Positions 1-64,000 of a stretch of 64,000 bases of DNA are shown piece by piece. The translations under genes were made by a program, and so were the position numbers. The stretch covers positions 40,461 to 104,460 of the IMG/VR virus record IMGVR_UViG_3300032038_000033; one strand, 5' to 3'. The DNA is from a virus. Lineage: Duplodnaviria > Caudoviricetes. The notes under the pieces were generated by a model. The model ran no database searches and was not told the DNA's origin. It saw nothing but the letters and a program-made list of their open reading frames with translations. How positions within the stretch are numbered: the stretch's first letter is position 1; every line of letters begins with the position of its first letter.

Positions 1-1
1 T

Positions 2-223
2 ATAGAACAGAGAGTTACAAGTTATACCATTTATGTTGCTGGTAGTAATAGAGCATTGGTAAATCAAGTTTATTCTACAAATGGTGTGGCTTTAAGTGTT
101 GCATTTAAAGCTGCCTACGGTGAACTGAGTGGTATATATGACGCTGCTGTAAGTAAATTACAAGCAAGTATAAGTGAATTTGATACAGTAATTTGGCGTT
201 GTGATAATACAACAAAAGCATAA
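2..223 (+). CDS. 3' end of a hypothetical gene running in from the window edge
   Basis: Open frame 2 from base 2 to TAA at 221-223, followed by the RBS (GAGGG) of the next gene. Confidence 0.6.
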   Translation: MEQRVTSYTIYVAGSNRALVNQVYSTNGVALSVAFKAAYGELSGIYDAAVSKLQASISEFDTVIWRCDNTTKA

Positions 224-240
224 CATATAGAAGAGGGTGA

Positions 241-828
241 ATGATTTTGATTTCAGAAAAATTGAACAAAACAAAATATATTATAACAGAATGGGAACAA
301 ATAAGATATATACCTAATATAAAGGTTAATGGCATAACATATAGTTTGGTTCTTAATTGTATTCGAGATGAAGAATATATTTGTAAGACATTATCAATAA
401 TTAAGTCACCTGAAAAAATATATTCAGATACGCTATACACATTTATAGTTGAAACTACAAAATATGATGAAAATATTATATTGCTTAGTAAACAAGAAAT
501 AATTAATATAATAAACTCATTTGGTTTTAAAATAGAGTGGGCTAATCAAATTAAACTTAGTAGCAAAGAATATGATATACTTTGTAGCTTATTTAGACTT
601 GGATATAATTATGTACAAAGATTAAGATATTCAGAACCTGTAGATGAAACTTATTTGGCTTGTACTGAAAACGTATTAAGCACTTATGCGTCTACTTTTA
701 AACCTAAGAAAATGCAGGATATATGTAATATAGAAATATCCAAGAATGATTTTAAATGGATTGAAACTGAACAATATATTTCTATACCTACTATTATAGG
801 AATAAATATAAGAGGTGCTAAATGTTAA
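241..828 (+). CDS. hypothetical protein
   Basis: 195-aa ORF with RBS, overlaps next gene. Confidence 0.6.
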   Translation: MILISEKLNKTKYIITEWEQIRYIPNIKVNGITYSLVLNCIRDEEYICKTLSIIKSPEKIYSDTLYTFIVETTKYDENIILLSKQEIINIINSFGFKIEWANQIKLSSKEYDILCSLFRLGYNYVQRLRYSEPVDETYLACTENVLSTYASTFKPKKMQDICNIEISKNDFKWIETEQYISIPTIIGINIRGAKC

Positions 829-1118
829 AATTATTTAGAATTGAGTTAAAACAATCTCCAAATTCTGAAACTTTATTACCTAAGAATTGCTCTCCTATGG
901 TGACATATGTAGTAGCGCCTACAATGGATAGCGCACATATAGCTTTATTAAATGCTTATAAAGATGATATTGCAAATGGTGATATTTCTGAATCAGATAT
1001 AAATATTGATACATTAACAGTTATAGCTTCCGAGGATAATCAAATATTCCAATCTAATTTTTATAGATTAGTTGATTATAGGAATATTAGTGATAAGGAG
1101 AATGATAACAATGAGTAA
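822..1118 (+). CDS. hypothetical protein
   Basis: 98-aa ORF with GAGGTG RBS. Confidence 0.6.
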   Translation: MLKLFRIELKQSPNSETLLPKNCSPMVTYVVAPTMDSAHIALLNAYKDDIANGDISESDINIDTLTVIASEDNQIFQSNFYRLVDYRNISDKENDNNE

Positions 1119-2115
1119 TTATTATATTTATCATCATACTGATGATGACGGTTGGAGTTCAGCAGCAATTACTATATTACATTTACTTGAAACTGGAAAG
1201 ATAACCTCATGGGAAGATGATAGATTAAATTTGATTTCATACAGTTACGAACCGATTAATTTCTTTTTACCTATGAGAAATTATGTAGAAGGTGATGAAG
1301 TATTTATTGTTGATTTATCTGTATCATTAGCTACTTCAACTAAATTTAATAATTTCTTAGTTTTACTTAACACTGTTGGCTCTAAGTTAACTTGGATAGA
1401 CCACCATTTATCTTCTGAAAATGTGTTGAATGATAACATAGATGACATTAAAACATTATTTATAAAATATAATTTTAATTATTATGTTAATAAAGATAAT
1501 TGTGCTTCTTTTAATTGTTGGAATTATTTCTTTAAGGATAGGCCGATACCTGAAATAATTAGAATTATTGATGATTGGGATTGTTTCAAGCATAAACTGT
1601 CAATAACAAAGCCGTTTCACTATGGTTTTGTGTCAAGTAAAAAGAATTTACCCTTTATTACAGATTGGCAAGATATTTTACTTGACAGAGGTAAATGTTT
1701 ATCTTTTGTAAATCAATGTGTTGAAAATGGTAAAGCTGTAATAAATTTCTTAGAAGAAGAAAATATGGTGAATTATAGCAATTATCATTTTGAATGTAAG
1801 TTATATGGTTTTAATTGTTGTTGTTTAAATGCTCGTAGAAATAGTGATATATTTATAGATTATGATAAATATGATTTAGTATTATCATTTATATATGATG
1901 GTAAATATTATAAATATTCTTTATATAGTGCAGGAAAACAAAAAGAAGTATTTTGTAATATAATTTCTTCAATTTATGGTGGTGGCGGTCATAAAGGTGC
2001 TGCCGGATTTACAAGTCCAAAACTTATTGTAGATAAGTATTATACTAAATTATATAAAATAAAAGATTTCATTCGTTCTTTTAAATATAAAAAGTTGCTT
2101 AGGAAAGGAAAATGA
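1111..2115 (+). CDS. DHH/DHHA1 family phosphoesterase
   Basis: Motifs YHHTDDDG, IVDLS, WIDHH and GGGGHKGAAGF; start moved to ATG 1111 after AAGGAG. Confidence 0.9.
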   Translation: MSNYYIYHHTDDDGWSSAAITILHLLETGKITSWEDDRLNLISYSYEPINFFLPMRNYVEGDEVFIVDLSVSLATSTKFNNFLVLLNTVGSKLTWIDHHLSSENVLNDNIDDIKTLFIKYNFNYYVNKDNCASFNCWNYFFKDRPIPEIIRIIDDWDCFKHKLSITKPFHYGFVSSKKNLPFITDWQDILLDRGKCLSFVNQCVENGKAVINFLEEENMVNYSNYHFECKLYGFNCCCLNARRNSDIFIDYDKYDLVLSFIYDGKYYKYSLYSAGKQKEVFCNIISSIYGGGGHKGAAGFTSPKLIVDKYYTKLYKIKDFIRSFKYKKLLRKGK

Positions 2116-2118
2116 CCT

Positions 2119-3123
2119 ATGCTTATAAGAGGTAAAGGTAATATTGCTTCATATACATTAGACGGAAAAACAAGAAGTTATAGTGACGGAGATTTACGTC
2201 TGGTTAATATGGAAACAGTTCAAATGATTGAGGGTATTAAAGCTTCACAAGGTATATATTATTTAGTAGCTTATGTTAGTACAGGTAGAACGAATTATGG
2301 TCCTATAAGTTTTAATGCAGTACACCCAGCTTCTTATTCATTGCAACCGATTGACCTTAAAAACATTACTGATATTGATAAAAATAATAACTTTGTTAAT
2401 GAATCTAATGGTTATAGAGTTGTTTTGGCGAATAAAGATGATAAATTTTATCGTGCGAGAGATACTAATAATATTTATATTATTAGAAAATATATGAGAC
2501 AGTTATCTCGTAACATGACATATTTTATTTTATCATTTGGTAATAACTTTAAAAATGCATTAACTAAATTATTTTCTTGGAATTGGCTTACAACAGAAAG
2601 TAGTGGCGGTGGTAAATATTCTTATACAGCAAGAACATTAATGCTTCATAAATTAACCAATGAGGAAGATAGTAGATATGATGACTGTTTGGGTGTTAAC
2701 GGTATAGAAATAGTTAAACTCGGTAGATACACTACTAAAGAAAATATAGCAGTAGAAATAAATAAAATACAAAGAGAATATTCTAAGTTTATAAGAGGTA
2801 CTTTATCTTGTTTTGAACCCCCAAAAGTATATCAGTTAGGTGCAGATAGGCTCAAAGCAAGTAACATACAAGCTGGTAATCCGTATCAAGGTGGAGGTGC
2901 ATCTTATAGATATACTACTTCTCCTTATATATCAAATAATAAGGTAATTGCTGACGCTGGCTTATATATAGATAAAAATACTTGGTTAAGGTCAGGTATT
3001 GATTATGATATAAGTTTTCCCACATATAGTTCAAGTAAGAAAACATATAAACTTACTTATAAATTCAAAGGTCAGTATATAGGACTTGGAACCAAAGAAG
3101 TTTATTTTAATTTTACTAAATAA
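2119..3123 (+). CDS. hypothetical protein with C-terminal Ig-like (MBG-type) repeat
   Basis: C-terminal LRSGIDYDISF...FKGQYIG resembles the LxxGxDYxVSY...GKGNYxG repeats of Firmicute surface proteins. Confidence 0.45.
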   Translation: MLIRGKGNIASYTLDGKTRSYSDGDLRLVNMETVQMIEGIKASQGIYYLVAYVSTGRTNYGPISFNAVHPASYSLQPIDLKNITDIDKNNNFVNESNGYRVVLANKDDKFYRARDTNNIYIIRKYMRQLSRNMTYFILSFGNNFKNALTKLFSWNWLTTESSGGGKYSYTARTLMLHKLTNEEDSRYDDCLGVNGIEIVKLGRYTTKENIAVEINKIQREYSKFIRGTLSCFEPPKVYQLGADRLKASNIQAGNPYQGGGASYRYTTSPYISNNKVIADAGLYIDKNTWLRSGIDYDISFPTYSSSKKTYKLTYKFKGQYIGLGTKEVYFNFTK

Positions 3124-3125
3124 CT

Positions 3126-3179
3126 TTAATAGTTTATTTAGATTTTTATTAAACCTTTTTAATATTTATGTGTTATACT
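3126..3179 (+). promoter_or_regulatory. direct-repeat/N31 class promoter
   Basis: TTAATA-N5-TTTAGA, 31 bp, TATACT preceded by TGT. Confidence 0.7.
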
Positions 3180-3252
3180 AATTATATAAAAAGAGGAACA
3201 CATAAATGTTGAAAAGGTTTTTAAATTTTTGTATTATAAGGAGGCTTTATTT

Positions 3253-3477
3253 ATGAATAATAAGAATAATTTCACATTAGGTGGTAGGGATTTAACTAAA
3301 GGTAGATTATCTACAATGGAAACCACCTTTCTCGCTGCTAATCTAAATAGTATCGAAAAAGAAAGAAATGAACAAAAGTATTTTTCTGAAACTACACCGT
3401 CAAGTATTAAAACTATTGCTACTATAATTGTAATTGCAATTATTATTTTACAGTGCTTGCCAATATTTTTCAAATGA
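3253..3477 (+). CDS. small membrane protein
   Basis: AAGGAGG RBS; C-terminal hydrophobic helix. Confidence 0.6.
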   Translation: MNNKNNFTLGGRDLTKGRLSTMETTFLAANLNSIEKERNEQKYFSETTPSSIKTIATIIVIAIIILQCLPIFFK

Positions 3478-3618
3478 CTTAATTTAATATTTATAAAAAC
3501 TTGTTTATTTGTTAATTTTTATGTGTTAAAATAAATTTGTAAAGAAAGAAAATTAGAGAAAAAAAATGTAGAAAGTGAGGTTGTTTGCAAGATATTAAAT
3601 ATCTTGGAGGTAGAAATT

Positions 3619-4188
3619 ATGAGAAGGAGTACACTATTAAATAAATCTAAATCAATTATACTTAATAATCATATTGTTGATAATATACTAAATAATACAT
3701 TAACAACAATTATCATGCCAGTTACTAATAAAAATTTATACAGTGCTAATGATATACTTTATTGTAAGGAAAGCGTTTATGTAGTTCCGCTTAGTATTGC
3801 AGTAGAATTTGAGAAGAAGAACAATATAGAACGAACTTCATTTGATGAAACATATAGTTATTATTATACGGAAAAAATCTTAGATTTGAATGATTTTTCA
3901 GGTGTGGTTAAATCTAATACGAAAAATAATTGTAGATGTTTTATAAAGGTAACTAAATCAGTTCTTTGTAATACAGATTATATTACTGATGATATTGCTA
4001 AGTCTTTAGGTTTTGAAAATAAGAAGGAACTTGCCAAAAGTTATAATTCATATATAAAGTATTATTTAGACATGACGTGTAAGAATGAATGTCAGAAAGT
4101 AAATCTATTTAAAAATATTTATCAGTTTAATAAAAATCCTGATATTCAGTTAGTTTCATTTGAGCGATTAGAAAGCTCTGATGAATAA
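3619..4188 (+). CDS. ASCH/PUA-like phage protein (divergent)
   Basis: DILYCKE, ITDDIAKSLGF and NPDIQLVSFERL match the pattern of phage ASCH-like proteins. Confidence 0.5.
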   Translation: MRRSTLLNKSKSIILNNHIVDNILNNTLTTIIMPVTNKNLYSANDILYCKESVYVVPLSIAVEFEKKNNIERTSFDETYSYYYTEKILDLNDFSGVVKSNTKNNCRCFIKVTKSVLCNTDYITDDIAKSLGFENKKELAKSYNSYIKYYLDMTCKNECQKVNLFKNIYQFNKNPDIQLVSFERLESSDE

Positions 4189-4293
4189 CATATAAGAATA
4201 TTTACTAATTATTTATTTATATTCAATTAATAATGACACTACTAATATAAAATAGTAGTGTCATTATTATTTTTTGCAAAGGAGATAATTAAA

Positions 4294-4767
4294 ATGGTAA
4301 TAGATACAAGTACAATAGTTGTGATTTGTAGTGTTATCACATCTGTTGCCGGCGCAGGTGCCGTTATAAATAAAAGTATTAAGAAATGGTCCGATAAAGT
4401 CACCGATAAACTTAAAGCTGATATTATGAAGGAAGTAGGTGTTGATATGGACGCTATGAAAAAGGAATTTGCTGAAAAGTATAGTTCAGCGGTCGCAGAT
4501 TTTAACGCTAAGTTAGATATTGTTGTAAGTGCTATGACTGAAACTAAACAATATCGAAGTAAGAGAGAAAATGATGAAAAGAAATTTAGATTAGCAACAT
4601 TAAAAGGTCTTATTGTATCTGCGCACGGTACTTATGTGCCTATAGGTAAAATAGACACTCACGTTCTAAGTACACTTGAAGATGTTTATGATGAGTATAA
4701 AGAACTGGGTGGCAATCATTTTGTTGATAATCTAATGGAAGATTTAAGAAAATTACAAAAAATATAA
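4294..4767 (+). CDS. holin-like membrane protein
   Basis: N-terminal TM helix, coiled coil and YxxLGGN C-terminal motif typical of Firmicute phage lysis-module proteins; ACTAATA at 4241. Confidence 0.55.
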   Translation: MVIDTSTIVVICSVITSVAGAGAVINKSIKKWSDKVTDKLKADIMKEVGVDMDAMKKEFAEKYSSAVADFNAKLDIVVSAMTETKQYRSKRENDEKKFRLATLKGLIVSAHGTYVPIGKIDTHVLSTLEDVYDEYKELGGNHFVDNLMEDLRKLQKI

Positions 4768-4782
4768 GGAGGTTGATTTAAA

Positions 4783-6165
4783 ATGTCAACTGAAATAGCA
4801 ACAAACGGTATTCAATATACAGATAGATATAATAGCTCAGTTGGATATAAATGCTGTACAACCGTAGAACATAATATTATATTAACTCATAATAGTTCTA
4901 TACAACCCACAACAGTTGATATTCCGCAAACTGATGCTAATTGTCATGTTCTTATGATGCATTTATATAATAATGATACATTAGTTAACTTGTGTAATGT
5001 ATCAAATATTGAAATTAAATTTATATGTGGAGATAAAACAGTTATTGGTGATTATCGGAGATTAGCTATTGTTAATGCTTGCAAAGGCATAGTGTCCTAT
5101 TTATTAGACAAAGATGCTACAAGTCATTTAGGTACTAATTCTATAAAATTAACATTAACTATCGGTACAGGTACAGTTACATTTGACGGCACATATAACG
5201 TAGTTCCAAATGTTCAAACTGATACTACTACTATTGTATTACCTGATACTTGTAGAGATACAGAATATGTTTATGGTCCGTATTGTAGGCATACATTATC
5301 CTATAAAAATTCTTCTACAACTGATTCCGCAGATAGTGATGATGATTGTAATTGTGATTGCAATTGTCCTTCTTGTCCTGTATATCCTGACGGAGCTGAT
5401 GAAATAACACTTAGAGAATTATATTTTATTACAATGGGTCATATCAATAATAAATCTTTACACCTTAATAATAAGAGAATTGAAACTCTTAGTAGCTGTT
5501 TTAAAACTGTAGAAAATTATGCCGATTTACTTAATGAAATTAGTTGTTCTTGTAGTGGAGATAAAATAGCTAATGGTAGATTATATCGAGTTAATAATGT
5601 TAATGGTGAAGTGAAATATTATTATTGGGATGCTCCTTCTATTTCATTTAAAGAAACTACTTTTGGTAGTCAAGGTGAGCCTGGTAGAGACGCTGATGAC
5701 ATTACTTGGAATGAAACAGGCTATAGCGGAATAGTGAATTATAATGTAGGTAATTTAACTGCTGGTACTGACATATCTAATATGACTATTACTCAAATAT
5801 TAGCTAAGATGTTTGGTATGGGTAAAGTTGTGCCTACACCTATTATAATGGGCGAAAATGCAGAATATGATTATATTCAAACAATAGCTTTATCATTCCC
5901 GATTACAAATCTTGTAAATGAATTGGTTGCTAATATAGATTTAGAGAAAATAACTGTAACTGGCAATAAAGAATTTACAAGCAACATATTATTTGATGAT
6001 GTTAGCAATATGATAGTAATAACATTAAGTAGTTTACTTGAAGATACTACTATAACTATTAACTTTGCAGAAGGAACTGTTTCACAAACTGGCAATATAG
6101 AATATGGCTATGAGCTAACAACAGTAAATTCTGAGCAGAAAGAAATTACAATAAAAGTGAACTAA
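4783..6165 (+). CDS. virion structural protein with BppU-like N-terminal domain
   Basis: QTDANCHVLMMHLYNN...IVSYLL pattern of BppU N-terminal domain; short GSQGEPGRD collagen-like stretch; beta-rich C-terminus. Confidence 0.5.
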   Translation: MSTEIATNGIQYTDRYNSSVGYKCCTTVEHNIILTHNSSIQPTTVDIPQTDANCHVLMMHLYNNDTLVNLCNVSNIEIKFICGDKTVIGDYRRLAIVNACKGIVSYLLDKDATSHLGTNSIKLTLTIGTGTVTFDGTYNVVPNVQTDTTTIVLPDTCRDTEYVYGPYCRHTLSYKNSSTTDSADSDDDCNCDCNCPSCPVYPDGADEITLRELYFITMGHINNKSLHLNNKRIETLSSCFKTVENYADLLNEISCSCSGDKIANGRLYRVNNVNGEVKYYYWDAPSISFKETTFGSQGEPGRDADDITWNETGYSGIVNYNVGNLTAGTDISNMTITQILAKMFGMGKVVPTPIIMGENAEYDYIQTIALSFPITNLVNELVANIDLEKITVTGNKEFTSNILFDDVSNMIVITLSSLLEDTTITINFAEGTVSQTGNIEYGYELTTVNSEQKEITIKVN

Positions 6166-6192
6166 ATGAATCTTTTAAACTAATTTATAAAT

Positions 6193-6236
6193 ATAAAGGG
6201 TATCGTTTTATTTGAGATGCCCTTTATAATTTTTTA
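6193..6236 (+). terminator. intrinsic terminator
   Basis: ATAAAGGGTATC/GATGCCCTTTAT hairpin followed by T-run. Confidence 0.7.
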
Positions 6237-6317
6237 TGTTTTATTTACATTAATTTAATTTTATATTAATACATACACGTCTTAAATGTGTTATAATTAG
6301 TGTAGAAAGAAAGGTGA

Positions 6318-6803
6318 ATGTATGTGAAACTTACAATAAGAGAAAACTATTTCGGTAATGCCTATCTGCTTACAAGAAATGGAGATGAAATAGATGTTTT
6401 AAATCACCCTACTGAAAATTTTGAATTTGAAAGCATATTGTATTTACTTGAAAACTTTGGCACAGAAGAAGATAAGCGATTAGCTTTAGAATATGAACAA
6501 AATCAATTTGACTATTTAAAAGACCAAATTTTACAGAATTACAATGAAAATTATTGTAAAGTAAGAGTGTGGGGAATATTTGCTGATGAAGTGACTTTTA
6601 GAATTACTTCAACAGATAAATTTAATTGGTACAATATTATTGTTGAATTTCTTTTAAAACATAGATATACAAATTCTTTAATTACAGTTGAATCTAACAA
6701 AAATGAAAATTATAGAATTTATTGGAACAAAGTAACTTATGATTGTGCCGTTAATCCGATAAATAAAATGATTTTGGAAAAGAAACTAAAAAGAACAAAG
6801 TAA
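6318..6803 (+). CDS. hypothetical protein, N-terminal LTIRE motif
   Basis: ORF with RBS; member of the [I/L]-x-E N-terminal family. Confidence 0.65.
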   Translation: MYVKLTIRENYFGNAYLLTRNGDEIDVLNHPTENFEFESILYLLENFGTEEDKRLALEYEQNQFDYLKDQILQNYNENYCKVRVWGIFADEVTFRITSTDKFNWYNIIVEFLLKHRYTNSLITVESNKNENYRIYWNKVTYDCAVNPINKMILEKKLKRTK

Positions 6804-6806
6804 AAG

Positions 6807-6860
6807 TTAACATTTATTTAACATTATTATAACACGTTTTACATAAATATATGTTATACT
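6807..6860 (+). promoter_or_regulatory. direct-repeat/N31 promoter of the first tRNA operon
   Basis: TTAACA-N5-TTAACA (6807-6823), 31 bp, TATACT 6855-6860. Confidence 0.8.
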
Positions 6861-6874
6861 AATAAATGTAGAAA

Positions 6875-6994
6875 AGAGTAAATAACCACTTAAACTATTG
6901 TAAGGGTAATTCATAGTTACACTTACGAATAAGGTACTAATTCAACTCGTACTGATTAAAGTTTGTGTGCTTTTATGATAGGGTTATTTACTCT
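6875..6994 (+). ncRNA. structured RNA, closing stem plus pseudoknot (copy 1)
   Basis: AGAGTAAATAACC/GGTTATTTACTCT closing stem; crossing helices 6888-6896/6960-6968 and 6897-6908/6968-6979. Confidence 0.55.
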
Positions 6995-7000
6995 ATATAA

Positions 7001-7075
7001 GGTCGGTTGGTCAAGTGGTTAAGACATTGACCTTTCACGGCAAAGTCACGGGTTCAATTCCTGTACCGACTACCA
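7001..7075 (+). tRNA. tRNA-Glu(TTC)
   Basis: Cloverleaf, loop CTTTCAC, GGTTCAATTCC T-arm, encoded CCA; one anticodon-stem mismatch. Confidence 0.9.
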
Positions 7076-7084
7076 AATCCGAAA

Positions 7085-7214
7085 TTATAAAATGATAGCT
7101 GATTTTATTTGAGTAGGCGTTGCTCACGTTACGAGAAGTCAGTTTTACGTTTCTGGCGCATAGGAAATTTAGATTAACGTGACCAATGGTTGTGAGGTAA
7201 ATCAACCTCCTATG
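7085..7214 (+). ncRNA. two-hairpin RNA with possible kissing loops
   Basis: AGCTGATTT/GAAGTCAGTT and CATAGGA/TCCTATG stems; loop segments TCACGTTA and TAACGTGA are complementary. Confidence 0.4.
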
Positions 7215-7215
7215 T

Positions 7216-7291
7216 TGGGTATTAGCCAAGTGGTAAGGCAGAGGACTTTGACTCCTTCATTTCGCTGGTTCAAATCCAGCATACCCAGCCA
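7216..7291 (+). tRNA. tRNA-Gln(TTG)
   Basis: TGGGTAT/ATACCCA acceptor, loop CTTTGAC, CCA. Confidence 0.93.
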
Positions 7292-7378
7292 TAGCCTATA
7301 AAGGCTTATTCATTTTTAATTTCTCGTTTCTGACAAATCGGAATAGACGGTTGACAGCTTGGACAGACAAGTATTTAT

Positions 7379-7449
7379 GTACCTGTAGTAGGTAGAGCAC
7401 CGTCCTTTTAAGGGGGTTGTCGTGAGTTCAAGTCTCACCAGGTACACCA
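7379..7449 (+). tRNA. degenerate tRNA-Lys(TTT) with truncated D-arm
   Basis: GTACCTG/CAGGTAC acceptor, CTTTTAA loop, normal T-arm and CCA, but the 5' D-stem (GCTCAG) is missing. Confidence 0.6.
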
Positions 7450-7451
7450 TT

Positions 7452-7556
7452 AAGAGTAAAGCGTTTATTCTGCTTAAAAAATTAGTTAACTTCCTTTTAT
7501 TTATTTGATGGATTGTGATTAGCAGAATGAGTTGGTTAACGAATAGCTTTACTCTT
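7452..7556 (+). ncRNA. structured RNA, closing stem plus pseudoknot (copy 2)
   Basis: AAGAGTAAAGC/GCTTTACTCTT; crossing helices ATTCTGCT/AGCAGAAT and TTAGTTAAC/GTTGGTTAA. Confidence 0.55.
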
Positions 7557-7560
7557 GTGC

Positions 7561-7637
7561 CGAGGTGTAACTCAGCTTGGTAGAGTGCTTGGTTTGGGAC
7601 CAAGATGCCATAGGTTCAAATCCTGTCACCTCGACCA
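7561..7637 (+). tRNA. tRNA-Pro(TGG)
   Basis: CGAGGTG/CACCTCG acceptor, loop TTTGGGA, CCA. Confidence 0.93.
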
Positions 7638-7662
7638 TAAAATAAGAAAGGAGTTAAGCAAA

Positions 7663-8085
7663 ATGATTACTTTATTAGAAAGTAAAGATAATGCCTTAAT
7701 AGGTATTTGGTGGTGGACTGGTAATGAAATCATTGGTAAATCTTGTTTAGTTGACAATGGATTTACAGATAATCGTTACATTCAATATTCTGATAAAGAA
7801 AATCATTTAACTCTTTGGAGAAAAATATGCGAAGAAAACAATATACCTAAAGAAATCATAAATAAAGGATATAAGTATTATGAGAGGGGAAGAGTAATCT
7901 ATAATCTTATGTCACAAAGTTTTGAAGTTATTCTTAGTCAAGATTTATATGGTAATAAAGATTTTAAACGTGAGTGTAAAGATTATTTCAATTTATATAA
8001 TTGTCGAGTAGAATTTATTCCATTAAATCATTATTACCGAGTTGATACAGATAATCCAGCTATATTAGATTTTGAATACGATTAA
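7663..8085 (+). CDS. hypothetical protein, N-terminal MITLLE motif
   Basis: AAGGAG RBS before ATG 7663; the longer 7555 start overlaps tRNA-Pro. Confidence 0.7.
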   Translation: MITLLESKDNALIGIWWWTGNEIIGKSCLVDNGFTDNRYIQYSDKENHLTLWRKICEENNIPKEIINKGYKYYERGRVIYNLMSQSFEVILSQDLYGNKDFKRECKDYFNLYNCRVEFIPLNHYYRVDTDNPAILDFEYD

Positions 8086-8133
8086 AGATAGGAAAGAATT
8101 TATTTACGATTATCTTAAAAGAATTACTAAAGT

Positions 8134-8187
8134 TTAACAATTACTTAACATTTATATAACATATTTTTAAATAATATGTGTTATACT
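8134..8187 (+). promoter_or_regulatory. direct-repeat/N31 promoter of the second tRNA operon
   Basis: TTAACA-N5-TTAACA (8134-8150), 31 bp, TATACT 8182-8187. Confidence 0.8.
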
Positions 8188-8366
8188 ATAATAGTAATAC
8201 AAATAAATAAGATTGGTGCTACGGGCTATGACTATGTTTACAACGTTTATGATATAGAGGCATCCGTTCGGGATATCCTCTTAGAGGAGTTGAACTTAAT
8301 AATAGGCTTTGAGTATTACACCAGCAGTAGTTAAATGGAGTTTGATGAACAGCCAATTTTATATAG

Positions 8367-8443
8367 GTGCCTTTAGCTCAGTTGGAAAGAGTAACTGCCT
8401 TCTAAGCAGTAGGTTATTGGTTCAAATCCAATAAGGCATACCA
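8367..8443 (+). tRNA. tRNA-Arg(TCT)
   Basis: GTGCCTT/AAGGCAT acceptor, ACTGC-CTTCTAA-GCAGT anticodon arm, CCA. Confidence 0.92.
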
Positions 8444-8779
8444 TATAAAGATTGTAGTGAGTATAAAGCCATAAGAAATTAAGATTTCAATGTACAAACT
8501 TATACTTTATAACTTCCGTACAAGGTTTAGTGTAAGAGAAATCAGAGATTAGATAAATGGTGTAGCGGTAGCACGTTTCCACTATAAGGAAAAGGGTAGC
8601 AGTTCAAGCCTGCATTTATCGACCAAAAAGAAAATCTCTTAAAATTAGTATCTTATGAAAAACAATGGTAAAATGAGAAGTTACAACTTAGTCGGTTTGG
8701 AGAAAGACTGTAGGTAAGTGATGTGTACACAAATCCTACCCATTGTCCTATAGGTGAAAATCCTATAGCAATCTTTATA
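8444..8779 (+). ncRNA. large structured RNA containing a nested tRNA-like element
   Basis: TATAAAGATTG/CAATCTTTATA closing stem, T-arm-like hairpin CTATAGG-TGAAAAT-CCTATAG at the 3' end, AGAGATT/AATCTCT stem enclosing 8551-8625. Confidence 0.5.
8551..8625 (+). tRNA. tRNA-like element, anticodon loop ACTATAA (nominal TAT, no U33)
   Basis: D-arm GGTGTAGCGGTAGCAC, TTTCC/GGAAA stem, GCAG-TTCAAGC-CTGC T-arm, ACCA end. Confidence 0.55.
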
Positions 8780-8785
8780 ATATAT

Positions 8786-8875
8786 CTATGTGTAGTATTT
8801 ATATCATGATACGCTCTGGCCAGAATATAAATATGATATTGGAAAATGTTAGTTCGATTCTAACCACATAGGCCA
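8786..8875 (+). ncRNA. tRNA-like RNA (acceptor and T-arm, aberrant middle)
   Basis: CTATGTG/CACATAG-G-CCA acceptor; GTTAG-TTCGATT-CTAAC T-arm; no canonical D or anticodon arm. Confidence 0.55.
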
Positions 8876-9108
8876 GCTGACTTGTCAATGTCGTTAAACT
8901 TGATAAGTGACAACAGCTTGAAAGCAATTTGGAAGTTGACGGTTCGTTTCCGTTTTAATGCAGAGTTTGGCTGCGCAATGACCTCTTTGTAAATGTGATT
9001 CCTCCTACTTGTTGCCGCTGTAAGGTGATTTATGAGTAAAAATACCGAAAGATATTTACAGCTATTGATTAGGTAAAGCTATCGTAGAGGATTGCCGATA
9101 GCAGATAT

Positions 9109-9184
9109 GCTGAATAATCCAAAGAAACGAGGTAATTTCCAAAGTGAAATTAATTAATTGGTGTAAGTCCAATATTCAGCACCA
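9109..9184 (+). ncRNA. tRNA-like RNA
   Basis: GCTGAAT/ATTCAGC-A-CCA acceptor, ATTGG-TGTAAGT-CCAAT T-arm-like hairpin, TAATTTC/GAAATTA stem with 6-nt loop. Confidence 0.5.
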
Positions 9185-9331
9185 GAGTTCCAGATAGCTT
9201 TAGAGGAAATACACATAAAATTTAGCTATCATAATTGTGTGTGGCGAGTGATACGTTGCATAAGGCTATTAAGTTAGGTCTGTTTATATCACAATAACTT
9301 ATGACAGTCTGGAAAGACAGACATTCATAAT

Positions 9332-9418
9332 GCTGCTGTGGTGGAATAGGCAGACACCTCGGACTTAAAATCCGATGATAGAAATATCGTACCAGTTCAA
9401 GTCTGGTCAGCAGCACCA
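9332..9418 (+). tRNA. tRNA-Leu(TAA)
   Basis: Leu-type D-arm GGTGGAATAGGCAGACAC, loop CTTAAAA, long variable arm, CCA. Confidence 0.93.
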
Positions 9419-9423
9419 TTTAT

Positions 9424-9499
9424 TCCTCCTTAACTCAGTCGGTAGAGTGACGCTCTGTTAAAGCGTAGGTCGTTGGTTCAAGTCCAACAGGGGGAGCCA
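9424..9499 (+). tRNA. tRNA-Asn(GTT)
   Basis: ACGCT-CTGTTAA-AGCGT anticodon arm, GCCA end. Confidence 0.93.
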
Positions 9500-9511
9500 T
9501 TTTAGGTATAA

Positions 9512-9602
9512 GGGCGTTAAATAAGCTACCAATGTATTAAATTCTAAACGGTGAAACGTTGAACGTTGGGTAGAGCGAGAATTTAATCCTTATTTAGCGC
9601 CC
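9512..9602 (+). ncRNA. structured RNA, closing stem plus pseudoknot (copy 3)
   Basis: GGGCGTTAAATAAG/CTTATTTAGCGCCC; crossing helices CTACCAATGT/ACGTTGGGTAG and ATTAAATTCT/AGAATTTAAT. Confidence 0.6.
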
Positions 9603-9610
9603 GTCTATAA

Positions 9611-9685
9611 GGCCCTTTGGTCAAGTGGTTAAGACGAGAGCTTTTCACGCTCTAATCGTGGGTTCGATTCCCGCAAGGGTCACCA
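9611..9685 (+). tRNA. tRNA-Glu(TTC), second copy
   Basis: AGAGC-TTTTCAC-GCTCT arm, GGTTCGATTCC, CCA. Confidence 0.93.
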
Positions 9686-9686
9686 T

Positions 9687-9828
9687 ATAGCCTATATAAG
9701 TTTAGTTTTTATCTTAGTTGTGGTTGTTGCGAATGAAACCGTCCTTTCATTAGTAAGTCTAATATTAAAAAATTAACACCCTCACAGTTAATTATTTATG
9801 TTTATTGACTAAATACTATATAGGCTAT
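9687..9828 (+). ncRNA. long irregular hairpin RNA
   Basis: ATAGCCTATATA/TATATAGGCTAT ends; nested TTTAGTT/GACTAAA and TTAGTTGTGG/TCACAGTTAA stems. Confidence 0.4.
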
Positions 9829-9833
9829 TATCT

Positions 9834-9909
9834 GTGTCTGTAGCTCAGTTGGTAGAGCAGAGCACTTTTAATGCTAAGGTCAAGGGTTCAAATCCCTTCA
9901 GGCACACCA
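9834..9909 (+). tRNA. tRNA-Lys(TTT)
   Basis: GTGTCTG/CAGGCAC acceptor, loop CTTTTAA, CCA. Confidence 0.93.
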
Positions 9910-9996
9910 GGGTTGATATATTTTAACCTCATCTCATTCATTTTTAATTCATCCTTTGTTTTTAAGTTCGAGTTGTTTGGACGACTATTATGTTTT

Positions 9997-10031
9997 TAGC
10001 ACCTAAAGTAATTTTTAGGTGCTACTTTTTT
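9997..10031 (+). terminator. terminator of tRNA operon
   Basis: TAGCACCTAAA/TTTAGGTGCTA followed by T-run. Confidence 0.75.
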
Positions 10032-10046
10032 ACTTTTATCTAAAAG

Positions 10047-10100
10047 TTAATAATTAGTTTACATTATTATAAAGACAACTTAATAAATATCTGTTATACT
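10047..10100 (+). promoter_or_regulatory. direct-repeat/N31 promoter
   Basis: TTAATA-N5-TTTACA, 31 bp, TATACT. Confidence 0.8.
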
Positions 10101-10134
10101 ATAAGTACAGTAAAAAATACAAAACAAAACAATA

Positions 10135-10524
10135 ATGAAAAAAATGGAGGAATTAAAAATGACAAACACAACAACAAACATTCAGACATTCAACCCTTAT
10201 GCAATCTATGAGGAAATTTATGGCTATGATAGCCTTGATGTAATGACAAGAGAAGAAATAGGCTCAGATTATTATTATCACACTCTTGTTAAGAATGTAA
10301 GAGAAGCAGAGAAGTTCAACTATCATACCGATTACTGGGGTTTTGATGAAGATTATCAGGAAAATGCAGTTGAATTTGTAAGAGAAGTTAAGCCTTATAT
10401 CGGCAAACGAGTTGGCATTGAATGTGATGACGGCAATACTCTTATCTGTAAGATAGTGGGTGTTTTTATAGATAGACAGTATAATAGTCACCTTAAAATT
10501 CTTATTGAAGATGTTGAAGAATAA
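10135..10524 (+). CDS. hypothetical early-type protein
   Basis: ORF after promoter; true start may be ATG 10159 (GGAGG RBS). Confidence 0.65.
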   Translation: MKKMEELKMTNTTTNIQTFNPYAIYEEIYGYDSLDVMTREEIGSDYYYHTLVKNVREAEKFNYHTDYWGFDEDYQENAVEFVREVKPYIGKRVGIECDDGNTLICKIVGVFIDRQYNSHLKILIEDVEE

Positions 10525-10688
10525 AAAAGTTATTTAGTTAATGCAAAAAAAAACAACAATTTTGTAAGGGGTTAAACTACTAATAATGTAAGTATTTAAC
10601 CCCTTATACAAATAAAAATAAATTAATAATAGAGAATAAGGCGTTATAAGTTTACTAAATTGATTAGTTAGAAAGGATTTTGATTTAT

Positions 10689-11096
10689 ATGGTTAAAAGA
10701 TTAAGATTAAATGAAAGTGCTAATGATGATATGGAAATCATAGAAGTAATGAATAAAATTAAACAAAGTAATGTGTTCAATCGCAATTTTGATATATATT
10801 ATTTTGTATGGAATGATAAGCATTTAGAATTAAAAGCAGGAATTATGTTAGATAGATATTTTCATTACGATAAACTATTTCTTTTTTATAATTCCGCTGA
10901 ATCTAAAATTCTTAAAATGTCTTTTGAATTGTCTGAGCCATGTGATGTGATTAATGAATCTATGAGGAGATTAGCCAATGTGTTTGACAAAGTAGATTAT
11001 GATAGTGTAAATAGTTATTTAGATACTTTAAAGAATTTATGCATAAGTAAGAGTATAGATTATATAGATTTTTATAAAGAATTTATTAGATACTAA
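10689..11096 (+). CDS. putative internal head protein (MVKRLRLNE|S)
   Basis: [I/L]-x-E motif, A-tract plus ACTAATA at 10579; C-terminus similar to 45937..46299. Confidence 0.55.
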   Translation: MVKRLRLNESANDDMEIIEVMNKIKQSNVFNRNFDIYYFVWNDKHLELKAGIMLDRYFHYDKLFLFYNSAESKILKMSFELSEPCDVINESMRRLANVFDKVDYDSVNSYLDTLKNLCISKSIDYIDFYKEFIRY

Positions 11097-11207
11097 CTTA
11101 TAAAATTTATAACGCAAAAAAAAAACAAACAAATTCCTTTCATAACTAACTAATATTATAAAGTAAAATAACTTTATTATATTATAATAATGAAAGGAAT
11201 TTTTATT

Positions 11208-11834
11208 ATGGTTAGAAAATTAATGATAAAAGAGAACATTAAAGTAAAGTCAAAATTAGCTAACATTATATTTAATGATGTTAAAAATAGTATTAGTAAA
11301 AAAATTAAATCATTAGGATATGATTTATTGGATGTCATTGAACTTGATAAAGATGTTACACGAAATACATCTAATTCATCAGATTGTTACATTAAATTTG
11401 ATTTTAAAAGTACAGCAACTTCTGAGAGTTTTGAAACTACTTATGATGTTCTTACTGATATAGTAGATAGATTGGATTTAAAATATAGTAAATATTGGTA
11501 TAATGATTATGAATCCAGATTATATATAACTTGGGAATTTGAAACTTATGAAAATAATAATATGAAACCAGTTTATGGTTCATCACAACAGTGGTATGAT
11601 AGTGACTGTTATTCATTATTAATTTGGATTTATGGTTTATATGATGTAGATGAGGAATTTGAGTCTGATACTGATGATGAACCTATTAGAGATATTTCAA
11701 ACAAACACGAAGCCTATAGATGGTTACAAGATAAAATAGATGAATATGGTGATGTATCATATTTTCCTTATAATGATAGATTGAAATTAAATAAATTGAT
11801 TGATAGATTTGGTAATACTTATTTTTGGAGATAA
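11208..11834 (+). CDS. putative internal head protein (MVRKLMIKE|N)
   Basis: [I/L]-x-E motif, A-tract plus ACTAATA at 11149. Confidence 0.55.
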   Translation: MVRKLMIKENIKVKSKLANIIFNDVKNSISKKIKSLGYDLLDVIELDKDVTRNTSNSSDCYIKFDFKSTATSESFETTYDVLTDIVDRLDLKYSKYWYNDYESRLYITWEFETYENNNMKPVYGSSQQWYDSDCYSLLIWIYGLYDVDEEFESDTDDEPIRDISNKHEAYRWLQDKIDEYGDVSYFPYNDRLKLNKLIDRFGNTYFWR

Positions 11835-11889
11835 TAAATAATATAAAAAATACAAGTGTTTCACTTGTATTTTTTTTTACTTTGTAAAT

Positions 11890-11943
11890 TTAATAATTTC
11901 TTTACAAATAAAATAAGTATTAGTAATAAATATATGTTATACT
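11890..11943 (+). promoter_or_regulatory. direct-repeat/N31 promoter
   Basis: TTAATA-N5-TTTACA, 31 bp, TATACT. Confidence 0.8.
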
Positions 11944-12378
11944 ATAAGTGTACTAAGAAAGTAATTAAGTTATTTAAGGAGGAATTATATATGATGAGAA
12001 GATATTATAATACAGATTATATTGCTACATTAAATTTATATTCTTCAATAGAAGAAGCTGAAAAAGAATTAGAGACAAAAGGTGAATTTTATTACTTAGT
12101 TCGAGTGTATGATAGCAAAACAAAATTGTTTTGTGGTTATGGAGTTGAATATTAATAAGGAGGAATTAATTATGAAAGATTTAGCAATTAATAGGTATCT
12201 TAATGAAGATACAAGAAAACAGGGAATTGTTATTAATGGAGAAGTTTATTCACTTCATATTACACATAATAATGAAGTAATTATTACTGATAATCATGAT
12301 TATACAATCATATATCAGATTACATCATTAGATTTTTGGAGAAATTGTTGCGAATAATGATTAGAGGAGGTTATTGGT

Positions 12379-12582
12379 ATGAAAGCATTTGTTTGTATTG
12401 TCGAAGATTATGAAGGTAATAAGACACCAAATCGTGTTTTTGCAGAAAATGAAATCGAAGCTCGTAATAAGTTGATAAAAATATTTCCTAAATGTTATGT
12501 AAGTAAGGCTGTTCGTTTTAAAGATTATGTATTAAATAAGGAAAATAAAAATAAGATTGTAAATATGTTTACAGAAGATTAA
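12379..12582 (+). CDS. small hypothetical protein
   Basis: GAGGAGG RBS; third of three small ORFs after promoter 11890. Confidence 0.6.
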   Translation: MKAFVCIVEDYEGNKTPNRVFAENEIEARNKLIKIFPKCYVSKAVRFKDYVLNKENKNKIVNMFTED

Positions 12583-12586
12583 AAGT

Positions 12587-12730
12587 TATGCAGTGGCGGA
12601 ATAGGTAGACGCTGATGAGGATGGGAAGATATACAATTGCCTGTGGCGACAGTGAGTTACAATATATAGTATGTAGCAAATAGCTGAAGTGAAAGTATAT
12701 TATATGTGGTGCAAATCCACATCTGCATAA
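12587..12730 (+). ncRNA. tRNA-like RNA with expanded anticodon region
   Basis: TATGCAG/CTGCATA acceptor, Leu-type D-arm GGCGGAATAGGTAGACGC, ATGTG-GTGCAAATC-CACAT T-arm, about 90 nt in place of the anticodon arm. Confidence 0.6.
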
Positions 12731-12770
12731 TATTTATAAAAAAGAAAATTACAGAAAGGATTTAAAAATT

Positions 12771-12974
12771 ATGAAAGAACAATGGCAGATAGAATTTGCA
12801 AGAAAAATTTGCAGGGAGCGTAAACTCAATTATAAAATAAAAGATGAGGCATTGTATCTGTTTGTGCCTCAGGCAGGTCATTATACGAGGTCGTGTTTTA
12901 GTTTACTTGATTATGATTCTAAAGAAGACATATTGGATATGATAGTAAGAGAAATTTATACTTGGCAGATTTGA
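12771..12974 (+). CDS. 67-aa hypothetical protein, identical copy at 32353
   Basis: Nucleotide-identical to 32353..32556. Confidence 0.75.
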   Translation: MKEQWQIEFARKICRERKLNYKIKDEALYLFVPQAGHYTRSCFSLLDYDSKEDILDMIVREIYTWQI

Positions 12975-12995
12975 AGTGTAAGAAAGGATAAACTT

Positions 12996-13280
12996 ATGAC
13001 TATAAAGAAATTTGTAAAATTATTTGATAAGAAATCTATTGAAAAAGGTTTAGAATTTTATGTTGTTGCCAATAATTCACTACAGAACATATATCTAAAA
13101 CTTACACCAGAAGTTATTAAATCATTCATTGGCAAAATAGAAATTGACAACAATTCTATTTTTCTCCTTGATGAAGTTGTAACTGGTATTGTGATTCCTA
13201 TTGATATGCACGCAGCAACATTAGTTTCTTTAAAGCAGTTTGATAAAGATGATTGGATTGAATGTACTTTGAAAGGATGA
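12996..13280 (+). CDS. hypothetical protein
   Basis: AGAAAGGA RBS. Confidence 0.6.
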   Translation: MTIKKFVKLFDKKSIEKGLEFYVVANNSLQNIYLKLTPEVIKSFIGKIEIDNNSIFLLDEVVTGIVIPIDMHAATLVSLKQFDKDDWIECTLKG

Positions 13281-13876
13281 TTTTAGTTTTGAATAATAAA
13301 AAAGAATATATAATAGTTTTAATAGTATTTATACTTATGGTATTTGTCATATCAATAATAGCTATTAAAAATAGTGGTACTAATATTACTGATAATAAAG
13401 TAGATAGTAATACCACTACTACCATCACTACCACAGATACTAAAGAAACTACTACGACAACTACCCCTAAAGTTACTACAACTACTACTAAAGCTACTAC
13501 CAAGAAAAAGAAGAAAACTACTACAACTACAACTACAACCACGACAACTCCTATAGAAGCTACTACAACTACTGAATATATTGAAACATATTATGCAGAA
13601 TATTCTCCTTATGATTTACAAACTATGGGTGTTATTTATTGGGGCAATTATAGATATACTTATTATAGTGAACTTGTATTGCCTGGATATGGACTTGACA
13701 TTGACGGTAGACACATTGATGAAAATGGATTTGTATGTGATGGTAATGGCTATATATGTGTAGCTTCAAGTGCTTTGGAGTGGGGAACTATTGTAGATAC
13801 TCCATTCGGAAAGCAAGGTAAAGTGTATGATAGTGGTTGTGCTTATGATACGATAGATATTTATGTACATTGGTAA
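13262..13876 (+). CDS. membrane-anchored protein with Thr-rich stalk and 3D/double-psi-barrel-like domain
   Basis: N-terminal TM, long Thr/Lys linker, C-terminal TYYS...CVAS...GTIVDTPFG...VYDSGC...IDIY; start may be ATG 13277. Confidence 0.65.
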   Translation: MYFERMILVLNNKKEYIIVLIVFILMVFVISIIAIKNSGTNITDNKVDSNTTTTITTTDTKETTTTTTPKVTTTTTKATTKKKKKTTTTTTTTTTTPIEATTTTEYIETYYAEYSPYDLQTMGVIYWGNYRYTYYSELVLPGYGLDIDGRHIDENGFVCDGNGYICVASSALEWGTIVDTPFGKQGKVYDSGCAYDTIDIYVHW

Positions 13877-14022
13877 CTAAAAATTTAATAGTTTTAACAA
13901 TATAAGTTCTACAATTTATATGTAGAACTTATATTTATTTATACTTAATTTACAAAATTACATATATTTATTAATACGATATGTGTTATAATGTAATTAT
14001 ACAATTAAAAGGGGTATATTTT

Positions 14023-14670
14023 ATGAAGATAGGATTAAATGATATAAATAAAACATATTATGCCGTTAGAAAAGGTTATAATCCTGGCATATATGATAAT
14101 TGGGAAGATTGTAAAAAGCAAATACATAAATATAGTGGAGCAGAGTATAAGAAATTTAAAAATAAAGTTGATGCTGAAAATTTTATTAAGGGTATTGAAT
14201 TTAATAATGATATTAGTGATATAGATACTACTAATTATTATAAAGCATATACTGACGGTAGTTGTGATAGAGATAATGGTATATTTTCTTATGGCTTTGT
14301 TATACTTGATAATAATGATTTTGTTATTACAAGATGCTATCAAGGATATGAAAATAGCGAGTTTAAAGAACACGCTAATATTTCTGGTGAGTGTTTTGGT
14401 GTTCTTAAAGCATTGAAATATTGTGTTAAAAACAATATTAGCAATATTATTATATATCATGATTATTTAGGTGTATCTCAGTGGGCTAATGATTTGTGGC
14501 AAACTAATACACCTATATCTAAGTATTATAAAGCAGAAATAGATAAATTTCGTGATAAACTTAATTTTAAATTTGTGTGGGTAAGAGGACATCAAGGTAA
14601 TAGGTACAATGAGCAGGCTGACCAATTAGCTAAGTTAGGACTTAAAAATTTTACTCAATCTTTCCTTTAA
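14023..14670 (+). CDS. rnhA: ribonuclease H1 with caulimovirus viroplasmin-type N-terminal domain
   Basis: YYAVRKGYNPGIYDNWEDC domain; YTDGS, GE, HDY, WVRGH and NEQADQLAK RNase H motifs. Confidence 0.92.
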   Translation: MKIGLNDINKTYYAVRKGYNPGIYDNWEDCKKQIHKYSGAEYKKFKNKVDAENFIKGIEFNNDISDIDTTNYYKAYTDGSCDRDNGIFSYGFVILDNNDFVITRCYQGYENSEFKEHANISGECFGVLKALKYCVKNNISNIIIYHDYLGVSQWANDLWQTNTPISKYYKAEIDKFRDKLNFKFVWVRGHQGNRYNEQADQLAKLGLKNFTQSFL

Positions 14671-14686
14671 AGGAGATTAATAGAAA

Positions 14687-15265
14687 ATGTATGTAATACA
14701 ATATACAGACGGCAAATATGTCAAGAAAACAGCTACTAAAGTAACAATGACTTTCAATGAACATATTGCCGATAGATTTAGGACTGTTGAAGAAGCAAAT
14801 AAGTTTATAGACAATTATATTTCCAAGAAACGGCGTAGAAGTTTTGTAATTCAAGAATCCACAATTAAAGATGAACAAATTATTTTGAAGCCTACTAAAA
14901 ATATTCGTAATTCTACAATCTATGAGAAATTAGAGGATATGATTAATAATTGTATAGAGAATGAACTTGTAAAACTTGAAAATAAGATTGCAAGATATGA
15001 TGATATGATACTTGACATTAGACATTATATTCGGGATAAAAATACAAAATTAAATACAGTTTACGGCTATAAAATCATTAAACTTATGCAGGATATAGAA
15101 AGAAAGAGATTAGATTGCAAATATGAAATTGCCCGAATAGAGCAATTAAAATCCAGACTTGTAACAGATTTAAATAAATTTGATAAGTTTGAGTTTGAAG
15201 AATACAAGCCGAGAGTAATAACCAATATTGATGATTATATTAACGGTAATAAAGAAATTGAATAA
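14687..15265 (+). CDS. hypothetical coiled-coil protein
   Basis: 192-aa ORF with RBS. Confidence 0.6.
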   Translation: MYVIQYTDGKYVKKTATKVTMTFNEHIADRFRTVEEANKFIDNYISKKRRRSFVIQESTIKDEQIILKPTKNIRNSTIYEKLEDMINNCIENELVKLENKIARYDDMILDIRHYIRDKNTKLNTVYGYKIIKLMQDIERKRLDCKYEIARIEQLKSRLVTDLNKFDKFEFEEYKPRVITNIDDYINGNKEIE

Positions 15266-15284
15266 GAAAGGATTGAATTATTTT

Positions 15285-15626
15285 ATGAAAACTTTATTGT
15301 TAGATACATCAACAAAAATTGCTTATGGAAGTTGTAACTGTGATTATTGTGGAGAAACAATAATTCCCGGTATGTATTTTGTAAGTGATATTGTGGAAAG
15401 GCATAATGATGACGGTAGTGTGGATTGTTATGATTTTAATTCCCATATTTCTTGTAATGGAATAGCTCAAACTTATTGGGATGAAATTACTAAAAATGAT
15501 ACTAAAGAAATGAATATTACTACATTTATTCAAGGTATAAACAGAATTTGTAGAGAAAGAAAACTTTGTGGACATTCCATACCTTTTGACTTAAAACTTG
15601 CAAGAGTTTATGAAACAATTTATTGA
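15285..15626 (+). CDS. hypothetical Zn-binding protein
   Basis: CDYCG...HISC motif; AGAAAGGA RBS. Confidence 0.55.
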   Translation: MKTLLLDTSTKIAYGSCNCDYCGETIIPGMYFVSDIVERHNDDGSVDCYDFNSHISCNGIAQTYWDEITKNDTKEMNITTFIQGINRICRERKLCGHSIPFDLKLARVYETIY

Positions 15627-15792
15627 GGAATATTTTTATGATTGTGTTAGTTGTAATTGTTGCTATTTTAGTTTTTATAGCATTTTCTTTTATGATACAT
15701 TTACTGGTTGTTGCCAATAAAAGAACAGAGGGAGCTATACAAAGAGCTAAAGAAACAAAAATAGATTATGAAGAATTAGATAAATTTTTTTA

Positions 15793-16365
15793 ATGAGGAA
15801 AGGAAAGATGATACTAATGTATAAGAAATTAAGAGAATGGATAAAGTATAATTCAGATAAGGCAGTTGATATAAAATTATCTAACATAGATATAGTATAC
15901 GATATACACCAAACAGGTAAGTTTAAGCCTTCTGAATCTATGTATACTAAAGTATTACCTTGTGTTGTTAAGCAAAATGGTGATAGATATATTCTTATTG
16001 CTAACTGGTATGCTTATACATATTTCCGCTATCTTAATTTACTTAACACTAAGATAAAGTGTATTATTGTAAATCGAGATAGAGATGATTTCTTTAATTA
16101 TATAGAAAATCTTTCTTATTATCAAACTTCTGTTAAGATGAATATAAATGATATTATAATCCCGAAAGATTTTATTACTCATAAGCCGAAAGATAGTAAA
16201 ATAAATAGTGTTATTAATTATTATAATAAATATAAGATAATGGATAAGAGCTTGTGTGTAAATCCTGATAATGTTCTTATGAACGGTTATATAAGATATT
16301 TAGCTTTTGTTAAGTTAGGAGTTAAAGAAGTTACAGTAGAAAAAACTTTTGTAGAGGAGAAGTAA
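15793..16365 (+). CDS. ParB/Srx-like domain protein
   Basis: Two ParB-N-like repeats, e.g. INDIIIP...KINSVINYY...VLMNGYIRYLA. Confidence 0.55.
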   Translation: MRKGKMILMYKKLREWIKYNSDKAVDIKLSNIDIVYDIHQTGKFKPSESMYTKVLPCVVKQNGDRYILIANWYAYTYFRYLNLLNTKIKCIIVNRDRDDFFNYIENLSYYQTSVKMNINDIIIPKDFITHKPKDSKINSVINYYNKYKIMDKSLCVNPDNVLMNGYIRYLAFVKLGVKEVTVEKTFVEEK

Positions 16366-16667
16366 AGCGGTTAGATGAATACAGCTATGATGGTTTTAAT
16401 TGCAGTTATTTTAGTTCCAGCGTTTATATCTTTTTCTATTATCTTAGCATTAGTATTATTATCTTTAAAGAAGTTACCTTCAATGTATAAGTTTTCTTTT
16501 AAGTTGCTGAATGATTGTGCTAAAAACATTCTTCTTGATATTTTTGGATGTCGGCAGAACTTCATAATTATTCTAAGTCCAATCGTAAATATTTTGGTTT
16601 TAATTCTACTTATATTCGACATAACTTATTTTTATAAACTTACAAAAAGGTACATTATCAATAAGGG

Positions 16668-16979
16668 GTGATTGCTATGAAAGATGAAATTGTCGAATTT
16701 ATTAATAAAAGATTTAAAGACAAAGATTGTGATTGGATGAATGGTAATTGTTATTATTTTGCTTTAATTCTGCACGATAGATTTCCTGAAACTAAAATAG
16801 TTTATGATACATTGGAAGGTCATTTTCTTATTTTAGATAGTGATACTTCTAATCTTTTCCCTCTCTACGATTATAAGGGTAAGCATATGATAAATGGTCG
16901 TCATTTAATTGTCTGGGATAGATTTGACGAATATGACCCACTACTAAAGAAAAGAATTGAAAGGGATTGTTTACTATGA
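16668..16979 (+). CDS. hypothetical protein (GNCYYFA motif)
   Basis: GNCYYFA...GHF...YDYKG, a possible Cys-His-Asp triad. Confidence 0.55.
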   Translation: MIAMKDEIVEFINKRFKDKDCDWMNGNCYYFALILHDRFPETKIVYDTLEGHFLILDSDTSNLFPLYDYKGKHMINGRHLIVWDRFDEYDPLLKKRIERDCLL

Positions 16980-17218
16980 ATGTGTTTAAAAGATTATTTT
17001 GTAAACACCAGAACAAAATCTGCATAACTAATTTTCACGGAGATGTGATACATTGGGTTAGTTATGGAAATAAAATTATAAGAAGTGCTTGGACTTGTAA
17101 AGATTGTGGCAAGATTATTTATAGCGAATACTTAGAGCCAAGCTGTAATGTTATTAACTGGAATTTAACTTGGAATGAAGAAGGACATTTGGTCGATATG
17201 AGAAAGGAAAACAAATGA
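16967..17218 (+). CDS. small Zn-ribbon phage protein
   Basis: RLFCKH...CKDCGK pattern. Confidence 0.55.
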   Translation: MFTMNVFKRLFCKHQNKICITNFHGDVIHWVSYGNKIIRSAWTCKDCGKIIYSEYLEPSCNVINWNLTWNEEGHLVDMRKENK

Positions 17219-17664
17219 TAAAGCCTGCTGTATTGTATGAAGAAGAATTAACTAAAAAATTAAGAGAAACGTGGTATGATGAAAAATATAAATACTATCA
17301 TTTCGGTAATTTCTTTACAGATTTTGATATTGTAAAAGATACATTCAATAATCATCAATTTGTTTCTGTAGATAAGAATGATAATATTTTAGGTTATTTT
17401 AGCTACGGCGTTGATAGAGTAGCTTACAATGCAAATGAATTTGGTATTATAGCATTTGAAAATTATTCTTTGACTTTCGGTAAAGACTTACATCAAGTGT
17501 TTGATGATATTTTTATAAAATATAATCTTAATAAAGTTACTTTTTTCTGTGTTGTTGGAAATCCTATTATGCCCTATTATATAAAGATGATAAATAAGTT
17601 AGGTGGCAGATACATAGGAGAATACAAAAATCACGTTAAATTGATGGACGGCAAAATTTATGAT

Positions 17665-17900
17665 ACCCTCAATAACACATAAAATGTGTTAGTATTATTA
17701 ATATTTTTAATAATACTTAGGGTATTAGCCTAAGTCTTGAAATAAAGACTACGTTATTTAAGAATGATATAGTTACCTTGGAATGTTTAGCCAAGTTCCA
17801 AGCTCTAAGGCTATTGTTTAAACAATCTTATAATTGTAGAGATAGTGATGATAGTAAAAACCTTAAATAACATTGGCGATGGCTACATTACAGTATTTTT
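17665..17900 (+). ncRNA. IscB omegaRNA (HEARO-like) scaffold
   Basis: TAGCCTAAGT...ACTACGTT...GCTCT...AAACA...AACATTGGCGATGG signature directly upstream of iscB. Confidence 0.85.
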
Positions 17901-17938
17901 AGATACTGAATTACTTAATTATAAGTTAGGAAGATTTT

Positions 17939-19186
17939 ATGGTGGTTTATGTTTTAGATATTGAGGGTAAACCTTTAATGCCTACTACAAGATTTGGCAA
18001 AGTAAGAAGAATGTTGAAAAATAAAGAAGCTAAGGTAGTTAAAAGAGAACCTTTTACTATTCAACTTCTTTATAAATCAACTATTTATACACAGCCTATA
18101 AATCTTGGTGTTGATGCTGGTAGTAAGACTATTGGTATTTCTGCTACTACTTCTGATAAAGAATTATTTTGTGCAGAAGTAAAATTAAGAAATGATATAG
18201 TTAATTTAATTGTTACAAAAAGAGAAGCAAGAAGAAATAGACGTAATAGAAAAACAAGATATCGTAAGGCAAGATTTAATAATAGAATTAGTACGAAGAA
18301 AGAAGGTTGGTTAGCTCCTTCTATTCAAAATAAGATTAATTCACATCTTACGATAATTGACAAAATAACAAAAATATTGCCGATTACAAATATTATAGTT
18401 GAAGTAGCTTCATTTGATATTCAGAAAATTAAAAATTCTAACATTCAAAGTAAAGAATATCAAGAAGGTGAACAACTTAGTTTTTGGAATGTTCGGGAAT
18501 ATGTTTTGTTTCGTGATAAGCATATCTGTCAATGTTGTAAAGGTAAATCAAAAGATAAGATACTTAATGTTCATCATATTGAAAGTAGAAAAACTGGTGG
18601 AAATGCCCCAAACAATTTAATTACTTTATGCGAAACTTGTCATACTAATTATCATAAAGGAAAAATTAATTTACCTAAGAATATAAAGCGTGGTATAAGT
18701 TTTAAAGACGCTACTTTTATGGGAATTATGCGTTGGGCTTTCTATAATAAATTAAAAGAAATTTATACAAATATAAAAATGACTTTTGGCTATATTACTA
18801 AAAATATAAGAATTAATAATAATTTGCCAAAAGAACATTATATTGATGCAAGATGTATAAGCGGAAATCCATTAGCTAAATCATTAGGAATTTGTTATAA
18901 ATATAAAAAAGTTAGATGTCATAATAGACAAATACATAAATTTGTTCCTAACAAGAAAGGTATAAGACAAGCTAATCAAGCATCTTATAAAGTATTTGGT
19001 TTTAGACTTAATGATAAAGTTTTATATAAAGGTCAAGTTTGTTTTATTAATGGTAGAAGACAAAGTGGTTATTTTAGTTTAAGAGATATTGATAACAATA
19101 AGATTGGAAATGATAATGTTTCTCATAAAAAGTTAAAATTTTTAGAACACAAAAAATCTTTACTTTGTCAATCTATTGTAATTTAA
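17939..19186 (+). CDS. iscB: RNA-guided endonuclease IscB
   Basis: PLMP, RuvC-I GVDAG, Arg-rich bridge helix, RuvC-II VEVASFD, HNH (CQCC..VHHI..NLITLCETCH), RuvC-III HYIDA. Confidence 0.95.
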   Translation: MVVYVLDIEGKPLMPTTRFGKVRRMLKNKEAKVVKREPFTIQLLYKSTIYTQPINLGVDAGSKTIGISATTSDKELFCAEVKLRNDIVNLIVTKREARRNRRNRKTRYRKARFNNRISTKKEGWLAPSIQNKINSHLTIIDKITKILPITNIIVEVASFDIQKIKNSNIQSKEYQEGEQLSFWNVREYVLFRDKHICQCCKGKSKDKILNVHHIESRKTGGNAPNNLITLCETCHTNYHKGKINLPKNIKRGISFKDATFMGIMRWAFYNKLKEIYTNIKMTFGYITKNIRINNNLPKEHYIDARCISGNPLAKSLGICYKYKKVRCHNRQIHKFVPNKKGIRQANQASYKVFGFRLNDKVLYKGQVCFINGRRQSGYFSLRDIDNNKIGNDNVSHKKLKFLEHKKSLLCQSIVI

Positions 19187-19429
19187 TATTTGTTAAAATT
19201 TATATTAATTATATTAGAAGGTGAATAAAAATGTGTACAATGTAGCTTTATTTGAATTGCTTAAAGAAGATTATCTTAAAAATAAGAAGATTATCGTAAA
19301 AATCCCCGTTTGTAAATAAATTAGCATTTTTAAAATATTACTATAAAAATAATAGTTTAAAACCTATTGTACATAGATTATAAAATAGTAGTTGTGATAA
19401 CTACTAATATTACATTTAAAGATTTCAAT

Positions 19430-19476
19430 ATACAATATGTTGTGTGTTGAAATCTTAAAATTACTACATATATAGA
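19430..19476 (+). promoter_or_regulatory. tandem NrdR-box-like sites
   Basis: ATACAATATGTTGTGT (19430) and TTACTACATATATAGA (19461), 31 bp apart, just before the nrdD RBS. Confidence 0.65.
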
Positions 19477-19493
19477 AAGGTTGGTAATTTGTT

Positions 19494-21719
19494 ATGCCAC
19501 AAAATGTAATAAAAAGAGATAAAAGCATAGTTGAATTTGACAGAGGAAAGATAGAAAGTGCTATTTCAAAAGCATATAAAGAAGTTTATCCTCAAATCAA
19601 TATTAGCAACTATGCTGTTATTATTAGTAATGCTACAGATAAGATATATAAGGAAATTTTATGGATAGCAGGTAATAATGAAAATATAGATATAGAAATT
19701 ATACAGGATATAGTAGAAAGAGAATTAATGGAATTAGATAAGAGTGTCGCTAAGGAGTACATTACTTATCGTTACAAGCGTCAGATAATGAGAGATAGTA
19801 ATACCACTGATGAAGTAATTAAAGAATTGATGTGTGGAGAAAGTGATTATTGGAACCATGAAAATTCTAATAAAAATCCTATAAGAGCTACTGTGCAAAG
19901 AGATTATTTAGCCGGTATTACAAGTACAGATATGACAAAAAGATTCTTATTACCTAAAGATATTAAAGATGCTGATGAAGCTGGTATATTACATTTTCAC
20001 GACCAAGATTATTTTATTCAACATATAACAAATTGTTGCTTAATTAATCTTGACGATATGTTGCAGAACGGTACTGTTATTAACGGAGTTCTCATTGAAA
20101 AACCCCATAGCTTTATAGTTGCTGCCACAGTAGCTACTCAAATTATTACTGCTGTTACAAGTAGTCAATATGGTGGTACTACTATAACATTAACAGATTT
20201 AGCACCATTTGTAAGAATTAGTTATAATAAACATTATGAAAAGTTTAAGTCTTGGGGTCTTAGTGAAGAGGATTGTGTTAAGTTTGCTAAGAAAGACTTA
20301 AAGAAAGAAATTGCTGACGGCGTACAAACATTTAATTATCAAGTTAATTCAATGTCAACTACTAATGGTCAATCACCTTTCCTTAGTGTGTTTATGTATC
20401 TCAATGAAACTGACGAATATAAAGAAGAACTTGCTATGTTAATAGAGGAATTTTTAAGACAAAGAATAGTAGGTTTAAAGAATGAAGTCGGAGTTTATAT
20501 TACACAAGCATTTCCTAAATTATTATATGTTCTTGAAGAAGATAATATGTATGAAGGAAGTAAATATTATTATTTAACAAAACTTGCAGCTGAGTGTACT
20601 GCAAAAAGAATGGTTCCAGACTACATTTCTGAAAAGGTAATGTTAAGAGATAAAGGAGATGTTTACCCCTGTATGGGCTGTCGAAGTTTTGCTACACCCG
20701 ATAGATTTACTGATAATGGTATCGGTAATATAGCAAATGCTAAAAATTATGTAGAGGGTAAGCATAGATATTACGGTAGATTTAATCAAGGTGTTGTTAC
20801 TTTAAATCTTGTAGATTTAGCATTATCTTCTAATAGAAATATGGAATTGTTTTGGAATTTATTTAATGAAAGAATGGATTTATGTCATAAGGCATTAAGA
20901 ATTAGACACGAAAGATTAAAAGGTACTTTATCAGATGTAGCACCTATTATGTGGCAACACGGAGCTTTAGCACGATTAGCTAAAGGTGAAACCATAGATA
21001 AATTATTATATAATGGATATTCTACCATCTCATTAGGTTATGCTGGATTGTATGAATGTGTTAAGTTTATGACTGGAGAAAGTCATTCTGAGCCAAATGG
21101 TATGAAATTTGGTCTTGAACTTATGGAAGCATTAAATAATAAGTGTAAGAAATGGAAAGAAGAAGAAAATATAGATTATTCTATCTACGGTACACCTATA
21201 GAATCAGCAACATATAAATTTGCTCAAAAACTTCAAAAGAGATTTGGCAGGGTAGAAGGTATTACTGATAGAAATTATATTACAAATAGTTATCATATTC
21301 CTGTGTTTGAAGAAATAAATCCTTACGAAAAACTTGCTATCGAAAGTAAATTCCAAAAGTTAAGTCCTGGTGGCGCTATATCATATATTGAATGTTGTGA
21401 TATGACACATAATATAGAAGGTGTTATAGATGTACTTAAATTTATTTATGATAATATAATGTATGCAGAACTTAACACAAAGAGCGATTATTGTCAAGTA
21501 TGTGGTTATGACGGTGAAATTAAGATTATTGATGAAGATAATCATTTAGATTGGGAATGTCCTAATTGTGGTAATAGGGACCATAGTAAAATGAATGTAA
21601 GTAGAAGAACGTGTGGATATATAGGAACTAATTTTTGGAATCAAGGTAGAACAGAAGAAATAGCAAATAGATATGTTCACTTAGATAATCATAAATACCA
21701 AGAAAAAGAGGTATGTTAA
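19494..21719 (+). CDS. nrdD: anaerobic (class III) ribonucleoside-triphosphate reductase
   Basis: ATP cone (VIKRD), TNCCL, MGCRS, CxxC..CxxC Zn site, RTCGYIG glycyl-radical loop. Confidence 0.97.
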   Translation: MPQNVIKRDKSIVEFDRGKIESAISKAYKEVYPQINISNYAVIISNATDKIYKEILWIAGNNENIDIEIIQDIVERELMELDKSVAKEYITYRYKRQIMRDSNTTDEVIKELMCGESDYWNHENSNKNPIRATVQRDYLAGITSTDMTKRFLLPKDIKDADEAGILHFHDQDYFIQHITNCCLINLDDMLQNGTVINGVLIEKPHSFIVAATVATQIITAVTSSQYGGTTITLTDLAPFVRISYNKHYEKFKSWGLSEEDCVKFAKKDLKKEIADGVQTFNYQVNSMSTTNGQSPFLSVFMYLNETDEYKEELAMLIEEFLRQRIVGLKNEVGVYITQAFPKLLYVLEEDNMYEGSKYYYLTKLAAECTAKRMVPDYISEKVMLRDKGDVYPCMGCRSFATPDRFTDNGIGNIANAKNYVEGKHRYYGRFNQGVVTLNLVDLALSSNRNMELFWNLFNERMDLCHKALRIRHERLKGTLSDVAPIMWQHGALARLAKGETIDKLLYNGYSTISLGYAGLYECVKFMTGESHSEPNGMKFGLELMEALNNKCKKWKEEENIDYSIYGTPIESATYKFAQKLQKRFGRVEGITDRNYITNSYHIPVFEEINPYEKLAIESKFQKLSPGGAISYIECCDMTHNIEGVIDVLKFIYDNIMYAELNTKSDYCQVCGYDGEIKIIDEDNHLDWECPNCGNRDHSKMNVSRRTCGYIGTNFWNQGRTEEIANRYVHLDNHKYQEKEVC

Positions 21720-22231
21720 TTATGAGATATGCTTCCATTAATAGTTTAGATATATCGAACGGTGAAGGTACTGGTGTAGCCCTGTTTACTCAGGGCTGCC
21801 TTAAGCATTGTAAAAATTGTTTTAATCCTGATACTTGGGATATAAATGGAGGTAAGGAATTTACGTCCGAAATACAAAAACAATTTTTAGAGTTAGTTGA
21901 TAAGTCCTATATATCAAGAGTAACATTTTTAGGTGGAGAACCCCTACTTGGAGAAAGTGCTTTTGGAGTTTCTAATTTAAGTGAGATTATTCATAATAAA
22001 TATCCTAATAAAAAACAATGGCTATATACAGGTTATACTTGGGAAGAATTACAAGAATTGAATTTATTGTCTTATATAAAATATATTGATATTGTAGTCG
22101 AAGGACCTTATATGGATGACCTTAAAGACTATGCTCTTAAATTTAGGGGTAGTAAAAATCAAAGAATTGTAGATGTTCAAAAATCTCTAACTACAAATTC
22201 CCTTGTCTTGTGGAAAGAAGGTAACTACTAA
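21713..22231 (+). CDS. nrdG: NrdD activating radical SAM enzyme
   Basis: GCLKHCKNCFN, LGGEP, FRGSKNQR. Confidence 0.96.
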   Translation: MLIMRYASINSLDISNGEGTGVALFTQGCLKHCKNCFNPDTWDINGGKEFTSEIQKQFLELVDKSYISRVTFLGGEPLLGESAFGVSNLSEIIHNKYPNKKQWLYTGYTWEELQELNLLSYIKYIDIVVEGPYMDDLKDYALKFRGSKNQRIVDVQKSLTTNSLVLWKEGNY

Positions 22232-23409
22232 TGAATAATAAATGGATAAGAGGTGCGTTACCTGCCGTACTAATTCATATAAGTATAGGCTCAGTTTATG
22301 CCTGGTCTTTATTTGTAAAACCTATATCAGATTATATAGGTCAAAGTCAAGCTAAAGTGCAGTTTGCATTTTCTTTGGCGATATTCTTTTTAGGTATGTC
22401 AGCAGCGTTTGGTGGCAAAATAGTTGAAAAGAATATACATAAATCATCTTTAATAAGTTGTTTATGTTTTTGTAGTGGACTTATATTAACATCATTTGCA
22501 ATAAGATATAAACAATTACCACTAATATATTTAGGTTATGGTTGTTTAATGGGTGTTGGACTGGGTACAGGATATATAACACCAGTTAAAACACTTATGT
22601 TATGGTTTAAGGAAAATAAAGGTTTAGCTACTGGTATTTCTGTATGTGCTTTCGGTTTTGCGAGTAGTGTAGCAAGCCCAATAATTACTTATCTAACTAA
22701 TAAAACGACTTTACCTAATACTTTTATTGTGTTAAGTTGTATTTATTTTGTACCTATGATGATAGCACATTTTATAATTAAGAAGCCTGATGGCTGGGTA
22801 GAAGTTGCTAATAAAGATGACACATTTAAAGTATCTTCAATGTGGAAACAAAAAGAATTTGTATTTATATGGATAATAATATTTATTAATATTACTTGCG
22901 GATTAGCATTAATATCAACAGCAAGTCCTATAATGGTAGAGCATAACATAAACACTAAAACAATAGCTATTATAGTTAGTATTATGGGTATATTTAATGG
23001 GTGTGGTAGATTAGTATTTTCCGCATTTTCCGATAAGCTAAAACAGAGAATAACAATATATAAAATAATCTTAATGTTATCTATTAGTACATCTATAATA
23101 ACAAGATTATATACTAATACAATTACGATAGCTATTTCATTGGCTGTTATTTCTGCTTGCTATGGTGCTGGATTTAGTTGTTTGCCGACATTATTATCCG
23201 ATATATATGATATGAAACATATATCTCAAATACACGGATTGTCTTTAACAGCTTGGGCGATAGCCGGCTTAGTAGGAAATCAAATAAGTAGTATAACAAA
23301 AAGTGTTACAGGCTCTTATAATAATGTTTATTTTATTATATGTGGAATGTATAGTTTTGCTTTAATCTTTACATTCTTGATTAAAACTAATGAATTGAAA
23401 AAAGTTTGA
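22231..23409 (+). CDS. OFA (oxalate/formate antiporter-type) family MFS transporter
   Basis: About 12 TM helices; IGSVYAWS, GYITPVKTLMLWF..KGLATG, FNGCGRL, CYGAGFS and HGLSLTAWAIAG motifs. Confidence 0.88.
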   Translation: MNNKWIRGALPAVLIHISIGSVYAWSLFVKPISDYIGQSQAKVQFAFSLAIFFLGMSAAFGGKIVEKNIHKSSLISCLCFCSGLILTSFAIRYKQLPLIYLGYGCLMGVGLGTGYITPVKTLMLWFKENKGLATGISVCAFGFASSVASPIITYLTNKTTLPNTFIVLSCIYFVPMMIAHFIIKKPDGWVEVANKDDTFKVSSMWKQKEFVFIWIIIFINITCGLALISTASPIMVEHNINTKTIAIIVSIMGIFNGCGRLVFSAFSDKLKQRITIYKIILMLSISTSIITRLYTNTITIAISLAVISACYGAGFSCLPTLLSDIYDMKHISQIHGLSLTAWAIAGLVGNQISSITKSVTGSYNNVYFIICGMYSFALIFTFLIKTNELKKV

Positions 23410-23777
23410 TATAAATAAAACATAAACATTGTGGCATAAAAATACTACAATGTTTATGTTTTATTAACATTTAATTTATTTTAAAAACATAATTATGTGT
23501 TATAATTTTAGTACAGTTAAGTGGAGGTTTAAAAAACATTGGATAATTATTTCATCACATACACTAATAAAGACGAGTTTAATAAAATTATGAACTATGC
23601 TTCTTCCATAAGTGCTAAACTACCTAATGGACATTATATATCTAAATATGGTAAGAAAGCATTATTTATAGAAGGAACTGCCTATATTATATTCGAGAAA
23701 AAGAAAGATACATACTACATAAATAATGTCATAGAAGTTGATAAGAATACATTTACAGAAAAGAGTTTAGATGAACT

Positions 23778-24401
23778 ATGAAGAAAAAGATATTGATTGT
23801 TGGACGCACAGGCTCAGGTAAAGACTATTTAGCTAATAGACTTTGTGATAGAGGTTTTACACAGGTAAAATCCTATACAACCAGACCTAAAAGAACTGAA
23901 AATGAAGATACACATATATTTATCACAAAAGATGATGCTAAAAAATATAAAGATAGAGTTGCCGAAACAGTTATTGATGATGTAGAATATTTTGCTACAA
24001 GAGAACAATTAAAAAATAATGATATTTATGTAATTGACCCTAATGGTTTATATACATTATTAAATAAGGTAACTAAAGAAAAGTTTGTAATTATATATGT
24101 TTCAGCTCTTACTCAATTAAGAATAGATAAAGCTATTGAACGTGTTAAAAAGGTTTTAACTTATGATGAGGCCATATATAAAATAACATTAAGAGATAAA
24201 GCAGAGAATGCACAATTTAAACAATTTGAATATTATATGTCTAAGCACACATTCATAAAAGACAATGGTTTATTGACTGGATATCTTGATTTAACTAAAT
24301 TTAAAGATTATAAATTCTATATTTATCCTAATAACTATCATAAAGATTACTGTGAACATTGGATAGATTCTTTTCTTATTGATTTAGGTTTATCTGAATA
24401 A
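23778..24401 (+). CDS. guanylate kinase-like P-loop protein
   Basis: GRTGSGKD, SYTTRPKR, HIFI, VIDPNG. Confidence 0.85.
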   Translation: MKKKILIVGRTGSGKDYLANRLCDRGFTQVKSYTTRPKRTENEDTHIFITKDDAKKYKDRVAETVIDDVEYFATREQLKNNDIYVIDPNGLYTLLNKVTKEKFVIIYVSALTQLRIDKAIERVKKVLTYDEAIYKITLRDKAENAQFKQFEYYMSKHTFIKDNGLLTGYLDLTKFKDYKFYIYPNNYHKDYCEHWIDSFLIDLGLSE

Positions 24402-24455
24402 TAAAGAACAAAGAATAAAGTTCACATCTTATATAAATGGAGGTGTAAAATTTAT

Positions 24456-24788
24456 ATGTTATGTTATGATTCATTAAAAAATGAATTTTTTAATACGGAT
24501 AATATTAATTATATTAATGATATACATATATGTGAAGTCACAAAAGGTGTAGATGTTAATACTGTTATAGAGAAATGGTATTTCCCCTCATTATTAGATA
24601 ATAATGAAGTAATATATAAAAGAGATATAGCTACCTTATTTGAAAGCAATGATAGAATAACTAAACTTAGAGAATTTTATTTTGATGTTAATTTTAAGAA
24701 AATAGATTTACCTAAAACTATAAGAGGTATTATACTTCCGCCGAAACAATTTATAATGTTCCAAAGCTCATCTAAGTTCATCAAATAA
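24456..24788 (+). CDS. hypothetical protein
   Basis: GGAGGTG RBS. Confidence 0.55.
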   Translation: MLCYDSLKNEFFNTDNINYINDIHICEVTKGVDVNTVIEKWYFPSLLDNNEVIYKRDIATLFESNDRITKLREFYFDVNFKKIDLPKTIRGIILPPKQFIMFQSSSKFIK

Positions 24789-24894
24789 AAATTAACAATT
24801 GTTTTACTAAAATATAATATTATTTTAAAACTTCTTTGTTATAATTATAGTGATAAGGAAGTTTTATTTTTTTTTAATAAGGAGTTGAATAATT

Positions 24895-25317
24895 ATGGCA
24901 AAAGCTAAGATTAGAAAAGTAGTTACTGATGAAAAAGTTTCAGTTTCTAAAGAAACTTTATTTAAAGTAATTGATGATAAGGCAGATTTAATAGCCTGTT
25001 TTACAATATTTGTTACTTTACACAATATAATAAAGGAAAGTAAATCCGATTATCCTTATGGAGTTAAGTTCTGTGTAGATGAGGGCATAAATTTAGTTAG
25101 AAAACATTATCCCGATAGTTGTTGGAAAGACGAGAAAAATTTGGTAACAGACGAAGTAACTAAAATTCAGTCGGATGTTACTAAAATTAATAGTTCACAA
25201 TTAAATTGCCCTTGTTATAGTTGCTCTGATTGGAACGAGACTTATCAAAGATGTAAAAATATACAAAAAGATTGCATTACTTATTGTAATTGGTACTCAA
25301 ATACATTTAAGAATTGA
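24895..25317 (+). CDS. hypothetical protein with Cys-rich C-terminus
   Basis: Behind N31-class promoter 24792-24845. Confidence 0.6.
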   Translation: MAKAKIRKVVTDEKVSVSKETLFKVIDDKADLIACFTIFVTLHNIIKESKSDYPYGVKFCVDEGINLVRKHYPDSCWKDEKNLVTDEVTKIQSDVTKINSSQLNCPCYSCSDWNETYQRCKNIQKDCITYCNWYSNTFKN

Positions 25318-25330
25318 AAGGAATACGAAT

Positions 25331-26107
25331 ATGAAAGTAGAATTAATATCATATACACCTAACCCTGAAAAAGTAGTAGCGACTGCTGCCAAATTATGTT
25401 ATTCCAGTAGTAATATAGAAAATCTACAAGAAAATTTAACTGATGATATTATTAGTAATTTTGTAGAAAAGTTAGCTTCTATACATCACGAAAGTCCATT
25501 TGAACATATTAGTTTTACATTTGGCATTGAAGGTGTTAGTCGTAGTTTAACACATCAGTTAGTTCGACATAGGATTGCAAGTTATTCTCAGAAGTCGCAG
25601 AGATATGTGAGTGAAGATAATTTTGAATATATAGTACCAAAGGCAATTCAAAATAGTAGTTTTTGTACTGATATATTTAATGATACTATGAAATGTATTA
25701 ATAGTGCTTATAAAGATATAAAGGATTGTTTAGAAAAGAAATTTATTGAACAACTTATAAAAGAAGGCTTAAATGAAAAGACTGCCAAACAGAAAGCAAG
25801 TAAATTGGCAGCCGAAAATGCAAGAGCTGTACTCCCCAATGCTTGTGAGACTAAAATAATAGTAACTATGAACGCTCGTTCCTTGTTTAATTTCTTTGCT
25901 CATAGATGTTGTAATCGAGCACAAGATGAAATAAGAGAACTTGCTACTGAAATGTATAAACTTGTATATGCTATTGCACCTAATATATTTAAACATAGTG
26001 GACCTAATTGTGTTGCGACTGGTAAATGTCCAGAGGGTAATATGTGTTGTGGCAAAATGATACAAATGAAAGAAAAGTTTAATGAAATAAAGGCAGATAA
26101 GATATGA
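25331..26107 (+). CDS. thyX: flavin-dependent thymidylate synthase
   Basis: HESPFEH, RSLTHQLVRHRIASYSQKSQRY, ARAVLP, AQDEIR. Confidence 0.97.
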   Translation: MKVELISYTPNPEKVVATAAKLCYSSSNIENLQENLTDDIISNFVEKLASIHHESPFEHISFTFGIEGVSRSLTHQLVRHRIASYSQKSQRYVSEDNFEYIVPKAIQNSSFCTDIFNDTMKCINSAYKDIKDCLEKKFIEQLIKEGLNEKTAKQKASKLAAENARAVLPNACETKIIVTMNARSLFNFFAHRCCNRAQDEIRELATEMYKLVYAIAPNIFKHSGPNCVATGKCPEGNMCCGKMIQMKEKFNEIKADKI

Positions 26108-26461
26108 ACAGACAACTATGTACTGAGTTTCTAAGTAAACTTTTAGTAAAAGAAAAACTTAGTGGAATGGGTAATTATTATGCAAAAGAAGTGACTTTTG
26201 ATTACGGTACAGACCATTCTATCAGAGTTGATTATATACAGTTTAAACCCTTGAATCAACTATGTATTGACGGTATAGAAAAAGGTGAATTTATCTGCTA
26301 TGAAATCAAGTCTTGTATAGAAGATTTTAATAAACTAAATCTGTAATATACTAATATAAAACATTAAATATTTCTTACTAAATATAACTAATTATTAATA
26401 TTATTATACTTATTAAAAATTTAATATTTACAGATTACAGTAAATATGTTATAATGTAGTC

Positions 26462-26578
26462 AACAAAGGGTAGCAGCTTTGAAAATGAATAAGTTATTAA
26501 ATAATACTTAGGTATTGTTTATATATAAAAACTACTTGTAATTGACTGCTACCTTTTACAAGTAGTTTTTTTTTTTAT
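26462..26578 (+). ncRNA. leader RNA / attenuator-like structure upstream of tnpB
   Basis: 15-bp terminator stem whose loop (CTGCTACC) is complementary to the 5' GGTAGCAG. Confidence 0.5.
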
Positions 26579-26607
26579 TTTAGTTAATTTAGTAAGGAGT
26601 TATCAGT

Positions 26608-28014
26608 ATGAAACATAAGAATACTAATGAAATTACATTAAAAATAAAATATCATACTGATAATTCTGATAGAATTTGTGACTATATAAAGAATTATAAT
26701 AATGTTCTTAGATTTGTTTATAATAGGCTTTATGATAATATTAATCACGAATTATCTACTAAAGATTTATTGTCTGATATTAGAACAATAAATAATATTT
26801 TTGTAGATACTTATTTTAAAAATGGAGCTATCTATGAAGCTCGTTCTATGTTTTCTGATAGTAAAGAACAAGAACATAAAGTTATTTTTGGTGGTAAGAA
26901 ATTGTTTATACAGAGGTGTCAAAATAAAATAAGTAAAGAAGAATTTAATATAAAAAGACTTCACCCTTTACAAATTGTCGGAGCATCATATAATAATGGG
27001 AATTGTAAATTTCAGATTATAAATGAAAATACTATATTATTTAAACCTTGTAGAAATGAACATTTTATATTACATCTTAGTAGTGTAGGCAAAAATTATA
27101 CTAAATATTTAACCAAATTAATTCAAGCTCAGAATAATTGTGATATTGCAATTACATATAAACTTGGCTTAGAATATGTTTATATATCGTTTGATTTAAA
27201 TAAACTAAATAAACCTAAAGAAACAAACTGTATTGATAATCGTATATTTGCTATTGACCTTAATCCTAATTATATAGGTTATAGTGTTATAGATTGGAAA
27301 AATTCTGATAATTTTAATATAGTTAATTCTGGTGTAATATCAAATAAGCCGCTTACAGATTATGATAAATCGGTTATAAGAAGTAGTGATAGTCCAGAAC
27401 ATCATTATATTACTAATAAAAGAAATTATGAAGTTACTAAAATAGCTCACGATTTAGTAAAGTTAGCTAAACATTATCAATGTCAAATTTTTGCCATTGA
27501 AGATTTAAAAATAGAATCTAAAGATAACAAGAAAGGCAATAGATATAATCGGTTAGTAAATAATCAATGGAATAGAAATTTATTAATAAATATTATTACT
27601 AAAGATTGTTTACAAAATTCAATAAGATTACAAAAAGTGGTTGCAAATTTTACTTCTTTTGTCGGCAATTTAGTTTATAGAAGTTTACAATTACCTGATA
27701 TGATTTTAGCTTCTATTGAAATTTCCAGAAGAGCCTATGAATTTTATCATCAATATATTATTAAAGATAAACCTATAACAAAGAATATAGTTTTTAATAG
27801 TTCTGAGTTAGCTAAAATTAGTATTGAAAAGTCATTGGAAGAATTTGGATATACTAAGACTTGTGATTCTATTAAAGATTTATATAATAAATTAAAGAAA
27901 ACGAGATGTAATTATCGTTTTCCTTTGGAACAGTCTTTATTATTAAGACCTAAACAAAGTCTTTTTAGCAAAAACTATATAAAACGAATGATAATTTATT
28001 ATGAATTTAAATAG
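26608..28014 (+). CDS. tnpB: TnpB/Cas12f-related RuvC protein
   Basis: RuvC-I AIDLNP, RuvC-II AIEDL, TSFVG, RuvC-III LPDMILASIEISRRA; no C4 Zn finger. Confidence 0.8.
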   Translation: MKHKNTNEITLKIKYHTDNSDRICDYIKNYNNVLRFVYNRLYDNINHELSTKDLLSDIRTINNIFVDTYFKNGAIYEARSMFSDSKEQEHKVIFGGKKLFIQRCQNKISKEEFNIKRLHPLQIVGASYNNGNCKFQIINENTILFKPCRNEHFILHLSSVGKNYTKYLTKLIQAQNNCDIAITYKLGLEYVYISFDLNKLNKPKETNCIDNRIFAIDLNPNYIGYSVIDWKNSDNFNIVNSGVISNKPLTDYDKSVIRSSDSPEHHYITNKRNYEVTKIAHDLVKLAKHYQCQIFAIEDLKIESKDNKKGNRYNRLVNNQWNRNLLINIITKDCLQNSIRLQKVVANFTSFVGNLVYRSLQLPDMILASIEISRRAYEFYHQYIIKDKPITKNIVFNSSELAKISIEKSLEEFGYTKTCDSIKDLYNKLKKTRCNYRFPLEQSLLLRPKQSLFSKNYIKRMIIYYEFK

Positions 28015-28370
28015 TTTTATATAATTTTTGTATTATAGTGGTAATGGCTTGAATTTTATCGGAGAAAAGAATTATTTAGTTACGGACATAACTACTTACA
28101 TCAATCTTGTAAATAAAGGTCAATTAAATAAACTTCCTTTATATGTAGGCGTTTTAGTTGCTGTTCCTAAAGGTAGTAATGCGAAAGATGAATTAGAAAC
28201 ACCTACACAAATAACTGAAAATTGTGATGTAAGTGATTGGACTTTAATTTATATGAAAACAGTCAAGAAAACATACCGCCGAAAGTCAATGATAGAAATG
28301 CTTTTTTGTATGCTAAGGTCACATTGTAATGGTTTAGCATTTAGTTTACATTTAAAAGGAGAGTAAAAAA

Positions 28371-28649
28371 ATGATTAATATAGATGAAGAATTTTTTGGA
28401 ACATTAGCTATATGTGCTGTAAGATATAGTCAAGGTAGAAGAAGTTATATGCCCGATTTAGTAAGGGGGATTGTAAGACCCCATTTAAGAGAATTAAGTG
28501 ATAAAGACATTGGCGTTCTAATTAATGATTGTAATTATCAAAGAGAGTATGATATTTACGGAGATACAATTATTGATAAGCCTGGTTGGTTAGAATGGGA
28601 AAAAGAACTTTTAGCGGAAAGAGATAGAAGAAATAAAGAGAAGGAGTAA
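28371..28649 (+). CDS. hypothetical phage protein, paralog of 60621
   Basis: CAVRYSQGRRSYM versus CAIRYSLGRETYM; both with YG...IDKP.W. Confidence 0.7.
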   Translation: MINIDEEFFGTLAICAVRYSQGRRSYMPDLVRGIVRPHLRELSDKDIGVLINDCNYQREYDIYGDTIIDKPGWLEWEKELLAERDRRNKEKE

Positions 28650-28651
28650 TT

Positions 28652-29170
28652 ATGGAAACTATAACACAGTATAAAGCAGAAGACGGTAAATTATTTACAT
28701 CTAAACCAGATTGTATGATTTATAATCTTAGTCTTATAGATTGGAATTTGTTTAAAGAAGTTTATTGGGTTCATTGTGTTTATGATAAAGAAAGTCATAA
28801 ATATGTTTCTCACCTAATTAATTTCAATAAGCCCGAATACTACAAAAAGAATACAATGTTTTCTCAACTTTCAAAATCCAATTACTATTTATTTATACCC
28901 AATGAAACTGTTTTAAAAAATTTTTATGATTATAAAGATTATTTTTATCCAGTAGATAATTTTATCATAAGAAATCTAAAAGCAGGACTTAACTATTTAT
29001 GTGATGACAGTGATTATAAATCTGTTTGTAATACTGAGAGTAGAATGAAAGAATATAGGGAAGAATTAAGGGAGATTTCATTGGCGTTAGAAGACTTAGA
29101 AGAATTTAATGATTCAATAATGGCTCATATACTTTCCGAAAAACTTAAAGTAATGAATGATAGGGAGTAG
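28652..29170 (+). CDS. hypothetical protein
   Basis: YKAEDGKLF..C N-terminal motif common in phage ORFs. Confidence 0.6.
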   Translation: METITQYKAEDGKLFTSKPDCMIYNLSLIDWNLFKEVYWVHCVYDKESHKYVSHLINFNKPEYYKKNTMFSQLSKSNYYLFIPNETVLKNFYDYKDYFYPVDNFIIRNLKAGLNYLCDDSDYKSVCNTESRMKEYREELREISLALEDLEEFNDSIMAHILSEKLKVMNDRE

Positions 29171-29247
29171 AGATATATGAAATTATTAGCATTGGCTTAT
29201 AGATGATTTTGTAAAGAATTACTCTTAAATAGAAAGGACATACAAAG

Positions 29248-31326
29248 ATGAACAAAGATATAACAATAAAAAGAATGAAAGAACTTGTAGATGAACTCAA
29301 TGAATATAGAAATGAATATTATAACAATAATACCTCTATTGTAAGTGACTTAGAATATGATAGATTATTTGATGAACTGGTAGAAATGGAGAAGATATTA
29401 GATATTGCTTATCCCAATAGTCCTACACAGCAAGTAGGTTATACTGTTGTTAGTAATCTTGAAAAAGTTAAGCATGAATATTCTTTGTTAAGTCTTGATA
29501 AAACAAAATCAATTACTGACCTTGTTAATTTTGTAAATATTCACCCATTTGTTATATCTGCTAAAATGGACGGCTTAACTATTTGTCTTACTTATGAGAA
29601 TGGAAATCTTATTAAAGCTGAAACTCGTGGTGACGGAGTTGAGGGTGAACTTGTAACTCATAATATAAATACATTTAAAAATGTTCCCAAAACAATTCCT
29701 TATAAGAATCATTTAGTAGTTGTTGGTGAAGCCATTCTAACTAAAGATAAATTAGATATAGTCAATAAAGATTTACCTGATGATAAGAAATATAAACACG
29801 TTAGAAATCTTGTTAGTGGAACTGTAAGACAACTTGATAGTTCTGTTTGTGCTAATAGAGAGCCTATGTTTATTGCTTGGGATTGTAGAACTAATATTGC
29901 TAAAACTTTGGGTGAGAAGTTTGAACAACTTAATAGGTGGGGATTTACAATAGTTCCTTATATTATTACATATAGTGGTCATAGAAATAATGTTAATAGT
30001 CTTAAAGAGCAAATAGAAATTAACATAGAAGATATAAAAACTATATGTAAAGAATTTAATTATCCTATTGATGGTATGGTAATTACTTATGATAATATTG
30101 AATATGGAAATTCTTTAGGACAAACTTCACATCATTTTAAAAATGCAATAGCGTATAAATTCTATGATGAAGAAATAATTACACATATAAGAGATATTGA
30201 ATGGTCAATGGGTAGGACAGGTGTTTTAACTCCCGTAGCTATATTTGATACTGTAGATATTGATGGTACTGATGTAAGTAGAGCAAGTTTACATAATATT
30301 AGTATTCTTAGAAATCTTAAACTTGGTATTAATGATGAAATAACTGTATATAAGGCTAATCAGATAATTCCTCAGATAGGTGAGAATTTAACTAAGTCAA
30401 ATAATTATAAGATACCTAATATCTGCCCTTATTGTGGAGCAAAGACAGAACCAATAATGGATAATGATACTGTTATTCTTAAATGTACTAATGATAATTG
30501 TTTTGAAAGAAAACTTGAACAGATAGCGTATTTTGTATCTAAGCCCTGTATGAATATAACGGGTCTTTCTAAAGAAACTATAAGATTATTCTTATATAGA
30601 AAGTGGATAGAAAGTCCTATTGATATTTATAATGGCAAAATAATTACCCACTATCAGGATATCATTAAAGAAGATGGTTGGGCGGTGAAATCACTTGATA
30701 AACTATTATCTTCTATTGAAAAGAGTAAAAATGTAAAACTTGAAAATGCTATTAATGCTTTAGGTATTGATACAATAGGTATTAGTGCAAGTAAAGATAT
30801 TGCTAAGTTCTGTAATTATGATTGGCATAACCTTATAAATCCCGAGTATTATAGAAATTTTAATAGTATTAATGGTTTCGGAGAAGTTATGATGCAAAAT
30901 GTTATTCTATATATTAACGATAATTTAGATTATATTAATGAGTTGTTTAGCAAGTTTACTTTTACTGATAGTAATAGAGCTAATGAAACAAATAAGAATA
31001 GTCTTATTAGTGGTAAAACATTTGTAATTACTGGCTCACTAACTCATTTTAAAAACAGAAATGAACTTGTAACTGATATAGAGAATAACGGAGGTAAAGT
31101 GGCAAGTTCTGTATCAGCGAAAACAGACTATCTTATAAACAATGATGTAAATAGTAATTCAAGTAAGAATAAGAAAGCTAAAGAACTTGATATACCGATT
31201 ATTACAGAAGAAGATTTTATGAAAATGATAACTAAAGTTGGTGTTGATTTAGTACAGAATAGCGATTTTACTTCTGAAACTTATGTACCTCTTCATAAAG
31301 CCAAAAGAGGTAGACAATTATTTTAG
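29248..31326 (+). CDS. ligA: NAD-dependent DNA ligase
   Basis: SDLEYD, KMDG, RGDG, Zn finger CPYC, HhH, BRCT (GKTFVITG...VSAKTDYL). Confidence 0.97.
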   Translation: MNKDITIKRMKELVDELNEYRNEYYNNNTSIVSDLEYDRLFDELVEMEKILDIAYPNSPTQQVGYTVVSNLEKVKHEYSLLSLDKTKSITDLVNFVNIHPFVISAKMDGLTICLTYENGNLIKAETRGDGVEGELVTHNINTFKNVPKTIPYKNHLVVVGEAILTKDKLDIVNKDLPDDKKYKHVRNLVSGTVRQLDSSVCANREPMFIAWDCRTNIAKTLGEKFEQLNRWGFTIVPYIITYSGHRNNVNSLKEQIEINIEDIKTICKEFNYPIDGMVITYDNIEYGNSLGQTSHHFKNAIAYKFYDEEIITHIRDIEWSMGRTGVLTPVAIFDTVDIDGTDVSRASLHNISILRNLKLGINDEITVYKANQIIPQIGENLTKSNNYKIPNICPYCGAKTEPIMDNDTVILKCTNDNCFERKLEQIAYFVSKPCMNITGLSKETIRLFLYRKWIESPIDIYNGKIITHYQDIIKEDGWAVKSLDKLLSSIEKSKNVKLENAINALGIDTIGISASKDIAKFCNYDWHNLINPEYYRNFNSINGFGEVMMQNVILYINDNLDYINELFSKFTFTDSNRANETNKNSLISGKTFVITGSLTHFKNRNELVTDIENNGGKVASSVSAKTDYLINNDVNSNSSKNKKAKELDIPIITEEDFMKMITKVGVDLVQNSDFTSETYVPLHKAKRGRQLF

Positions 31327-31433
31327 TAACTTTAAATTTTAATGACTAATTATGACAAACAAAAAAAACCAGATAAACTACTAATATTGTAATTAACAAT
31401 TACAATATATAATAAGAAAGGATTTGTTTATTT

Positions 31434-31706
31434 ATGGAAGATTTTACATTATATGATTTTGTTGATTGTTTCATAGCAGATAGCACAAAATTTAAAGTTA
31501 CTTTCGACAATGACGGAGTTAATACTTTTAGAGGTACACCTAAAGATTTTTACAATAAACGCAATAAGATGAAAGACGATTATTTAGGTGATGAAGATGT
31601 AGACTGGCAGGATTTTTATGAAAGTTATGTTTATGATGTTCGTTGTGATAATGGTTGGTTATCAATTTATGTGACATATGAGCCATATAGATATAATGGA
31701 TATTAA
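31434..31706 (+). CDS. small acidic protein behind ACTAATA promoter
   Basis: A-tract plus ACTAATA at 31380; similar to the frameshifted gene at 43770. Confidence 0.6.
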   Translation: MEDFTLYDFVDCFIADSTKFKVTFDNDGVNTFRGTPKDFYNKRNKMKDDYLGDEDVDWQDFYESYVYDVRCDNGWLSIYVTYEPYRYNGY

Positions 31707-31717
31707 TAACTAATTAT

Positions 31718-31762
31718 AAAATAACTGATTTACATACATATGTAAGTCAGTTATTTTTTTTT
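31718..31762 (+). terminator. intrinsic terminator
   Basis: AAATAACTGATTTACATA/TATGTAAGTCAGTTATTT plus T-run. Confidence 0.75.
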
Positions 31763-31773
31763 ATTTTCTAAAG

Positions 31774-31827
31774 TTAATAATATGTTTACATTATTTATAA
31801 TTAATTGTAATAATTATCTGTTATACT
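31774..31827 (+). promoter_or_regulatory. direct-repeat/N31 promoter
   Basis: TTAATA-N5-TTTACA, 31 bp, TATACT. Confidence 0.8.
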
Positions 31828-32352
31828 ATATATAGTAAAACAAACAAATTAGGTGAGTAAAATTATAAAGGAGTAATGAAAAATGAACTATAATGAACTT
31901 AGAAAACTTGTAGGTGGTAGAAAGTTGCCAGTATCAGCAACCAATGAAAATGGTGAAAATGTTATTATAGAGGAAGGTTCAGATAGTGAACTTGGACATT
32001 TTTATCTTACTGAAACTGCACAGCACAATAATTGGTGCAGAATAAACTATTATTACGAAAATGGAGATACAGAAGAACTTTACGAACATTGATACATTAA
32101 TATGAAAGAATTATATAGAGGAGTGAGTAATTATGAAAAATATAAAATCACCTTGTAATGAGCTTAATATGAGAACAAAAGTTTTTGATAATCAACATTT
32201 ATCCTATGAAGAAAATTGGGAAGATAGATATGATACCGATATGGATTATGAAACAGAAGATTATGATTATGAAGGTCCGATGGGCAAAGATTAAATAACC
32301 GTAAGATATTGATTTGAAGTTTTAAATAAATATGTTGAAAGGACTTAAAGAT

Positions 32353-32556
32353 ATGAAAGAACAATGGCAGATAGAATTTGCAAGAAAAATTTGCAGGGAG
32401 CGTAAACTCAATTATAAAATAAAAGATGAGGCATTGTATCTGTTTGTGCCTCAGGCAGGTCATTATACGAGGTCGTGTTTTAGTTTACTTGATTATGATT
32501 CTAAAGAAGACATATTGGATATGATAGTAAGAGAAATTTATACTTGGCAGATTTGA
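32353..32556 (+). CDS. 67-aa hypothetical protein, identical copy of 12771
   Basis: Nucleotide-identical to 12771..12974. Confidence 0.75.
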   Translation: MKEQWQIEFARKICRERKLNYKIKDEALYLFVPQAGHYTRSCFSLLDYDSKEDILDMIVREIYTWQI

Positions 32557-32879
32557 AGAGGAGTTTTATACTATGAATAGGAGAATTAAAAAGAAGAACA
32601 ATATTGAAAGAATAAATATAATGCTTATCAAGGCTATGGACCTTATAGATGAATATATGTTAGTTTATGCCCGTCTTGTAGGTCGTAAAAATCATCATAA
32701 TGCTAACGATGATTTTTGGAATGGATATGATAAATGGAATAAATCTATTTCTGCTCGTAGAACTTGGAGATATATAATTAAAAAGGACAATCTTCCTAAA
32801 TATATAGGTTTTAAGAATAAGACAATTAAGACATAGAAAGAATTGAAGAATTAAATTAAAATTTATATAACTTGTAAAG

Positions 32880-32933
32880 TTAATAATTTATTTACACATA
32901 ACACATACTAAGTTAATTAGTATGTGTTATACT
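32880..32933 (+). promoter_or_regulatory. direct-repeat/N31 promoter
   Basis: TTAATA-N5-TTTACA, 31 bp, TATACT. Confidence 0.8.
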
Positions 32934-33712
32934 ATTATATAGTAAGATATACATATGTAAAGGAGAGTGTGTAAAGATGATAAAAAGATATTCACTTGAA
33001 TTTGATATAAAATATCCTGATTATACAATAGGTGGTTACTATAATCATTTAACTGGAGATTATGACAGATATCATTGTAGTGGTAATTGGTATGGTAATA
33101 GTCTTAAAACTATGAAAACCTATATTTATAAAATTCGTAAACAATATGCTGAATTAGAACCTTATAATTTTAGAATATATGATATAGAAGCTCCAGAAGA
33201 ACCTGATGGGCATATTGGACAAGTTTATTTTGAATCTTAAAATATAAAATATATATAGTAAAAGAAAAACCGTTAACTAATTAAAAGTCTAAAAGGAGTT
33301 GTTATTAATGAATAAAGAATATACAATAGACCTAATAAAAAATATAGTCAAGGCTTATGGAGCATTAGAAGAAGATATATTAGAATATGTTAAAGAAACA
33401 TTTTTTAAAGATACTAAAGATAGATTTTATGTTGATTCTACTTACTTTAACACTACAAATAATAAGGTAGAATTAAATTTAGTTAGTTTTAATAGTGTTG
33501 GCTACGAAACTCCTTTTACAATGTATATAAATATATCAGATTTTATTGAATATGTATCTAATAATAAAATAATAAAAGAAATTACTAAGTAAATAAAGTA
33601 AATGTGATACTACTAATAATATATTACAATATTACTTAATCTTAGATGAATTTAATGAAGATATTAGTAATTCATATTTTTAAAATATTAAAAAGAAAGG
33701 AAAATAATTATT

Positions 33713-34108
33713 ATGATTATTAGAGAAGAAAATAACATTTTAAATACAGATGAAAGACGTTTATATGAAAGACAGCTTAAATTTGGAGTTAAAAGTGTTT
33801 TAGATTATTTAAAAATAGGTTGGAAAGAATATGACCCTTACAATTTAGTTTTTAGAATTGATAACAATGGTGAACTTGTATTTTATGCTGAATATAAAAA
33901 TGGTTTTGATTTAGAGTATGTTACAGGTGACCTTTATTTAAAAAATAAGGTAACAAGTATTAATAAACGAGGTAAACAAATTACAAATTTAGGTACTTGG
34001 CTATTTAATCTTAATATAGATGGAGCTAATACATTTTTAAATAGTATTGAAGATGCTGTTGAAAAGTTAGAATTAAGAGATGTTGATTTATTAGATTATG
34101 TTAAATGA
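33713..34108 (+). CDS. putative internal head protein (MIIRE|E)
   Basis: First gene of operon behind ACTAATA at 33612. Confidence 0.55.
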   Translation: MIIREENNILNTDERRLYERQLKFGVKSVLDYLKIGWKEYDPYNLVFRIDNNGELVFYAEYKNGFDLEYVTGDLYLKNKVTSINKRGKQITNLGTWLFNLNIDGANTFLNSIEDAVEKLELRDVDLLDYVK

Positions 34109-34147
34109 TAAAAATTTAAAATAAATAAGAAAGGTGTTATAGTAACA

Positions 34148-34519
34148 ATGGATAGAACACAATTAATTGACTATATTGATTCGTATTATGACCAAGATTA
34201 TGAGGTAGTTGAAAGAATACTGGAAAATGTATATGGTTACAATATGAATACAATTGAACAAGATGCATCACATGATTATGATTATGATACAGAAGGATTT
34301 TACGCTGTGTTCAGTGACACTCAATTAAAAGAAATTGCAGAAGAACTTGACTCCTATTTTATGAACGATAACAAATTGAATATTGAGTTAAAAATAAGTG
34401 AAAGTGAGCTTAGAGTTTTAATTGATGCTATGGAAAATTATTCGGAACCTTCATTCACTAAGGACCGTATGATGTCCAAAGTTGCACAAAGATTGCTTAC
34501 AAGATTATACAAAATTTAA
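34148..34519 (+). CDS. acidic hypothetical protein
   Basis: In the ACTAATA operon; no N-terminal I-x-E motif. Confidence 0.6.
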   Translation: MDRTQLIDYIDSYYDQDYEVVERILENVYGYNMNTIEQDASHDYDYDTEGFYAVFSDTQLKEIAEELDSYFMNDNKLNIELKISESELRVLIDAMENYSEPSFTKDRMMSKVAQRLLTRLYKI

Positions 34520-34550
34520 AAAAAATAAATAAGAAAGGATTTTATGAACT

Positions 34551-35360
34551 ATGGTAACAATAAAAGAAACAAGAGTTGATGATATTAGAGCTGCAAAGCA
34601 AAAATGGGATAGTGATTTTGAACAATCAGTTGATGCTTATAATAAAATGGAATATGATTATGATATGGCCATTGAAACTGTTATGGAACAAATTGAAATG
34701 AAAATAAGAGCTGAATTAGGTGTTACTAATGACGAACTACTTGAAATTACAGCAGATGCCTATGGTGGTAAGTTTGGGGGTAAATATAGAACTGGCATTA
34801 AATATAAATATGGTGCTCCTTTTGATAAGAAAAGTGCTTTAAATTGGCATATTGATATTTATCTTAATGATGATGGTGAAGTTCAGAAAGAAACTGGTAG
34901 CTGGTCTGGACTTGAAGTTCAAACACCTGAATTACTTGCAGACCTTAAATATTCTGTAAATCTTATTGAAAAGATTATGAATCTTGATTATCAAAAAATT
35001 ATAATAGATGCTGAAAATGCCCGTCCTAATAGAGATGATTATATAACAAGTAAACGTCCTAATAGAAGTGATAGACCTGATTTTGATAAACAGATTAAAG
35101 AAGCTACTATTGAAGACATTATAGGTACTAATACAATTATTAAAGGTGAACCTGTGCCAGCTTCAGGCTATAGAAAAGGTTCTATTGGTTGGTATAAAAT
35201 TGTAAGTCAAACTCCTAAACGTTATACAGTAGCTTATGCCCCTAATTATTTAATAAATGATAAAGATGGACTTGAACGTGCTTTAAATTATACTTTTACA
35301 GTAAATAAAGATAAATTGTATGATGCTATTAATGATAATCTAGAAACTATGGAAATTTAA
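34551..35360 (+). CDS. putative internal head protein (MVTIKE|T)
   Basis: N-terminal I-x-E motif. Confidence 0.55.
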   Translation: MVTIKETRVDDIRAAKQKWDSDFEQSVDAYNKMEYDYDMAIETVMEQIEMKIRAELGVTNDELLEITADAYGGKFGGKYRTGIKYKYGAPFDKKSALNWHIDIYLNDDGEVQKETGSWSGLEVQTPELLADLKYSVNLIEKIMNLDYQKIIIDAENARPNRDDYITSKRPNRSDRPDFDKQIKEATIEDIIGTNTIIKGEPVPASGYRKGSIGWYKIVSQTPKRYTVAYAPNYLINDKDGLERALNYTFTVNKDKLYDAINDNLETMEI

Positions 35361-35380
35361 TTGGAATGTGGTAACATACT

Positions 35381-35887
35381 ATGAAATTAAGAATAAATGA
35401 AAACGAAGTAACTAACACTTATTATGGTGTATTTGAAACTGGTGGTTCTATTGGTAGTCATAAAGAAGATGATTTTTATGGAAGAACTGGTAGTAAAACT
35501 GGTAAGTTAGTGAAAGTATTTAATAATGATACAGATGCTAAAGAATATGCCAAACGTATGAGAAAAAGTTTAAGTCCTGGAGAAAGAAAATATTATGGTT
35601 ATGGGTATTTTACCAAACCTTTAACTCCTCAGGATATACAGAATAGTACAGTACAGACAATGATTAATAATATAAATGAATCTTTGAACAAAGATAATAG
35701 CTGGTCAGCTATGGATACCGCTCGGTATTATTTAGATAGAAATTATTCGGATGAAGAAGTTTTTAAAGAATTAGATGAAGAAGGTTATGATGACAAATAT
35801 ATTCAAAATGTAATTGATTGGATGAATGAATTATTCGAAGAACAACCGGAAGAAGAATTTGGTAGTCCTTATGGACACATTTGGTAA
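35381..35887 (+). CDS. putative internal head protein (MKLRINE|N, internal INE|S)
   Basis: N-terminal and internal I-x-E motifs. Confidence 0.55.
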   Translation: MKLRINENEVTNTYYGVFETGGSIGSHKEDDFYGRTGSKTGKLVKVFNNDTDAKEYAKRMRKSLSPGERKYYGYGYFTKPLTPQDIQNSTVQTMINNINESLNKDNSWSAMDTARYYLDRNYSDEEVFKELDEEGYDDKYIQNVIDWMNELFEEQPEEEFGSPYGHIW

Positions 35888-35904
35888 TAAGGAGATGAGA
35901 TTTG

Positions 35905-36267
35905 ATGGTTAGACTTATTAAAGAAGACTCTTTTAATAGTAAACTTACTGATAGTTTTGTAGTTGAACACGGTCCAAGAATTAGATATATGTGTCATATA
36001 GGTAATGAAAATAGTCCTAATTTTGTTGCTTCACTATCAAAAATATCTCCTTATGACGATGCTGATTATGTTTGGGCAAGAATCTATGAAAACAAAAAAG
36101 TTGATTTTATTAAAAATGGAAAAGTCATAGACAAAATGCAATTATCTTATTATGACGAAGAAGACTATGAGTCTTTAGATTCCTATATAGATGATTGTTT
36201 AGATATTGTTGTTCTTGAACTGGCTGATTTAAATAAGAAAATTAAACCTGTTATGGTTTATAATTAG
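35905..36267 (+). CDS. putative internal head protein (MVRLIKE|D)
   Basis: N-terminal I-x-E motif. Confidence 0.55.
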   Translation: MVRLIKEDSFNSKLTDSFVVEHGPRIRYMCHIGNENSPNFVASLSKISPYDDADYVWARIYENKKVDFIKNGKVIDKMQLSYYDEEDYESLDSYIDDCLDIVVLELADLNKKIKPVMVYN

Positions 36268-36309
36268 TATGCTGTATTATGAAATTAAAAAGAAAGGAAT
36301 TGATTTATT

Positions 36310-36885
36310 ATGGCAATTAACCAATATAAAAATAATAAAAGAAAAATAATTAGAGAAAGAACTGAAAAAGGTTCTGTTAATAAAATGTTAAATACATTTA
36401 ATAATAAAATAGATGATTTAGAATTTGAAGATTTTGATGAATCTTTTGATATTAATGAAGCTCGTGATGCTCATACTTGGGGTATAACTTATAGAGATAA
36501 GTCTAATAGAACTAAACAGCATATGGTAGGTGCCTCTGATGCTTATGATGCTAAAATGAAAGCAAGAAGAGAACTTGGCATTAATTTCTCAGATATAGAT
36601 GATATTAAATTAATTGAAAATGATGAAATAAATGAAAATTTAATTATTGAAGATATCACAAGTTCACAAGCCAGTAAAGTGTATTCCGAATTAAAACGTA
36701 TTTTTGATGACTTTTCTGACAATATGATTGAAACTGTAGAAGCCGACTATGACAGTTATAAAGAAATGAGTGACGAAGACATATCTTTTGAAGAATGGTT
36801 CAGAGAAACTAAAATAAATTATCCTGATTATTTTAAGTATATTTTTGCTATTATGTTTGAAGACTATTTAGACGCGGGCTATTAA
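36310..36885 (+). CDS. putative internal head polyprotein (IIRE, DINE, LIE, INE, IIE sites)
   Basis: Multiple I/L-x-E sites separating short domains; frame stays open 35 codons past the TAA. Confidence 0.55.
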   Translation: MAINQYKNNKRKIIRERTEKGSVNKMLNTFNNKIDDLEFEDFDESFDINEARDAHTWGITYRDKSNRTKQHMVGASDAYDAKMKARRELGINFSDIDDIKLIENDEINENLIIEDITSSQASKVYSELKRIFDDFSDNMIETVEADYDSYKEMSDEDISFEEWFRETKINYPDYFKYIFAIMFEDYLDAGY

Positions 36886-37091
36886 TATAAAGATGAAGCT
36901 GACCTTGCTAAAGTTATGGACAGATATGTTTTAAATATACCTATATATTACTTTGGTATAGCTGATTATTATGTAGATGAACATAATGTTTAGTTGTTTA
37001 TTGTTTAATTGATTGACTTATAAAAAAAACAAATAAATATATATATAAGAGTAGATAATATCTACTCTTTATTTTTTTATTTCCTGTAAAG

Positions 37092-37145
37092 TTAATAATT
37101 TATTTACATATTTATAACGACAGTGTAACAAATATCTGTTATACT
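37092..37145 (+). promoter_or_regulatory. direct-repeat/N31 promoter
   Basis: TTAATA-N5-TTTACA, 31 bp, TATACT. Confidence 0.8.
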
Positions 37146-37208
37146 ATATTATAGTAAAACAAAGTAAAGAATAAATGCAACATTGTTAAATTGTAGGAGG
37201 TACAAATT

Positions 37209-38359
37209 ATGAATAATAAAAGATATATCACTAAGGAAGAAATCAAGAAAATCAATGACCTTAACAATAGTGTTAGAGGAACTTCTGAATACACTAAATA
37301 TCATATGATGCAGGAATTTAAGTATAAAAAAGATGGTAAATGGACTCACTGGATTTATGCAGGTTATATAGACCGTATCTATAGAAAAAATCTTTTTGTT
37401 AAGACTGTAAAGAATAAGGTTTATCTTGTTACTGAAACCTTTACTGAGCTCGGTGGTGATACAGTAGATAGATATGAAGTTACAGATACTATTAAGGAAG
37501 TTCTTGGACTTTAAAAAAGGAGTAATTGAAAATGAGTACATACTATGAAAGAAAAACCACTACTGAATATCAAGTAGGTGATATTGCTTATGCAGATTTG
37601 TATGACACAGTAACTCTTATGGATAAGATAGTAGGTGAAACTGGCACAATTTATTGGATAGTTAAGAGTGACCTTACAAGTGAATTACATCTTATAGAAG
37701 AAACTAATTTACTTGAAGTAGGTTATTACGGTGATTAAGGGAGGGGTTAAATATATGTTAGAGTATAAAGGTGAATTCATTGAAAGTTTAAGTGACGAAG
37801 AACTTGATAAAGGGTTAGTAAAAGTATTTATTCCTGACCCTGATGGCGTTGTATCAGGTGAAAGTATTTGGGGATATTTAGATAGAACTAAATATACAGA
37901 TAAAGATAAATCTGTAAGAGTTATTCTTCTAAACAATTCATTTTGTTACATACGTCTATTGAATTGGGGAACTGAAATTGTTTGTAAAAACAATGATGAA
38001 AGATTTAAGTTAGATGTTGATTGGCTTAATGAGGAGAGAAAGAAATGGTAGAAACAAGTAAAACGTCAATAGAATTTCCTACAGATGAAGAAGCAATAGA
38101 ATATTGTAAAGAAAATGGAATACCTTACAGTAATATTCATTACATTGTAGATAGGGTATTTGTAGAAACGGAAGAAACTAATGTAACTGAAAAATGTAAA
38201 AATAAGAAATTTGAAGTACAATTTTTAACCTCGATAAATACAGTCGGAGTTATTTATATTTTCGCCGAAAATGAAGATAAAGCTATTCAAATAGCAAAAG
38301 ACAAATGGCAAGGAGAAATTAAAGTAATTTTAGCAATTATGGAGTGTGAAAAAGATTAA
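37209..38359 (+). other. operon of four small hypothetical ORFs (37209, 37526, 37731, 38045)
   Basis: Abutting ORFs, each with an RBS. Confidence 0.6.
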
Positions 38360-38409
38360 TAATTTATTTACATTATTATAAAACGGAGTTAATATTTATA
38401 GTTTATACT
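38356..38409 (+). promoter_or_regulatory. direct-repeat/N31 promoter
   Basis: TTAATA-N5-TTTACA, 31 bp, TATACT. Confidence 0.75.
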
Positions 38410-38462
38410 ATAAGTATAGTAAGAAAACAACTTAGAACAATAACTAAGGAGGAAATTAAAAA

Positions 38463-38936
38463 ATGAGTGGAGTAAATTGGAGCTATTTTAATAAGTTTAA
38501 TGAAATTGATGAAATGTATTTGCCTGTTAAAGGTGAAGGTGAGAATATGGCTACACAGATTGTAACTGCTGTATCTAAATTAGTTTATAAGTGGTATAAT
38601 GATGGAGATACACCTGATAATACACACTATCTTAGTGGTTGGTGGAACGACCTGTCAAGTTATGCGAACTGGCTTTATGAATATGTTCCTGAAACAAGAG
38701 AAATACTTGATAATTTCTTTAATTGCACCACTAAGGATAGCTATGAAGAAAATGTTTTAAAGCCTTTGTGTGATTTGACTCAGACATTTGAGTTTCTTGC
38801 AAATTATGAAAATAGAAATCTTGCAGGCTCTATCTATGAAGATTGTGATGGACCTTTTATATGGGAAGAAGAAACAGAAGAAGATGAAGATGAATGGTAC
38901 GATGAATATGAAAATGATGATTATGAAGATGATTAG
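38463..38936 (+). CDS. acidic hypothetical protein
   Basis: AAGGAGG RBS; YLPVKGEGE..YKWYNDGD; very acidic tail. Confidence 0.65.
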   Translation: MSGVNWSYFNKFNEIDEMYLPVKGEGENMATQIVTAVSKLVYKWYNDGDTPDNTHYLSGWWNDLSSYANWLYEYVPETREILDNFFNCTTKDSYEENVLKPLCDLTQTFEFLANYENRNLAGSIYEDCDGPFIWEEETEEDEDEWYDEYENDDYEDD

Positions 38937-39005
38937 GAGTATGTGAGAACATTATAATAAAGGGCAGATAATATCCGCCCTTTATTTTTTTTATTCTCTA
39001 TAAAG

Positions 39006-39059
39006 TTAATTTTTAATTTACATTAGTATAAAACTTTTGTAATAAATATTTGTTATACT
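39006..39059 (+). promoter_or_regulatory. direct-repeat/N31 promoter
   Basis: TTAATT-N5-TTTACA, 31 bp, TATACT, after terminator 38955-38992. Confidence 0.75.
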
Positions 39060-40512
39060 TATTATAGTAAAAATAATAAAGGAGAATTAAGAATTATGAA
39101 AACTTATATACTTAAAGATAAAAAACAGCAACCTACATTTAAATATTTTGTACAGAAGGAAGGAAGTAATAATTATTATCTATTTAATGAGTTTGATAAG
39201 GCTTTTGATAAGATGAGAGAATTATATAATTCTTATCTTCTTGAACCTATATTTGTACCAATGAACAGAGAATGGAAAATGAGAAGAACTTTTATATGTA
39301 GAGAGTTTAAAACTGATTATTTAGGTGATAGTGGTGATATACTGTTACATACAAAATTTTATTGTGACGCTGGTGAATGTATAAATTATGTGTTATTTGA
39401 GAAAGGACTGAATTGATATGAGCGAATTTCAAAAAGAATATCAAAGACTATGCGAAATAGATAGAAAAATAACTGAAGAAATGGTCAGAGATGGTGAATT
39501 AACGGAAGAGGAAGGTTATATGCGAAATGATTTTCGTAGATTAGAAATTTTAATGGAGATGGATGACGATTATGAATAATATAAAACTGAGATTTGAAGA
39601 ATTAAGAAATGAAATAAAAGATTATTATGATGATTTATATGATATATACCATATGAGCATTATGCCAAATTCTAATTTGTTTAAAATTTATCATGAACAT
39701 TACGTTTTCGATGAAGATAAGTCTGTAAAGTGGAATAAGGAACAGGTAGAACTTAAAAATGAAGAATATAAGCAGGAAAAAGAACGTTTAATTAAACTTA
39801 GAGATAAAGAATGGAAAGAATTGAGTAGTAAGATAGCAAGAAGGTTATTAGAAGCTTCGCAGAATTGGTATCGTGATGAAATTAAGTTATCACTTAAACA
39901 GTTAAATTTAATTGTACTTTATGCTATGGAATATGCACCAAAAAATTATGAACCCACTAACATTATTGATTCAATTATGCTTAATTTGAATCTTGCTGTA
40001 GATTTAAATATTTAATTAATGAGTAGATAGGAGATAGATGATTTATGAGCTTTAAAGGGTATCTTGATTATACAAAATACTATAAGTCAAATACTAAACT
40101 AATTAAATTTAAAGTTGTAAATATTGGAGATGTTTTACAAAGAGAACTTACAACAGTCATTAAGTTATCTGATAATTATAATTACAATAAAAGAATGAGT
40201 GAACAACAAAGTAATGCTTTTTGTTTAAATTCCAGACATTATATCGTAGTACACCTAGAAAGTAATTGGGTCTTAGTTAAATCACTAAAAGATTTTTAAA
40301 TAAGATATGTAAAGGGTGTGATAAATAATGATAGAACTAATTCCAATTAAAGATAGAAAAGGTAAATGTTGTCTTTGTGGCTCTGAGTTTATAAAATATA
40401 GAATTATATATAGAACAACTACAAGAGATGTGTGTAATGTTTGTGCTTTGGTCCATTTATATATAAGTGAAGACATAAAAACTGTAAGTGAATTGAATGA
40501 AAAACATCAAAG

Positions 40513-40566
40513 TTAATATTAAGTTTACAAATTTAATAAGATTTTGCAACATTTATTTGTTATAAT
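40513..40566 (+). promoter_or_regulatory. direct-repeat/N31 promoter
   Basis: TTAATA-N5-TTTACA, 31 bp, TATAAT. Confidence 0.75.
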
Positions 40567-40921
40567 AATATACTAATATAAAACATTTTGTAATTATGTA
40601 GAAATAGATTGCTAAGAGGTGTAAAATTTATGGATGTAAGATGTTTCAAAGACTTTAAAAATGTAATCTTATCAAATATTCCAGAAGGAAAGAAAGATAA
40701 AATATATTTTTCATCTTCTAAATCTTTATGGATATGTTCTTATCAACCCAATTATCCTAATTATTGTAAGAAAGATTGGGTAGCATTTTGTAATTTTATT
40801 AAGGATAAATTTTATGTAAATTATGTTATTTCCGGTAAGGCAAAAACTAAGCATTATAAAAATATAAATGAGTTTATTACAGACATTAAGAATTGGACAG
40901 TTATTGAATAAGGAGAAAAAT

Positions 40922-41371
40922 ATGATAATTATAAATGATACTGATTATATTTATGAAGAAGCTAATCGAATTAAAGACGGTAAAGAACCTTTAGATAGAA
41001 ATAGACTTCATCAATATTTACTTGATGAAAGTAAGTCAGATAAGAGAGCTGCTAAGAGTTATCTAAAAGTTCTTATGTTACATTTACTTAAATGTATTTA
41101 TCAGTCTGAGAAAACTTCAAGAAGTTGGCATCAATCTATTGTAAATTCTTATAATGATTTTTATGATTGTGCGGAAGATAGTGAGTTAGTTTTGTCTTAT
41201 ATTAAAGATAATTTTAATGTAATTTATAATCAGGCAAGAACTAATGCTTATTATGAAACTGGCTTACCCTTAAATACTTTTCCTAAAGACAATATATTTA
41301 ATTTAACTGATTTGTTAAATGAAGATTGGATTTTGGAATTTCTTGAAGAACACCCAGTAGCTAAATGGTAA
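40922..41371 (+). CDS. DUF29 family protein
   Basis: LD..RL...SKSDKRA..YLKVLMLHLLKCIYQ..SRSW..SI...ETGLP..FP pattern. Confidence 0.8.
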   Translation: MIIINDTDYIYEEANRIKDGKEPLDRNRLHQYLLDESKSDKRAAKSYLKVLMLHLLKCIYQSEKTSRSWHQSIVNSYNDFYDCAEDSELVLSYIKDNFNVIYNQARTNAYYETGLPLNTFPKDNIFNLTDLLNEDWILEFLEEHPVAKW

Positions 41372-41421
41372 TGTTAATTTGTTTTTATGAATCAGCTTAG
41401 AGAATATTAAGGAGAATAATT

Positions 41422-42015
41422 ATGATAAGGAATCATATAAAAGAGTGGGTGGGCGACTTAGGTAAGATAGAATTAACAGAAGAAAGAATAGAAAAGATTA
41501 AGTCAGCTTGTCATTTAAACGAAGTTGACCTTAATCTTATTTACATATTTCCGATTATGCTTTGCCATAATGATATTGATGTGGATTATGAAGCCTTTAC
41601 AGATAATGCTCTGGAACAGCTTAGTGACTTATATGTAGGCAGACATGGATTTGTTGATAATTTTAATTTCGATAATGCAAGAATTTTTGATACTAAGATT
41701 GTACAGCCTAATAAAAATCATTTCTTTAAGTATGTTCTTGCAGAAGTTGTTTTGTTTAAAAATGAACATACAGAGAAAGTTATTAACTACATAGAAAATA
41801 CTCCACTTATTGAAATCTCTATTGCTTGTTCTGTAAAAGATAGAAGATGTAGCATTTGTGGAAAACAAATCTACGAGTGCAAACATTTAAAAGGTAGTTA
41901 CTATGATACAAAGTTAGGTGATGATGAATTATGTTTCGCAGAACTGGATAATGTTACAGATGTTTACGAATGGGCATTTGTAGAGCCTTGTGATAATGAT
42001 ACAGAAGAGAGTTGA
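41422..42015 (+). CDS. prohead-protease-like protein with catalytic His/Ser substituted
   Basis: LCHNDIDVD..AFT..AL, ARIFDT, EISIAC, CSICG, CKHLKG, DVYEWAFV; the family normally has DH and EWSFV. Confidence 0.65.
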   Translation: MIRNHIKEWVGDLGKIELTEERIEKIKSACHLNEVDLNLIYIFPIMLCHNDIDVDYEAFTDNALEQLSDLYVGRHGFVDNFNFDNARIFDTKIVQPNKNHFFKYVLAEVVLFKNEHTEKVINYIENTPLIEISIACSVKDRRCSICGKQIYECKHLKGSYYDTKLGDDELCFAELDNVTDVYEWAFVEPCDNDTEES

Positions 42016-42022
42016 TACATAA

Positions 42023-43093
42023 ATGAGTTTTAATTTAGACGGGGATAATAAATTTTCTATTGTTGGTACAATGCTTCATAATAATGGTAATAGATTATCC
42101 AGTTGTGAAATTCAAAAAAGAAAGTTTTTGTATCTTGAAGGTCTGATTAGATTTCTTGAACTTTATGCTAATAATGAAATTAGTAGTGAAATAGAAGTTG
42201 ATATTGAAAAAGTTGCTTTATGGATAAACAGTCCGTTCTTTGAGAATGTCGATATTTATAAGATAAAAAGTATAAGTTCTGTTTACAAAATGATTTCTAA
42301 TGACCTCATTAAAAACAATATTCCGCTATATAGATTTTTAAGGCTTGACTTATACAAACTTAGAATATTTGAGCAGGAGCATTATGAAAGTCTTGTAAAA
42401 GATTTTAAGGCTCATTGTGAGAAATATCCTTGTTTAAAATGTGTTTGGTACGAGGTAGCTGAAACTGATTTTGGAAGACTTAGTAATTGTAAATGTCCTA
42501 AAGATGATTTAAGTGGGAAAATATCTTGGCATAGACAAGGTTATCACGATATAACACTTAAAAAGAATCGAACCTGTAAATACATTACTACAATAGATAA
42601 TATGGATGAGTTTATATATAAATATGTAGTAAATAATGATAAAATTTTAAATTGTGGTTCTCACGGCAAGAAAGAGATTTCTAAAAATGCTGAAAAGTTG
42701 GCAAAAATATGGAAAGAGAACTTAGATAATCTTGATAATTCTTATATTCCAGTAACAATTCCAGATTCTTTAAAAGTAGATTTAACTTCAAAACCCGATG
42801 CCTTTGAAGAATTAGGTAGAGCCTTCCGTAACAAACGAAGCATAAAAGAAATGCAGAATAATTTAAGATTTGCTATGTTCTTAGAAGCTATGATTAAGTT
42901 TGTAGAGGTTTATGCACAAATAGAAATTGGTAATGATTATTATGCTGACATATCAAAAATCGCCAAATATGTAAATGATAATTCTTTTGAGTTTGAGTTT
43001 ACTAATAGGGAACAAGTTTATAAAAATCTCGAAGAACTTGCTATAAATTATCCTAATAAGATAAGAACATTTATAAAGAGAAAACCGAATTAG
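42023..43093 (+). CDS. hypothetical Cys-containing protein with internal repeat
   Basis: YLEGLIRFLELYA and FLEAMIKFVEVYA repeated helices; CLKC. Confidence 0.6.
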   Translation: MSFNLDGDNKFSIVGTMLHNNGNRLSSCEIQKRKFLYLEGLIRFLELYANNEISSEIEVDIEKVALWINSPFFENVDIYKIKSISSVYKMISNDLIKNNIPLYRFLRLDLYKLRIFEQEHYESLVKDFKAHCEKYPCLKCVWYEVAETDFGRLSNCKCPKDDLSGKISWHRQGYHDITLKKNRTCKYITTIDNMDEFIYKYVVNNDKILNCGSHGKKEISKNAEKLAKIWKENLDNLDNSYIPVTIPDSLKVDLTSKPDAFEELGRAFRNKRSIKEMQNNLRFAMFLEAMIKFVEVYAQIEIGNDYYADISKIAKYVNDNSFEFEFTNREQVYKNLEELAINYPNKIRTFIKRKPN

Positions 43094-43220
43094 ATTTAGA
43101 CAAAAAAGTTATTGAATTTATAATACAAAAAAAAACAACCACTTTCCGCCACACACAAACTAATATTGTAGATAATTATTCTATGTTATTAGTTTATGAT
43201 AAAGAAAGGATTTTAATATT

Positions 43221-43640
43221 ATGGTAAAGAAACTTAAATTAAGAGAAAGTGTTGGTTATATTGAAAGTAGAGATGACTTACTTAAAATTGAAGTAACGCC
43301 TAAATTAAGTGCGTTAAAAATGTTTGTTGAAACTTTATTTGAATATGTGATAGATAGTTATGATGATTTCAGAAATCTGCAAGTTACAAGAGTTTTAACA
43401 AACAATCAGTATTCACCTACCGTATATGTGTATTTAAATTGTAAAACTGTATATACTAATAAAACTAAAAATGTAAAATTGTTCTGTAATTTAATTATAG
43501 GTGATGAATTAATGTTACGCATAGCAAGCTATGATGACGATATTGATATAACGATAACTATTGAATATGATGGCGATATTATTTATCCAGATAAACCAGT
43601 TTATGAATTACTAAAAACAATATTTAAGTCTTATATATAA
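43221..43640 (+). CDS. putative internal head protein (MVKKLKLRE|S)
   Basis: L-x-E motif; A-tract plus ACTAATA at 43159. Confidence 0.55.
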   Translation: MVKKLKLRESVGYIESRDDLLKIEVTPKLSALKMFVETLFEYVIDSYDDFRNLQVTRVLTNNQYSPTVYVYLNCKTVYTNKTKNVKLFCNLIIGDELMLRIASYDDDIDITITIEYDGDIIYPDKPVYELLKTIFKSYI

Positions 43641-43769
43641 ACTTATAAAATTTATAACACAAAAAAAAACAAACAATATTGAAATAAAACAACTAATATT
43701 AAAGAACACATATCGTTCTTGATTATTAGTTGTTTTTATTTTTTTTATTAGAAAGGATTTGTTTTTATT

Positions 43770-44023
43770 ATGGTTAGAAAGTATAACAAAAATAGGAATT
43801 TAAGAGAGTCATATTATGGTAAAAGTATAACTATCGGTGATGTATTAGATTGTTTAATTGATATTTAATTGATAGTTGTGTTATTGCAATTTATGATTCT
43901 ATGGGAGAAAGAGAAATATTTAGAGGTTGGTCTGATGACGTTGATGACGATTTGGCAAACACTGAAATAGATACTATTAACGTTGTTGATAAACGTTCTC
44001 CTATACTCACTTTTAATATTTAA
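43770..44023 (+). pseudogene. frameshifted putative internal head protein (NLRE|S)
   Basis: Tandem 11-bp duplication TTTAATTGATA (43853-43874); removing one copy restores an 80-aa ORF similar to 31434. Confidence 0.7.
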
Positions 44024-44095
44024 TTTTTTAATTACTTGATTTAAAAAAAATTACAGACTACTAAATGGTCTGTAATTTTTTTTTTGCCTATAACA

Positions 44096-44149
44096 TTTAT
44101 ACTTTGTTTACAAATAAAATAAGTAGTATTAATATTTATATGTTATACT
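44096..44149 (+). promoter_or_regulatory. direct-repeat/N31 promoter
   Basis: TTTATA-N5-TTTACA, 31 bp, TATACT. Confidence 0.75.
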
Positions 44150-44191
44150 ATAAGTACAGTAAAAAAACCAAGTGTAACGGAGGTAAGAATT

Positions 44192-45624
44192 ATGGCAAAG
44201 AATTATGATGCATTTTATGGTATTGCAAATCTTGTTCAGGCAGTTAATGAATTAAATAGACTAAAGAAAAGAGTGAAAAAACTTGAAGAAGAGAATAAAA
44301 AATTAAGAAAACATATTAAAGAGACTAAGATATATATTGTTACTGGTGGTTGTGTTACAGATTATCATAATGTTGCCGCATTTACTAATAAGAAATTAGC
44401 AGAAACTTTTGCCATAGACTATAAGAAGAAAAATCCTTGTGAAGATGTTGATGTGGAAGAATATGTTTGGAAAGAAAATGCCTATAAAAAAGAAATTGAT
44501 ACAGGAGTGATTTAAAATGACAAAGATTACAAAAGAAATGGTAAATAAACTTAATGACGAACTTAATAATTTAGGTGTAGGCTTTATATATGAGTTGTAT
44601 GATGAAGATACGATATTTCCGTATATAAAAATTACAGTTAAAGATAAACCAAAGTGGATAAATGTTTGTGATGTTTATTGTACTGATGAATACTTTAAAT
44701 GGCTTGAAAATTGGTTCACTACTAATTATAATATTACTCTTGTGTATAATAATACTGGAATGATAATATGGTCTAACAATTATGTTTGATAATAAAGTTG
44801 CGTATATGTTGGTCTGTAAGTGACTAAGGGGAGTTGATAGAAAATGAATAAAAGCAGATTTGATGATTGTGTCTTTTGTGCTTACAATCATAAATGTGGA
44901 ATTTTAGAGAAAACAACTTGTACTGAAAATAAGAAATCTGAATGTACTTTTTATAAAACAGAAGTAGAATTTATTGAAGGTAGAAATAAAGCCAACAGAC
45001 TTTTAACTGCTAAAGGAAAGAAAGTTGCAATAATAGATAACGTAGTAACTACTGTTCCACTTGATGAATTTTAAAGGTAAGGAGTAATTTTTATGAGTAT
45101 AGAACTTTGCCCCATATGTGGTTATAGTATCACATCTAACGAAAATGCTTTAGGATGTCAGTGTATGTTTGAGGGTTCTTGTCACTCACATAGGGATAAA
45201 ATGCAAGAAGTAGTGTTTAGTCATTTGTATCTTCTTTCTCCAAAACAACTTGAACATATTGTAAAGTTACAGGAAAAACAGCAGATAAGTTATACGGATA
45301 AGGAAAGGCAAAGTTGTTTAAATATCTTAATAAAGAACGGAGAAATTAAAAATGTCTAATAAAAAATTGTACATAACAACAGCACGAATATTAAATGGTG
45401 GTTATGATAATATGCTTGAATATAATACTATCATAAGAAATTCCTCTATGAGAAATATGATATTAAATAAGGATGAAAATGGAAACTGGTTTATATGTTT
45501 GGCTTCAATTGAGAACCTATTTAAATTTTCTGAGATTATAGGTATGTCTTTAGTTATTTGTCCTAAATTCAAGAACGATAAAGATTATGTAATTGTAAAA
45601 GACGATTTTGCTGATTATATTTAA
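44192..45624 (+). other. operon of small hypothetical ORFs (44192, 44517, 44844, 45093, 45352)
   Basis: Abutting ORFs with RBS; two are Cys-rich. Confidence 0.6.
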
Positions 45625-45936
45625 AATTAAATTTAAAGTAAAGATAATTATGGCACAACCAATGTCTGATTGATATAAAGAAAAAGGTATATGGAGATAT
45701 GTGATGTTAGTACAAATAAAGTAAAGGAGATGGCATTATGAAAAAGATGAATAAGAAAGAAAAACAGGATAGAAAACCTTTAATGCCTTCTCCGAAAGTT
45801 TATAGAAACAAAAAGAAATTTAGTAAGAAATTTGCTTGTAGAAAGAAAGGAGAAAAATTGTAATTTTATTGTTACAATCAATCATATCATCACACTACTA
45901 ATAATAAATAAAAAAAATAGAAAGGATTTGATTATA

Positions 45937-46299
45937 ATGATAATCATTAAAGAAGCCGTTGAAAATGATATTAATTATTATATAAAAGAACTTGAAAATA
46001 TATTTTATACTTGGGAGATAAATAATTTCTATTATAAAACTCCGGGTAATTTATATTTTGAAGCTGGTTATTATGTAGGTGATGATATTGGTTCTATAAC
46101 GATTAGATACAGTAATAAAATCATTACTTGTGAATTTAGTGATAAGACATTTGATATAAATGAAAATAGTTATAATAAAATGCTTACTGCTCTTAACAAT
46201 ATACATAAGTATTCTATTGACTATATAAAAGAATGTTTAGACACTGTTCTTGATATATGTAGAAATATGGGTGAAGCTGAAATTAATTTCTTAGCCTAA
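45937..46299 (+). CDS. putative internal head protein (MIIIKE|A)
   Basis: ACTAATA at 45897, AGAAAGGA RBS; paralog of 10689. Confidence 0.55.
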   Translation: MIIIKEAVENDINYYIKELENIFYTWEINNFYYKTPGNLYFEAGYYVGDDIGSITIRYSNKIITCEFSDKTFDINENSYNKMLTALNNIHKYSIDYIKECLDTVLDICRNMGEAEINFLA

Positions 46300-46463
46300 T
46301 ATTCTATGATATGTAAATATTTTTTAAAAAAGTGGCTCTATTGATTAGGGCTACTTTTTATGTTTATCTTTAAATTTAACAATTTGTTTATATAAAAACA
46401 ATACTTTTTTAACTTATTTAGTATATAATTACTATATAATAATTTATAGGAGTTGATACTTTT

Positions 46464-46904
46464 ATGATAGCTAAAATTAAGAAACTTAAACCTAATGCTA
46501 TAATACCTACTAAGGGTTCTAAGTATGCTGCTGGATATGATTTATATGCTTGTCTTGATGAAGATTCCATAGCAATCAATACTCACGAAACTAAAATGAT
46601 AGGTACTGGTATAGCAATAACTCCACCTAAAGGATATTTTGGTGCTATATTTGCTCGAAGTGGCTTATCAATTAAGCAAGGACTTAGACCCCAGAACTGT
46701 GTAGGAGTTTGTGATGAGGACTATACGGGTGAATATATTGTAGCATTACACAATGACTATGATAATAAAAGAGCTATTATACATAATGGGGATAGAATAG
46801 CTCAATTAGTATTTTTACCTTATGTCGATATTACCTTTAATGAAGTTAATGAATTAGAAGAAACGGAAAGAGCTGACGGTGGTTTTGGTTCAACTGGTAA
46901 ATAA
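46464..46904 (+). CDS. dut: trimeric dUTPase
   Basis: AGYDL, RSGL, GVCDEDYTGE, RIAQL, RADGGFGSTG. Confidence 0.97.
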   Translation: MIAKIKKLKPNAIIPTKGSKYAAGYDLYACLDEDSIAINTHETKMIGTGIAITPPKGYFGAIFARSGLSIKQGLRPQNCVGVCDEDYTGEYIVALHNDYDNKRAIIHNGDRIAQLVFLPYVDITFNEVNELEETERADGGFGSTGK

Positions 46905-47016
46905 ATCTAATTTATTTTATGTTTGTGTTCTAAGTAAAGAAAAGCACTGATTTCTTTACTTAGAATTTATAAACTTACTATAAGTAAAGTAAACTTTAAT
47001 TAGAAGGTGAGTAAGA

Positions 47017-47406
47017 TTGAGTTTAGATGATAAGCCTGAGCGTATTATGATTTCTGTATATCCTGAATATGCTGACAAACTTATAAAGGGTACTAAAATA
47101 TACGAGTTTAGAAAAACTGCACCTAAAAGAATTGTTCATAAGATTGTTCTTTATGAAACAAAACCTATAGGACTTGTAACTGCGGAAGCAGAAGTAACTG
47201 GACTTTGTGTAGGAACACCTGAAATGATTTGGGAACATTGTAAAAACGGTGCAGGAATGACTAAAGATGAATTTTTTGAATACTATGGAGATGCTAAAGA
47301 AGCCGTAGCTTATAGAATTGGTAGATTAGAACTATTCAATGAACCCTTAACTTTACAAGATTATAATTTAAAATGTCCACCACAAAATTTTGTTTATTTG
47401 GACTGA
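47017..47406 (+). CDS. ASCH domain protein
   Basis: ISVYPEYADKLIKGTKIYEFRK...YETKP...PPQNFVY. Confidence 0.85.
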   Translation: MSLDDKPERIMISVYPEYADKLIKGTKIYEFRKTAPKRIVHKIVLYETKPIGLVTAEAEVTGLCVGTPEMIWEHCKNGAGMTKDEFFEYYGDAKEAVAYRIGRLELFNEPLTLQDYNLKCPPQNFVYLD

Positions 47407-48148
47407 TGACTATGAAAGTGTATAAAATTTCAAATAGAATAAGTTACAATAAAACTAATTATAACAAAAACAGAAATAAAAAAGAAAATAGTTTTGATAA
47501 CGATTTTGAAATTATGTTAGACCAAGAGTATGAAAAATTAGGTGAAAATGATGACAGTATTAGACGAAGCAATAGACCGACTTACAAATGTACTACAAAA
47601 CAAACATCTAAGTGAAAAAACAAGACAGGATATTGTTGAAACTATAAAATGGCTTATAGAATTTAAAGAAAAATGTGAAAGGAAGTAGTGTTTATGTATT
47701 TTAAATGTTCAAAAACTTTTATTATCCCTATGATTGATAATAATGGTAATAGGTATGGTAAGGATATTAAAGTTAAAAGAGGTAGTATATTTAAAAGTGA
47801 AACTCCTATAAGTGAAATTAGAGATACCGATAAATCTGTTAGACTTAGAGGTGTGAATAGTTTACTTACATTTGATATTGTTAAGAAAGATTTTGTAAGT
47901 GTATTTAAGCCTTATTGTCCATCTGAAATTGCCGATAAAATTGTAGAGATACTTAATACACAGGAAGGATTTATTAATCTCACTCGTAAAGAAGAAAATG
48001 GTGAGGTAGTTTATTATAGAGATAATGGCAGAAAATTTAATCTTTGTAATATTCCCGAAAAATATAAGAAGTTAGTTGAAAAATATGATTTCAATAATTA
48101 TGAATATCCAGATGTAGCTGATTATCTTATTTAAAAGAAGGAATATAA

Positions 48149-48487
48149 ATGATACGAAGAAAGACCTCAGAGAAACCTTTAAAAGAAGAAAGAGAATTGC
48201 ACATTAACATTTATATGGACGATAATGATGTTTGGATAGCCGAACTCTATACTAACATTCACAAATATCATACTCGTTGTATAAAACAAGGTTGGGAACA
48301 GATTAGTGAAACAACTCATGTAGACGGTAGTTGGGTAGACGGTACTTATCGTGCGCCTGCAAAAGCTATTAGTATAGGCAAAGCAGTTAAGCCTAAGAGA
48401 ATTATGAGTGAAGAACAAAAGAAAGCTGCTGCTGAACGTATGCAAAAGTGGCGTGAAGCTAAGAGTAAGGAGATTAATAATGAGTAG
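48149..48487 (+). CDS. hypothetical protein
   Basis: ERELHIN...KPKRIMSEEQKKAAAERM pattern. Confidence 0.6.
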   Translation: MIRRKTSEKPLKEERELHINIYMDDNDVWIAELYTNIHKYHTRCIKQGWEQISETTHVDGSWVDGTYRAPAKAISIGKAVKPKRIMSEEQKKAAAERMQKWREAKSKEINNE

Positions 48488-48690
48488 GTTATTTAATGAA
48501 GATGAACACATTTCTGATGTAGTTGAAGAAGATAATATTCTTAATCCTATTGTTTATGATTTATTTAAACTTATACTAAAAGAAAAGTGTAATCATATTA
48601 ATTTTAGTCAAAGTTCTATTGATGAAATTATTAGGGATGCTATTCATTGTGAAGAACTTTTAGCGAAATACAATATTGTGAAAGGAAATA

Positions 48691-49152
48691 ATGAAAATGA
48701 TAGCTGATACTATTTTGGGTAGAATAACTGTAATTATGAATGTAGAAGATTTTTCTGATTCTGACAAAATTGCTCGTATAAAAGAAGAACTGAATTATTT
48801 AAAAGAAGTTATGGACGAAAACTATGAAAAGGATTGGTCTAAGTTTACTAAAGAAGATGTTGATGATTTAGGTTTTATGCTTTGGACAGACGACCAGTCT
48901 ATTACAGAAGAAATTGAAAGAATTAATAATGATAAAGATTATAGTGCAGAAGAAAAAGAAGAATTAATAGCGAAAACAAATAACACTAAAGGTCTTTATC
49001 TTATTCCACAGTATCTTATTAACTGTATTCCAACTGGTACTAAATTATACACTATTTTCGGTAATGAAGTCATTTATGACGGCAATAATATTGATGATGA
49101 TGCTCGATTTGGAGCATTAGCTTATGGCATACATATAAAGGAGGATAATTAA
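48691..49152 (+). CDS. hypothetical protein
   Basis: LGF..W..LYLIP...IDDDARFGALAYG. Confidence 0.6.
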   Translation: MKMIADTILGRITVIMNVEDFSDSDKIARIKEELNYLKEVMDENYEKDWSKFTKEDVDDLGFMLWTDDQSITEEIERINNDKDYSAEEKEELIAKTNNTKGLYLIPQYLINCIPTGTKLYTIFGNEVIYDGNNIDDDARFGALAYGIHIKEDN

Positions 49153-49154
49153 TT

Positions 49155-49535
49155 ATGAAAGTATTTATTTCACAGCCTATGAAGGACAAGACAGATGAAC
49201 AGATTAAAGCAGAGAGAACAAGAGCTATTGAAAAGATTAAAGAATTTCTTAAAGATGAGGAAGATAAGAATATAGAAATTCTTGATAGCTTTTTTGAAGG
49301 TGCTCCACACGATGCCAAGCCTTTGTGGTTTTTAGGTAAGTCTTTTGAAATTCTTTCACAGGCCGATGTAGCCTATTTTGTTTCAGGTTGGGATAATTAC
49401 AGAGGTTGTAAACTTGAATATGAAGCAGCTTCTGAATACGGTATTACTACTATCATAGAAACTTATTCCAATAACGATATTATTTATACTAAGGAAAGAA
49501 CCATTACTGATTACAATGATTTAACTAAAGGATAA
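49155..49535 (+). CDS. DUF4406 / nucleoside deoxyribosyltransferase-like protein
   Basis: VFISQPM, ADVAYF.GW...RGCKLE. Confidence 0.75.
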   Translation: MKVFISQPMKDKTDEQIKAERTRAIEKIKEFLKDEEDKNIEILDSFFEGAPHDAKPLWFLGKSFEILSQADVAYFVSGWDNYRGCKLEYEAASEYGITTIIETYSNNDIIYTKERTITDYNDLTKG

Positions 49536-49541
49536 GTTAAA

Positions 49542-50429
49542 ATGAAAGAAGTAGTTGATTTTAAAGGAATTAAGTACAATAGTATAAATCAAATGTGTAA
49601 GGCATATAATATTGACCCTTGTACTTTTAATGAAAGACTTAGAAGAGGTTATAATTTAGAAAAAGCTTTAACTTTTCCTATCACATCACCTTCAAAATCT
49701 ATTGTAGACTTTGAAGGTAATAGGTTTGATAGCATTACTAATATGTGTAAGTATTACAATATAAGTGTAGTTACTTATAGAGCGAGATTACGCAGTGGTT
49801 GGGATTTAAAGAAAATTTTAACCACTCCTATTGGATATAATTATATTACTGCTACAGATTTTAATGGTAATAAGTATAGGAGCGTTGCTTATATGTGTAG
49901 TCATTTTGGTATTCCAAGAAAGAGTTATATTTATAGAATTAATAATGGTTGGTCACAAAAAGAAGCTTTAACTATTCCAGTTGGATGTAAGCCACCTATA
50001 AATGAAAGACTAAGTAATGTAGTCAAGCAAACATATAATGTTAATTCTGAAGAATTTCAAGAACGTAAGTATTTATCAGTTGTTATATTAAATCCACAAA
50101 CACAGGAAAAGATACAGGTTATTACCGACTATAAAGGGAATGTATTTTCTTCTAAATCTAAATTACTTAAACATTATGATGTTTATGATAAATGGTTTGA
50201 TAATAAATTAGTCAAGGAAGGTCTTAAAGCTGCCTTAACAAGAAAACAAATTAAAGACCATTTAGGTAATGTTTATAGTTCTAAGACAGCTATGTATAAA
50301 GCATATGGACTTAAAAAGCAAACTGCTGAATTTCGTTTAGAAAGAGGTTGGACTTTAGAACAAACTCTAACAACACCAGTAAATCAAAAACCTAAAAGAG
50401 TACCTAATTATGTGACAATAGTTAAGTAA
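49542..50429 (+). CDS. tandem-repeat putative DNA-binding protein
   Basis: About 5 repeats D(F/H/Y)xGxxYxSxxxMCxxYxI...RL..GW.L..ALT.P; no nuclease motif seen. Confidence 0.65.
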   Translation: MKEVVDFKGIKYNSINQMCKAYNIDPCTFNERLRRGYNLEKALTFPITSPSKSIVDFEGNRFDSITNMCKYYNISVVTYRARLRSGWDLKKILTTPIGYNYITATDFNGNKYRSVAYMCSHFGIPRKSYIYRINNGWSQKEALTIPVGCKPPINERLSNVVKQTYNVNSEEFQERKYLSVVILNPQTQEKIQVITDYKGNVFSSKSKLLKHYDVYDKWFDNKLVKEGLKAALTRKQIKDHLGNVYSSKTAMYKAYGLKKQTAEFRLERGWTLEQTLTTPVNQKPKRVPNYVTIVK

Positions 50430-50472
50430 GAAAAAAGGAGATTAGTTTTATTTTAACTAATCTCCTCTATTA

Positions 50473-50526
50473 TTTATACTAAGTTTACATTTTTGTAAAA
50501 TGTATTTTACATTTATATGTTATACT
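50473..50526 (+). promoter_or_regulatory. direct-repeat/N31 promoter
   Basis: TTTATA-N5-TTTACA, 31 bp, TATACT. Confidence 0.75.
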
Positions 50527-50872
50527 ATATTTAGTGTAAAAAGTTATTTGGAGGTTGAATAATGTGGGTAGAACATTTTTACTTAGATTATTGTCAAGTG
50601 GTAAAGTAGACGGTTATATTTCTACTGAATTTGATGTAGAGAAAACTATTTTTAGTTGTAAAGAGAATGGCATTATAAACGAAGAAAAACTTGAAAAATA
50701 TATAAAGGATAATGCAACACTCACTTCCGATAATATAAAAAAGTTAATGCTTATTATAGATGCTACATATGATAGTTTTAAAGTGTACTTATATAACTAT
50801 GATAAGAAACAATGGTACACAAGAACGAATATTAAGGATGAATGGAAAATATATAAAGGTGGAATATAAAAT

Positions 50873-51208
50873 ATGAGACACATTGAAGGAATTAAATATG
50901 AGTATTTTATTGTTTGTAGAATAAATTGTAAATATAAGTTTTTGTCCATAGCAAATAAAGACAATACAACATATACTCCAGGTCAATATTTCTTTGGAAA
51001 TAATTATAATGAAGTTTTGGTTTTTAATACATCTGAAGAAGCAAATAATTTTAAAATAACAAATGATGGAGTTTTACAGTACACTCGAATTATTCTTGAA
51101 AAAGAAGGTTTTGGTGTAGGTGCATTTGAAATTGTTTCAGTTCCTCGTAAGGAATTGTTTGAATTGGAAAACTATATGTCAACTACTCACGAGGCTAAAG
51201 CCTTGTAG
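50873..51208 (+). CDS. hypothetical protein whose last codons derive from the IscB element
   Basis: Native end ENY-ILKEIGKND* reconstructed from 52791-52818. Confidence 0.6.
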   Translation: MRHIEGIKYEYFIVCRINCKYKFLSIANKDNTTYTPGQYFFGNNYNEVLVFNTSEEANNFKITNDGVLQYTRIILEKEGFGVGAFEIVSVPRKELFELENYMSTTHEAKAL

Positions 51209-51440
51209 CTTGTAATAGGCTCAAATTGACTACCTTTAGTTCTATTTAGAACTACATTACTTTCGTTATTACACCTACAAATGATTCCCAAGTTTGTAGC
51301 AACTGTGAAGGCTCTGTAAACAGTTCTGTGGAGTAGGAACAGTCAACCTTATGTGTTCGATTACGACAAGCGATTGTAATATTAGGGAAGGGAAACAAAC
51401 TTTCATTTAGAAAGGGGTGCTACTTGCGAGTTGGCACTAA
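51178..51440 (+). ncRNA. IscB omegaRNA scaffold
   Basis: GTCAA..TTGAC, ACTAC, CACC..TG..CCCAAGT, AAACAG..CAGTC, ATTAGGGAAGGG signature. Confidence 0.85.
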
Positions 51441-51452
51441 AAGGTATTACTT

Positions 51453-52733
51453 ATGAACAAAGGAAATAGAGTTTTTGTACTCAATATGAGAGGTAAATCT
51501 CTTATGCCTTGCACTCAAAGAAAAGCCAGAATACTTCTAAAAAAAGGAAAGGCAATTATCAAAAAGTATAATCCATTTACAATTCAGTTGACTTATGTAA
51601 CTGGTGAAGCAAAACAAGATTGTAATATTGGCGTAGATACTGGTGCAAAGCATATAGGTATTGCTATTACTTCTGGAGATAAAGTGCTTTATAAAGCAGA
51701 AATAGAATTAAGACAAGATATTAAGTCAAATCTTGACACAAAACGAATTTACCGTAGAAGTAGAAGAAATCGTAAAACAAGATACCGTAAACCACGTTTT
51801 CTTAATCGTAAAAGAACAGATAAATGGTTGCCTCCAAGTCTACAAACAAGAATTAACCATACATTCCGTTGGATAGATATATTTAATACTCTCTTACCTA
51901 ATGCTATTTTACATATAGAAGTGGGTAAATTTGACACAGCAAAGATGATAAATCCTGAGATAAATGGTGTAGACTATCAACAGGGGCAAACATATGGTTT
52001 CTTTGATGAAAGATATTATGTATTTGCAAGAGATAATTATACTTGTCAAGTATGCAAGTGTAAAAATAAAATACTACGAACACATCATATAATTTATCGT
52101 AGTAATGGTGGTACTAATAGAGTAAATAATTTAATTACAGTTTGTACAGATTGTCATACATCGGAGAATCATAAAAAAGGTGGTATTTTATATAAATGGC
52201 AAAAAGAACATAAAAAAGTAAAACAATACAAAGAACCACCATTTATGAATATACTTCGTAAAAGAATATTTACTCAATATCCGTCAGCAGTTATAACTTA
52301 TGGTTCAGAAACAACGCCAAAACGAAAGCAAATGCAATTAGATAAGACACATTATAATGACGCTATTGTTATAAGTGGGATAAACACTATAAAAGAATGT
52401 CCTAATGAGTGGTTACTTATAAAGCAATTTCGTAAAAAGAAGCGTTCATTACACGAAGCAACTGCTCGTAAAGGTAGAAAAGAACCAAATAGAACACAGA
52501 AACGAAATAGTAAAAATACACCTTATTATAAAGGCTTCTATTTGAATGATAGAGTGTTTACATTAGGAAAAGTAGGATATATAACAGGATTTACAAGTGG
52601 TGGTGTATATATAAAAAATCAAAAAGACGAATACATAACATTACCTAACAAAACATATAAACAAGTAGGAATTGCTAATATAAGATTGATAAATCATAAC
52701 AATAATTGGCAATATTTTAGTCAAGTTGGGTAA
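51453..52733 (+). CDS. iscB: RNA-guided endonuclease IscB
   Basis: SLMPC, GVDTG, bridge helix, IEVGKFD, HNH (CQVC..THHI..NLITVCTDCH), HYNDA. Confidence 0.95.
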   Translation: MNKGNRVFVLNMRGKSLMPCTQRKARILLKKGKAIIKKYNPFTIQLTYVTGEAKQDCNIGVDTGAKHIGIAITSGDKVLYKAEIELRQDIKSNLDTKRIYRRSRRNRKTRYRKPRFLNRKRTDKWLPPSLQTRINHTFRWIDIFNTLLPNAILHIEVGKFDTAKMINPEINGVDYQQGQTYGFFDERYYVFARDNYTCQVCKCKNKILRTHHIIYRSNGGTNRVNNLITVCTDCHTSENHKKGGILYKWQKEHKKVKQYKEPPFMNILRKRIFTQYPSAVITYGSETTPKRKQMQLDKTHYNDAIVISGINTIKECPNEWLLIKQFRKKKRSLHEATARKGRKEPNRTQKRNSKNTPYYKGFYLNDRVFTLGKVGYITGFTSGGVYIKNQKDEYITLPNKTYKQVGIANIRLINHNNNWQYFSQVG

Positions 52734-53163
52734 AATCATTGGCAATTCATCCCACGAACCTAAAGGTTTGGAGATTTCTTGCCAGAACATTTTAAAGGAG
52801 ATTGGGAAAAATGATTGAAAACAAGGTAGAATTTGTAAAGAAGTTTGAGGCACTTTTAAAGGAAACAACATCTTTTGAAGATTTACACAGGCTCGATTAT
52901 ATAAAGGAAGATATAGAAATTCTTGTTATTACTTATAAGGATGGTAGTCAGAAGAAACTTAATATTAACAATGATACTTGTTTTGGTATTATTGCAGACT
53001 TTTCTAATAAGGTTGATAGATGTAAATATATAGCTCTTGAAGATAGAATTACTGAATTTTTACCGAAAAGAAATACTCCAACATTTGACAAATTAATTAC
53101 AAATGGTTTAGGTGCAGTCGCTTCTACAATAGCTAACTATAATATATAAAGGAAGAATTAGCT

Positions 53164-53613
53164 ATGATATTATACATTAGAGAATTTGCAGAAAGTAAGA
53201 AGGAAATAGAAAGAGAATTAAGTGCTGTTACAACTCCTATTATTAGACATTTATTTAAACTTTATTGTTTACCTAATCATAGAAGTAGAAATCATTGGAT
53301 AGCAGAAATTGCTAATTTTCTAAGTTCTGTTAAAAGACTTTCAGGTAAGAATAAATTTCCTAATAGGAATCAAATTATGGATTGGACTTACTATAAATGG
53401 GAAGACCTCTTAACCGATACTGAATTTATGAAGAGAGAAATAGATACAATAGAGTTTAAGTATGGTGTAATTATAGATAAGTCTATTGATGATGTTTGTG
53501 AAACATTTAATGCTTTATGTTATGATTATTTTCTTTGGGTAGCCAATGAATTAAGTCAATACGGAAATATTGGTCACGGTTCCATATACAATAAATTAAA
53601 TGAATTATTTTAA
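53164..53613 (+). CDS. DUF29-like protein with YIRE propeptide-like motif
   Basis: IIRHLFKL..NHW..EI helix pattern; N-terminal MILYIRE|F. Confidence 0.5.
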   Translation: MILYIREFAESKKEIERELSAVTTPIIRHLFKLYCLPNHRSRNHWIAEIANFLSSVKRLSGKNKFPNRNQIMDWTYYKWEDLLTDTEFMKREIDTIEFKYGVIIDKSIDDVCETFNALCYDYFLWVANELSQYGNIGHGSIYNKLNELF

Positions 53614-53634
53614 ATATAAAGGAGTTGTATTTGT

Positions 53635-54216
53635 ATGAGACAAGTAAGGCAAGGTTGTTTTGAAACTAACAGTTCTTCCGCACATTGTTTAATTATTAAA
53701 AAAGATAATGATTATGAAACTGTAGAAGAACTTGAAGAAGATATGTTTATACATAGAATAGGTAGAGATGAGTGGACTACAGAAAAAAATGCAAATAGAA
53801 TAAATTTATGTATTTGGGATAAGGACGAAGATTTACGTTTTGAGAGATTTCCATTTCAAGTATTGACTTCTTCTCGTGATAAATTAAGATATTACATAGC
53901 GTCTGAATGTAAAACGGAAGAAGATATTAGAAAGGTAGAAGATACTCTTAGAAATATGTTTGATGATATTCAAGAAATTAAGTTTTGTGATGATGAGAAC
54001 TGGGGTGATGGAGATTATGACCAGTACGGTTATGCTCAAAATTATGGTAGTTTTAAAACAGCTTTAAAACAATACAATATTGATTTAAAAGAATTTCTTA
54101 CTAATAGAAAGTATGTTGTTATTGTTGATGGTGATGAGTATAACGAGTTTTATAAAATGCAGAAAAGTGGACTTATAAATTCCGATAACATAGAGGAGAT
54201 ATTTAACTTGTATTAA
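53635..54216 (+). CDS. FETNSSS-motif protein A
   Basis: MRQVRQGCFETNSSSAHC. Confidence 0.75.
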   Translation: MRQVRQGCFETNSSSAHCLIIKKDNDYETVEELEEDMFIHRIGRDEWTTEKNANRINLCIWDKDEDLRFERFPFQVLTSSRDKLRYYIASECKTEEDIRKVEDTLRNMFDDIQEIKFCDDENWGDGDYDQYGYAQNYGSFKTALKQYNIDLKEFLTNRKYVVIVDGDEYNEFYKMQKSGLINSDNIEEIFNLY

Positions 54217-54247
54217 GATTGGAGATATTTTAAAGGAGTGACTTGTT

Positions 54248-54745
54248 ATGAAACAAATAAGAAAAGGTGTTTTTGAAACGAATAGCAGTTCTGTACACGC
54301 CATTTGTATAAATAATCACTATGACATACATAATGTTGACGGTATTTGTTTTGGATTTGGTGAATTTGGTTGGCAATGTGATACATTAGATTATTTAGAT
54401 GGTAAGGCTGATTATCTTTGGACCGCCATTAATGAATTTTATGAAGATGAACCTGATAAAATTGAGGAAATTTGCAATAAAATAAAAGAATGGTTTAGAG
54501 ATGATTGTATTATTGCTTTATTTAAGGAGAAAAATGAAGATGATATTTGGAAGAATGGCTATGTTGACCATTGTAGTGAACTTATAGATTTCTTAGAATG
54601 GGTGTTAGAATGTAAGGATAATTTATATTCTTATTTGTTCGGAGACAGTCTTGTTGAACTTGGCAATGATAATGATGAAGACGCTATACCTTCCATTGGT
54701 AACTACAATGAAAAGTACGATAGAGTATTTGTGAAAGGGAATTAA
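54248..54745 (+). CDS. FETNSSS-motif protein B
   Basis: MKQIRKGVFETNSSSVHAI, GYVDH. Confidence 0.75.
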   Translation: MKQIRKGVFETNSSSVHAICINNHYDIHNVDGICFGFGEFGWQCDTLDYLDGKADYLWTAINEFYEDEPDKIEEICNKIKEWFRDDCIIALFKEKNEDDIWKNGYVDHCSELIDFLEWVLECKDNLYSYLFGDSLVELGNDNDEDAIPSIGNYNEKYDRVFVKGN

Positions 54746-54746
54746 G

Positions 54747-55649
54747 ATGAACAATGTATTAGGTAGATATGTAAATGGTAATTATACAGTTACTATATAT
54801 AATGACGGTACAAAGATTAGAGAAAACGATTTAGATAATTTAACACCTACCTTTGCTGAAAACTGTGATGTTAAAATTACAGATAAGTGTGACGGCGGTT
54901 GTGATTTTTGTTATGAAAATTGTACGCCATACGGAGAACACGCTAATTTATCTAAATATAATTTCTTATATAATCTTCATCCATTTACTGAATTAGCTCT
55001 TAATGGTAATGATTTAAGTCATCCACAACTTTTATATTTCTTAAAAATGCTAAAAGAACAAGATGTTATAGCTAATATGACAGTTAATCAGAAACATTTT
55101 ATGTACTATTATAATTATATTAAATCTCTAATCGACAATAATCTTATAAAAGGTCTTGGTATATCATTAAGAAATATAAAAGAAGAAAACTTTATCGAAA
55201 GAGTTAAAACAATACCTAATGCTGTTATACATACTATTGCAGGTATTACTACCTTAGAAGAATATGATTTCCTCGCTCAAAACAAGTGTAAAATACTTAT
55301 TCTTGGATATAAAACAAGAGGCCGAGGTATAGAGTTTAAACAGAAATATGATAAAGAAATAATTGAAAATATATATGGTTTGCATAAGCATTTACCAGCT
55401 TTACTTGGTTTAGCTAATCTTGTAAGTTTTGATAATCTTGCTATAGAACAGTTAAATATAAAGTCTATGCTTACAGAAGAACAATGGCAAAATTTTTATA
55501 TGGGTGATGACGGACAATATACATTCTATATTGATTTAGTTAAAGGTACTTTTAGTCGTAATTCTGTAAGTGATATAAGACATGAAATAGGGAGTAAAAC
55601 TATTGATGAAATGTTTAAGATTATTCAGACAGAAGCGAAGGGTGAATAA
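54747..55649 (+). CDS. radical SAM protein
   Basis: CDGGCDFC (CxxxCxxC); no C-terminal SPASM cysteines. Confidence 0.88.
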   Translation: MNNVLGRYVNGNYTVTIYNDGTKIRENDLDNLTPTFAENCDVKITDKCDGGCDFCYENCTPYGEHANLSKYNFLYNLHPFTELALNGNDLSHPQLLYFLKMLKEQDVIANMTVNQKHFMYYYNYIKSLIDNNLIKGLGISLRNIKEENFIERVKTIPNAVIHTIAGITTLEEYDFLAQNKCKILILGYKTRGRGIEFKQKYDKEIIENIYGLHKHLPALLGLANLVSFDNLAIEQLNIKSMLTEEQWQNFYMGDDGQYTFYIDLVKGTFSRNSVSDIRHEIGSKTIDEMFKIIQTEAKGE

Positions 55650-55819
55650 CAATAGAGCTATTATACACCCAGATGTGTAAACATTAATAAATAAATATTA
55701 AAAATTTTGTTAAAAATTACTATTTACAAATTAAAATTTTTGTGTTATACTTATGTTAATATAATAATTATTAAAAATTTAGTTATTATAAGTATAATTT
55801 TATAAAAGGATTGATTTGT

Positions 55820-56431
55820 ATGAAAACTAAAGATGTATTAAGAGTTTTAGGTATTACCCGTCCTACATTAACTAAATATGTTAAAAATGGAACTATAGGT
55901 ATTACTGAATTAGCTAATGGTAGATATGATTATAACGAAGATGATGTTTATAAATTTTTAAATAAAGATTGTAAACGTAAAACAGTTATATATGCCAGAG
56001 TTTCTACTAAAAAACAAAAGAAAGACCTTGAAAATCAAATAGAAATGTTAAAGCAATTTTGTTTTATGAATGGATATACATTAAGCGGTATCTATTCTGA
56101 TATTGCAAGTGGTATTTCTTTTGAAAATAGAAAAGAATTTTTTACTTTACTTGATGAAGTTATTGCAGGTAAAGTCGATAAAGTTATCATTACTTACAAA
56201 GATAGACTTTCTCGTGTTGGATTTGAATTATTTAAACATTTATTTTTAAGATTTAATACTCAAATTATTGTACTTTCTGAAATCGGCAATACTAAATTAG
56301 ATTCAGAAGAAATATTTGAAGAGATTATAAGTCTTTTACATTGTTATTCAATGAAGTTATATTCAAAGCGAAATAGAGCTAAGATACAAGAGATTATAAC
56401 TAATTCAGAAGAAAGTGATACAAATGAGTAA
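55820..56431 (+). CDS. tnpA: IS607 serine recombinase TnpA
   Basis: N-terminal MerR-like HTH, YARVST, SDIASG, DRLSRVG. Confidence 0.93.
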   Translation: MKTKDVLRVLGITRPTLTKYVKNGTIGITELANGRYDYNEDDVYKFLNKDCKRKTVIYARVSTKKQKKDLENQIEMLKQFCFMNGYTLSGIYSDIASGISFENRKEFFTLLDEVIAGKVDKVIITYKDRLSRVGFELFKHLFLRFNTQIIVLSEIGNTKLDSEEIFEEIISLLHCYSMKLYSKRNRAKIQEIITNSEESDTNE

Positions 56432-57917
56432 TACTGAAAATAATTATATTGTGGAATTACCTTTATTTGTAGAATCCTGGCAAGCAGATATAATTGATAC
56501 ACGATTAGAGATTGGCAGAAAAATTTATAATGCTTTATTAAACATAGTAGTAAAGCGTTACAATGAACTTACTAAAACTAAGTTATATAGAAATCTTAAA
56601 GAACAGTTAGTTTCAGCTCTTAAAATAAAGAATAAAGAAGTTAGTAAAGATATAGGCAAACAATTAAGTGATTTAGAAAAACAATATAAACTCACTAAAT
56701 TTGATATAATAAATGATGTTAAAGAAATGCAACATCATTTTAAATGTCATATACATTCAAGAGTAGCACAAGAAATAGCTAAAAATGTTTATACTGCTTT
56801 GTATTCTGTACTTTATAAAAATGGTAAAGAATTTCATTTTAAGAAGTTTGGAACATTTAATAGTTTGCAAAGTAATGAAATTAATCAGGCTATTATTTTT
56901 AATACAGATTATGTTAGTTGGACAGGATTACAATTAGCTGTAAAATATCCTAATAACATTAAATTTCAACAATATCTTCAATATAATTTATTTGATAATA
57001 TAGATAAATTACGTTATTGTGCTATTATACGGAAATATATAAGAGGTAAACGAAGATACTATGTACAACTTACATTTAGAGGTAATATAAAGCATACAAA
57101 ACGTAAATTAGGTTTTGGTAGAGTAGGTTTGGATATAGGTACATCTACATTAGCAATTTCGTCTAATAATGCTGTTGATTTAATTGAATTAGCAGACAAA
57201 GTTCAGAATGTTGAAAAAGATATTAAAAGACTTCAACGTAAGATGGATAGAAGTAGAAGAGCTAATAATCCTAATAAATACAATGCTGATGGAACATATA
57301 AAAAGAATAATAAAGATAAGTGGAAAAATTCAAACCGTTATATTAAATATAGAAATGAACTTAGAGAATTATTCAGAAAACAGTCTGTTATCCGTAAATT
57401 ACAACATAATCAATTAAGTAATTATATTATATCATTAGGAAATGAATTTTTTGTAGAGACTATGAATTTCAAAGGATTACAAAAAAGAAGTAAGAAAACT
57501 GAAAAGAAAGCTAATGGTAGATATAAATGTAAAAAACGTTATGGTAAATCTTTAGGTAATCGTGCTCCGTCTATGTTGCTTACATTACTTAGTAATAAAT
57601 TAAAACATCTAAATAAAGAACTTGTAAAAATTAATACTCAACAATGTAAAGCAAGTCAATTTAATCATATTACAGGTGAATATAAAAAGAAATCTTTAGG
57701 TCAACGCTGGAATATGATTAATGATAGATTAGTTCAGAGAGACTTGTATTCAGCATTTCTAATATCTAATGTAAATAATACTTTAGATTCATTTAATATT
57801 TCATTATGTAATGAAAAATTTGATAATTTCTTATTATTACACGATAATAAAATAAATGAATTAAAAGTACAAAAGAATTTAACCAATAAATCATTTCTAT
57901 CTTGTATGGGAATATAA
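56424..57917 (+). CDS. tnpB: IS607-associated TnpB
   Basis: RuvC GLDIG, FVETMNF, QRDLYSA; RLQRKMDRSRR helix. Confidence 0.92.
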   Translation: MSNTENNYIVELPLFVESWQADIIDTRLEIGRKIYNALLNIVVKRYNELTKTKLYRNLKEQLVSALKIKNKEVSKDIGKQLSDLEKQYKLTKFDIINDVKEMQHHFKCHIHSRVAQEIAKNVYTALYSVLYKNGKEFHFKKFGTFNSLQSNEINQAIIFNTDYVSWTGLQLAVKYPNNIKFQQYLQYNLFDNIDKLRYCAIIRKYIRGKRRYYVQLTFRGNIKHTKRKLGFGRVGLDIGTSTLAISSNNAVDLIELADKVQNVEKDIKRLQRKMDRSRRANNPNKYNADGTYKKNNKDKWKNSNRYIKYRNELRELFRKQSVIRKLQHNQLSNYIISLGNEFFVETMNFKGLQKRSKKTEKKANGRYKCKKRYGKSLGNRAPSMLLTLLSNKLKHLNKELVKINTQQCKASQFNHITGEYKKKSLGQRWNMINDRLVQRDLYSAFLISNVNNTLDSFNISLCNEKFDNFLLLHDNKINELKVQKNLTNKSFLSCMGI

Positions 57918-58371
57918 TTAATTTTAATCTGTTTTGTACGAACAGTAAACACTTAATAATTTATGAGATTATTAACATTTTGTAAATAAAGTGTAGAAGA
58001 TTTACAGAATTTAACTCAGCCTTTAAATCTTTCGAGGTTTATTGAAAAGTTATTAGTATGTAAATATGATTTTTGTTAAAGATTTTAATACTTATTTTAA
58101 ATTTTTAATAGAAATTAGTACAATGATATGGTTTGAATGAGGTGTTTTATTTGGAAGACTATACTAATATGATGTCCAAAATTACTTCTGAAATCTCACT
58201 CGAAGTAACAGAAGAAATAGATAAATTTATTTTTAAAACAATACAAGATTGGATATATAGAGAACAAACAATACTCATACCTAAACAACTTATAATCACA
58301 GCCTTGCAAACATTTAAAGCTGAACATCCAGAGCAATATAAGTTATTATTAAATTTAAAGGAGAATTAATT

Positions 58372-59289
58372 ATGTTTGGTAAAAAGAAAAATAAAATGGA
58401 ATATGAGATAGAGTTATCTCCTGAAATTTATGATGATAATGCTATTTTACACACAGAGACAGGCCATACATTAATGGATAAATTAAATGAATGTGAAACT
58501 ATACTTGATGTGTTAGAACTGCTTGGATTGATTTATATGGGTCCTAATTGTAATACAGTTGGTGAACTCATGGAGCGTGATAAGGATAATGTTTTATATG
58601 AAGCATTTATAGAAACATTTATAAATATAGGTGCTAATAAACATTTAAAGAAATCCCCTCTAATGTCTATAAAAGATAGAATATTTAAGAAAAGTGTAGA
58701 TTATATAAGGGAAAAGAAAGATTATGTAGCAGGTTATGTTCTTATTGATAAAAATGACTTTTCAGCAGGTTACAATGAAAATCGTTTAAATGTAATTACA
58801 TATAGATTTATGATAAATGATAGTATAAAAAATCTTAGGCTCGATATGTTTATAGAATATCTTATAAGTATTGGAGAAAATTTTGCTGAAAAATTTGTAA
58901 GATATTTTGTAGATAGTATTGAAGATTATTCTAAGTTTAGATGTGTCGGTAAGACAGTTAAAGAATGTATTAATGCAGTTATAAACTATAATATAAATAC
59001 CATTATATTATCTAAGTCTATGTTTAATGAATTAATAACTGATACAACTATAAGCTATAATACTAAGAAAAACCGTGTTATACTGCCAAACGGAGTTAAC
59101 ATATATTCGTCTAATAAGAAAGAAAGTGTAAAGGCTTATGCTTTTAATTCTAATAATGTTTCTATTATGACAGGTGATTATATAGTCATACAGCCGACTA
59201 AGAATAAATATGAAAAGTTAAAGGAGTATGAAATTATAGGATATATTTCAAAACCATTTATAGACGGAGATGTATGTATTGTAATGTAA
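58372..59289 (+). CDS. hypothetical protein
   Basis: 305-aa ORF with AAGGAG RBS. Confidence 0.6.
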   Translation: MFGKKKNKMEYEIELSPEIYDDNAILHTETGHTLMDKLNECETILDVLELLGLIYMGPNCNTVGELMERDKDNVLYEAFIETFINIGANKHLKKSPLMSIKDRIFKKSVDYIREKKDYVAGYVLIDKNDFSAGYNENRLNVITYRFMINDSIKNLRLDMFIEYLISIGENFAEKFVRYFVDSIEDYSKFRCVGKTVKECINAVINYNINTIILSKSMFNELITDTTISYNTKKNRVILPNGVNIYSSNKKESVKAYAFNSNNVSIMTGDYIVIQPTKNKYEKLKEYEIIGYISKPFIDGDVCIVM

Positions 59290-59332
59290 AGAAACTGTTT
59301 TTTAAATATTAGAGTGATAAAGGAGAATTATT

Positions 59333-59803
59333 ATGCTTGTTCCAGCAATTGCTAAAAAAGAAGAATTGGAAAAACTATTTGCCCTACATATTTATGATGA
59401 CGATATGTTTCTGTATAATGGCTATCCTTATTGTAATAAGATACCTGATTTAACTCCACAAGAGGAAATATATAAATGGGCTATTGTAAACATTGAAGAT
59501 GAAGTAGTCGGTTATTTTACATATCATATTGATATTCAGTCTGATAATGTCAATTGGTTTGGACTTTATTCATTTAAAAATGATATTACAATCGGCATTG
59601 ATGTGTATAGAAAAATGAAGGAACTTATTAAACATCATAGAAGGATTGAATGGAGAATGATTGGTAATAATCCCGTACAGAAACATTATGATAAGTTCAT
59701 TGAACATTTTAATGGACGTAAAGTTGTTTTAAAGAAAGCTGTCAAAGACCAAAATGGTGTTTATCAAGATGATTGCATATATGAAATATTAAATAGTAAA
59801 TGA
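59333..59803 (+). CDS. GNAT-like acetyltransferase (intact paralog of 17215)
   Basis: PA...EEL..GYFTY...NP....YDK....GR...D..G...D..YEIL. Confidence 0.7.
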   Translation: MLVPAIAKKEELEKLFALHIYDDDMFLYNGYPYCNKIPDLTPQEEIYKWAIVNIEDEVVGYFTYHIDIQSDNVNWFGLYSFKNDITIGIDVYRKMKELIKHHRRIEWRMIGNNPVQKHYDKFIEHFNGRKVVLKKAVKDQNGVYQDDCIYEILNSK

Positions 59804-60116
59804 GTAGGGTGTGTAAAGATGACAGTTAGAGATTTATATGAGGTTTTAACATTAAGTCCAAAATCAATAGAAGTTCAAATTTATGATGAAGATTGTAATG
59901 AATATGATTCTTTATATGGTATAGAAGAATATGAAGTTTTGTACATTAAAGATTGGCAAGTAGGAACCCATGAACCAAATGCTTTAGAACAATATAATCC
60001 TTTTAATAGCTATTTACGTTTATCTGTTGTAATAGCATCACCAAAATCTATGATTACGAACACCATTAAAGAAATCTACAATTTAATAAAAGATGAATAA
60101 AAAGGAGTTGTTATAA

Positions 60117-60362
60117 ATGAAAGTGAAGATTCATAGGGTTAAACCCGTCAATACAAATGAAACTATAATTGAGAATAAGGTTAAAAATCTAAGTGAAGTG
60201 GCTTCTTGTGATAGATTTATTTGTAGCAATTGTAAAATAGAGCTTAAAGATTGGGCTAAAGTAGAATATTATACTTATGAAGATGGGTATAAAGAAGAGT
60301 GTTATGTTCAATATGCTTTTAGATATTGTCCTAACTGTGGTAAAGAGGTAGAGGAGGATTAA
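60117..60362 (+). CDS. Zn-ribbon protein
   Basis: CSNC...YCPNCG. Confidence 0.65.
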   Translation: MKVKIHRVKPVNTNETIIENKVKNLSEVASCDRFICSNCKIELKDWAKVEYYTYEDGYKEECYVQYAFRYCPNCGKEVEED

Positions 60363-60367
60363 AAAAA

Positions 60368-60628
60368 ATGAATGATACTTTAGAAAACTGTCCATTCTGT
60401 GGTCATAGAGTTTTACTTGAAATGGACGAATTTGAAGTAAGACGTGAGATTGGAGTTGTATATATTCATTGGCTTATTGAATGTTGTAAATGTCACTGTA
60501 GCAAAAGTCGGGGTGGTGAATATATCATAAGAAACGATTTAACCATTGAAACTTTAGAAAATACTGACCCAAGACAGAAACTTATTCAAGAATGGAATAC
60601 AAGAGGAGGTAAAATGAAAAATGGCTAA
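60368..60628 (+). CDS. Lar-family (restriction alleviation-like) Zn protein
   Basis: LENCPFCG...CCKC...WNTR. Confidence 0.7.
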   Translation: MNDTLENCPFCGHRVLLEMDEFEVRREIGVVYIHWLIECCKCHCSKSRGGEYIIRNDLTIETLENTDPRQKLIQEWNTRGGKMKNG

Positions 60629-60911
60629 ATCAATTAAACTAAATTTAGATAATGACTTCTTACAAACAATATTTGTATGTGCGATAAGATATTCATTGGG
60701 TAGAGAAACATATATGTCGACACTTGTAACAGACTATATAACTCCGTATATTCCTGCACTAACTGATAAAACTCTTGGCGTTATTGAAAGTGATATAAGT
60801 AAAGCAGATTATTATGGACACCCAGACATAGATAAACCTGTATGGATGAAATTTTTAGCAAATATAAGAAAGGAACAGGAGAATAGAAGATGCGGAAACG
60901 CAAAACAATAA
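60621..60911 (+). CDS. hypothetical phage protein, paralog of 28371
   Basis: CAIRYSLGRETYM. Confidence 0.7.
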   Translation: MAKSIKLNLDNDFLQTIFVCAIRYSLGRETYMSTLVTDYITPYIPALTDKTLGVIESDISKADYYGHPDIDKPVWMKFLANIRKEQENRRCGNAKQ

Positions 60912-61233
60912 TTCTAATTACATTTAATATGTACTAATGACGGGAAAAGTAAGGTGTTTGATTGATGAATGATAGAGAGTTACTAAAAGATAATATAGAT
61001 GAAATCTTTGAATATTATAAGAACTTAGAAAAAACTATACATAGATTCAATAATTATTTATCGAAGGTAAACATTAATGAAGTAATTGTTGACAAACATA
61101 GTTTTAAAGATTTTGACAAAAGTATCAATATCAACACATCTAAAATTAATGATAAATTAATTTATATTAACTATAATACTGAACATATTCGCCAAACATT
61201 AGAAATACTTGATAGAGAAAGTGAAGATAATTT

Positions 61234-61584
61234 ATGATTTTTCATATAATGGAATATAAAATTATTAACCAAGATATAAAAGAAAAAGAAGTAATTGACT
61301 GGAAATGTAAAGGTAATCTTATAAAATTATACTTAGGCAAAAACGGCGAACAACGTGGAGATGGTTGGTACATAAATAATTATGTGTTAAATGCTGATAA
61401 AGTATATAAAGAATTTATAAGTGCAGAAGCAGTTATTTATATCCCGTGGGATTGTACTATTTTAGAGCCAAACCGAATGTTAGTATCTAAAAATGATATA
61501 AGAGATAGAGTGCTTCCTTGTTTAACTATAGTACAATCAAATGATGATACAGCGGAAATCTACTTTGGAGATAAGATTTTTTAG
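61234..61584 (+). CDS. hypothetical protein
   Basis: IDWKCKGNLIKLYLG..GDGW motif. Confidence 0.6.
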   Translation: MIFHIMEYKIINQDIKEKEVIDWKCKGNLIKLYLGKNGEQRGDGWYINNYVLNADKVYKEFISAEAVIYIPWDCTILEPNRMLVSKNDIRDRVLPCLTIVQSNDDTAEIYFGDKIF

Positions 61585-61674
61585 CTTAAAATCATTTTGT
61601 TATGTGTAATTATAAGCTATTAATCTATATTTATTTGTAAATCTTTTGTTAATACTAAGTAAAGGAAGTATAAA

Positions 61675-62055
61675 ATGAGCAATTTTAACGGCATTTCCAA
61701 GAGTGAAATAATATGGGTAAAATACTTAATAGATGATGAATTTAAGTATATAATAACCAGTGATAAAAGTAGAAATATATACTATTTATATAAATATAAT
61801 ACTAAAGAAAATAAATATGAAAAAACATCTCACCAGTCCAATGACCCTACAAAATTAGAAGCTAAGTATATTAAGTTTAATTCAAATAATACAATAAAAA
61901 CTATTACTCCCAACACTGATACAGCCTCAAAAAAGCGAGGCCGACCCAAGAAAGATAATACAACAATAATAAACCAAACATTAGAAACTCCAAAACTTTC
62001 AACTACTACAAAAACCCTTGTAAATAAAGGGAATAAGAAAGGAAAGTTATTCTAA
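61675..62055 (+). CDS. hypothetical protein with AT-hook-like KKRGRPKK and C-terminal KGKLF
   Basis: Motifs read from the translation. Confidence 0.6.
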   Translation: MSNFNGISKSEIIWVKYLIDDEFKYIITSDKSRNIYYLYKYNTKENKYEKTSHQSNDPTKLEAKYIKFNSNNTIKTITPNTDTASKKRGRPKKDNTTIINQTLETPKLSTTTKTLVNKGNKKGKLF

Positions 62056-62493
62056 AATGAAACTTGACTATATAAGTAAATTAATAAGTACAAAATATAA
62101 AGTTCCGACATACAAACATAAAGAAATGAAAGAACAAACAATAGAAGAATTATATAATATATACGCTAACTCAGTAAAAATACCTGATAAGTATATAGAA
62201 AAACAATTAAAAATAAAACATCATAATCATAATAATATGTGTAATAGAAATCCTATGTCTAAAGTAGTAACAAAGAATAAGAATAAGAAGATAACCTAAT
62301 AATATAAAGTAAGAATTTTTATCCCCCCCGAAGGCTCGGCGTAAAATGTAGATACAAAATACAAAATATAGATATTTAAAATAAAAATAACTATAATATA
62401 ATAATAAATAAATAATATAATAAAACAAACTAATAATAATTATAATGTAATAATTAACAATACAATTACAAACAACACGATTATTGATTATTA

Positions 62494-62678
62494 TGTACAT
62501 ATTATCTGCATATTGTATACTGTATAGAGTATAGAGTGTATATTGAATTTATTGAATCCTCATTTCTTATTGATTATTGATTATTGATTATTGATTATTC
62601 ATTTATTATGCCACTTGAATAATGAATATACTACTTATTTATTTATATACAGTATACAATATGTGGATAATGTGTATA
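62494..62678. repeat. 33-bp inverted repeat enclosing four TTATTGA tandem repeats; DnaA-box match
   Basis: Arms 62494-62526 and 62646-62678; heptamers 62567-62594; TGTGGATAA at 62662. Confidence 0.8.
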
Positions 62679-62789
62679 TAGTACATAGTATGTTAGATGT
62701 TTACATATTGTTGTAAATATGTAGTTTGTAACTAAATTATTAATACGATTTGTTTATAACAATACATTTTGTTTTACAAATATTTACAT

Positions 62790-63045
62790 TAGTTTTGTAT
62801 AATATATACAAGTAACCCCCATAAGGAAAACACAATGTTGTTTGTGTATATTATACAAAAACTGATATAATTCTACTAAATTTTAACAGTTGAACATTGA
62901 TTTAATTGTTAACAACATTAATTAAATATGATTTACACTTGATTTCAGTCTTAAATGTCTGAAATTAGCTCTATTTTTGTATAATATATACAAACGACCT
63001 ACATAGTAAAAATACAAGACCATTTGTATATATTGTACAAAATAC
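62790..63045. repeat. two copies of an about 70-bp hairpin unit
   Basis: TTTTGTATAATATATACAA-N30-TTGTRTATATTRTACAAAA at about 62793-62860 and 62975-63041. Confidence 0.75.
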
Positions 63046-63095
63046 AAAGTACAAAATACAAAAACAATATGTTTTGATATTGGAGATGAATTTTT

Positions 63096-63998
63096 ATGTT
63101 GACTATTAATGAGTACGATTATGGTGGTGCTTATAATATTGACGCTGAGGACTTTTTTAGTAAAGAAGATTTAATAGAATATGGTAATGATATTGCAGAA
63201 AGAATGGGAGATAGATATGATTTCACATTCGAGCTTGCCGAAACTTATATAGAAGACGGAGAATTATATATTAAGTTAAATATAGTAGATGAAGATTATT
63301 TTGTGAGAGCTACTTGTTATCTTGATATGCGTAGAATTAATTTGCCGAAAGACTTATATAAATATGCAGATAATATTATTGAGCAGTTATGTGACGAAAC
63401 TGACGAATTTATAGAATTATATAAAGAAGACTATGATGATAGTCTTAATGAAACATATGCTAACGGTAGTTATCACCCTTGTATAGAAGGTTCGTATTAT
63501 GATGATGAATTAGATAACTTTACTACAAAATTAAATAGATTATATACTAAAGTAAATGATAATAATGATTATACTATATTATATAATTATAATGAAGCTG
63601 ATAATGTAATAGAGTTTATAGCCTTTACTGATATTTACAGTGGCGTTGAAAGAGAAAGAGCTATTATAGATATAGATAAATTTGAAGCTGGCATTACTCC
63701 TGATGAAGTGATAAAGTTATTTAAGATTGTTAAAGAAAGTGATAATCTCACTATTAGAGAAAGTGATGATGAGGATAGTGAGGATAGTGAAGATGAAGAT
63801 AAATTATTAGATGAAGCTCTTAAACTCGGCGACCCTTGGCCTCATTGGACAGACGCTTACAAAGTATTTGGTCTTATACAAAATATGTATAAAGGTAAAT
63901 TAGATGTTATTAATCAGAAAGTAAAAGAATTTTATGATATGTTTAAAGGCATTAAGAGTGTAGATATAGCATATCAAAGATGGCAAAATCAAGAATAA
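63096..63998 (+). CDS. very acidic putative internal head polyprotein (MLTINE|Y; internal SLNE, IVKE, LTIRE)
   Basis: Repeated I/L/V-x-E motifs separating acidic domains. Confidence 0.55.
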   Translation: MLTINEYDYGGAYNIDAEDFFSKEDLIEYGNDIAERMGDRYDFTFELAETYIEDGELYIKLNIVDEDYFVRATCYLDMRRINLPKDLYKYADNIIEQLCDETDEFIELYKEDYDDSLNETYANGSYHPCIEGSYYDDELDNFTTKLNRLYTKVNDNNDYTILYNYNEADNVIEFIAFTDIYSGVERERAIIDIDKFEAGITPDEVIKLFKIVKESDNLTIRESDDEDSEDSEDEDKLLDEALKLGDPWPHWTDAYKVFGLIQNMYKGKLDVINQKVKEFYDMFKGIKSVDIAYQRWQNQE

Positions 63999-64000
63999 TA

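Follow-up and report, generated by a model that had tools for sequence, protein, structure and literature searches.

Pho-box-like direct repeats take the place of the -35 element at predicted early/middle promoters of a large-myovirus lineage

Several phages are known to replace a promoter element with an activator site, or to place their development under a regulator of the host. In the middle promoters of T4, an activator box replaces the -35 element, often together with an extended -10; this MotA box lies at -30, and AsiA is required. In phi29, sites for the host response regulator Spo0A couple phage development to the state of the host; Spo0A represses phi29 and belongs to a different regulator family from OmpR/PhoB. 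In Bacillus subtilis, the consensus of the PhoP core binding site is TT(A/T/C)ACA, the Pho box consists of four repeats of this kind with an 11-bp period, and Pho promoters carry up to four of these direct repeats from about -60 towards -20, in place of a -35 element and ahead of a sigma-A -10 (Liu & Hulett 1998 and Eder et al. 1999, as cited in PMC12404567 and PMC11870197). The related WalR consensus is the direct repeat TGTWAH-N5-TGTWAH (PMC9210968). Cyanophages carry Pho boxes under the control of host PhoBR (P-SSM2 pstS; S-PM2d), and phage genes, including a DNA polymerase gene, follow host phosphate (PMC10976474). The Mor/C-dependent promoters of phage Mu, which use a host sigma-70-type polymerase, have a clear -10 and no -35 (PMC2582627, PMC4390567), and Mor recognises a pair of inverted repeats of 5 bp each, with their centre at -43.5 (PMC4390567).

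We analyzed a window of 64,000 nucleotides, which spans positions 40,461 to 104,460 of the Caudoviricetes record IMGVR_UViG_3300032038_000033. An earlier note had listed 17 promoters in this window in which a repeated hexamer, fixed 31 bp upstream of a -10 that usually follows TGT, is used instead of a -35. At all 17, TATA(C/A)T indeed lies downstream of a hexamer-N5-hexamer box, with a gap of 31 bp at 16 of them and 32 bp at 13938, and TGT lies directly 5' of the -10 hexamer at 15 (the exceptions are 38356, with GTT, and 46376, with GTA). In the whole 104,460-bp record, the pattern TTWAYA-N5-TTWAYA-N31/32-TATAMT was found 18 times on the forward strand, and there were no matches on the reverse strand or to the reversed-pattern control. 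A position weight matrix of the box only, which is blind to the -10, gave 20 forward sites of at least 14 bits and none on the reverse strand or in shuffles. Two sites in the window can be added to the list, at 6233 (spacer 42) and, more weakly, at 3479 (-10 TAAAAT), and the record holds about 26 near-identical -35-less box promoters, eight of them upstream of the window (Table 1). Among 72 boxes from four phage genomes, 65 had TATAMT at a spacer of 31, 32, 42 or 43 bp (chance, about 0.85), with 52 at 31/32 and 13 at 42/43. The lack of a -35 was also borne out: the mean match to TTGACA/TTTACA at the -35 position was 2.7 of 6, whereas random TATAMT hexamers reach a mean of 3.1 of 6. As an internal control, the two transposon promoters (26427 and 55723) have the ordinary 17-bp spacer and score 6/6 for the -35. 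Every box site lies between genes, in the orientation of the coding strand, and either 14-96 nt ahead of the next ORF or ahead of tRNA clusters, and a terminator hairpin stands directly 5' of 11 of the 26. Given these positions and the strand and control statistics, we regard the sites as real promoters, predicted to be served by the sigma-A RNA polymerase of the host.

Table 1. Box promoters and canonical control promoters in the window, with predicted downstream genes (coordinates of the 64,000-nt stretch).
Feature	Coordinates	Strand	Details
Box promoter	3126..3179	+	TTAATA-N5-TTTAGA, spacer 31, TGT-TATACT; drives ORF at 3229
Weak box promoter	3479..3532	+	TTAATT-N5-TTTATA, spacer 31, TGT-TAAAAT; upstream of ORF at 3604
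Box promoter	6233..6297	+	TTTATG-N5-TTTACA, spacer 42 (31+11), TGT-TATAAT; after terminator hairpin; drives ORF at 6318
Box promoter	6807..6860	+	TTAACA-N5-TTAACA, spacer 31; drives tRNA cluster 7001-7637
Box promoter	8134..8187	+	TTAACA-N5-TTAACA, spacer 31; drives tRNA cluster 8367-9909
Box promoter	10047..10100	+	Spacer 31; intrinsic terminator directly 5'; drives ORF at 10135
Box promoter	11890..11943	+	Spacer 31; terminator 5'
Box promoter	13938..13992	+	Spacer 32; hairpin 5'; upstream of RNase H gene (13981-14667)
Box promoter	23453..23506	+	Spacer 31; downstream of nrdD-nrdG-MFS operon
Box promoter	24792..24845	+	Spacer 31; upstream of ORF at 24895 and thyX
Box promoter	31774..31827	+	Spacer 31; strong terminator 5'; highest box score, 27 bits
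Box promoter	32880..32933	+	Spacer 31
Box promoter	37092..37145	+	Spacer 31; terminator 5'; 5' flank TGTAAAG, inverted complement of TTTACA
Box promoter	38356..38409	+	Spacer 31, GTT-TATACT; orthologous copy in Acholeplasmatales MAG contig L066
Box promoter	39006..39059	+	Spacer 31; terminator 5'
Box promoter	40513..40566	+	Spacer 31
Box promoter	44096..44149	+	Spacer 31; terminator 5'
Box promoter	46376..46429	+	Spacer 31, GTA-TATAAT; terminator 5'; upstream of dUTPase-like ORF at 46464
Box promoter	50473..50526	+	Spacer 31; terminator 5'; last box promoter of the window
Canonical control promoter	26427..26455	+	TTTACA-N17-TATAAT; IscB (RRXRR/HNH) element
Canonical control promoter	55723..55751	+	TTTACA-N17-TATACT; IS607-type element (resolvase with MerR HTH, plus TnpB)

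The listed repeat appears to belong to an array of four hexamers in 11-bp phase, namely R1 (TTAAYA, -60 to -55), R2 (TTTACA, -49 to -44), a weak R3 that is recognisable by A-35 alone, and R4 (KTAAYA, -27 to -22); the signal is strong in R1 and R2 and moderate in R4. T-53 (93%), A-35 (93%) and TTAAYA at -27 to -22 are conserved even though they were not used for site selection. R1 is mostly TTAATA, not TTTACA; the spacer between R1 and R2 is ATTTR, a flanking AAAG is conserved, and a partial dyad, T(G/C)TAAA-N12-TTTACA, has its centre near -55.5. The core of the promoter consists of a strong, conserved extended -10, T(A/C)TG-T-TATACT (TRTG-extended). The whole array may shift upstream by exactly one helical turn, which gives a spacer of 42/43 instead of 31/32, and at one orthologous promoter the 42-bp spacer is kept in three genomes although the spacer sequence itself has diverged. 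In these promoters, an array that presents its phased hexamers along a single helical face replaces the -35.

We also considered the possibility that no activator is involved, so that the extended -10 would suffice and the phased AT-rich array would serve as an UP-element or curved-DNA module that engages the host polymerase through its alpha C-terminal domains. Its position, -60 to -40, is the usual place of an UP element, and the array is AT-rich, helically phased and tolerant of the one-turn shift; positions -57 to -47 presumably fit the distal UP subsite of Escherichia coli (9 of 11 positions), and in three bacterial matches the box lies 9 bp 5' of a normal TTGACA -35. However, the most informative and best-conserved base is C-45 (1.8 bits, 78% of sites) in a genome with a C content of 10.6%, which argues for base-specific reading in the major groove rather than A-tract reading in the minor groove. 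In addition, conservation runs on to -22, the bacterial box marks a coherent regulon of Pho genes and regulator genes, and no rRNA or ribosomal-protein genes were found behind the box among the inspected bacterial matches. Therefore, an activator-free promoter seems quite unlikely.

The genes downstream of the box promoters include those for DNA polymerase A, helicase, primase, RecA, RNase H, thyX, dUTPase and tRNAs, and many small unknown ORFs; phosphate-acquisition genes were not among them. Box promoters also occur in three related phages, one of 66 kb, one of 272 kb, in which there are about 42 sites, and a more distant one of 220 kb. In a 96%-complete relative, the tail, portal, sheath and baseplate genes take up 88 kb but contain only 2 of the 42 sites (P about 2e-5). 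Given that the structural modules are nearly devoid of the box, the box promoters are predicted to be the early/middle class of a large-myovirus lineage. The exact box was not found in IMG/VR outside this lineage. One metagenome-assembled genome (MAG) of the Acholeplasmatales contains a 4.9-kb contig with 78-95% protein identity to this phage. No related DNA was found in the other Acholeplasmatales genomes, so that the host link is one small binned contig. The phage host appears to be an AT-rich anaerobe, and its assignment to the Acholeplasmatales is weak.

The earlier note had related the hexamer-N5-hexamer repeat to the PhoP box of Bacillus and to the reverse complement of the WalR box, and the comparison agrees with both consensuses (PMC12404567, PMC11870197, PMC9210968). 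Against TT(A/T/C)ACA, R2 fits, as most sites have TTTACA or TTAACA there, and R1 matches at 6 of 6 positions as TTAACA and at 5 of 6 as TTAATA. B. subtilis Pho promoters share the repeats, the period and the replacement of the -35 with the phage promoters. In contrast to them, the phage boxes stand ahead of genes for replication, nucleotide metabolism and tRNAs and of small unknown genes instead of genes for phosphate scavenging, TTAATA predominates in R1, R3 is weak, and the array can move one turn upstream. The same layout occurs in bacteria. In 121 Acholeplasmatales genomes, matches to TTTACA-N5-TTWACA showed a preference for lying 31/32 or 42/43 bp 5' of TATAAT (36 of 67). Matches with these phage spacers precede genes for PstS-family lipoproteins (15 checked), and others precede Ppx/GppA (2), an Na/Pi cotransporter with a PhoU domain, a Zn phospholipase C and OmpR-family regulators. 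The pstS promoters score 8-19 bits with the box matrix trained on the phage. Two further matches share the promoter sequence and are candidate members of the PstS group. In gut Clostridiales MAGs, the four-repeat, -35-less layout stands ahead of two genes, one for an OmpR-family regulator and one for HtrA, and in-phase TTNACA repeats were found at 11 of 30 orthologous regulator genes.

On these sequences, the PhoP and WalR consensuses are indistinguishable. A different host factor of the OmpR family, such as a WalR-like or CssR/CiaR-like envelope regulator, would also be matched by the box, whose reverse complement agrees with TGTWAH-N5-TGTWAH at 11-12 of 12 positions: TTAACA-N5-TTTACA reads TGTAAA-N5-TGTTAA (12/12), and the TTAATA version gives 11/12 (PMC9210968). 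In Clostridia MAGs, an identical box stands 5' of an operon that encodes a kinase, a PDZ protein and a regulator with YycF/WalR as its best-scoring model (245 bits), and is also found 5' of an HtrA protease gene. However, the score of 245 bits falls short of the 340 that the model requires, autoregulation is reported to be absent from wal operons (PMC9210968), and Pho genes make up most bacterial matches with the phage spacing. An envelope regulator is therefore very unlikely. As for the earlier proposal that infection might be tied to host envelope or phosphate status, the phosphate link has more support than the envelope link through WalR.

Based on these comparisons, we propose, with a probability of roughly 0.5, that the array is a tandem site for a host response regulator of the OmpR/PhoB family, most likely a PhoP-type phosphate-starvation regulator. 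The host regulator would bind the array head-to-tail and recruit RNA polymerase to the -35-less core, so that host Pho signalling may boost or gate early/middle transcription of the phage; the drain of phosphate by phage DNA synthesis could itself turn on host Pho signalling. Like the cyanophages, this would be a lytic phage with candidate sites for the phosphate two-component regulator of its host. In cyanophages, however, the boxes are degenerate, limited to a few auxiliary genes and accompanied by normal promoters (PMC10976474), whereas here they form a uniform -35-less class of 26-42 copies that covers most of the non-structural genome, and the hosts are of an AT-rich Firmicutes type.

Some observations speak against host PhoP. 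It is biologically odd that a phage which looks lytic should leave almost its entire early/middle transcription to a starvation regulator. The phage boxes are also more uniform than bacterial regulator sites, and their uniformity, TTAATA R1, ATTTR spacer and AAAG flank fit a dedicated phage factor. Finally, the exact box is restricted to the phage lineage, which encodes a conserved Mor/C-like candidate activator. We searched the phage genomes for Trans_reg_C, Response_reg, Sigma70 r2/r4, RNA polymerase beta/beta' and HisKA and found none; PF00486 was absent from G000, G003, G004, G006 and G007, and PF00072 from G000 (positive controls worked). Of the activator-dependent regulon envisaged earlier, the part played by a host regulator is partly supported by the bacterial Pho-type promoters, but the alternative of a response regulator or OmpR-type winged-helix protein of the phage found no candidate in the record or in two 96%-complete relatives.

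A candidate that the earlier note had not considered is a 126-aa Mor/C-like protein of the phage, encoded at 38061-38441 of the genome, just outside the window on its upstream side. From a small early operon with a -35 promoter read by the host polymerase alone, it would bind the box and activate the 26-42 promoters that lack a -35, which would then form a middle class like the one that Mor switches on at Pm of Mu. It is the sole small non-replication, non-structural protein common to all four box-using genomes, and in G000, G004 and G006 its operon lacks the box and carries a -35 of the TTG type at a distance of 17 bp. It has an FGG-x3-x-IP motif that we take to be in common with Mu Mor. In the ESM Atlas, the clusters nearest to it bear the name Mor transcription activator family (score 0.95, 224/256 features, 26/30 matches), and 27% of the members of one near cluster carry PF08765 Mor. 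The absence of a -35 beside a clear -10, and the lineage-specific, unusually uniform box, are also in keeping with such an activator. However, its membership of the Mor family is a matter of language-model similarity alone: no match to Mor was found in Pfam, PHROG or PDB sequences, and structure prediction gave a poor model (pLDDT 61). The phage element is, moreover, a direct repeat at -60 to -44, centred near -52 and also found at -63, and not the inverted repeat of a Mor site. The box is absent from 20-kb stretches around homologues of the protein in 33 other phage records, and a second class of intergenic motif, CTACTAATAWT, may need an activator too and could be its target. This reading also makes the identity in hexamer, period and spacer with bacterial Pho promoters a coincidence. 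We regard the Mor/C-like protein as the main and a serious rival to the host regulator, although the less likely of the two.

If the boxes are read by a PhoP-type regulator, then a lineage of large (180-270 kb) myoviruses has abandoned the -35 at nearly all early/middle promoters for 26-42 Pho-box-like arrays, and its replication and takeover would be gated by a two-component regulator of the host, through phosphate status or through the drain caused by infection itself; we hold this wider picture tentatively, at somewhat less than even odds. If instead the Mor-like protein reads the boxes, it would represent a new site type and geometry for this activator family, in phages of Gram-positive-type hosts. 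With either reader, the motif is a practical marker for promoters and operons in uncultured large phages, and its match to bacterial Pho promoters may aid host assignment. If a host two-component regulator is the reader, the main early/middle promoter class of a phage would be a copy of a host stress-regulon promoter, for which we know of no earlier case, and there would be a direct route from nutrient status to the speed at which infection proceeds in anaerobes of the gut or rumen.

We searched the 104,460-bp record for promoters in which the box, a hexamer repeat in 11-bp phase, replaces the -35 element, and all 17 box promoters that the earlier note had listed proved to be present in the sequence. 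The pattern TTWAYA-N5-TTWAYA-N31/32-TATAMT occurs 18 times on the forward strand, never on the reverse strand and never in the reversed-pattern control. A weight matrix for the box only, without the -10, gave 20 forward matches at ≥14 bits and none on the opposite strand or in shuffled sequence, and TATAMT lies exactly 31 bp 3' of nearly every strong box. There are about 26 box promoters in the record, 19 of them within the window, including two missing from the earlier list (see the table). All are intergenic and oriented like the genes, they lie 14-96 nt 5' of the next ORF or else ahead of two tRNA clusters, and terminator hairpins stand directly 5' of 11 of them. The absence of a -35 was also borne out: the match to TTGACA/TTTACA averages 2.7/6 at box promoters versus 3.1/6 at random TATAMT hexamers, and the two insertion-element promoters proposed as an internal control both score 6/6. 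A tandem-promoter reading, in which TTTACA would serve an upstream promoter as its -35, was ruled out, since no -10 occurs 16-18 bp 3' of it.

The window covers bases 40461-104460 of this IMG/VR virus record, which has a G+C content of 27% and an estimated completeness of 58%, with nearly all genes on the + strand. Pfam scans, which took in 154 ORFs, identified replication genes (DNA polymerase A, DnaB-type helicase, primase, clamp loader and RecA), genes of nucleotide and DNA metabolism (7-deazaguanine/queuosine genes, nrdDG, thyX, NAD ligase, dUTPase and RNase H) and the insertion elements IscB and IS607. Because these functions were seen, and structural genes, a sigma factor and a regulator were all absent from the 154 ORFs, we take the record to be the early/middle portion of the genome of a large phage. 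The tRNA genes, at 7001-9909, number eight. The region at 10-14 kb of the genome, outside the window, encodes GTP cyclohydrolase I, PTPS (QueD), QueC and a radical SAM enzyme, which make up a 7-deazaguanine pathway, so that guanine in the phage DNA may be modified; further products of this region are a PemK/MazF-type toxin domain and a GroES-like protein. At least two IscB-type genes were detected by the RRXRR domain, one with HNH too, and the IS607-type element comprises a serine recombinase with a MerR HTH and TnpB. We infer that the third insertion-element ORF in the table is also of the IscB type. Two of the insertion elements carry canonical TTTACA-N17 promoters.

Coordinates of individual features (window positions unless marked as genome)
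Feature	Position	Strand	Remark
126-aa protein gene	genome 38061-38441 (L036, a fetched locus: 1062-1439)	+	2 kb 5' of the window; conserved across the four phages that use the box
Box promoter	6233	+	42-bp spacer; absent from the earlier list
Weak box promoter	3479	+	absent from the earlier list
IscB-type/IS607-type ORF	17939-19183		Pfam
IscB-type/IS607-type ORF	26608-28011		Pfam
IscB-type/IS607-type ORF	51453-52730		probably IscB-type
IscB-type/IS607-type ORF	55811-57914		Pfam

Conservation was also counted at positions left out of site selection. AA is kept at -64/-63, T-53 and A-35 each reach 93%, (T/G)TAAYA is kept at -27 to -22, and of all promoter bases C-45 carries the most information (1.8 bits, with a genomic C content of 10.6%). 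T-19, T-17 and TG at -15/-14 are kept as well, which we take to be the TRTG motif of Gram-positive extended -10 promoters. Given these conserved positions outside the selection, the promoter element is made up of four 11-bp-phased hexamers: R1 (-60), R2 (-49), R3, which is weak, and R4 (-27). At sites with a 42-bp spacer the internal spacing of this unit is unchanged and the additional turn sits before the -10. A palindrome, TATACT...AGTATA, spans the -10 and start site at some promoters and was judged a by-product of TA-rich sequence.

The same promoters were found in three other phage genomes. G004, a 66-kb record with protein identity of 40-90% and a gene order in common with this phage, has about 9, with spacers of 31 and 42. 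G006 (272 kb, 96% complete, RecA-like protein 64% identical) has about 42 promoters in total, with spacers of 31 (about 28 sites), 32 (5), 42 (6) and 43 (2); the strict pattern matches 41 times on one of its strands and once on the opposite one. In G003 (220 kb, 96% complete, G+C 38%, protein identity only 25-55%), four TTTACA-N5-TTTACA-N31-TATAAT promoters precede small ORFs close to one genome end. When 72 boxes from the four genomes were picked blind to the -10 and pooled, TATAMT lay at spacer 31 (46 boxes), 32 (6), 42 (11) and 43 (2), with at most 6 at any other spacer and a chance expectation of 0.85. The orthologous promoter 3' of the RecA-like gene has a 42-bp spacer in three genomes although the spacer sequence has diverged, and therefore the element is under selection for helical phase. 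The tail module of G006 (25-42 kb) and its portal-to-baseplate module (about 60-131 kb, with identified genes at 86-125 kb) contain just 2 of the 42 promoters (P ~2e-5); therefore, the class serves early/middle genes. Across IMG/VR the strict box is almost confined to relatives of this phage, and the nrdD-related record MT835469 has none. The spacer-42/43 promoters of G006 (reverse-complement coordinates 142859, 166044, 182643, 191203 and 192384) and G004 22108 carry an extra AATACTTTAATT at about -39 to -29, where spacer-31 promoters carry KTAAYA, and the -10 region of these G006 promoters is TAGT(A/G)TATACT, not TGTTATACT.

The earlier note had offered a phage response regulator as one reader of the box and proposed a genome search for it. 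This option was not borne out: neither an OmpR-type winged helix nor a receiver domain was found in the record and two near-complete relatives, nor were sigma-70 region 2 or 4, a multisubunit RNA polymerase or a histidine kinase, with control genomes positive in each search. A search for T7-type RNA polymerase gave no match, but its control likewise matched in no genome, and hence it says nothing. The phages appear to rely on the host polymerase; that polymerase reads the box unaided, as an UP-like element, seems to us quite improbable.

The likening of the box to the Bacillus PhoP box and to the reverse complement of the WalR box agrees with both published consensuses. The B. subtilis PhoP consensus is TT(A/T/C)ACA-N4-6-TT(A/T/C)ACA (PMC12404567), in a Pho box four of these repeats recur every 11 bp (PMC11870197), and the WalR consensus, TGTWAH-N5-TGTWAH (PMC9210968), reads as almost the same sequence on the opposite strand. 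A scan of 185,579 bacterial genomes for TTAATAATTTRTTTACA-N31/32-TATAMT yielded 11 loci, about the estimated chance number; several of these, the phage-like contig L066 described below among them, are clearly not due to chance. In two loci from gut Clostridiales MAGs (L058 and L062), the box is accompanied by in-phase GTTATA and GGGACA hexamers and CTGTTATAAT, lacks a -35 and lies roughly 130 nt 5' of a gene for an OmpR-family regulator (best model YycF, 245 bits, under the model's cut-off), with a histidine kinase and a PDZ protein next; at a further locus (L065) the box precedes an HtrA protease gene. The regulator has one clear orthologue in 61/61 sampled genomes of its order, and 11 of 30 fetched upstream regions contain TTNAC(A/C)-N5-TTNAC(A/C) 19-20 or 31 bp from a -10 (controls: 2 in reversed sequence, 0 in the reverse complement and 0.28 in shuffles). 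This regulator and its kinase (L075-L104) are usually divergent from ychF, and in-phase TTNACA repeats often stand 19-20 bp before the -10 of the regulator gene, an arrangement that suggests autoregulation.

In 121 genomes of Acholeplasmatales, a looser pattern gave 38 matches by table count versus about 21 in the control. The first ORFs downstream encode PstS-family lipoproteins, Ppx/GppA phosphatases, a Na/Pi cotransporter with a PhoU domain, zinc phospholipase C, OmpR-family regulators, gyrB or parE, and a 115-aa protein family. With spacers of 15-45 allowed, 36 of 67 matches, some overlapping or orthologous and so not independent, fall at 31/32 or 42/43; all 11 fetched spacer-42/43 matches stand before PstS homologues and have three phased hexamers, and the phage-trained box matrix scores 8-19 bits on these pstS promoters. 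In three genomes (L138, L139 and L140), gyrB or parE is preceded by TTTACA-N5-TTTACA 32 bp from an extended -10, the layout of those genomes' Pho genes. A Clostridia order also has in-phase spacer peaks, at 20, 31/32 and 41-43; therefore, the geometry is general among these bacteria and alone names no host. A 4,891-bp contig (L066, JAEELC010000189.1) of the rumen Acholeplasmatales MAG Tb.RUG.207, whose proteins are 78-95% identical to those of the phage, is a fragment of a very close relative of the phage and the only host hint found, a weak one. Among 307 Acholeplasmatales genomes searched at the DNA level, only this contig contained related DNA, the two OmpR-type regulators of the MAG have no box upstream, and a search with the IS607 TnpB turned up no close relative in bacterial genomes.

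The exact agreement of the hexamer, the period and both spacers with bacterial Pho promoters would be hard to explain with an unrelated phage reader. The leading candidate for binding the box, by inference, is a host OmpR-family regulator of the PhoP type (probability about 50%), which would link these promoters to phosphate; another host regulator of that family is a very improbable reader. The uniformity of the box, its restriction to one lineage and a Mor-like gene present in all four genomes weigh against a host regulator and favour a phage activator. This gene encodes a 126-aa protein, the only small protein outside replication and structure common to the four genomes (two complete relatives compared with the record). 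It has no match in Pfam, PHROG or PDB sequences, the PDB search giving only spurious nucleoprotein matches, and its fold model is of too low quality (pLDDT 61) to be searched against known folds. The ESM Atlas clusters closest to it bear the name Mor transcription activator family (score 0.95), and by language-model similarity it falls near the Mor/C activators. In three genomes, its operon of about 6 kb is preceded by a promoter that lacks the box and has a TTG-type -35 with 17-bp spacing. Because of these clusters and this promoter, a Mu-like cascade is possible, in which an early operon would supply the Mor-like activator that turns on the box promoters; we nevertheless consider it unlikely. 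Mor sites are 5-bp inverted repeats centred at -43.5 (PMC4390567), whereas the box repeats are direct and have their centre near -52 or -63. In 33 other phage records, the 20 kb around homologues of the protein contain no box, yet they have few extended -10 promoters either, so that this is uninformative. The activator's true target may also be CTACTAATAWT, the second intergenic motif.

This motif, (A)ACTACTAATAWT, occurs at window positions 4239, 10577, ~11150, 19401, 31378, 33610, ~43160 and 45895 and at genome position 27727, often 55-105 nt 5' of start codons and often after an A-run and CAAC or within hairpins. It precedes nrdD and, in G006, the tail sheath gene; its role may be that of a late promoter or of a signal in RNA.

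In cyanophages, the host PhoBR is known to govern a few genes (PMC10976474), whereas here 26-42 uniform Pho-box-like promoters are spread over the non-structural genome. Activator-dependent phage promoters without a -35 are already known from Mu (PMC2582627), and the box promoters likewise lack one. The class is a variant of these known kinds and not a new category; what is new is a uniform Pho-box-like promoter class in Firmicutes-type large phages.

Follow-up and report, generated by a model that had tools for sequence, protein, structure and literature searches.

The capsid targeting sequence (CTS) of bacteriophage T4 is the ten-residue peptide MKTYQEFIAE, and the T4 internal proteins IPI-III are basic. 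Among the T-even phages, the internal proteins are diverse and the CTS is the only part that they have in common (PMC3012670). The prohead protease gp21 cuts after L/I-x-E and has such a site of its own, LIE-9 (PMC9026906). The phiKZ-like giant phages (phiKZ gp175, 201phi2-1, SPN3US gp245) have a diverged homologue of gp21 that cleaves many head proteins, about 10-20, on the C-terminal side of Glu, and the propeptides are thought to target proteins to the head (PMC9026906; PMC5694885, PMC7411985, PMC10052503). Here, we describe a short N-terminal peptide of similar character in an uncultured jumbo phage with 27% GC. The window, which is the whole 64-kb stretch of DNA that was analysed, forms the terminal part of a 104-kb fragment containing replication, nucleotide metabolism and ORFan genes.

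An N-terminal heptapeptide in unrelated proteins

About two dozen (~25) small, unrelated proteins encoded on the 104-kb fragment share the heptapeptide start M-K-L-x-I-x-E, with the variants MV[KR][KR]-L-x-[IL]-x-E and M-[IV]-[TI]-I-K-E; twelve tagged genes form one run directly upstream of the window. An earlier note on this DNA had listed 14 such N-termini in the window, all of which we found at their coordinates, each with a good GGA-type ribosome-binding site (RBS) (Table 1). The pattern is real and in fact stronger than the earlier note had it, but 43770 (a remnant of 32 aa) and 36310 (Glu at residue 16) are weak members, and 35905 has a looser I-x-E form.

Might the pattern have arisen by chance from the I/L/K/N/E-rich composition of an AT-rich genome? 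We sought the tag in the first 12 residues of about 165 proteins, taken from RBS-guided gene calls made for this analysis, and derived expectations from two controls, namely internal windows and a shuffled N-terminal pool. The loose form [IL]-x-E occurs in 43 of 164 proteins against 21-22 expected, which is about twice the expectation, and about half of such matches are therefore random. The matches in QueE, an HNH endonuclease, w241 and w28371 look like hits of this kind, and loose matches in a few replication and metabolic enzymes were counted as chance; the canonical MKLxIxE form was found in no replication or metabolic enzyme of the genome. Longer motifs behave differently from the loose one. 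The form h-x-[IL]-x-E is present in 29 proteins (2.9 expected from internal windows, 7.4 from the shuffled pool) and [KR]-h-x-[IL]-x-E in 15 of 165 (0.3 and 0.8 expected, respectively); of the 111 proteins of the window, 14 have the former (1.6 expected; p = 1e-9). In three genomes, the five- and six-position motifs are 10- to 50-fold more frequent than under either control (p = 1e-11 to 1e-20). We therefore rejected a chance origin for the core tag set, and chance as an account of the pattern is exceedingly improbable.

When 80 tags from the three genomes were pooled, Glu was residue 7 in 36. P1 = E and P3 = I/L (I in 64, L in 16) are imposed by the search motif itself; the P1' residue and the exact P5 residue are not constrained by it, and these are N, S or D in 40 of the 80 tags and L in 37, respectively. 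The tag codons differ synonymously (TTA/CTT/CTA/TTG, ATT/ATA) and the DNA upstream is unrelated, so that it is the peptide on which selection acts. A Pfam search of the tagged proteins returned no matches, and BLAST revealed no relatedness among them except for one pair (w11208/g32813) with a common C-terminal domain, bearing out at this level the earlier description of the proteins as unrelated. The tag is a non-random, peptide-level feature common to unrelated ORFan proteins. With a median pI of 4.9, the mature proteins are acidic, which, in comparison with the basic IPI-III of T4, was counted against a capsid tag.

Table 1. Tagged genes and associated elements, with positions counted from the first nucleotide of the window
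Feature	Position	Strand	N terminus (bar, predicted cut)	Remarks
Terminator-like hairpin, 17-bp stem + T run	4228..4269	+		Encloses ACTAATA copy at 4241
Tagged ORFan, 161 aa	6318..6803	+	MYVKLTIRE|N	No Pfam/PHROG match; mature pI 5.3
Tagged ORFan, 140 aa	7663..8085	+	MITLLE|S	Within tRNA cluster; no family match
Tagged ORFan, 135 aa	10689..11096	+	MVKRLRLNE|S	A-tract and ACTAATA upstream at 10579
Promoter-like cassette	11100..11160	+		AAATTTATAA, A9-10, CAAACAA, ~20 nt, AACTAATATT
Tagged protein, 208 aa	11208..11834	+	MVRKLMIKE|N	C-terminal 65 aa common with tagged genome gene 32813, upstream of window
Tagged ORFan, 131 aa	33713..34108	+	MIIRE|E	Short form; CTACTAATA at 33612
Tagged ORFan, 269 aa	34551..35360	+	MVTIKE|T	Internal VNLIE at aa 136-140
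Tagged ORFan, 168 aa	35381..35887	+	MKLRINE|N	Canonical; internal INE|S, then acidic C-terminal part
Tagged ORFan, 120 aa	35905..36267	+	MVRLIKE|D	Looser form; cf. MVRLIE, genome gene 30049
Doubtful member, 191 aa	36310..36885	+	IIRE ending at residue 16	Three [IL]-x-E sites, aa 99-113
Tagged ORFan, 139 aa	43221..43640	+	MVKKLKLRE|S	Upstream cassette as for 11208 and 43770
ORF, 32 aa	43770..43868	+	MVRKYNKNRNLRE|S	Probably remnant of a tagged gene; behind same promoter-like cassette
Tagged ORFan, 120 aa	45937..46299	+	MIIIKE|A	CTACTAATA at 45897
Tagged ORFan, 149 aa	53164..53613	+	MILYIRE|F	
Tagged protein, 300 aa	63096..63998	+	MLTINE|Y	Internal NLTIRE|S, nt 63747-63761

Relatives, prohead protease and domain boundaries

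The same tag is found in two relatives, G001 (66 kb; 15 consecutive genes) and G002 (272 kb; about 16 genes), and is absent from one 52%-GC relative and from 65-kb phages in which the clamp loader is the only common gene. G002 is the nearest complete relative (CheckV 96%), its clamp loader being 69% identical to that of the studied phage; compared with it, the tagged cluster is an insertion, and the tagged gene set is hypervariable between relatives. Neither head genes nor an S77 protease were found in the 104-kb fragment, which is 58% complete according to CheckV. The protease is probably missing because the contig is a fragment, and the link to a protease therefore rests on G002, which was counted against a capsid tag. 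There, an S77 protease (PF03420, 39 bits against a cut-off of 27; phrog_207, 5e-37) adjoins a gp23-type capsid gene. The protease starts with tag-like h-x-E sites, MKSKLVE|STPKSLRLVE|S, and the capsid protein has LLE64|A65, the expected cleavage site, about 22 residues ahead of the conserved VVPNLIA block. An S77 protease and a gp23-type capsid protein are also encoded by GXN1, SP-15, LIS04 and HSE3, so the gp21-like protease that the earlier note proposed to look for does exist in G002 and in cultured relatives. Three small proteins of the cultured Streptococcus phage GXN1 start MRL[VI][RK]L[TN]E and are encoded in the head module, right after the capsid gene; the protease start of this phage reads ...MLLTE|N. 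Little or none of this tag family was found in the other S77-bearing phages G003, G009 and SP-15, and the presence of the protease therefore does not predict the arsenal.

The motif is not confined to N-termini. Internal repeats, reported earlier for three proteins, were confirmed in 63096 (LTIRE, aa 218-222), 36310 (IKLIE/INE/IIE, aa 99-113) and 35381 (INE). In the 63096 protein, the internal copy is followed by a linker, which is acidic, and by a conserved C-terminal domain; close homologues keep both motifs, and a 45%-identical homologue has lost the internal motif and lacks the middle domain. Across the tagged proteins overall, internal motifs are not enriched (2.0 versus 2.3 per 1000 aa).

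For one 260-aa cargo domain (genome gene 33592; 417 homologues), h-x-E precedes the domain in 63 of 89 cases, whether at the start of a protein or within a fusion; in fusions, the boundaries read KLTINE|KIS and KLRINE|KIS, and 34 of 49 fusions have a tagged N-terminus too. Homologues of the domain are fused to ART-PolyVal (PF18760), PF15738, YafO, GNAT, rubrerythrin and other domains. Its gene adjoins the protease gene in another jumbo phage, and some homologues have a leader without Glu (MYRYLRPIMS|GIS). A methyltransferase-like domain behaves likewise, with KLSIRE|AEQKYN inside a G001 fusion and MKLNINE...KLSINE|VEQKYN in G002. Two cargo domains are thereby tagged at the N-boundary both standing alone and fused, which supports the polyproteins proposed in the earlier note; cleavable multi-domain proteins gain support for at least two cargo domains from these comparative data. 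Judging from the tag-delimited fusions, multi-domain cargo may arise anew by the joining of modules, each of which retains a cut site. The lack of global enrichment, the pattern in G003, G009 and SP-15 and the Glu-less leaders of the 260-aa domain were counted against a capsid tag.

DNA upstream of the tagged genes

ACTAATA, which had been taken as the mark of a second promoter class often accompanied by an upstream A-tract, is an oriented, enriched intergenic element kept in two genomes, usually 20-110 nt ahead of start codons. On the sense strand it has 16 intergenic copies against 5.5 +/- 2.4 expected, with no enrichment of the reverse complement, and seven of the eight copies of CTACTAATA are intergenic against 0.2 expected. 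Its association with tagged genes (Fisher p = 0.0025) holds in this genome only; it is absent in G002, where ACTAATA is no more frequent in structural regions than elsewhere. The element is real, but its assignment to a late or structural promoter class is not supported. The copy at 4241, described as preceding holin-like/structural genes, lies inside a terminator hairpin, and the genes behind it map outside the main structural modules of G002. The A-tract is present at 10579, 11149, 43159 and 43692 (also at 31380) but not at 33612 or 45897. Further copies of the promoter-like cassette end at 43165 and 43698, and looser copies occur at 10579 and 31380. TATAAATA was not enriched, and a late-promoter signature was not found. 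Most tagged genes stand in tight runs with an RBS alone upstream; they sit behind at least two promoter types, surrounded by the replication module and ORFan genes. This location, the promoter types and the lack of a late-promoter signature were also counted against a capsid tag.

Proposed function and comparison with known systems

How might the tag work? On balance, we consider it likely that MKLxIxE is a capsid-targeting and processing tag resembling the T4 CTS, and the tagged proteins are probably loaded into the capsid and clipped there; the end of the tag fits the L/I-x-E rule of T4 gp21, as had been proposed. The heptapeptide would be a lineage-specific, portable N-terminal propeptide that docks its protein on the scaffolding core of the prohead under assembly. 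The S77 prohead protease would then cut after the Glu and free the tag (P5 = L, P3 = I, P1 = E), while the acidic mature protein would stay inside the head, and at least some mature proteins may enter the host along with the DNA. In multi-domain members, the extra copies at domain junctions would be cut to give separate modules. What is established here comprises the tag and its statistics, the fact that relatives conserve it, its occurrence at domain boundaries, and the S77 and gp23-type genes of the relatives. From this we infer docking, cleavage, packaging and ejection, as well as any role in anti-defence.

Because the tagged genes have early-looking ORFans and the replication module as neighbours and are outside any head module, with no late-promoter signature found and with mature proteins that are acidic where those of T4 are not, the tag could instead be a docking or processing strand for a non-prohead partner, such as a phage chaperone, a hub protein or a protease that activates proteins at a set time or turns them over, and the proteins would act unpackaged in the infected cell. 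We regard this as unlikely, given that the motif is the gp21 rule and resembles both the N-terminus of the relatives' protease and the capsid cleavage site, that the tagged genes of GXN1 lie within the head module, and that one cargo domain adjoins the protease in another jumbo phage.

Two further explanations assign no role to the peptide, and both are distinctly improbable, to the same degree. Bacterial genes in general often have Lys at position 2, and the tag codons (AAA, TTA, AGA, ATT, AAT, GAA) are A/U-rich; the conserved start could thus be a translation or mRNA feature, an unstructured initiation region raising the expression of small accessory genes. However, L, I and E are kept at i, i+2 and i+4 while the residues between them change, as does the choice of synonymous codons, highly expressed enzymes share the RBS but not the tag, and the motif, without Met, recurs inside fusion proteins exactly at domain boundaries. 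Alternatively, the shared 5' end, with promoter, RBS and first codons, could form a cassette for recombination or regulation by which accessory genes are shuffled, with the peptide as a passenger, as in the T4-type promoter-stem-loop cassettes. Three MV[KR][KR] genes (11208, 43221, 43770) do have both the A-tract/ACTAATA cassette and the tag, and the insertion of the tagged cluster relative to G002 fits as well, but most tagged genes follow closely on one another with nothing but an RBS in between and no conserved DNA beyond the 21 nt of the tag, and the internal copies at domain junctions would be left unexplained.

If the tag is a capsid-loading signal, the DNA-accompanying proteins of uncultured giant phages could be listed from sequence alone. 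Such proteins would act ahead of any phage gene expression and would therefore be prime candidates for anti-restriction and counter-defence. The tag would in that case also offer a ready-made way to bring foreign proteins into the heads of Gram-positive-host phages, a use already made of the T4 CTS in E. coli. More tentatively, and with some doubt, we suggest that the tag may let the whole packaged and injected proteome be read in an uncultured clade of ~250-300-kb phages of low-GC bacteria: at least 25 fast-turning-over, mostly acidic proteins plus tag-delimited polyproteins, including methyltransferase-like and leucine-rich-repeat cargo, as a first-minute reservoir for host takeover and anti-defence far above the internal-protein set of T4.

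The idea of a capsid-loading tag is itself not new, T4 being the precedent. As with the CTS that gp21 removes from IPI, IPII, IPIII and Alt, a short N-terminal propeptide is the sole common part, it ends in hydrophobic-x-Glu following the gp21 cleavage rule, the relatives' protease belongs to the same Pfam family (S77) and stands beside a gp23-type capsid gene, and the gene set is hypervariable between relatives. In contrast, inspection shows that only the initial M-K and the final I-x-E of the ten-residue CTS correspond to the seven-residue MKLxIxE; T4 has a handful of bearers and this 104-kb fragment ~25; mature internal proteins are basic there and acidic here; and the motif here also stands within multi-domain proteins. 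The lineage also differs from T4 in its PolA/DnaB-type replication genes and in a Shine-Dalgarno usage typical for low-GC Gram-positive hosts. Cleavage sites of phiKZ-like phages are of the form S/A/G-x-E and occur at a distance of tens to hundreds of residues from the N-terminus, whereas a uniform heptapeptide with Ile at P3 and Leu at P5 stands at the extreme N-terminus here. The polyvalent proteins of phages and conjugative elements, reportedly described by Iyer, Burroughs, Anand, de Souza and Aravind in 2017, are said to combine unrelated effector-like domains in arrays that are presumed to accompany the DNA. A possible likeness lies in the fusion partners of the 260-aa domain homologues (ART-PolyVal, YafO, GNAT, rubrerythrin). 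No Pfam polyvalent domain was found in the tagged proteins of this genome, and neither a MuF-type anchor nor a dedicated processing peptidase domain was seen in the tagged cargo. Unlike the polyvalent proteins, the cargo here is mostly single-domain, each protein with a tag of its own.

An N-terminal heptapeptide on a phage contig

The window is the terminal 64,000 nt of one 104,460-nt virus contig with a GC content of 27% and nearly all of its genes on the + strand. Genes were called as the longest ORFs, with the start picked by a GGA-type ribosome-binding site (RBS). The contig encodes a replication module (DnaB-type helicase, primase, SSB, PolA, sliding clamp, three clamp-loader subunits and a UvsX/RecA-like recombinase), the 7-deazaguanine pathway, NrdD/NrdG, an MFS transporter, an NAD-dependent ligase and ThyX, together with eight tRNAs, two RRXRR-HNH (IscB-like) genes, one IS607-like pair and about a hundred small ORFans. 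Genes for terminase, portal, capsid, protease and tail were not found among its scanned ORFs, and CheckV gives it 58% completeness; the contig is therefore a fragment of a larger phage.

All 14 N-termini that the earlier note had assigned to a tag family are present in place, and most of these members stand, the weak ones being 43770, a 32-aa remnant, and 36310. Loose [IL]-x-E matches within the first 12 residues exceed expectation by only a factor of two (43 against 21-22). Over the same residues, h-x-[IL]-x-E (h, hydrophobic) occurs in 29 of the 165 proteins, against 2.9 expected from internal windows and 7.4 from a shuffled N-terminal pool, and [KR]-h-x-[IL]-x-E occurs in 15, against 0.3 and 0.8, respectively; within the window, the five-position motif is found in 14/111 proteins (1.6 expected). 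The enrichment over shuffled N-termini on which the family was to be judged thus holds for the longer motif, and it is this motif, with the consensus M-K-L-x-I-x-E, that is the true signal, not loose [IL]-x-E. The densest run, 12 consecutive tagged genes directly upstream of the window, includes the N-termini MKLRINE (three times), MKLRIKE, MKLQIKE, MKLTIKE and MKIKIKE. Among 80 tags pooled from three genomes, 36 have Glu as residue 7, 64 have Ile at P3 and 37 have Leu at P5; half have N, S or D at P1', the position that follows Glu. None of the replication or metabolic enzymes of the contig bears a canonical tag, and the loose matches on QueE, an HNH endonuclease and a clamp-loader subunit look like chance.

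The bearers had been described as unrelated, and BLAST agrees, finding no mutual relation with the sole exception of one common C-terminal domain. Pfam and PHROGs searches with 20 tagged proteins returned only two sub-threshold matches (PHROG 33786, function unknown, and DUF494); a megablast search of cultured phages with 15 kb of sequence gave no match, tblastn of one tagged protein gave a single weak match, and the ESM Atlas returned only viral clusters without names. With a median pI of 4.9, versus 6.3 in other proteins (Mann-Whitney p = 3e-5), the predicted mature parts are acidic; the cargo domains identifiable in relatives include a methyltransferase-like domain, BspA-type leucine-rich repeats and DUF29.

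Coordinates of features on the contig and in two other phage genomes
Feature	Numbering	Coordinates	Remarks
Run of 12 tagged genes	whole contig	27791-35660
PolA-type DNA polymerase	whole contig	6440-9246	two ORFs, HNH endonuclease gene between
RRXRR + HNH (IscB-like) protein	window	17939-19186	415 aa; 41% identical to the next
RRXRR + HNH (IscB-like) protein	window	51453-52733	426 aa
Helix-turn-helix/resolvase-like gene (203 aa) overlapping transposase-like gene (497 aa, phrog_506)	window	55820-57917	looks like an IS607/TnpB-type element
67-aa protein, two 100% identical copies	window	12771-12974; 32353-32556	spacing 19.6 kb
Orthologue of tagged gene 30049 (whole-contig numbering)	272-kb relative	about 56020, upstream of 55171-56022	ACG at expected ATG start; tag intact (in-frame KLNINES); good RBS
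Gp23-type capsid gene	272-kb relative	174479-176324, minus strand	two Pfam-matching pieces, about 570 nt between
Stand-alone 260-aa-domain gene	253-kb jumbo phage	170922-171737	between portal region and S77 protease

Tags in relatives and at domain boundaries

A pattern search for the tag led to a 66-kb IMG/VR contig (IMGVR_UViG_3300031555_003048), about 70% identical to this contig at the nucleotide level, which carries 15 consecutive tagged genes, part of them orthologous to those studied here and part different. The 91% completeness that CheckV gives this relative is not credible, because it has no structural genes; the figure probably derives from 65-kb phages with the same replication module. 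A second relative, found via its clamp loader (69% protein identity), measures 272,222 bp (CheckV, 96%), is collinear with the contig over the latter's first 46 kb and has about 16 MKLxI[NRK]E genes. Relative to this genome, the 12-gene tagged cluster is an insertion, flanked by the clamp-loader genes and by the conserved block that comes next, and a homologue was found there for only 60 of the 165 proteins of the contig; the tagged set therefore turns over quickly. The tag family is absent from a 52%-GC, 201-kb relative and from a 36%-GC, 253-kb jumbo phage, and no MKLxIxE start occurs in five complete ~65-kb phages with which the clamp loader alone is shared.

The C-terminal 260 residues of gene 33592 (whole-contig numbering) constitute a domain with 417 homologues, on contigs of up to 313 kb. 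Among the best 120 homologues, its start could be placed in 89, of which 63 have h-x-E directly before it. Forty of the 89 are stand-alone proteins (e.g., MKLMIRE|KVS and MLKLRIAE|KVS, where the bar marks the predicted cut), and 49 are fusions, in which the junction (e.g., KLTINE|KIS, KLIIKE|KIS or KLRINE|KIS) has no Met; 34 of the 49 have an N-terminal tag as well, and the partners include GNAT, rubrerythrin, ART-PolyVal and YafO. AlphaFold2, run on the stand-alone domain with a 15-sequence alignment, gave a mean pLDDT of only 56, with values below 50 for the N-terminal 19 residues. In the 253-kb jumbo phage, which belongs to another lineage, the leader of the domain is basic and without Glu (MYRYLRPIMS), and may represent a different address style.

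A methyltransferase-like domain forms the C-terminal part of a fusion in the 66-kb relative, with KLSIRE|AEQKYN directly before it, and is a 192-aa protein in the 272-kb relative, where it starts MKLNINE...KLSINE|VEQKYN; the alignment of the two starts exactly at the motif. The internal repeat that had been noticed in gene 63096 is borne out by close homologues, in which NLTIRE|S and the N-terminal tag are both kept. These comparisons of the 260-residue domain, the methyltransferase-like domain and 63096 support the prediction of tag-delimited polyproteins, an idea that draws on such particular cases because internal motifs show no global enrichment in tagged proteins.

Intergenic motifs

ACTAATA, proposed earlier as a promoter class of the tagged genes, occurs 16 times on the sense strand of intergenic DNA versus 5.5 +/- 2.4 in dinucleotide shuffles, mostly 20-110 nt upstream of a start codon; its reverse complement is not enriched. 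Seven of the eight copies of CTACTAATA are intergenic (0.2 expected), as are 14 of 24 in the 272-kb relative (1.0 expected). This oriented intergenic enrichment in two genomes makes the motif a genuine regulatory candidate. A subclass consisting of AAATTTATAA, A9-10, CAAACAA, about 20 nt and then AACTAATATT sits ahead of the MV[KR][KR]-type genes 11208, 43221 and 43770. The proposed link with the tag is weak: on this contig, 6 of the 12 tagged genes that have an upstream gap lie behind ACTAATA (5 of 56 others; p = 0.0025), whereas the 272-kb relative shows no such association. In the latter genome, ACTAATA is no commoner in structural regions than elsewhere, and comparison of structural genes with the others yielded no T4-like late motif (TATAAATA is rare) and no k-mers that part the two sets. 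A copy at 4241 had been placed before holin-like/structural genes; it forms part of a terminator-like hairpin stem, and the pair of genes that follows maps outside the main structural modules of the 272-kb relative. Window-wide, the commonest intergenic motif is the extended -10-like TGTTATACT/TGTTATAAT, upstream of many genes, with 24 occurrences of TGTTATA (6.4 expected); it represents a promoter class separate from ACTAATA.

Head proteases of relatives and the reading of the tag

The earlier note had expected a gp21-like protease elsewhere in the genome, and the 272-kb relative, if not the contig itself, has one. This 618-aa protein matches Peptidase_S77, the T4 gp21 family, at 39 bits (cut-off, 27) and PHROG 207, head maturation protease, at 5e-37, and its gene adjoins a Pfam Gp23-type capsid gene and portal, sheath and baseplate genes. 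Its closest cultured relatives are in Streptococcus phage vB_SagM-GXN1 (GXN1), Listeria phage LIS04 and Bacillus phages SP-15 and HSE3, with T4-like phages ranking after them. The split of the capsid gene points to an inserted intron or endonuclease, of the kind annotated in SP-15.

The protease begins MKSKLVE|STPKSLRLVE|S, directly ahead of its catalytic domain, and LLE64|A65 in the capsid protein lies some 22 residues upstream of the conserved VVPNLIA block, with LLE|S in GXN1 and MFE|T in SP-15 at the matching place. T4 capsid protein gp23 is cut at Glu65-Ala66. In GXN1, the protease starts ...MLLTE|N, and directly after the capsid gene the head module encodes three small proteins that start MRLVRLTE, MRLVKLTE and MRLIRLNE. 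T4 gp21 cleaves after L/I-x-E and itself contains a LIE-9 site (PMC9026906). By homology, the L/I-x-E specificity assumed earlier is therefore plausible for the lineage.

What, then, might the tag be? Its Leu, Ile and Glu are kept at alternate positions while the residues between them are free, which is a peptide-level pattern, and the codons vary synonymously (Leu, TTA/CTT/CTA/TTG; Ile, ATT/ATA). Many tagged genes lie head to tail with an RBS as the only spacer. A feature of translation initiation is improbable, since the three residues are retained as their codons change. We give equally little credit to a shuffling cassette, against which it speaks that the upstream DNA of most tagged genes is mutually unrelated. 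Codon variation and unrelated upstream DNA likewise led us to reject a DNA-level repeat as the source of the tag for most members. Chance is rejected for the core set and retains a barely perceptible likelihood. A docking or processing tag without a capsid role seems to us unlikely, if less so than these others.

In T4, the internal proteins carry an N-terminal capsid targeting sequence (CTS) of 10-19 residues, in which residues 4 and 7 act in targeting and residues 8 and 10 in processing (PMC9026906), and the internal proteins of T-even phages are a diverse set with the CTS alone in common (PMC3012670). For a mechanism of this kind in the present phage, which rests on homology and on sequence logic, cleavage, packaging, ejection and function are all predicted, and the contig has no head module of its own. 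On balance, we favor the reading that the tag would be a capsid-targeting and processing tag like the T4 CTS, with a short sequence distinct from it, an unusually large and fast-changing cargo, and fusions delimited by the tag.

Follow-up and report, generated by a model that had tools for sequence, protein, structure and literature searches.

The IscB element at positions 17663-19241 of the window, the 64 kb with a GC content of 27% that form the 3' part of a 104-kb IMG/VR virus record, ends in a sequence of the IS607 right-end type. Judged by its sequence, the element is best explained as a non-autonomous transposon that would be mobilised in trans by a serine TnpA, to which we assign a probability of roughly 0.55. 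This reading is favoured because of the similarity of the two right ends, the eight precise insertion sites, the AT at the junctions, the missing distal hairpin, the presence of an IS607 end motif, and because a Y1 TnpA was not found. All genes of the window are located on the plus strand and a tRNA cluster is present, with ten tRNA genes between 7001 and 9906 (Rfam). The window encodes two IscB proteins (17939-19186 and 51453-52733), both containing the RRXRR and HNH domains and both with a HEARO/omega-RNA on the 5' side of the gene. The respective elements are called IscB-1 and IscB-2 here (Table 1). In addition, there is one IS607-type unit composed of tnpA (55820-56431) and tnpB (56424-57917). 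Nucleotide searches of the phage collection did not reveal close relatives of either the IscB element or the IS607 element, and a scan of viral_contigs with TnpB peptides gave no match.

Table 1. Features of the two IscB elements and of the IS607 element, in positions of the window. The caret marks the junction.
Feature	Position	Strand	Description
GNAT-like gene, 5' part	17215..17664	+	split by the insertion, 3' part from 19242; ORF and gapless alignment with homologues L036-L039 after removing 1577 nt
Putative guide-encoding flank	17647..17662	+	16 nt directly 5' of the omega-RNA scaffold; guide position after Meers et al. (10.1101/2023.03.14.532601)
IscB-1 left end, omega-RNA 5' domain	17663..17727	+	AT at 17663-64; closing stem ATACCCT/AGGGTAT; two AT-rich hairpins
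Sites resembling the IS607 end motif in left-end hairpin B	17696..17712	.	PWM from IS607 ends: 11.1 on +, 11.4 on -
Omega-RNA (HEARO, RF02033) core	17722..17891	+	Rfam 103 bits, E 3.6e-20
iscB gene of IscB-1	17939..19186	+	415 aa; Pfam RRXRR 2.7e-63, HNH 5.3e-08
IS607-type right end of IscB-1	19181..19241	+	no hairpin; tip GTACA^AT
IS607 end motif in the IscB-1 right end	19191..19202	+	score 12.6; 51 nt inward of the tip, matching position and + strand of the motif in the IS607 right end
AT core with the flank bases that follow, ATGTAG	19240..19245	+	presumed IscB TAM of the empty site, by comparison with the canonical target N^ATGA (PMC4810608)
IscB-2, second, canonical IscB element	51178..52810	+	GTCAA start; GC-rich distal hairpin; abuts ATGA; HEARO 114 bits
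IS607 left end	55673..55819	+	AT at 55673-74; end motifs at 55696, 55708, and 55769; tnpA promoter
tnpA, IS607-type serine recombinase	55820..56431	+	MerR-like HTH followed by resolvase domain; Pfam Resolvase 1.8e-21, MerR_1 5e-4
tnpB	56424..57917	+	497 aa; overlaps tnpA; 3188 homologues, some with PF01385 OrfB_IS605
IS607 right end and TnpB omega-RNA region	57918..58124	+	end motifs at 58074 (+) and 58099 (-); tip GTACA^AT

The similarity of the two right ends was first noticed in a sequence-only reading of the window, which had reported an ungapped match of 45 out of 62 positions between 19181-19242 and 58064-58125, and a TGTTAAA placed 44 nt before GTACAAT in both ends. Both observations are correct (19191/19235 and 58074/58118). 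If either of the 62-nt stretches is slid over both strands of the window (about 128,000 placements), 20.7 positions agree on average (sd 3.7). The best unrelated placement of the IscB stretch has 37 identities, that of the IS607 stretch 40. The match is also significant against composition-matched shuffles, none of which reached 45 in 100,000 trials (maximum 42). In a comparison aligned at the tip, the IscB clade shares 34-45 of its last 61 positions with five IS607 right ends, the lowest values coming from copies with an internal indel. The IS607 right ends share 43-55 of 61 positions among themselves, and the background maximum is 40 in 127,260 placements. The sequence comparison thus supports that the right end of the IscB clade belongs to the IS607 right-end family, where it is placed at the edge of the family's own spread. 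A scan of viral_contigs with a degenerate right-end pattern yielded candidates with at most 37 of 61 identities, which were rejected as chance matches.

The boundaries of IscB-1 (17663/5-19239/41) follow from the combination of the gapless GNAT alignment and the independent copies. The split GNAT gene had earlier been regarded as proof of the AT^G junction. The alignment to the GNAT homologues does require an insert of 1577 nt but not its exact position, since a common shift of both ends preserves the reading frame. Only by adding the seven other independent insertions is the junction fixed to within the ambiguity of the AT, 17663-17665 to 19239-19241. An empty site at the DNA level was not found for IscB-1; the GNAT homologues are only about 42% identical. 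Homologues of the IscB-1 protein with 89-94% and 74% identity were obtained by protein search and are sited elsewhere. Seven such further copies or relatives (74-94% protein identity) and the window copy add up to eight independent insertion sites (window copy, L154/155, L156, L157-159, L162, L160, L161, and L261), and the similarity to the IS607 right end is seen across this family. All seven readable left junctions have AT as first bases, and the flanks are unrelated right up to this AT. The conserved sequence opens with AT followed by ACCCT, or by ATCCAC in L161. The right tips are GTACA^AT or a one-base variant in seven of the eight insertions and GTAATA^AT in L261, which is apparently a decaying copy. 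In each of the seven insertions for which both junctions can be read, both have AT, and so does the right junction of L160. The right flank continues after the AT with GT in seven of the eight insertions and with AT in L160. Because the eight independent sites share the AT left starts and the GTACA^AT-type tips, the element has moved in its present form. Damage to the right end is found in L157, which has a 9-nt deletion, and in L261, in which tip and stem are degraded.

Ahead of the junction AT^G, the right ends of the IscB clade also contain an RBS-like GAAGGTG or AAGGAGG and a start in frame (window 19220-19245; L161:3290-3320). In L161, a gene of the Phage_VG64 family starts with the junction ATG, and the orphan GNAT C-terminus of the window shares its reading frame with a GTG at 19233. 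A TTATG motif on the left, 3' of which both IscB elements would insert, was considered as the target but discarded, since the left flanks of the relatives are unconstrained and the constant ATG is on the distal side, as published.

Y1 enzymes require a subterminal hairpin at both ends of the element. The distal end of IscB-1 does not form a single-stranded DNA hairpin on either strand (-3.3/-2.6 kcal/mol, which is worse than shuffles with z values of +1.3/+1.4), and not a single consensus pair was found across seven aligned copies of the IscB clade. Because a distal hairpin is neither predicted nor present as consensus, the end required by a Y1 enzyme is absent in IscB-1. A GC-rich hairpin after the stop codon, followed by ATG(A/G), is present in at least 14 of 20 distinct IscB relatives and in IscB-2, whose distal hairpin folds at -10.3 kcal/mol. 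The published target of ISC elements is N^ATGA, with the insertion 5' of it (PMC4810608). The right flank of IscB-1, ATGT at seven of the eight sites and ATAT at one, fits such an ATG-type target and an AT core equally well. The canonical phage-borne IscB elements (L004-L017, L025, window 52790-52814) abut an ATG(A/G) distally, with which the following phage gene often starts, and in one canonical IscB relative the distal end is directly followed by a tRNA-like sequence (L018:4240-4330 and L019).

The earlier claim that IscB-1 lacks both the GTCAA start and the terminal hairpins holds for the hairpins of the iscB-distal end. The left end, however, has hairpins and is a canonical, although AT-rich, omega-RNA 5' domain. 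It starts with ATACCCT instead of the canonical GTCA(A). An alignment with 27 viral relatives and a consensus fold resulted in 27 pairs with wobble or compensatory changes, in which the closing stem surrounds the two hairpins. The IscB-1 left end corresponds, in an AT-rich version, to the canonical GTCAA...TTGAC stem and its two GC-rich hairpins (HEARO positions 1-50). The first base of the element is therefore also that of the omega-RNA scaffold, and the unconstrained 5' flank is the predicted guide, in agreement with Meers et al. (10.1101/2023.03.14.532601). Compared with the left end of the IS607 element there is no significant overall similarity (P 0.13-0.36) and only one motif-sized match. 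Positions 17673-17713 of the left end can also be aligned to the start of the TnpB omega-RNA region of the IS607 element (57947-57989) with a local score of 33, a value that was reached by 1 of 500 shuffles and by none of 500 GC-matched segments.

The IS607 element itself (55673-58124) is represented by copies in L032 (TnpB 94% identical), L033/34 (73%), L035 (71%), L178 (TnpA 90%), and L258/259 and L260 (at least 90%); the tnpA product is 90-96% identical in L032-L035 and L178. That 58064-58125 is an IS607 end, as proposed from the window alone, is borne out by the conservation, which stops exactly after GTACAAT, at 58124, in all copies whose right end can be read (L032, L033/34, L035, L178, and L260), and the right boundary GTACA^AT is common to six copies. 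The left boundary is less sharp. The identity of the closest copies collapses just upstream of 55675, where AT is found in six of seven copies and GT in L258. Based on the sequence, the left boundary is probably at 55673 but it is not fully fixed and could alternatively lie about 21 nt further left (about 55652). An empty site was not found for IS607 either; relatives of its upstream gene have an identity of about 54% and do not carry the genes downstream. All seven IS607 copies are located 4-8 nt downstream of a phage -10-like box, with left flanks that end in (A)AAAT, or GT in the case of L258 (window 55640-55674). This shared context could represent the TnpB TAM, a target preference, or tolerated intergenic sites. 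L260:1100-2960 is a tnpA-less deletion derivative of IS607 (TnpB at least 90% identical), whose right end is 10 bp shorter and has an AAGGAG 8 nt before the junction ATG. The tnpA promoter (55723-55760) has an extended -10 as in a repeated class of phage promoters.

The right end of the IscB element contains a motif of the IS607 ends, and a weaker copy is present in the left end. Of four exact matches to the 11-mer AAATTTTTAAT in the 64 kb, three are within the IS607 ends. Copies of T[AG]TTAAA[AG]ATTT are conserved in the ends of four IS607 relatives, at about +24, +36, and +96 on the left and at -51 and -30/-26 on the right. With a PWM built from the IS607-end sites, seven of the eight IscB-clade right ends score between 12.6 and 14.5 at -51 on the plus strand (12.6 in the window type, 14.5 in L160 and L161), the L261 end with its damaged stem and tip being below 9, and all seven readable left ends have scores of 10.6-12.5 at +34/+39. 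A score of at least 10.5 is found at only 10 other sites in about 60 kb and is reached by 2-4% of GC-matched 75-nt windows. None of 20 other IscB relatives, including AT-rich ones, reaches 10.5 (maximum 8.2), and the motif is absent from IscB-2 (best score -5.5). The IscB right end has one strong site (-51) compared to two in IS607, and the IscB left end has one compared to two or three. The left-end motif is part of an AT-rich hairpin, in which such words arise easily, and its sequence differs between the subclades. By analogy to the published architecture of IS607 ends, the motif may bind TnpA. The IS607 TnpA depends on short repeated motifs and on a 2-bp core that matches, and about 40 bp on the left and 60 bp on the right are sufficient as ends (10.1101/2023.11.20.567912; PMC6188088). 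About 17 phage promoter sites of the window (e.g. 6807 and 31774) have an upstream box that resembles the IS607 end motif.

Concerning the enzyme, an intact serine TnpA is encoded 36 kb from IscB-1 in the same record, and none within 17663-19241. A Y1 TnpA (PF01797) had no match in the 104-kb record, which is itself only about 58% complete. A serine recombinase within 2-3 kb of iscB was not found at any of 36 iscB loci, and none of 80 metagenome TnpA loci carries iscB as cargo. In L204, iscB and a serine tnpA are only 1.8 kb apart, but these are two separate elements and not a linked unit. IscB elements are nearly always non-autonomous with only about 1.5% having a tnpA nearby (10.1101/2023.03.14.532601), and iscB, unlike tnpB, has been reported not to be found with IS607 serine recombinases (10.1101/2023.03.14.532601; PMC10691335). 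A 2026 review places IscB under IS605 only (PMC13565253).

If the IscB element is indeed moved by a serine TnpA, the following scenario could be imagined. In a phage-borne IscB/omega-RNA clade, about 60 bp from the right end of an IS607-family element would have taken the place of the distal hairpin of the Y1 type. An AT-core IS607 in the same phage would supply the TnpA, here the product of 55820-56431, which would bind to the T[AG]TTAAA[AG]ATTT-type motifs near the IscB ends and recombine at the AT of both junctions, so that a double-stranded circle would be excised and inserted at other AT sites. The left end would remain an ordinary omega-RNA 5' domain, and the 5' flank would therefore still supply the guide. 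The AT and the next bases of the flank (ATGT) would constitute the IscB TAM in the emptied site, and by cutting empty alleles IscB would restore the element. Of these steps, we infer the binding of TnpA to the motif, its action on the IscB ends, the circle intermediate, and the TAM. With respect to the origin, it is conceivable, although we would put it at slightly below even odds, that the IscB lineage switched its partner from a Y1 to a serine recombinase when an IS607 right end was grafted onto an omega-RNA left end. Such a switch would have been enabled by an unusual IS607 family with an AT core, a dinucleotide with which the ancestral IscB TAM (ATG...) also begins. A single AT would then act in three ways, as the core for recombination, within the TnpB TAM on one side, and within the IscB TAM on the other.

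Several findings speak against mobilisation by a serine TnpA. The left end is dissimilar overall to the IS607 left end, and an iscB adjoining a serine recombinase was not found at the 36 iscB and 80 TnpA loci. A Y1 enzyme may be encoded by the host, and only about 58% of the phage genome is covered by the record. AT is palindromic and common in DNA of 27% GC, and the known core of IS607 is GG. The AT at the left is also the base of the omega-RNA stem, and that at the right also fits N^ATGA. Furthermore, the flank preferences differ, with AA^AT at the left of IS607 in six of seven copies and AT^GT at the right of IscB in seven of eight. The latter difference could be explained by selection through the TAMs of the two nucleases.

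The most serious competitor, which we nevertheless consider unlikely, is an ordinary ISC/IS605-type element that is moved by a Y1 (HUH) TnpA of the host or of another phage and whose AT-rich distal end is still recognised. The IS607-like stretch would then be the relic of an old nested insertion, e.g. of a canonical ISC that landed at the ATGA 62-59 nt from the IS607 right tip and subsequently lost its hairpin. An ATGA is indeed present in the IS607 right end at the point where the similarity sets in, the left end of IscB-1 has the hairpins of a canonical omega-RNA/IS605 end, the element is located directly 5' of ATG(T) similar to the published ISC target N^ATGA (PMC4810608), and a missing tnpA is the rule for IscB elements, which are nearly always non-autonomous (10.1101/2023.03.14.532601). 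However, the distal hairpin that the canonical relatives have is neither predicted nor conserved on either strand, the hairpin-less form has moved to eight sites with a precise tip in common with IS607, and the record, which is about 58% complete, did not reveal a Y1 TnpA.

It is rather improbable that the element is a chimeric relic that does not transpose anymore and has been spread by IscB-guided cutting of empty alleles and recombination, the similarity of the right end being without present function. IscB and the omega-RNA look intact, restorative as well as canonical homing by OMEGA nucleases has been documented (PMC13565253), and the 9-nt deletion in L157 and the degraded tip and stem of L261 indicate that the right end is not tightly constrained everywhere. 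Homing, however, copies into the homologous site only, while the eight sites found here have unrelated flanks and base-precise ends, and relatives with 74-94% protein identity have retained the tip as well as the -51 motif. That the two ends are alike through a common outward regulatory module, a phage-type promoter or an RBS serving the downstream phage genes, and not through a common recombinase, is hardly credible: the IS607 right end does share 40 of 62 positions with a phage promoter region at 3105 (3105-3166), the upstream box of the phage promoters resembles the end motif, the tip TACAAT is -10-like, and RBS-like GAAGGTG or AAGGAGG are present in the IscB-clade ends and an RBS also in the IS607 end of L260, but by a consensus scan the IscB end has no plus-strand promoter and the IS607 end only a 9/12 match, which is not better than in shuffles, none of 17 phage promoters has more than 37 of 62 positions in common with the IscB end, different phages carry a conserved IS607 right end as a part of the element, and no RBS is present in the IS607 end of the window.

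Compared to known systems, IscB-1 combines features that have been described for different transposons. Like the ISC elements (PMC4810608; Meers et al. 2023) it consists of one iscB gene after a HEARO/omega-RNA, probably takes its guide from the 5' flank, has no tnpA, does not generate a target duplication, and is located directly 5' of an ATG-type motif. In contrast to ISC elements, the distal subterminal hairpin, which defines Y1 substrates, is replaced by an AT-rich 60-bp end of the IS607 type, and the 5' terminus is ATACCCT and not GTCA. With the IS607 family (IS607, IS1535, and CboIStron; PMC6188088, 10.1101/2023.11.20.567912) it shares the absence of inverted repeats and of a duplication, the same dinucleotide at both junctions, and putative short repeated subterminal motifs within about 60 bp of the right end, and its last 61 nt are within the divergence of the family. 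Unlike in this family, its cargo is IscB with a 5' omega-RNA instead of TnpB with a 3' omega-RNA, tnpA is missing in cis, AT takes the place of the published GG core, and the left end is an omega-RNA domain. IscB-1 could thus be regarded as a member of the IS607 family only in the sense of a non-autonomous derivative. A further parallel are the tnpA-less IS607 derivatives (L260; the stand-alone TnpB elements, PMC10691335), which are also non-autonomous, carry a nuclease, retain IS607 ends, and would need a TnpA in trans. However, L260 is a simple internal deletion of one IS607, while IscB-1 combines parts of two transposon superfamilies.

IscB is an RNA-guided nuclease and the ancestor of Cas9, and has so far been treated as a passenger of IS200/IS605. 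If the IscB element is mobilised by a serine TnpA, both OMEGA nucleases can ride either transposition chemistry, and the logic of guide and TAM would have been re-fitted to a new recombinase through a common core dinucleotide. It would also mean that IS607 elements are not limited to GG cores. As one phage carries the presumed recombinase together with its own element and the possible hitch-hiker, a compact and directly testable system is available, and an IscB with an AT-rich TAM and a serine transposase with an AT core would be added to the candidate tools.

Follow-up and report, generated by a model that had tools for sequence, protein, structure and literature searches.

Why does a phage that encodes its own anaerobic ribonucleotide reductase carry the gene of a membrane transporter directly behind it, and what does this transporter carry? 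The question is raised by a locus within a stretch of 64,000 nucleotides (the window) taken from IMGVR_UViG_3300032038_000033, a virus entry of 104 kb. Upstream in the same record, genes for a helicase loader, DnaB, a primase, a split polymerase, a clamp, a clamp loader and UvsX are found; together with a tRNA cluster and the listing as a virus entry, they identify the DNA as that of a phage. The record represents a phage replication arm and its source is a large phage whose presumed hosts are strict anaerobes of the gut or rumen. The locus comprises the following features:

19187..19493, + strand: intergenic leader of 307 nt 5' of nrdD, with promoter-like hexamers and the ribosome-binding site GAAAGG as read from the sequence
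19494..21719, + strand: nrdD, 741 aa, class III anaerobic ribonucleoside-triphosphate reductase, assigned to the T4/E. coli formate class
21713..22231, + strand: nrdG, radical-SAM activase of NrdD, with ATG 21722 as the likelier start
22231..23409, + strand: carrier of the major facilitator superfamily (MFS), 392 aa, proposed formate (monocarboxylate) importer
23414..23465, + strand: long hairpin rich in AT (21 + 2 bp) with a U-rich tract behind it, probably the intrinsic terminator of the nrdD-nrdG-MFS unit

As the preliminary description of this DNA had claimed, the three genes form one operon, i.e. they are transcribed as a single unit, within the part of a large phage genome devoted to nucleotide metabolism. 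The nrdG stop and the MFS start indeed overlap, the sequence TAATG at 22229-22233 being common to both. The overlap of nrdD and nrdG, which had been claimed as well, exists only with ATG 21713, which lies within a 7-nt overlap with nrdD and has no spaced ribosome-binding site. Judged from its surroundings, ATG 21722, situated 10 nt past AAGAGG and 2 nt past the nrdD stop, is probably the true start, in which case the overlap disappears. With either start the unit leaves no space for an internal promoter or terminator. The strong hairpin reported 3' of the MFS gene (23414-23465) has a calculated energy of -23.5 kcal/mol (z = -7.46), none of 200 shuffles being as stable, and is absent from a GC-based terminator scan because it is AT-rich. 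At the other end of the unit, two promoter-like sites (19357-19386, 19409-19436) have a frequency not above that in shuffles, so that they are no more than candidates for the promoter. The GC3 value of the MFS gene (0.173) matches that of nrdD (0.171), which indicates that this gene is now of phage composition.

In a profile search NrdD reveals an ATP-cone as well as the domains PF13597 (594 bits) and Gly_radical (65 bits), and it passes the cut-off of NF006732 (849 bits vs 657). Its bottom-face cysteine is C181, the Zn ribbon consists of C667/C670/C689/C692 and the glycyl radical site reads RRTCG708Y. Formate-type NrdDs were recognised by an M-G-C-R loop, whose Cys is the thiyl Cys, and an Asn in place of a third Cys on the strand that follows, according to PMC4493059 and PMC11226230. 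The MGCRS motif noted before is present: the finger loop C-M394-G-C396-R-S aligns with the MGCR of T4 NrdD and is devoid of an adjacent second Cys. Asn431 corresponds to the Asn of the T4 block GRxNxGVVTLNL, a position at which redoxin types have the third Cys. The alignments score 417 bits to 9d3x and 367 bits to T4 NrdD (1h78), with the MGCRS and NxGVVTLNL blocks aligned, and the motif positions were also checked by invariant columns. Finger loop, Asn431 and NF006732 score place the enzyme, in agreement with its earlier assignment, in the formate class (NrdD1; T4/E. coli/P. copri) and predict dependence on formate, the reductant of this T4/E. coli-type class (PMC11226230, PMC4493059). Met and Arg next to the Cys had both been named as marks of formate use; this holds for Met, as Met-Gly versus Ser-Cys in the finger loop separates formate-type from SCCR NrdDs (PMC4493059), and does not hold for Arg, which SCCR enzymes carry too. 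NrdG passes TIGR02491 (156.9 bits vs 126.1), matches the Fer4_12 domain and contains the radical-SAM motif CxxxCxxC as C-LKH-C-KN-C. The pair resembles nrdD-nrdG (sunY) of T4 in its 288-MGCR-291-type loop, the Asn, the Zn ribbon, the glycyl radical site and the NrdG activase and serves, as do class III RNR operons of T4 and further phages, to give the phage its own dNTP supply under anoxia. It differs in the ATP-cone, which the crystallised T4 chain lacks, and in the transporter, which does not exist in T4.

This transporter is an MFS member (PF07690, 98.8 bits, residues 22-349; 11-13 segments in a crude hydropathy scan) and its gene is that of an intact and selected carrier. Of its previous labelling as an OFA-family protein, an OFA/SLC16-like carboxylate transporter remains, since the cut-offs of OFA (TIGR00890, 173.8 vs 374.85) and OxlT (TIGR04259, 114.6 vs 335) are missed by far and the best curated family is that of the L-lactate carrier SfMCT (NF049980), likewise with a score below cut-off (293.7 bits vs 320; 216-218 bits for cellular homologues). 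Its structure-chain alignments amount to only 95 bits for SfMCT (6g9x, residues 22-390) and 85 bits for OxlT (8hpj). It represents a subfamily without a name that lies between SfMCT (SLC16-like) and OxlT (OFA). A protein search showed that proteins 60-95% identical to it exist, and among GenBank phages neither the operon nor the transporter has a close relative, the best match being 25% identical.

The pocket of the carrier comprises V22, Y115, V138, F141, N256, R260, Y311, F315, L339 and W342, and all ten residues are shared by phage homologues and by cellular ones, the latter as remote as about 40% identity. SfMCT, an SLC16 homologue of Syntrophobacter fumaroxidans acting as L-lactate:H+ symporter (6G9X/6HCL), shares with it the 12-helix MFS fold and the carboxylate clamp (Y119=Y115, N276=N256, R280=R260, Y331=Y311, F335=F315; residue roles in PMC6573034). 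While five of nine compared ligand residues (L28, Y119, L145, N276, R280, Y331, F335, F359, C362) are kept, four are changed (L28 to V22, L145 to F141, F359 to L339, C362 to W342) and the proton site is lost (H250/R256/D257 to T230/V236/E237). SfMCT ignores acids with fewer than three carbons, and competition requires at least three (PMC6573034). The genomic contexts described below, in contrast, point to formate. Both this size requirement and the best curated match being an L-lactate carrier count against formate import. OxlT, the oxalate:formate antiporter of Oxalobacter formigenes and prototype of OFA (2.A.1.11), represents the same MFS branch, has formate among its substrates and carries an Arg in TM8 (R272), which aligns with R260. 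At the position of its second basic residue, a Lys in TM11 (K355), the phage protein has W342, a Trp invariant across homologues, and no oxalate-degrading genes are located near the phage gene. Since the single Arg/Asn/Tyr clamp is kept and Trp replaces the second basic residue of OxlT, the cargo is predicted to be a monocarboxylate. Oxalate, formerly listed among the possible cargoes, and with it oxalate:formate exchange, is ruled out by the missing Lys. The dN/dS of 0.10-0.18 signifies purifying selection and, in combination with the invariant substrate-site residues, argues for a retained transport function.

Which monocarboxylate this might be is suggested by cellular members of the subfamily, which occurs, among others, in Clostridia, Trichococcus and Bifidobacterium. 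The majority of the cellular copies are monocistronic and the neighbours of the closest homologues (asparaginase, MgsA, CNNM, MetH, cation efflux, others) are uninformative on cargo. Two homologues (loci L148 and L162) are members of the ZTP (pfl-motif) regulon, as defined by an RF01750 aptamer that exceeds the gathering score, shares the strand of the gene, lies immediately upstream and has an expression platform. ZTP riboswitches turn genes on when 10-formyl-THF is short (PMC2864571). In genome G007 (L148) the riboswitch (61.6 bits) lies 85 nt before the MFS start, is accompanied by a terminator and controls the MFS gene alone; fhs is present in this genome while no pflB scores above cut-off (best 110 bits vs 994), although the assembly may be incomplete. 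In G249 (L162) the riboswitch (58.4 bits) is followed by pflB-pflA-MFS, with 17 nt between pflA and the MFS gene and a pflB matching TIGR01255 with 1157 bits. In the sister genomes G142 and G223 a second ZTP riboswitch precedes pflB, in G001 one precedes fhs and not the MFS gene, and in G368 pflB-pflA and the MFS gene point towards each other. Among 17 + 29 cellular loci scanned with Rfam, nothing beyond the two ZTP matches was revealed, and an Rfam scan of the phage copies of the operon detected no riboswitch. As the pocket of these homologues is identical, their ZTP-riboswitch and pflBA contexts provide independent support for formate as cargo. On the side counting against formate import, such contexts are few (ZTP at two of about 46 cellular loci scanned, PFL adjoining at two of about 33), both ZTP-MFS cases are confined to a single small family of bacteria, and the G249 operon is equally compatible with pyruvate import feeding PFL. 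G249 and G368 are reminiscent of enterobacterial focA-pflB in encoding a presumed formate carrier beside pflB-pflA. FocA, however, is a pentameric channel of the FNT superfamily and not an MFS carrier, the MFS gene of G249 comes after pflA and under a ZTP riboswitch, and the phage partner NrdD consumes formate whereas the pflB product makes it.

The phage arrangement itself is recurrent. Alignment-based scans of viral contigs, following an earlier suggestion to search for nrdD-nrdG-transporter synteny, revealed the transporter adjoining nrdD/nrdG in about 15 further phage/metagenome contigs, from related and unrelated phages; a single-protein scan of viral contigs yielded one distant locus only. 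The MFS gene is directly preceded by nrdD and/or nrdG at L083, L084, L085, L086, L087, L089, L090, L093, L094, L095, L096, L105, L111 and L005, while the gene order is reversed at L002. These loci share essentially only the nrdD/nrdG and MFS genes. Owing to this recurrence the arrangement cannot be put down to chance, and here as well as in several relatives the MFS gene is translationally coupled to nrdG. Among phage NrdD loci the module is rare, being present at two of the 80 closest ones, which led us to reject the view that phage nrdDG operons commonly include the transporter. Its absence from the other 78 counts against formate import. A literature search found no published description of an nrdD-nrdG-MFS module.

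It had been anticipated that the transporter would co-occur with MGCRS-type NrdD. This does not hold throughout, since at L087 and L094 it is paired with a Thermotoga-like, redoxin-dependent SCCR NrdD and is under purifying selection there as well. A glutaredoxin/thioredoxin-like gene of their own and a weak FTR-like ORF are present in these operons. In the MFS tree, L094 is sister to L083, which has a TMGCRT-type NrdD (support 100), and L087 nests with L085/L090, which have MGCRS (support 99). At least two swaps of nrdD type thus occurred with the MFS gene retained. The carrier is not specific to formate-type NrdD, and the notion that it tracks the formate class alone is rejected. A wider role, as supplier of both a reductant and a one-carbon donor, fits better. 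That these two operons encode an NrdD which should need no formate as reductant counts against formate import.

We consider it probable that the phage carrier imports formate and that nrdD-nrdG-MFS is one unit feeding dNTP synthesis. An unlikely alternative would be the import of a three-carbon monocarboxylate (pyruvate or L-lactate), as in SfMCT, and its conversion by the host, either by PFL to formate for formate-class NrdD or by PFOR to reduced ferredoxin/flavodoxin for NrdG activation and redoxin-type NrdD. SfMCT ranks first both among curated families and among solved structures, the ZTP-pflB-pflA-MFS operon of G249 would be sensible if the carrier brings the PFL substrate, and retention of the gene beside SCCR NrdDs with a glutaredoxin-like gene and a weak FTR-like ORF would be explained. 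The NF049980 score, however, remains under cut-off. In gut and rumen little free pyruvate is available extracellularly, whereas formate is a common excreted product. In G007 the riboswitch governs the carrier alone and pflB is undetectable, so that pyruvate could not relieve a formyl-THF shortage. Moreover, two residues of the lactate site are bulkier (F141, W342), F359 is replaced by Leu and the proton site is lost (PMC6573034).

It is very improbable that the carrier works mainly outward or bidirectionally, like FocA by pflB in E. coli, disposing of formate or another acid or buffering cytoplasmic pH during the metabolic burst that infection brings, and not supplying NrdD. The pflB-pflA-MFS and pflBA/MFS adjacencies do mirror focA-pflB, whose channel exports the PFL product, and MFS carriers are reversible in principle. 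Yet formate export would be counter-productive at the formyl-THF shortage which switches ZTP riboswitches on (PMC2864571), G007 has a riboswitch-controlled carrier without detectable pflB, and a phage encoding a formate-consuming enzyme would gain nothing. Least probable of all appears the absence of any metabolic link, the transporter being a passenger at a recombination-prone spot by nrdDG or a membrane protein with another use, e.g. in superinfection exclusion. Homing endonucleases, IscB-like elements and split nrdD genes mark the nrdDG region as an insertion hotspot, most phage nrdDG operons have no transporter, and homologues away from nrdDG exist at L088, L110 and relatives (one clade) and at L100. 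A mere passenger is at odds with an adjacency found in about 15 contigs sharing almost nothing else, which outlived at least two nrdD type swaps, with the translational coupling to nrdG and with substrate-site residues identical to those of cellular homologues at the dN/dS given above.

Formate import would operate as follows. Cargo and inward direction are suggested by the ZTP regulon of homologues with the same pocket, where a second riboswitch in sister genomes serves pflB, or pflB-pflA-MFS, or the MFS gene alone where pflB is undetectable. During infection the phage would place the carrier in the host membrane and external formate would be taken up. It would then act as reductant of the formate-class NrdD (NTP + formate -> dNTP + CO2) and, via the host formate-THF ligase, as one-carbon donor for purines and the phage ThyX; this latter use would account for the retention of the MFS gene beside redoxin-dependent NrdDs. 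With about even confidence we propose a hitherto unrecognised family of MFS-type formate importers, unrelated to the FNT channels FocA/FdhC, which in Clostridia substitutes for or accompanies PFL in the ZTP one-carbon regulon and which was captured by rumen and gut phages and kept linked with class III RNR operons.

While auxiliary metabolic genes are a familiar part of phage genomes, complete secondary transporters are uncommon among them. The cyanophage phosphate-binding protein PstS, an auxiliary uptake function, is comparable in that a phage-encoded uptake part eases a nutrient bottleneck for nucleotide and DNA synthesis; the present case differs in that a complete secondary carrier is translationally coupled to the genes of enzymes that would use its cargo as co-substrate. 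We know of no phage transporter which supplies a ribonucleotide reductase of the same phage with its reductant, and the carrier would, if our reading is true, be the first case of a virus encoding the import of an RNR co-substrate and one-carbon donor. The redoxin-NrdD(SCCR)-NrdG-MFS variants, in which phages swap RNR chemistry and keep the carrier, constitute a natural experiment on its purpose. For bacteria, a widespread uncharacterised MFS subfamily would receive a function, namely formate uptake for purine and one-carbon metabolism, and a transporter would be added to the ZTP riboswitch regulon. If formate is indeed imported, dNTP supply in infection would be limited by a small excreted fermentation product and phage replication would be coupled to the exchange of formate between species in the rumen and gut.

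The three ORFs described preliminarily are borne out by the ORF calls and the sequence:

19494-21719, + strand: nrdD, a full-length class III RNR with ATP-cone, NRDD and glycyl-radical domains (NF006732, 849 bits; cut-off 657)
next ORF after nrdD, + strand: nrdG (TIGR02491, 156.9 bits; cut-off 126.1)
22231-23409, + strand: MFS protein of 392 aa (PF07690)
23414-23465: hairpin of 21+2 bp (-23.5 kcal/mol, z = -7.5)

The stop codon of nrdG indeed overlaps the MFS start within TAATG. The overlap of nrdD and nrdG hinges on the ATG chosen, the likelier start being ATG 21722, located 10 nt past AAGAGG; either way the gap does not exceed 2 nt. The transporter gene and nrdD agree in GC3 (0.173 and 0.171). 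The virus record, 104 kb in length and estimated to be 58% complete, encodes 5' of the window a helicase loader, a DnaB-type helicase, a primase, a split DNA polymerase, clamp, clamp loader and a UvsX-type recombinase, while the window contributes a tRNA cluster, NAD-ligase and ThyX. No structural genes are present on the record fragment, and its only reasonable reading is that of a phage replication arm. The nucleotide module ends with ThyX (25331-26107), 2 kb downstream of the operon. Just 3' of the operon, a 207-aa ORF (23778-24401) shows weak P-loop kinase matches (guanylate kinase-like, E ~0.003) and may be a dNMP kinase of the same module. Eight clustered tRNA genes were located by ARAGORN at 7001-9909 (Glu x2, Gln, Pro, Arg, Leu, Asn, Lys), and Rfam adds two weak tRNA matches at 7379-7446 and 8551-8622. 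Two HEARO RNAs (RF02033, 103 and 114 bits), each directly 5' of an RRXRR + HNH ORF (415 and 426 aa; 17722-19186 and 51178-52733), are phage-borne elements of the IscB/OMEGA-like type of RNA-guided nuclease. One of them immediately precedes nrdD, and a 44% homologue of the IscB-like ORF lies upstream of nrdD in the homologous locus L094. A 500-aa ORF (56415-57917) matches phrog_506, a family of phage transposases, at 148 bits.

The finger loop of the window NrdD reads C-M394-G-C396-R-S and aligns with MGCR of T4 NrdD, as does Asn431 with the T4 Asn. Among solved structures, 9d3x (417 bits) and T4 NrdD (367 bits) come nearest. T4 carries 288-MGCR-291, in contrast to SCCR, a motif confined to the Thermotoga-like NrdDh subclass, whose TmNrdD showed no activity with formate and required a protein factor (PMC4493059); formate-class enzymes have Asn in place of the third Cys (PMC11226230). 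Since finger loop and Asn431 match these published criteria, the alignment assigns the window NrdD to the formate class, as proposed preliminarily. The Arg of MGCRS, which had been taken as a further mark, is shared by MGCR and SCCR and hence not diagnostic.

Homologues of the transporter number in the thousands, the best 120 sharing 60-99% identity, and alignment-based scans yielded 9 viral, 39 metagenome and 80 cellular loci. The predicted synteny in phages was recovered in 13 viral or metagenome loci with nrdD and/or nrdG directly 5' of the transporter gene (L083, L084, L085, L086, L087, L089, L090, L093, L094, L095, L096, L105, L111). The same order, plus ThyX, occurs in L005 (JAUNSK010000003.1), a 221-kb contig of an Oscillospiraceae MAG, which probably represents a large phage that ended up in the MAG through binning: its ORFs are short and all co-oriented in this region, and six genes are common to L005 and the window. 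In L002 the order is reversed, the transporter homologue lying upstream of nrdD-nrdG. This homologue (L002:7989-9178) consists of two ORFs (160 + 230 aa); either a frameshift or a sequencing error may have split it, or the copy may be decaying. Otherwise the nrdDG-transporter loci have almost no genes in common. The transporter is away from nrdDG in a clade of L088, L110 and short relatives, in L100 and in the closest cellular copies (L003, L004). Of the 80 phage loci whose NrdDs are closest (55-71% identity), only 2 have the transporter, which, viewed from its own side, repeatedly adjoins nrdDG; the module is thus rare but strongly non-random. In L086:2443-4521 and L089:2503-7504 nrdD is distributed over two or three ORFs with inserts of 0.3-1 kb, suggesting that, as in T4 nrdD, introns or homing endonucleases have been inserted. 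L085 and L237 are both ends of IMGVR_UViG_3300031853_000007 (112 kb); nrdD spans the two, pointing to a genome assembly that is circular or circularly permuted.

By finger loop, the NrdDs beside the transporter are of three types. MGCRS is found in the window, L090, L105, L005, L085 and L086; TMGCRT in L083, L093 and L002, whose nearest relative is the P. copri enzyme, which requires formate (385 bits); and S-S/N-C-C-R-L in L087 and L094, which come nearest to NrdD of T. maritima (221 and 488 bits). Both SCCR operons open with a small glutaredoxin/thioredoxin-like gene:

L087:5240-8005: redoxin-like gene, nrdD, nrdG, 69-aa ORF (borderline ferredoxin-thioredoxin-reductase match), MFS gene
L094:3075-5770: redoxin-like gene, nrdD, nrdG, MFS gene

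This arrangement resembles the NrdD/NrdH/ferredoxin-disulfide-reductase system of Methanosarcina. The MFS tree joins L094 to the TMGCRT-type L083 as its sister (support 100) and nests L087 within the MGCRS-type pair L085/L090 (99), a topology indicating that nrdD was exchanged while the transporter was retained. Pairwise dN/dS of the transporter amounts to 0.10-0.18, pairs across nrdD swaps included. The expected restriction of the transporter to formate-type NrdD thus does not hold.

Nor does the protein fall into the OFA family in which it had been placed, scoring far under the cut-offs of both the OFA (TIGR00890, 173.8 versus 375) and the OxlT profile (TIGR04259, 114.6 versus 335). The best curated match, to the family of the L-lactate symporter SfMCT (NF049980, 293.7 bits), is below the cut-off of 320 as well, so that by profile scores the transporter lies outside all the curated families. 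Its distances to the solved structures of SfMCT (95 bits) and the oxalate:formate antiporter OxlT (85 bits) are about equal. We transferred the ligand-site residues of SfMCT (PMC6573034) by pairwise alignment. Y119, N276, R280, Y331 and F335 are kept as Y115, N256, R260, Y311 and F315, whereas L145, C362, F359 and L28 are altered to F141, W342, L339 and V22, and the proton site H250/R256/D257 is absent. An invariant Trp, W342, occupies the position of the second basic residue of OxlT, which rules out an oxalate carrier. Together with the single carboxylate clamp retained, this predicts a monocarboxylate carrier. Phage and cellular copies agree at all ten pocket positions, even at identities as low as ~40%. 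Competition in SfMCT requires acids of at least three carbons (PMC6573034); likeness to SfMCT alone therefore favours lactate over formate, and import of pyruvate or lactate is the main rival to formate import.

Formate is favoured by bacterial homologues, present in 37 of 399 Clostridia genomes sampled. Although the neighbourhoods of most cellular copies are uninformative, Rfam scans of homologue loci found two ZMP/ZTP riboswitches. In genome G007 the aptamer (61.6 bits) and an overlapping terminator lie directly 5' of a monocistronic MFS gene; in G249 the aptamer (58.4 bits) is followed by pflB (TIGR01255, 1157 bits), pflA (TIGR02493, 279 bits) and, after a 17-nt gap, the MFS gene. In G368 the MFS gene is convergent with pflB-pflA. 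G007 and G249 come from a single family, whose 18 genomes each have one or two ZTP riboswitches. The second of these controls pflB in G142 and G223, pflB-pflA-MFS in G249 and MFS alone in G007, where no pflB above cut-off was found in the genome as assembled (best 110 bits versus 994). G007 possesses fhs; its relatives have pflB and fhs. In G001, the Oscillospiraceae genome with the closest cellular MFS homologue, the sole ZTP riboswitch (L131, G001:C1:937552-937628) is directly 5' of fhs, not of the MFS gene. The ZTP regulon serves formyl-THF supply, for which fhs uses and pfl makes formate (PMC2864571). A carrier standing in for PFL under such a switch would most simply be a formate importer, a reading drawn from two cases, both from one bacterial family.

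Our preferred interpretation is a formate (monocarboxylate) importer installed by the phage. The formate taken up would be the reductant for the formate-class NrdD and, via host Fhs, a one-carbon donor for purines and for ThyX; we propose that the latter supply explains why the transporter is kept beside redoxin-type NrdDs. Export is less likely, the carrier in G007 lying under a ZTP riboswitch where no pflB was found. Less likely, too, is the absence of any metabolic link to nrdDG, with which the copies away from these genes would agree but not the non-random adjacency. In the literature searched, neither a transporter of OFA/MCT type linked to phage nrdDG nor an MFS formate carrier under ZTP control is described. 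We regard the nrdDG-linked transporter as a phage auxiliary metabolic gene and as such a member of a known category; as a side result, its bacterial homologues are candidates for a family of formate importers distinct from the FNT type.
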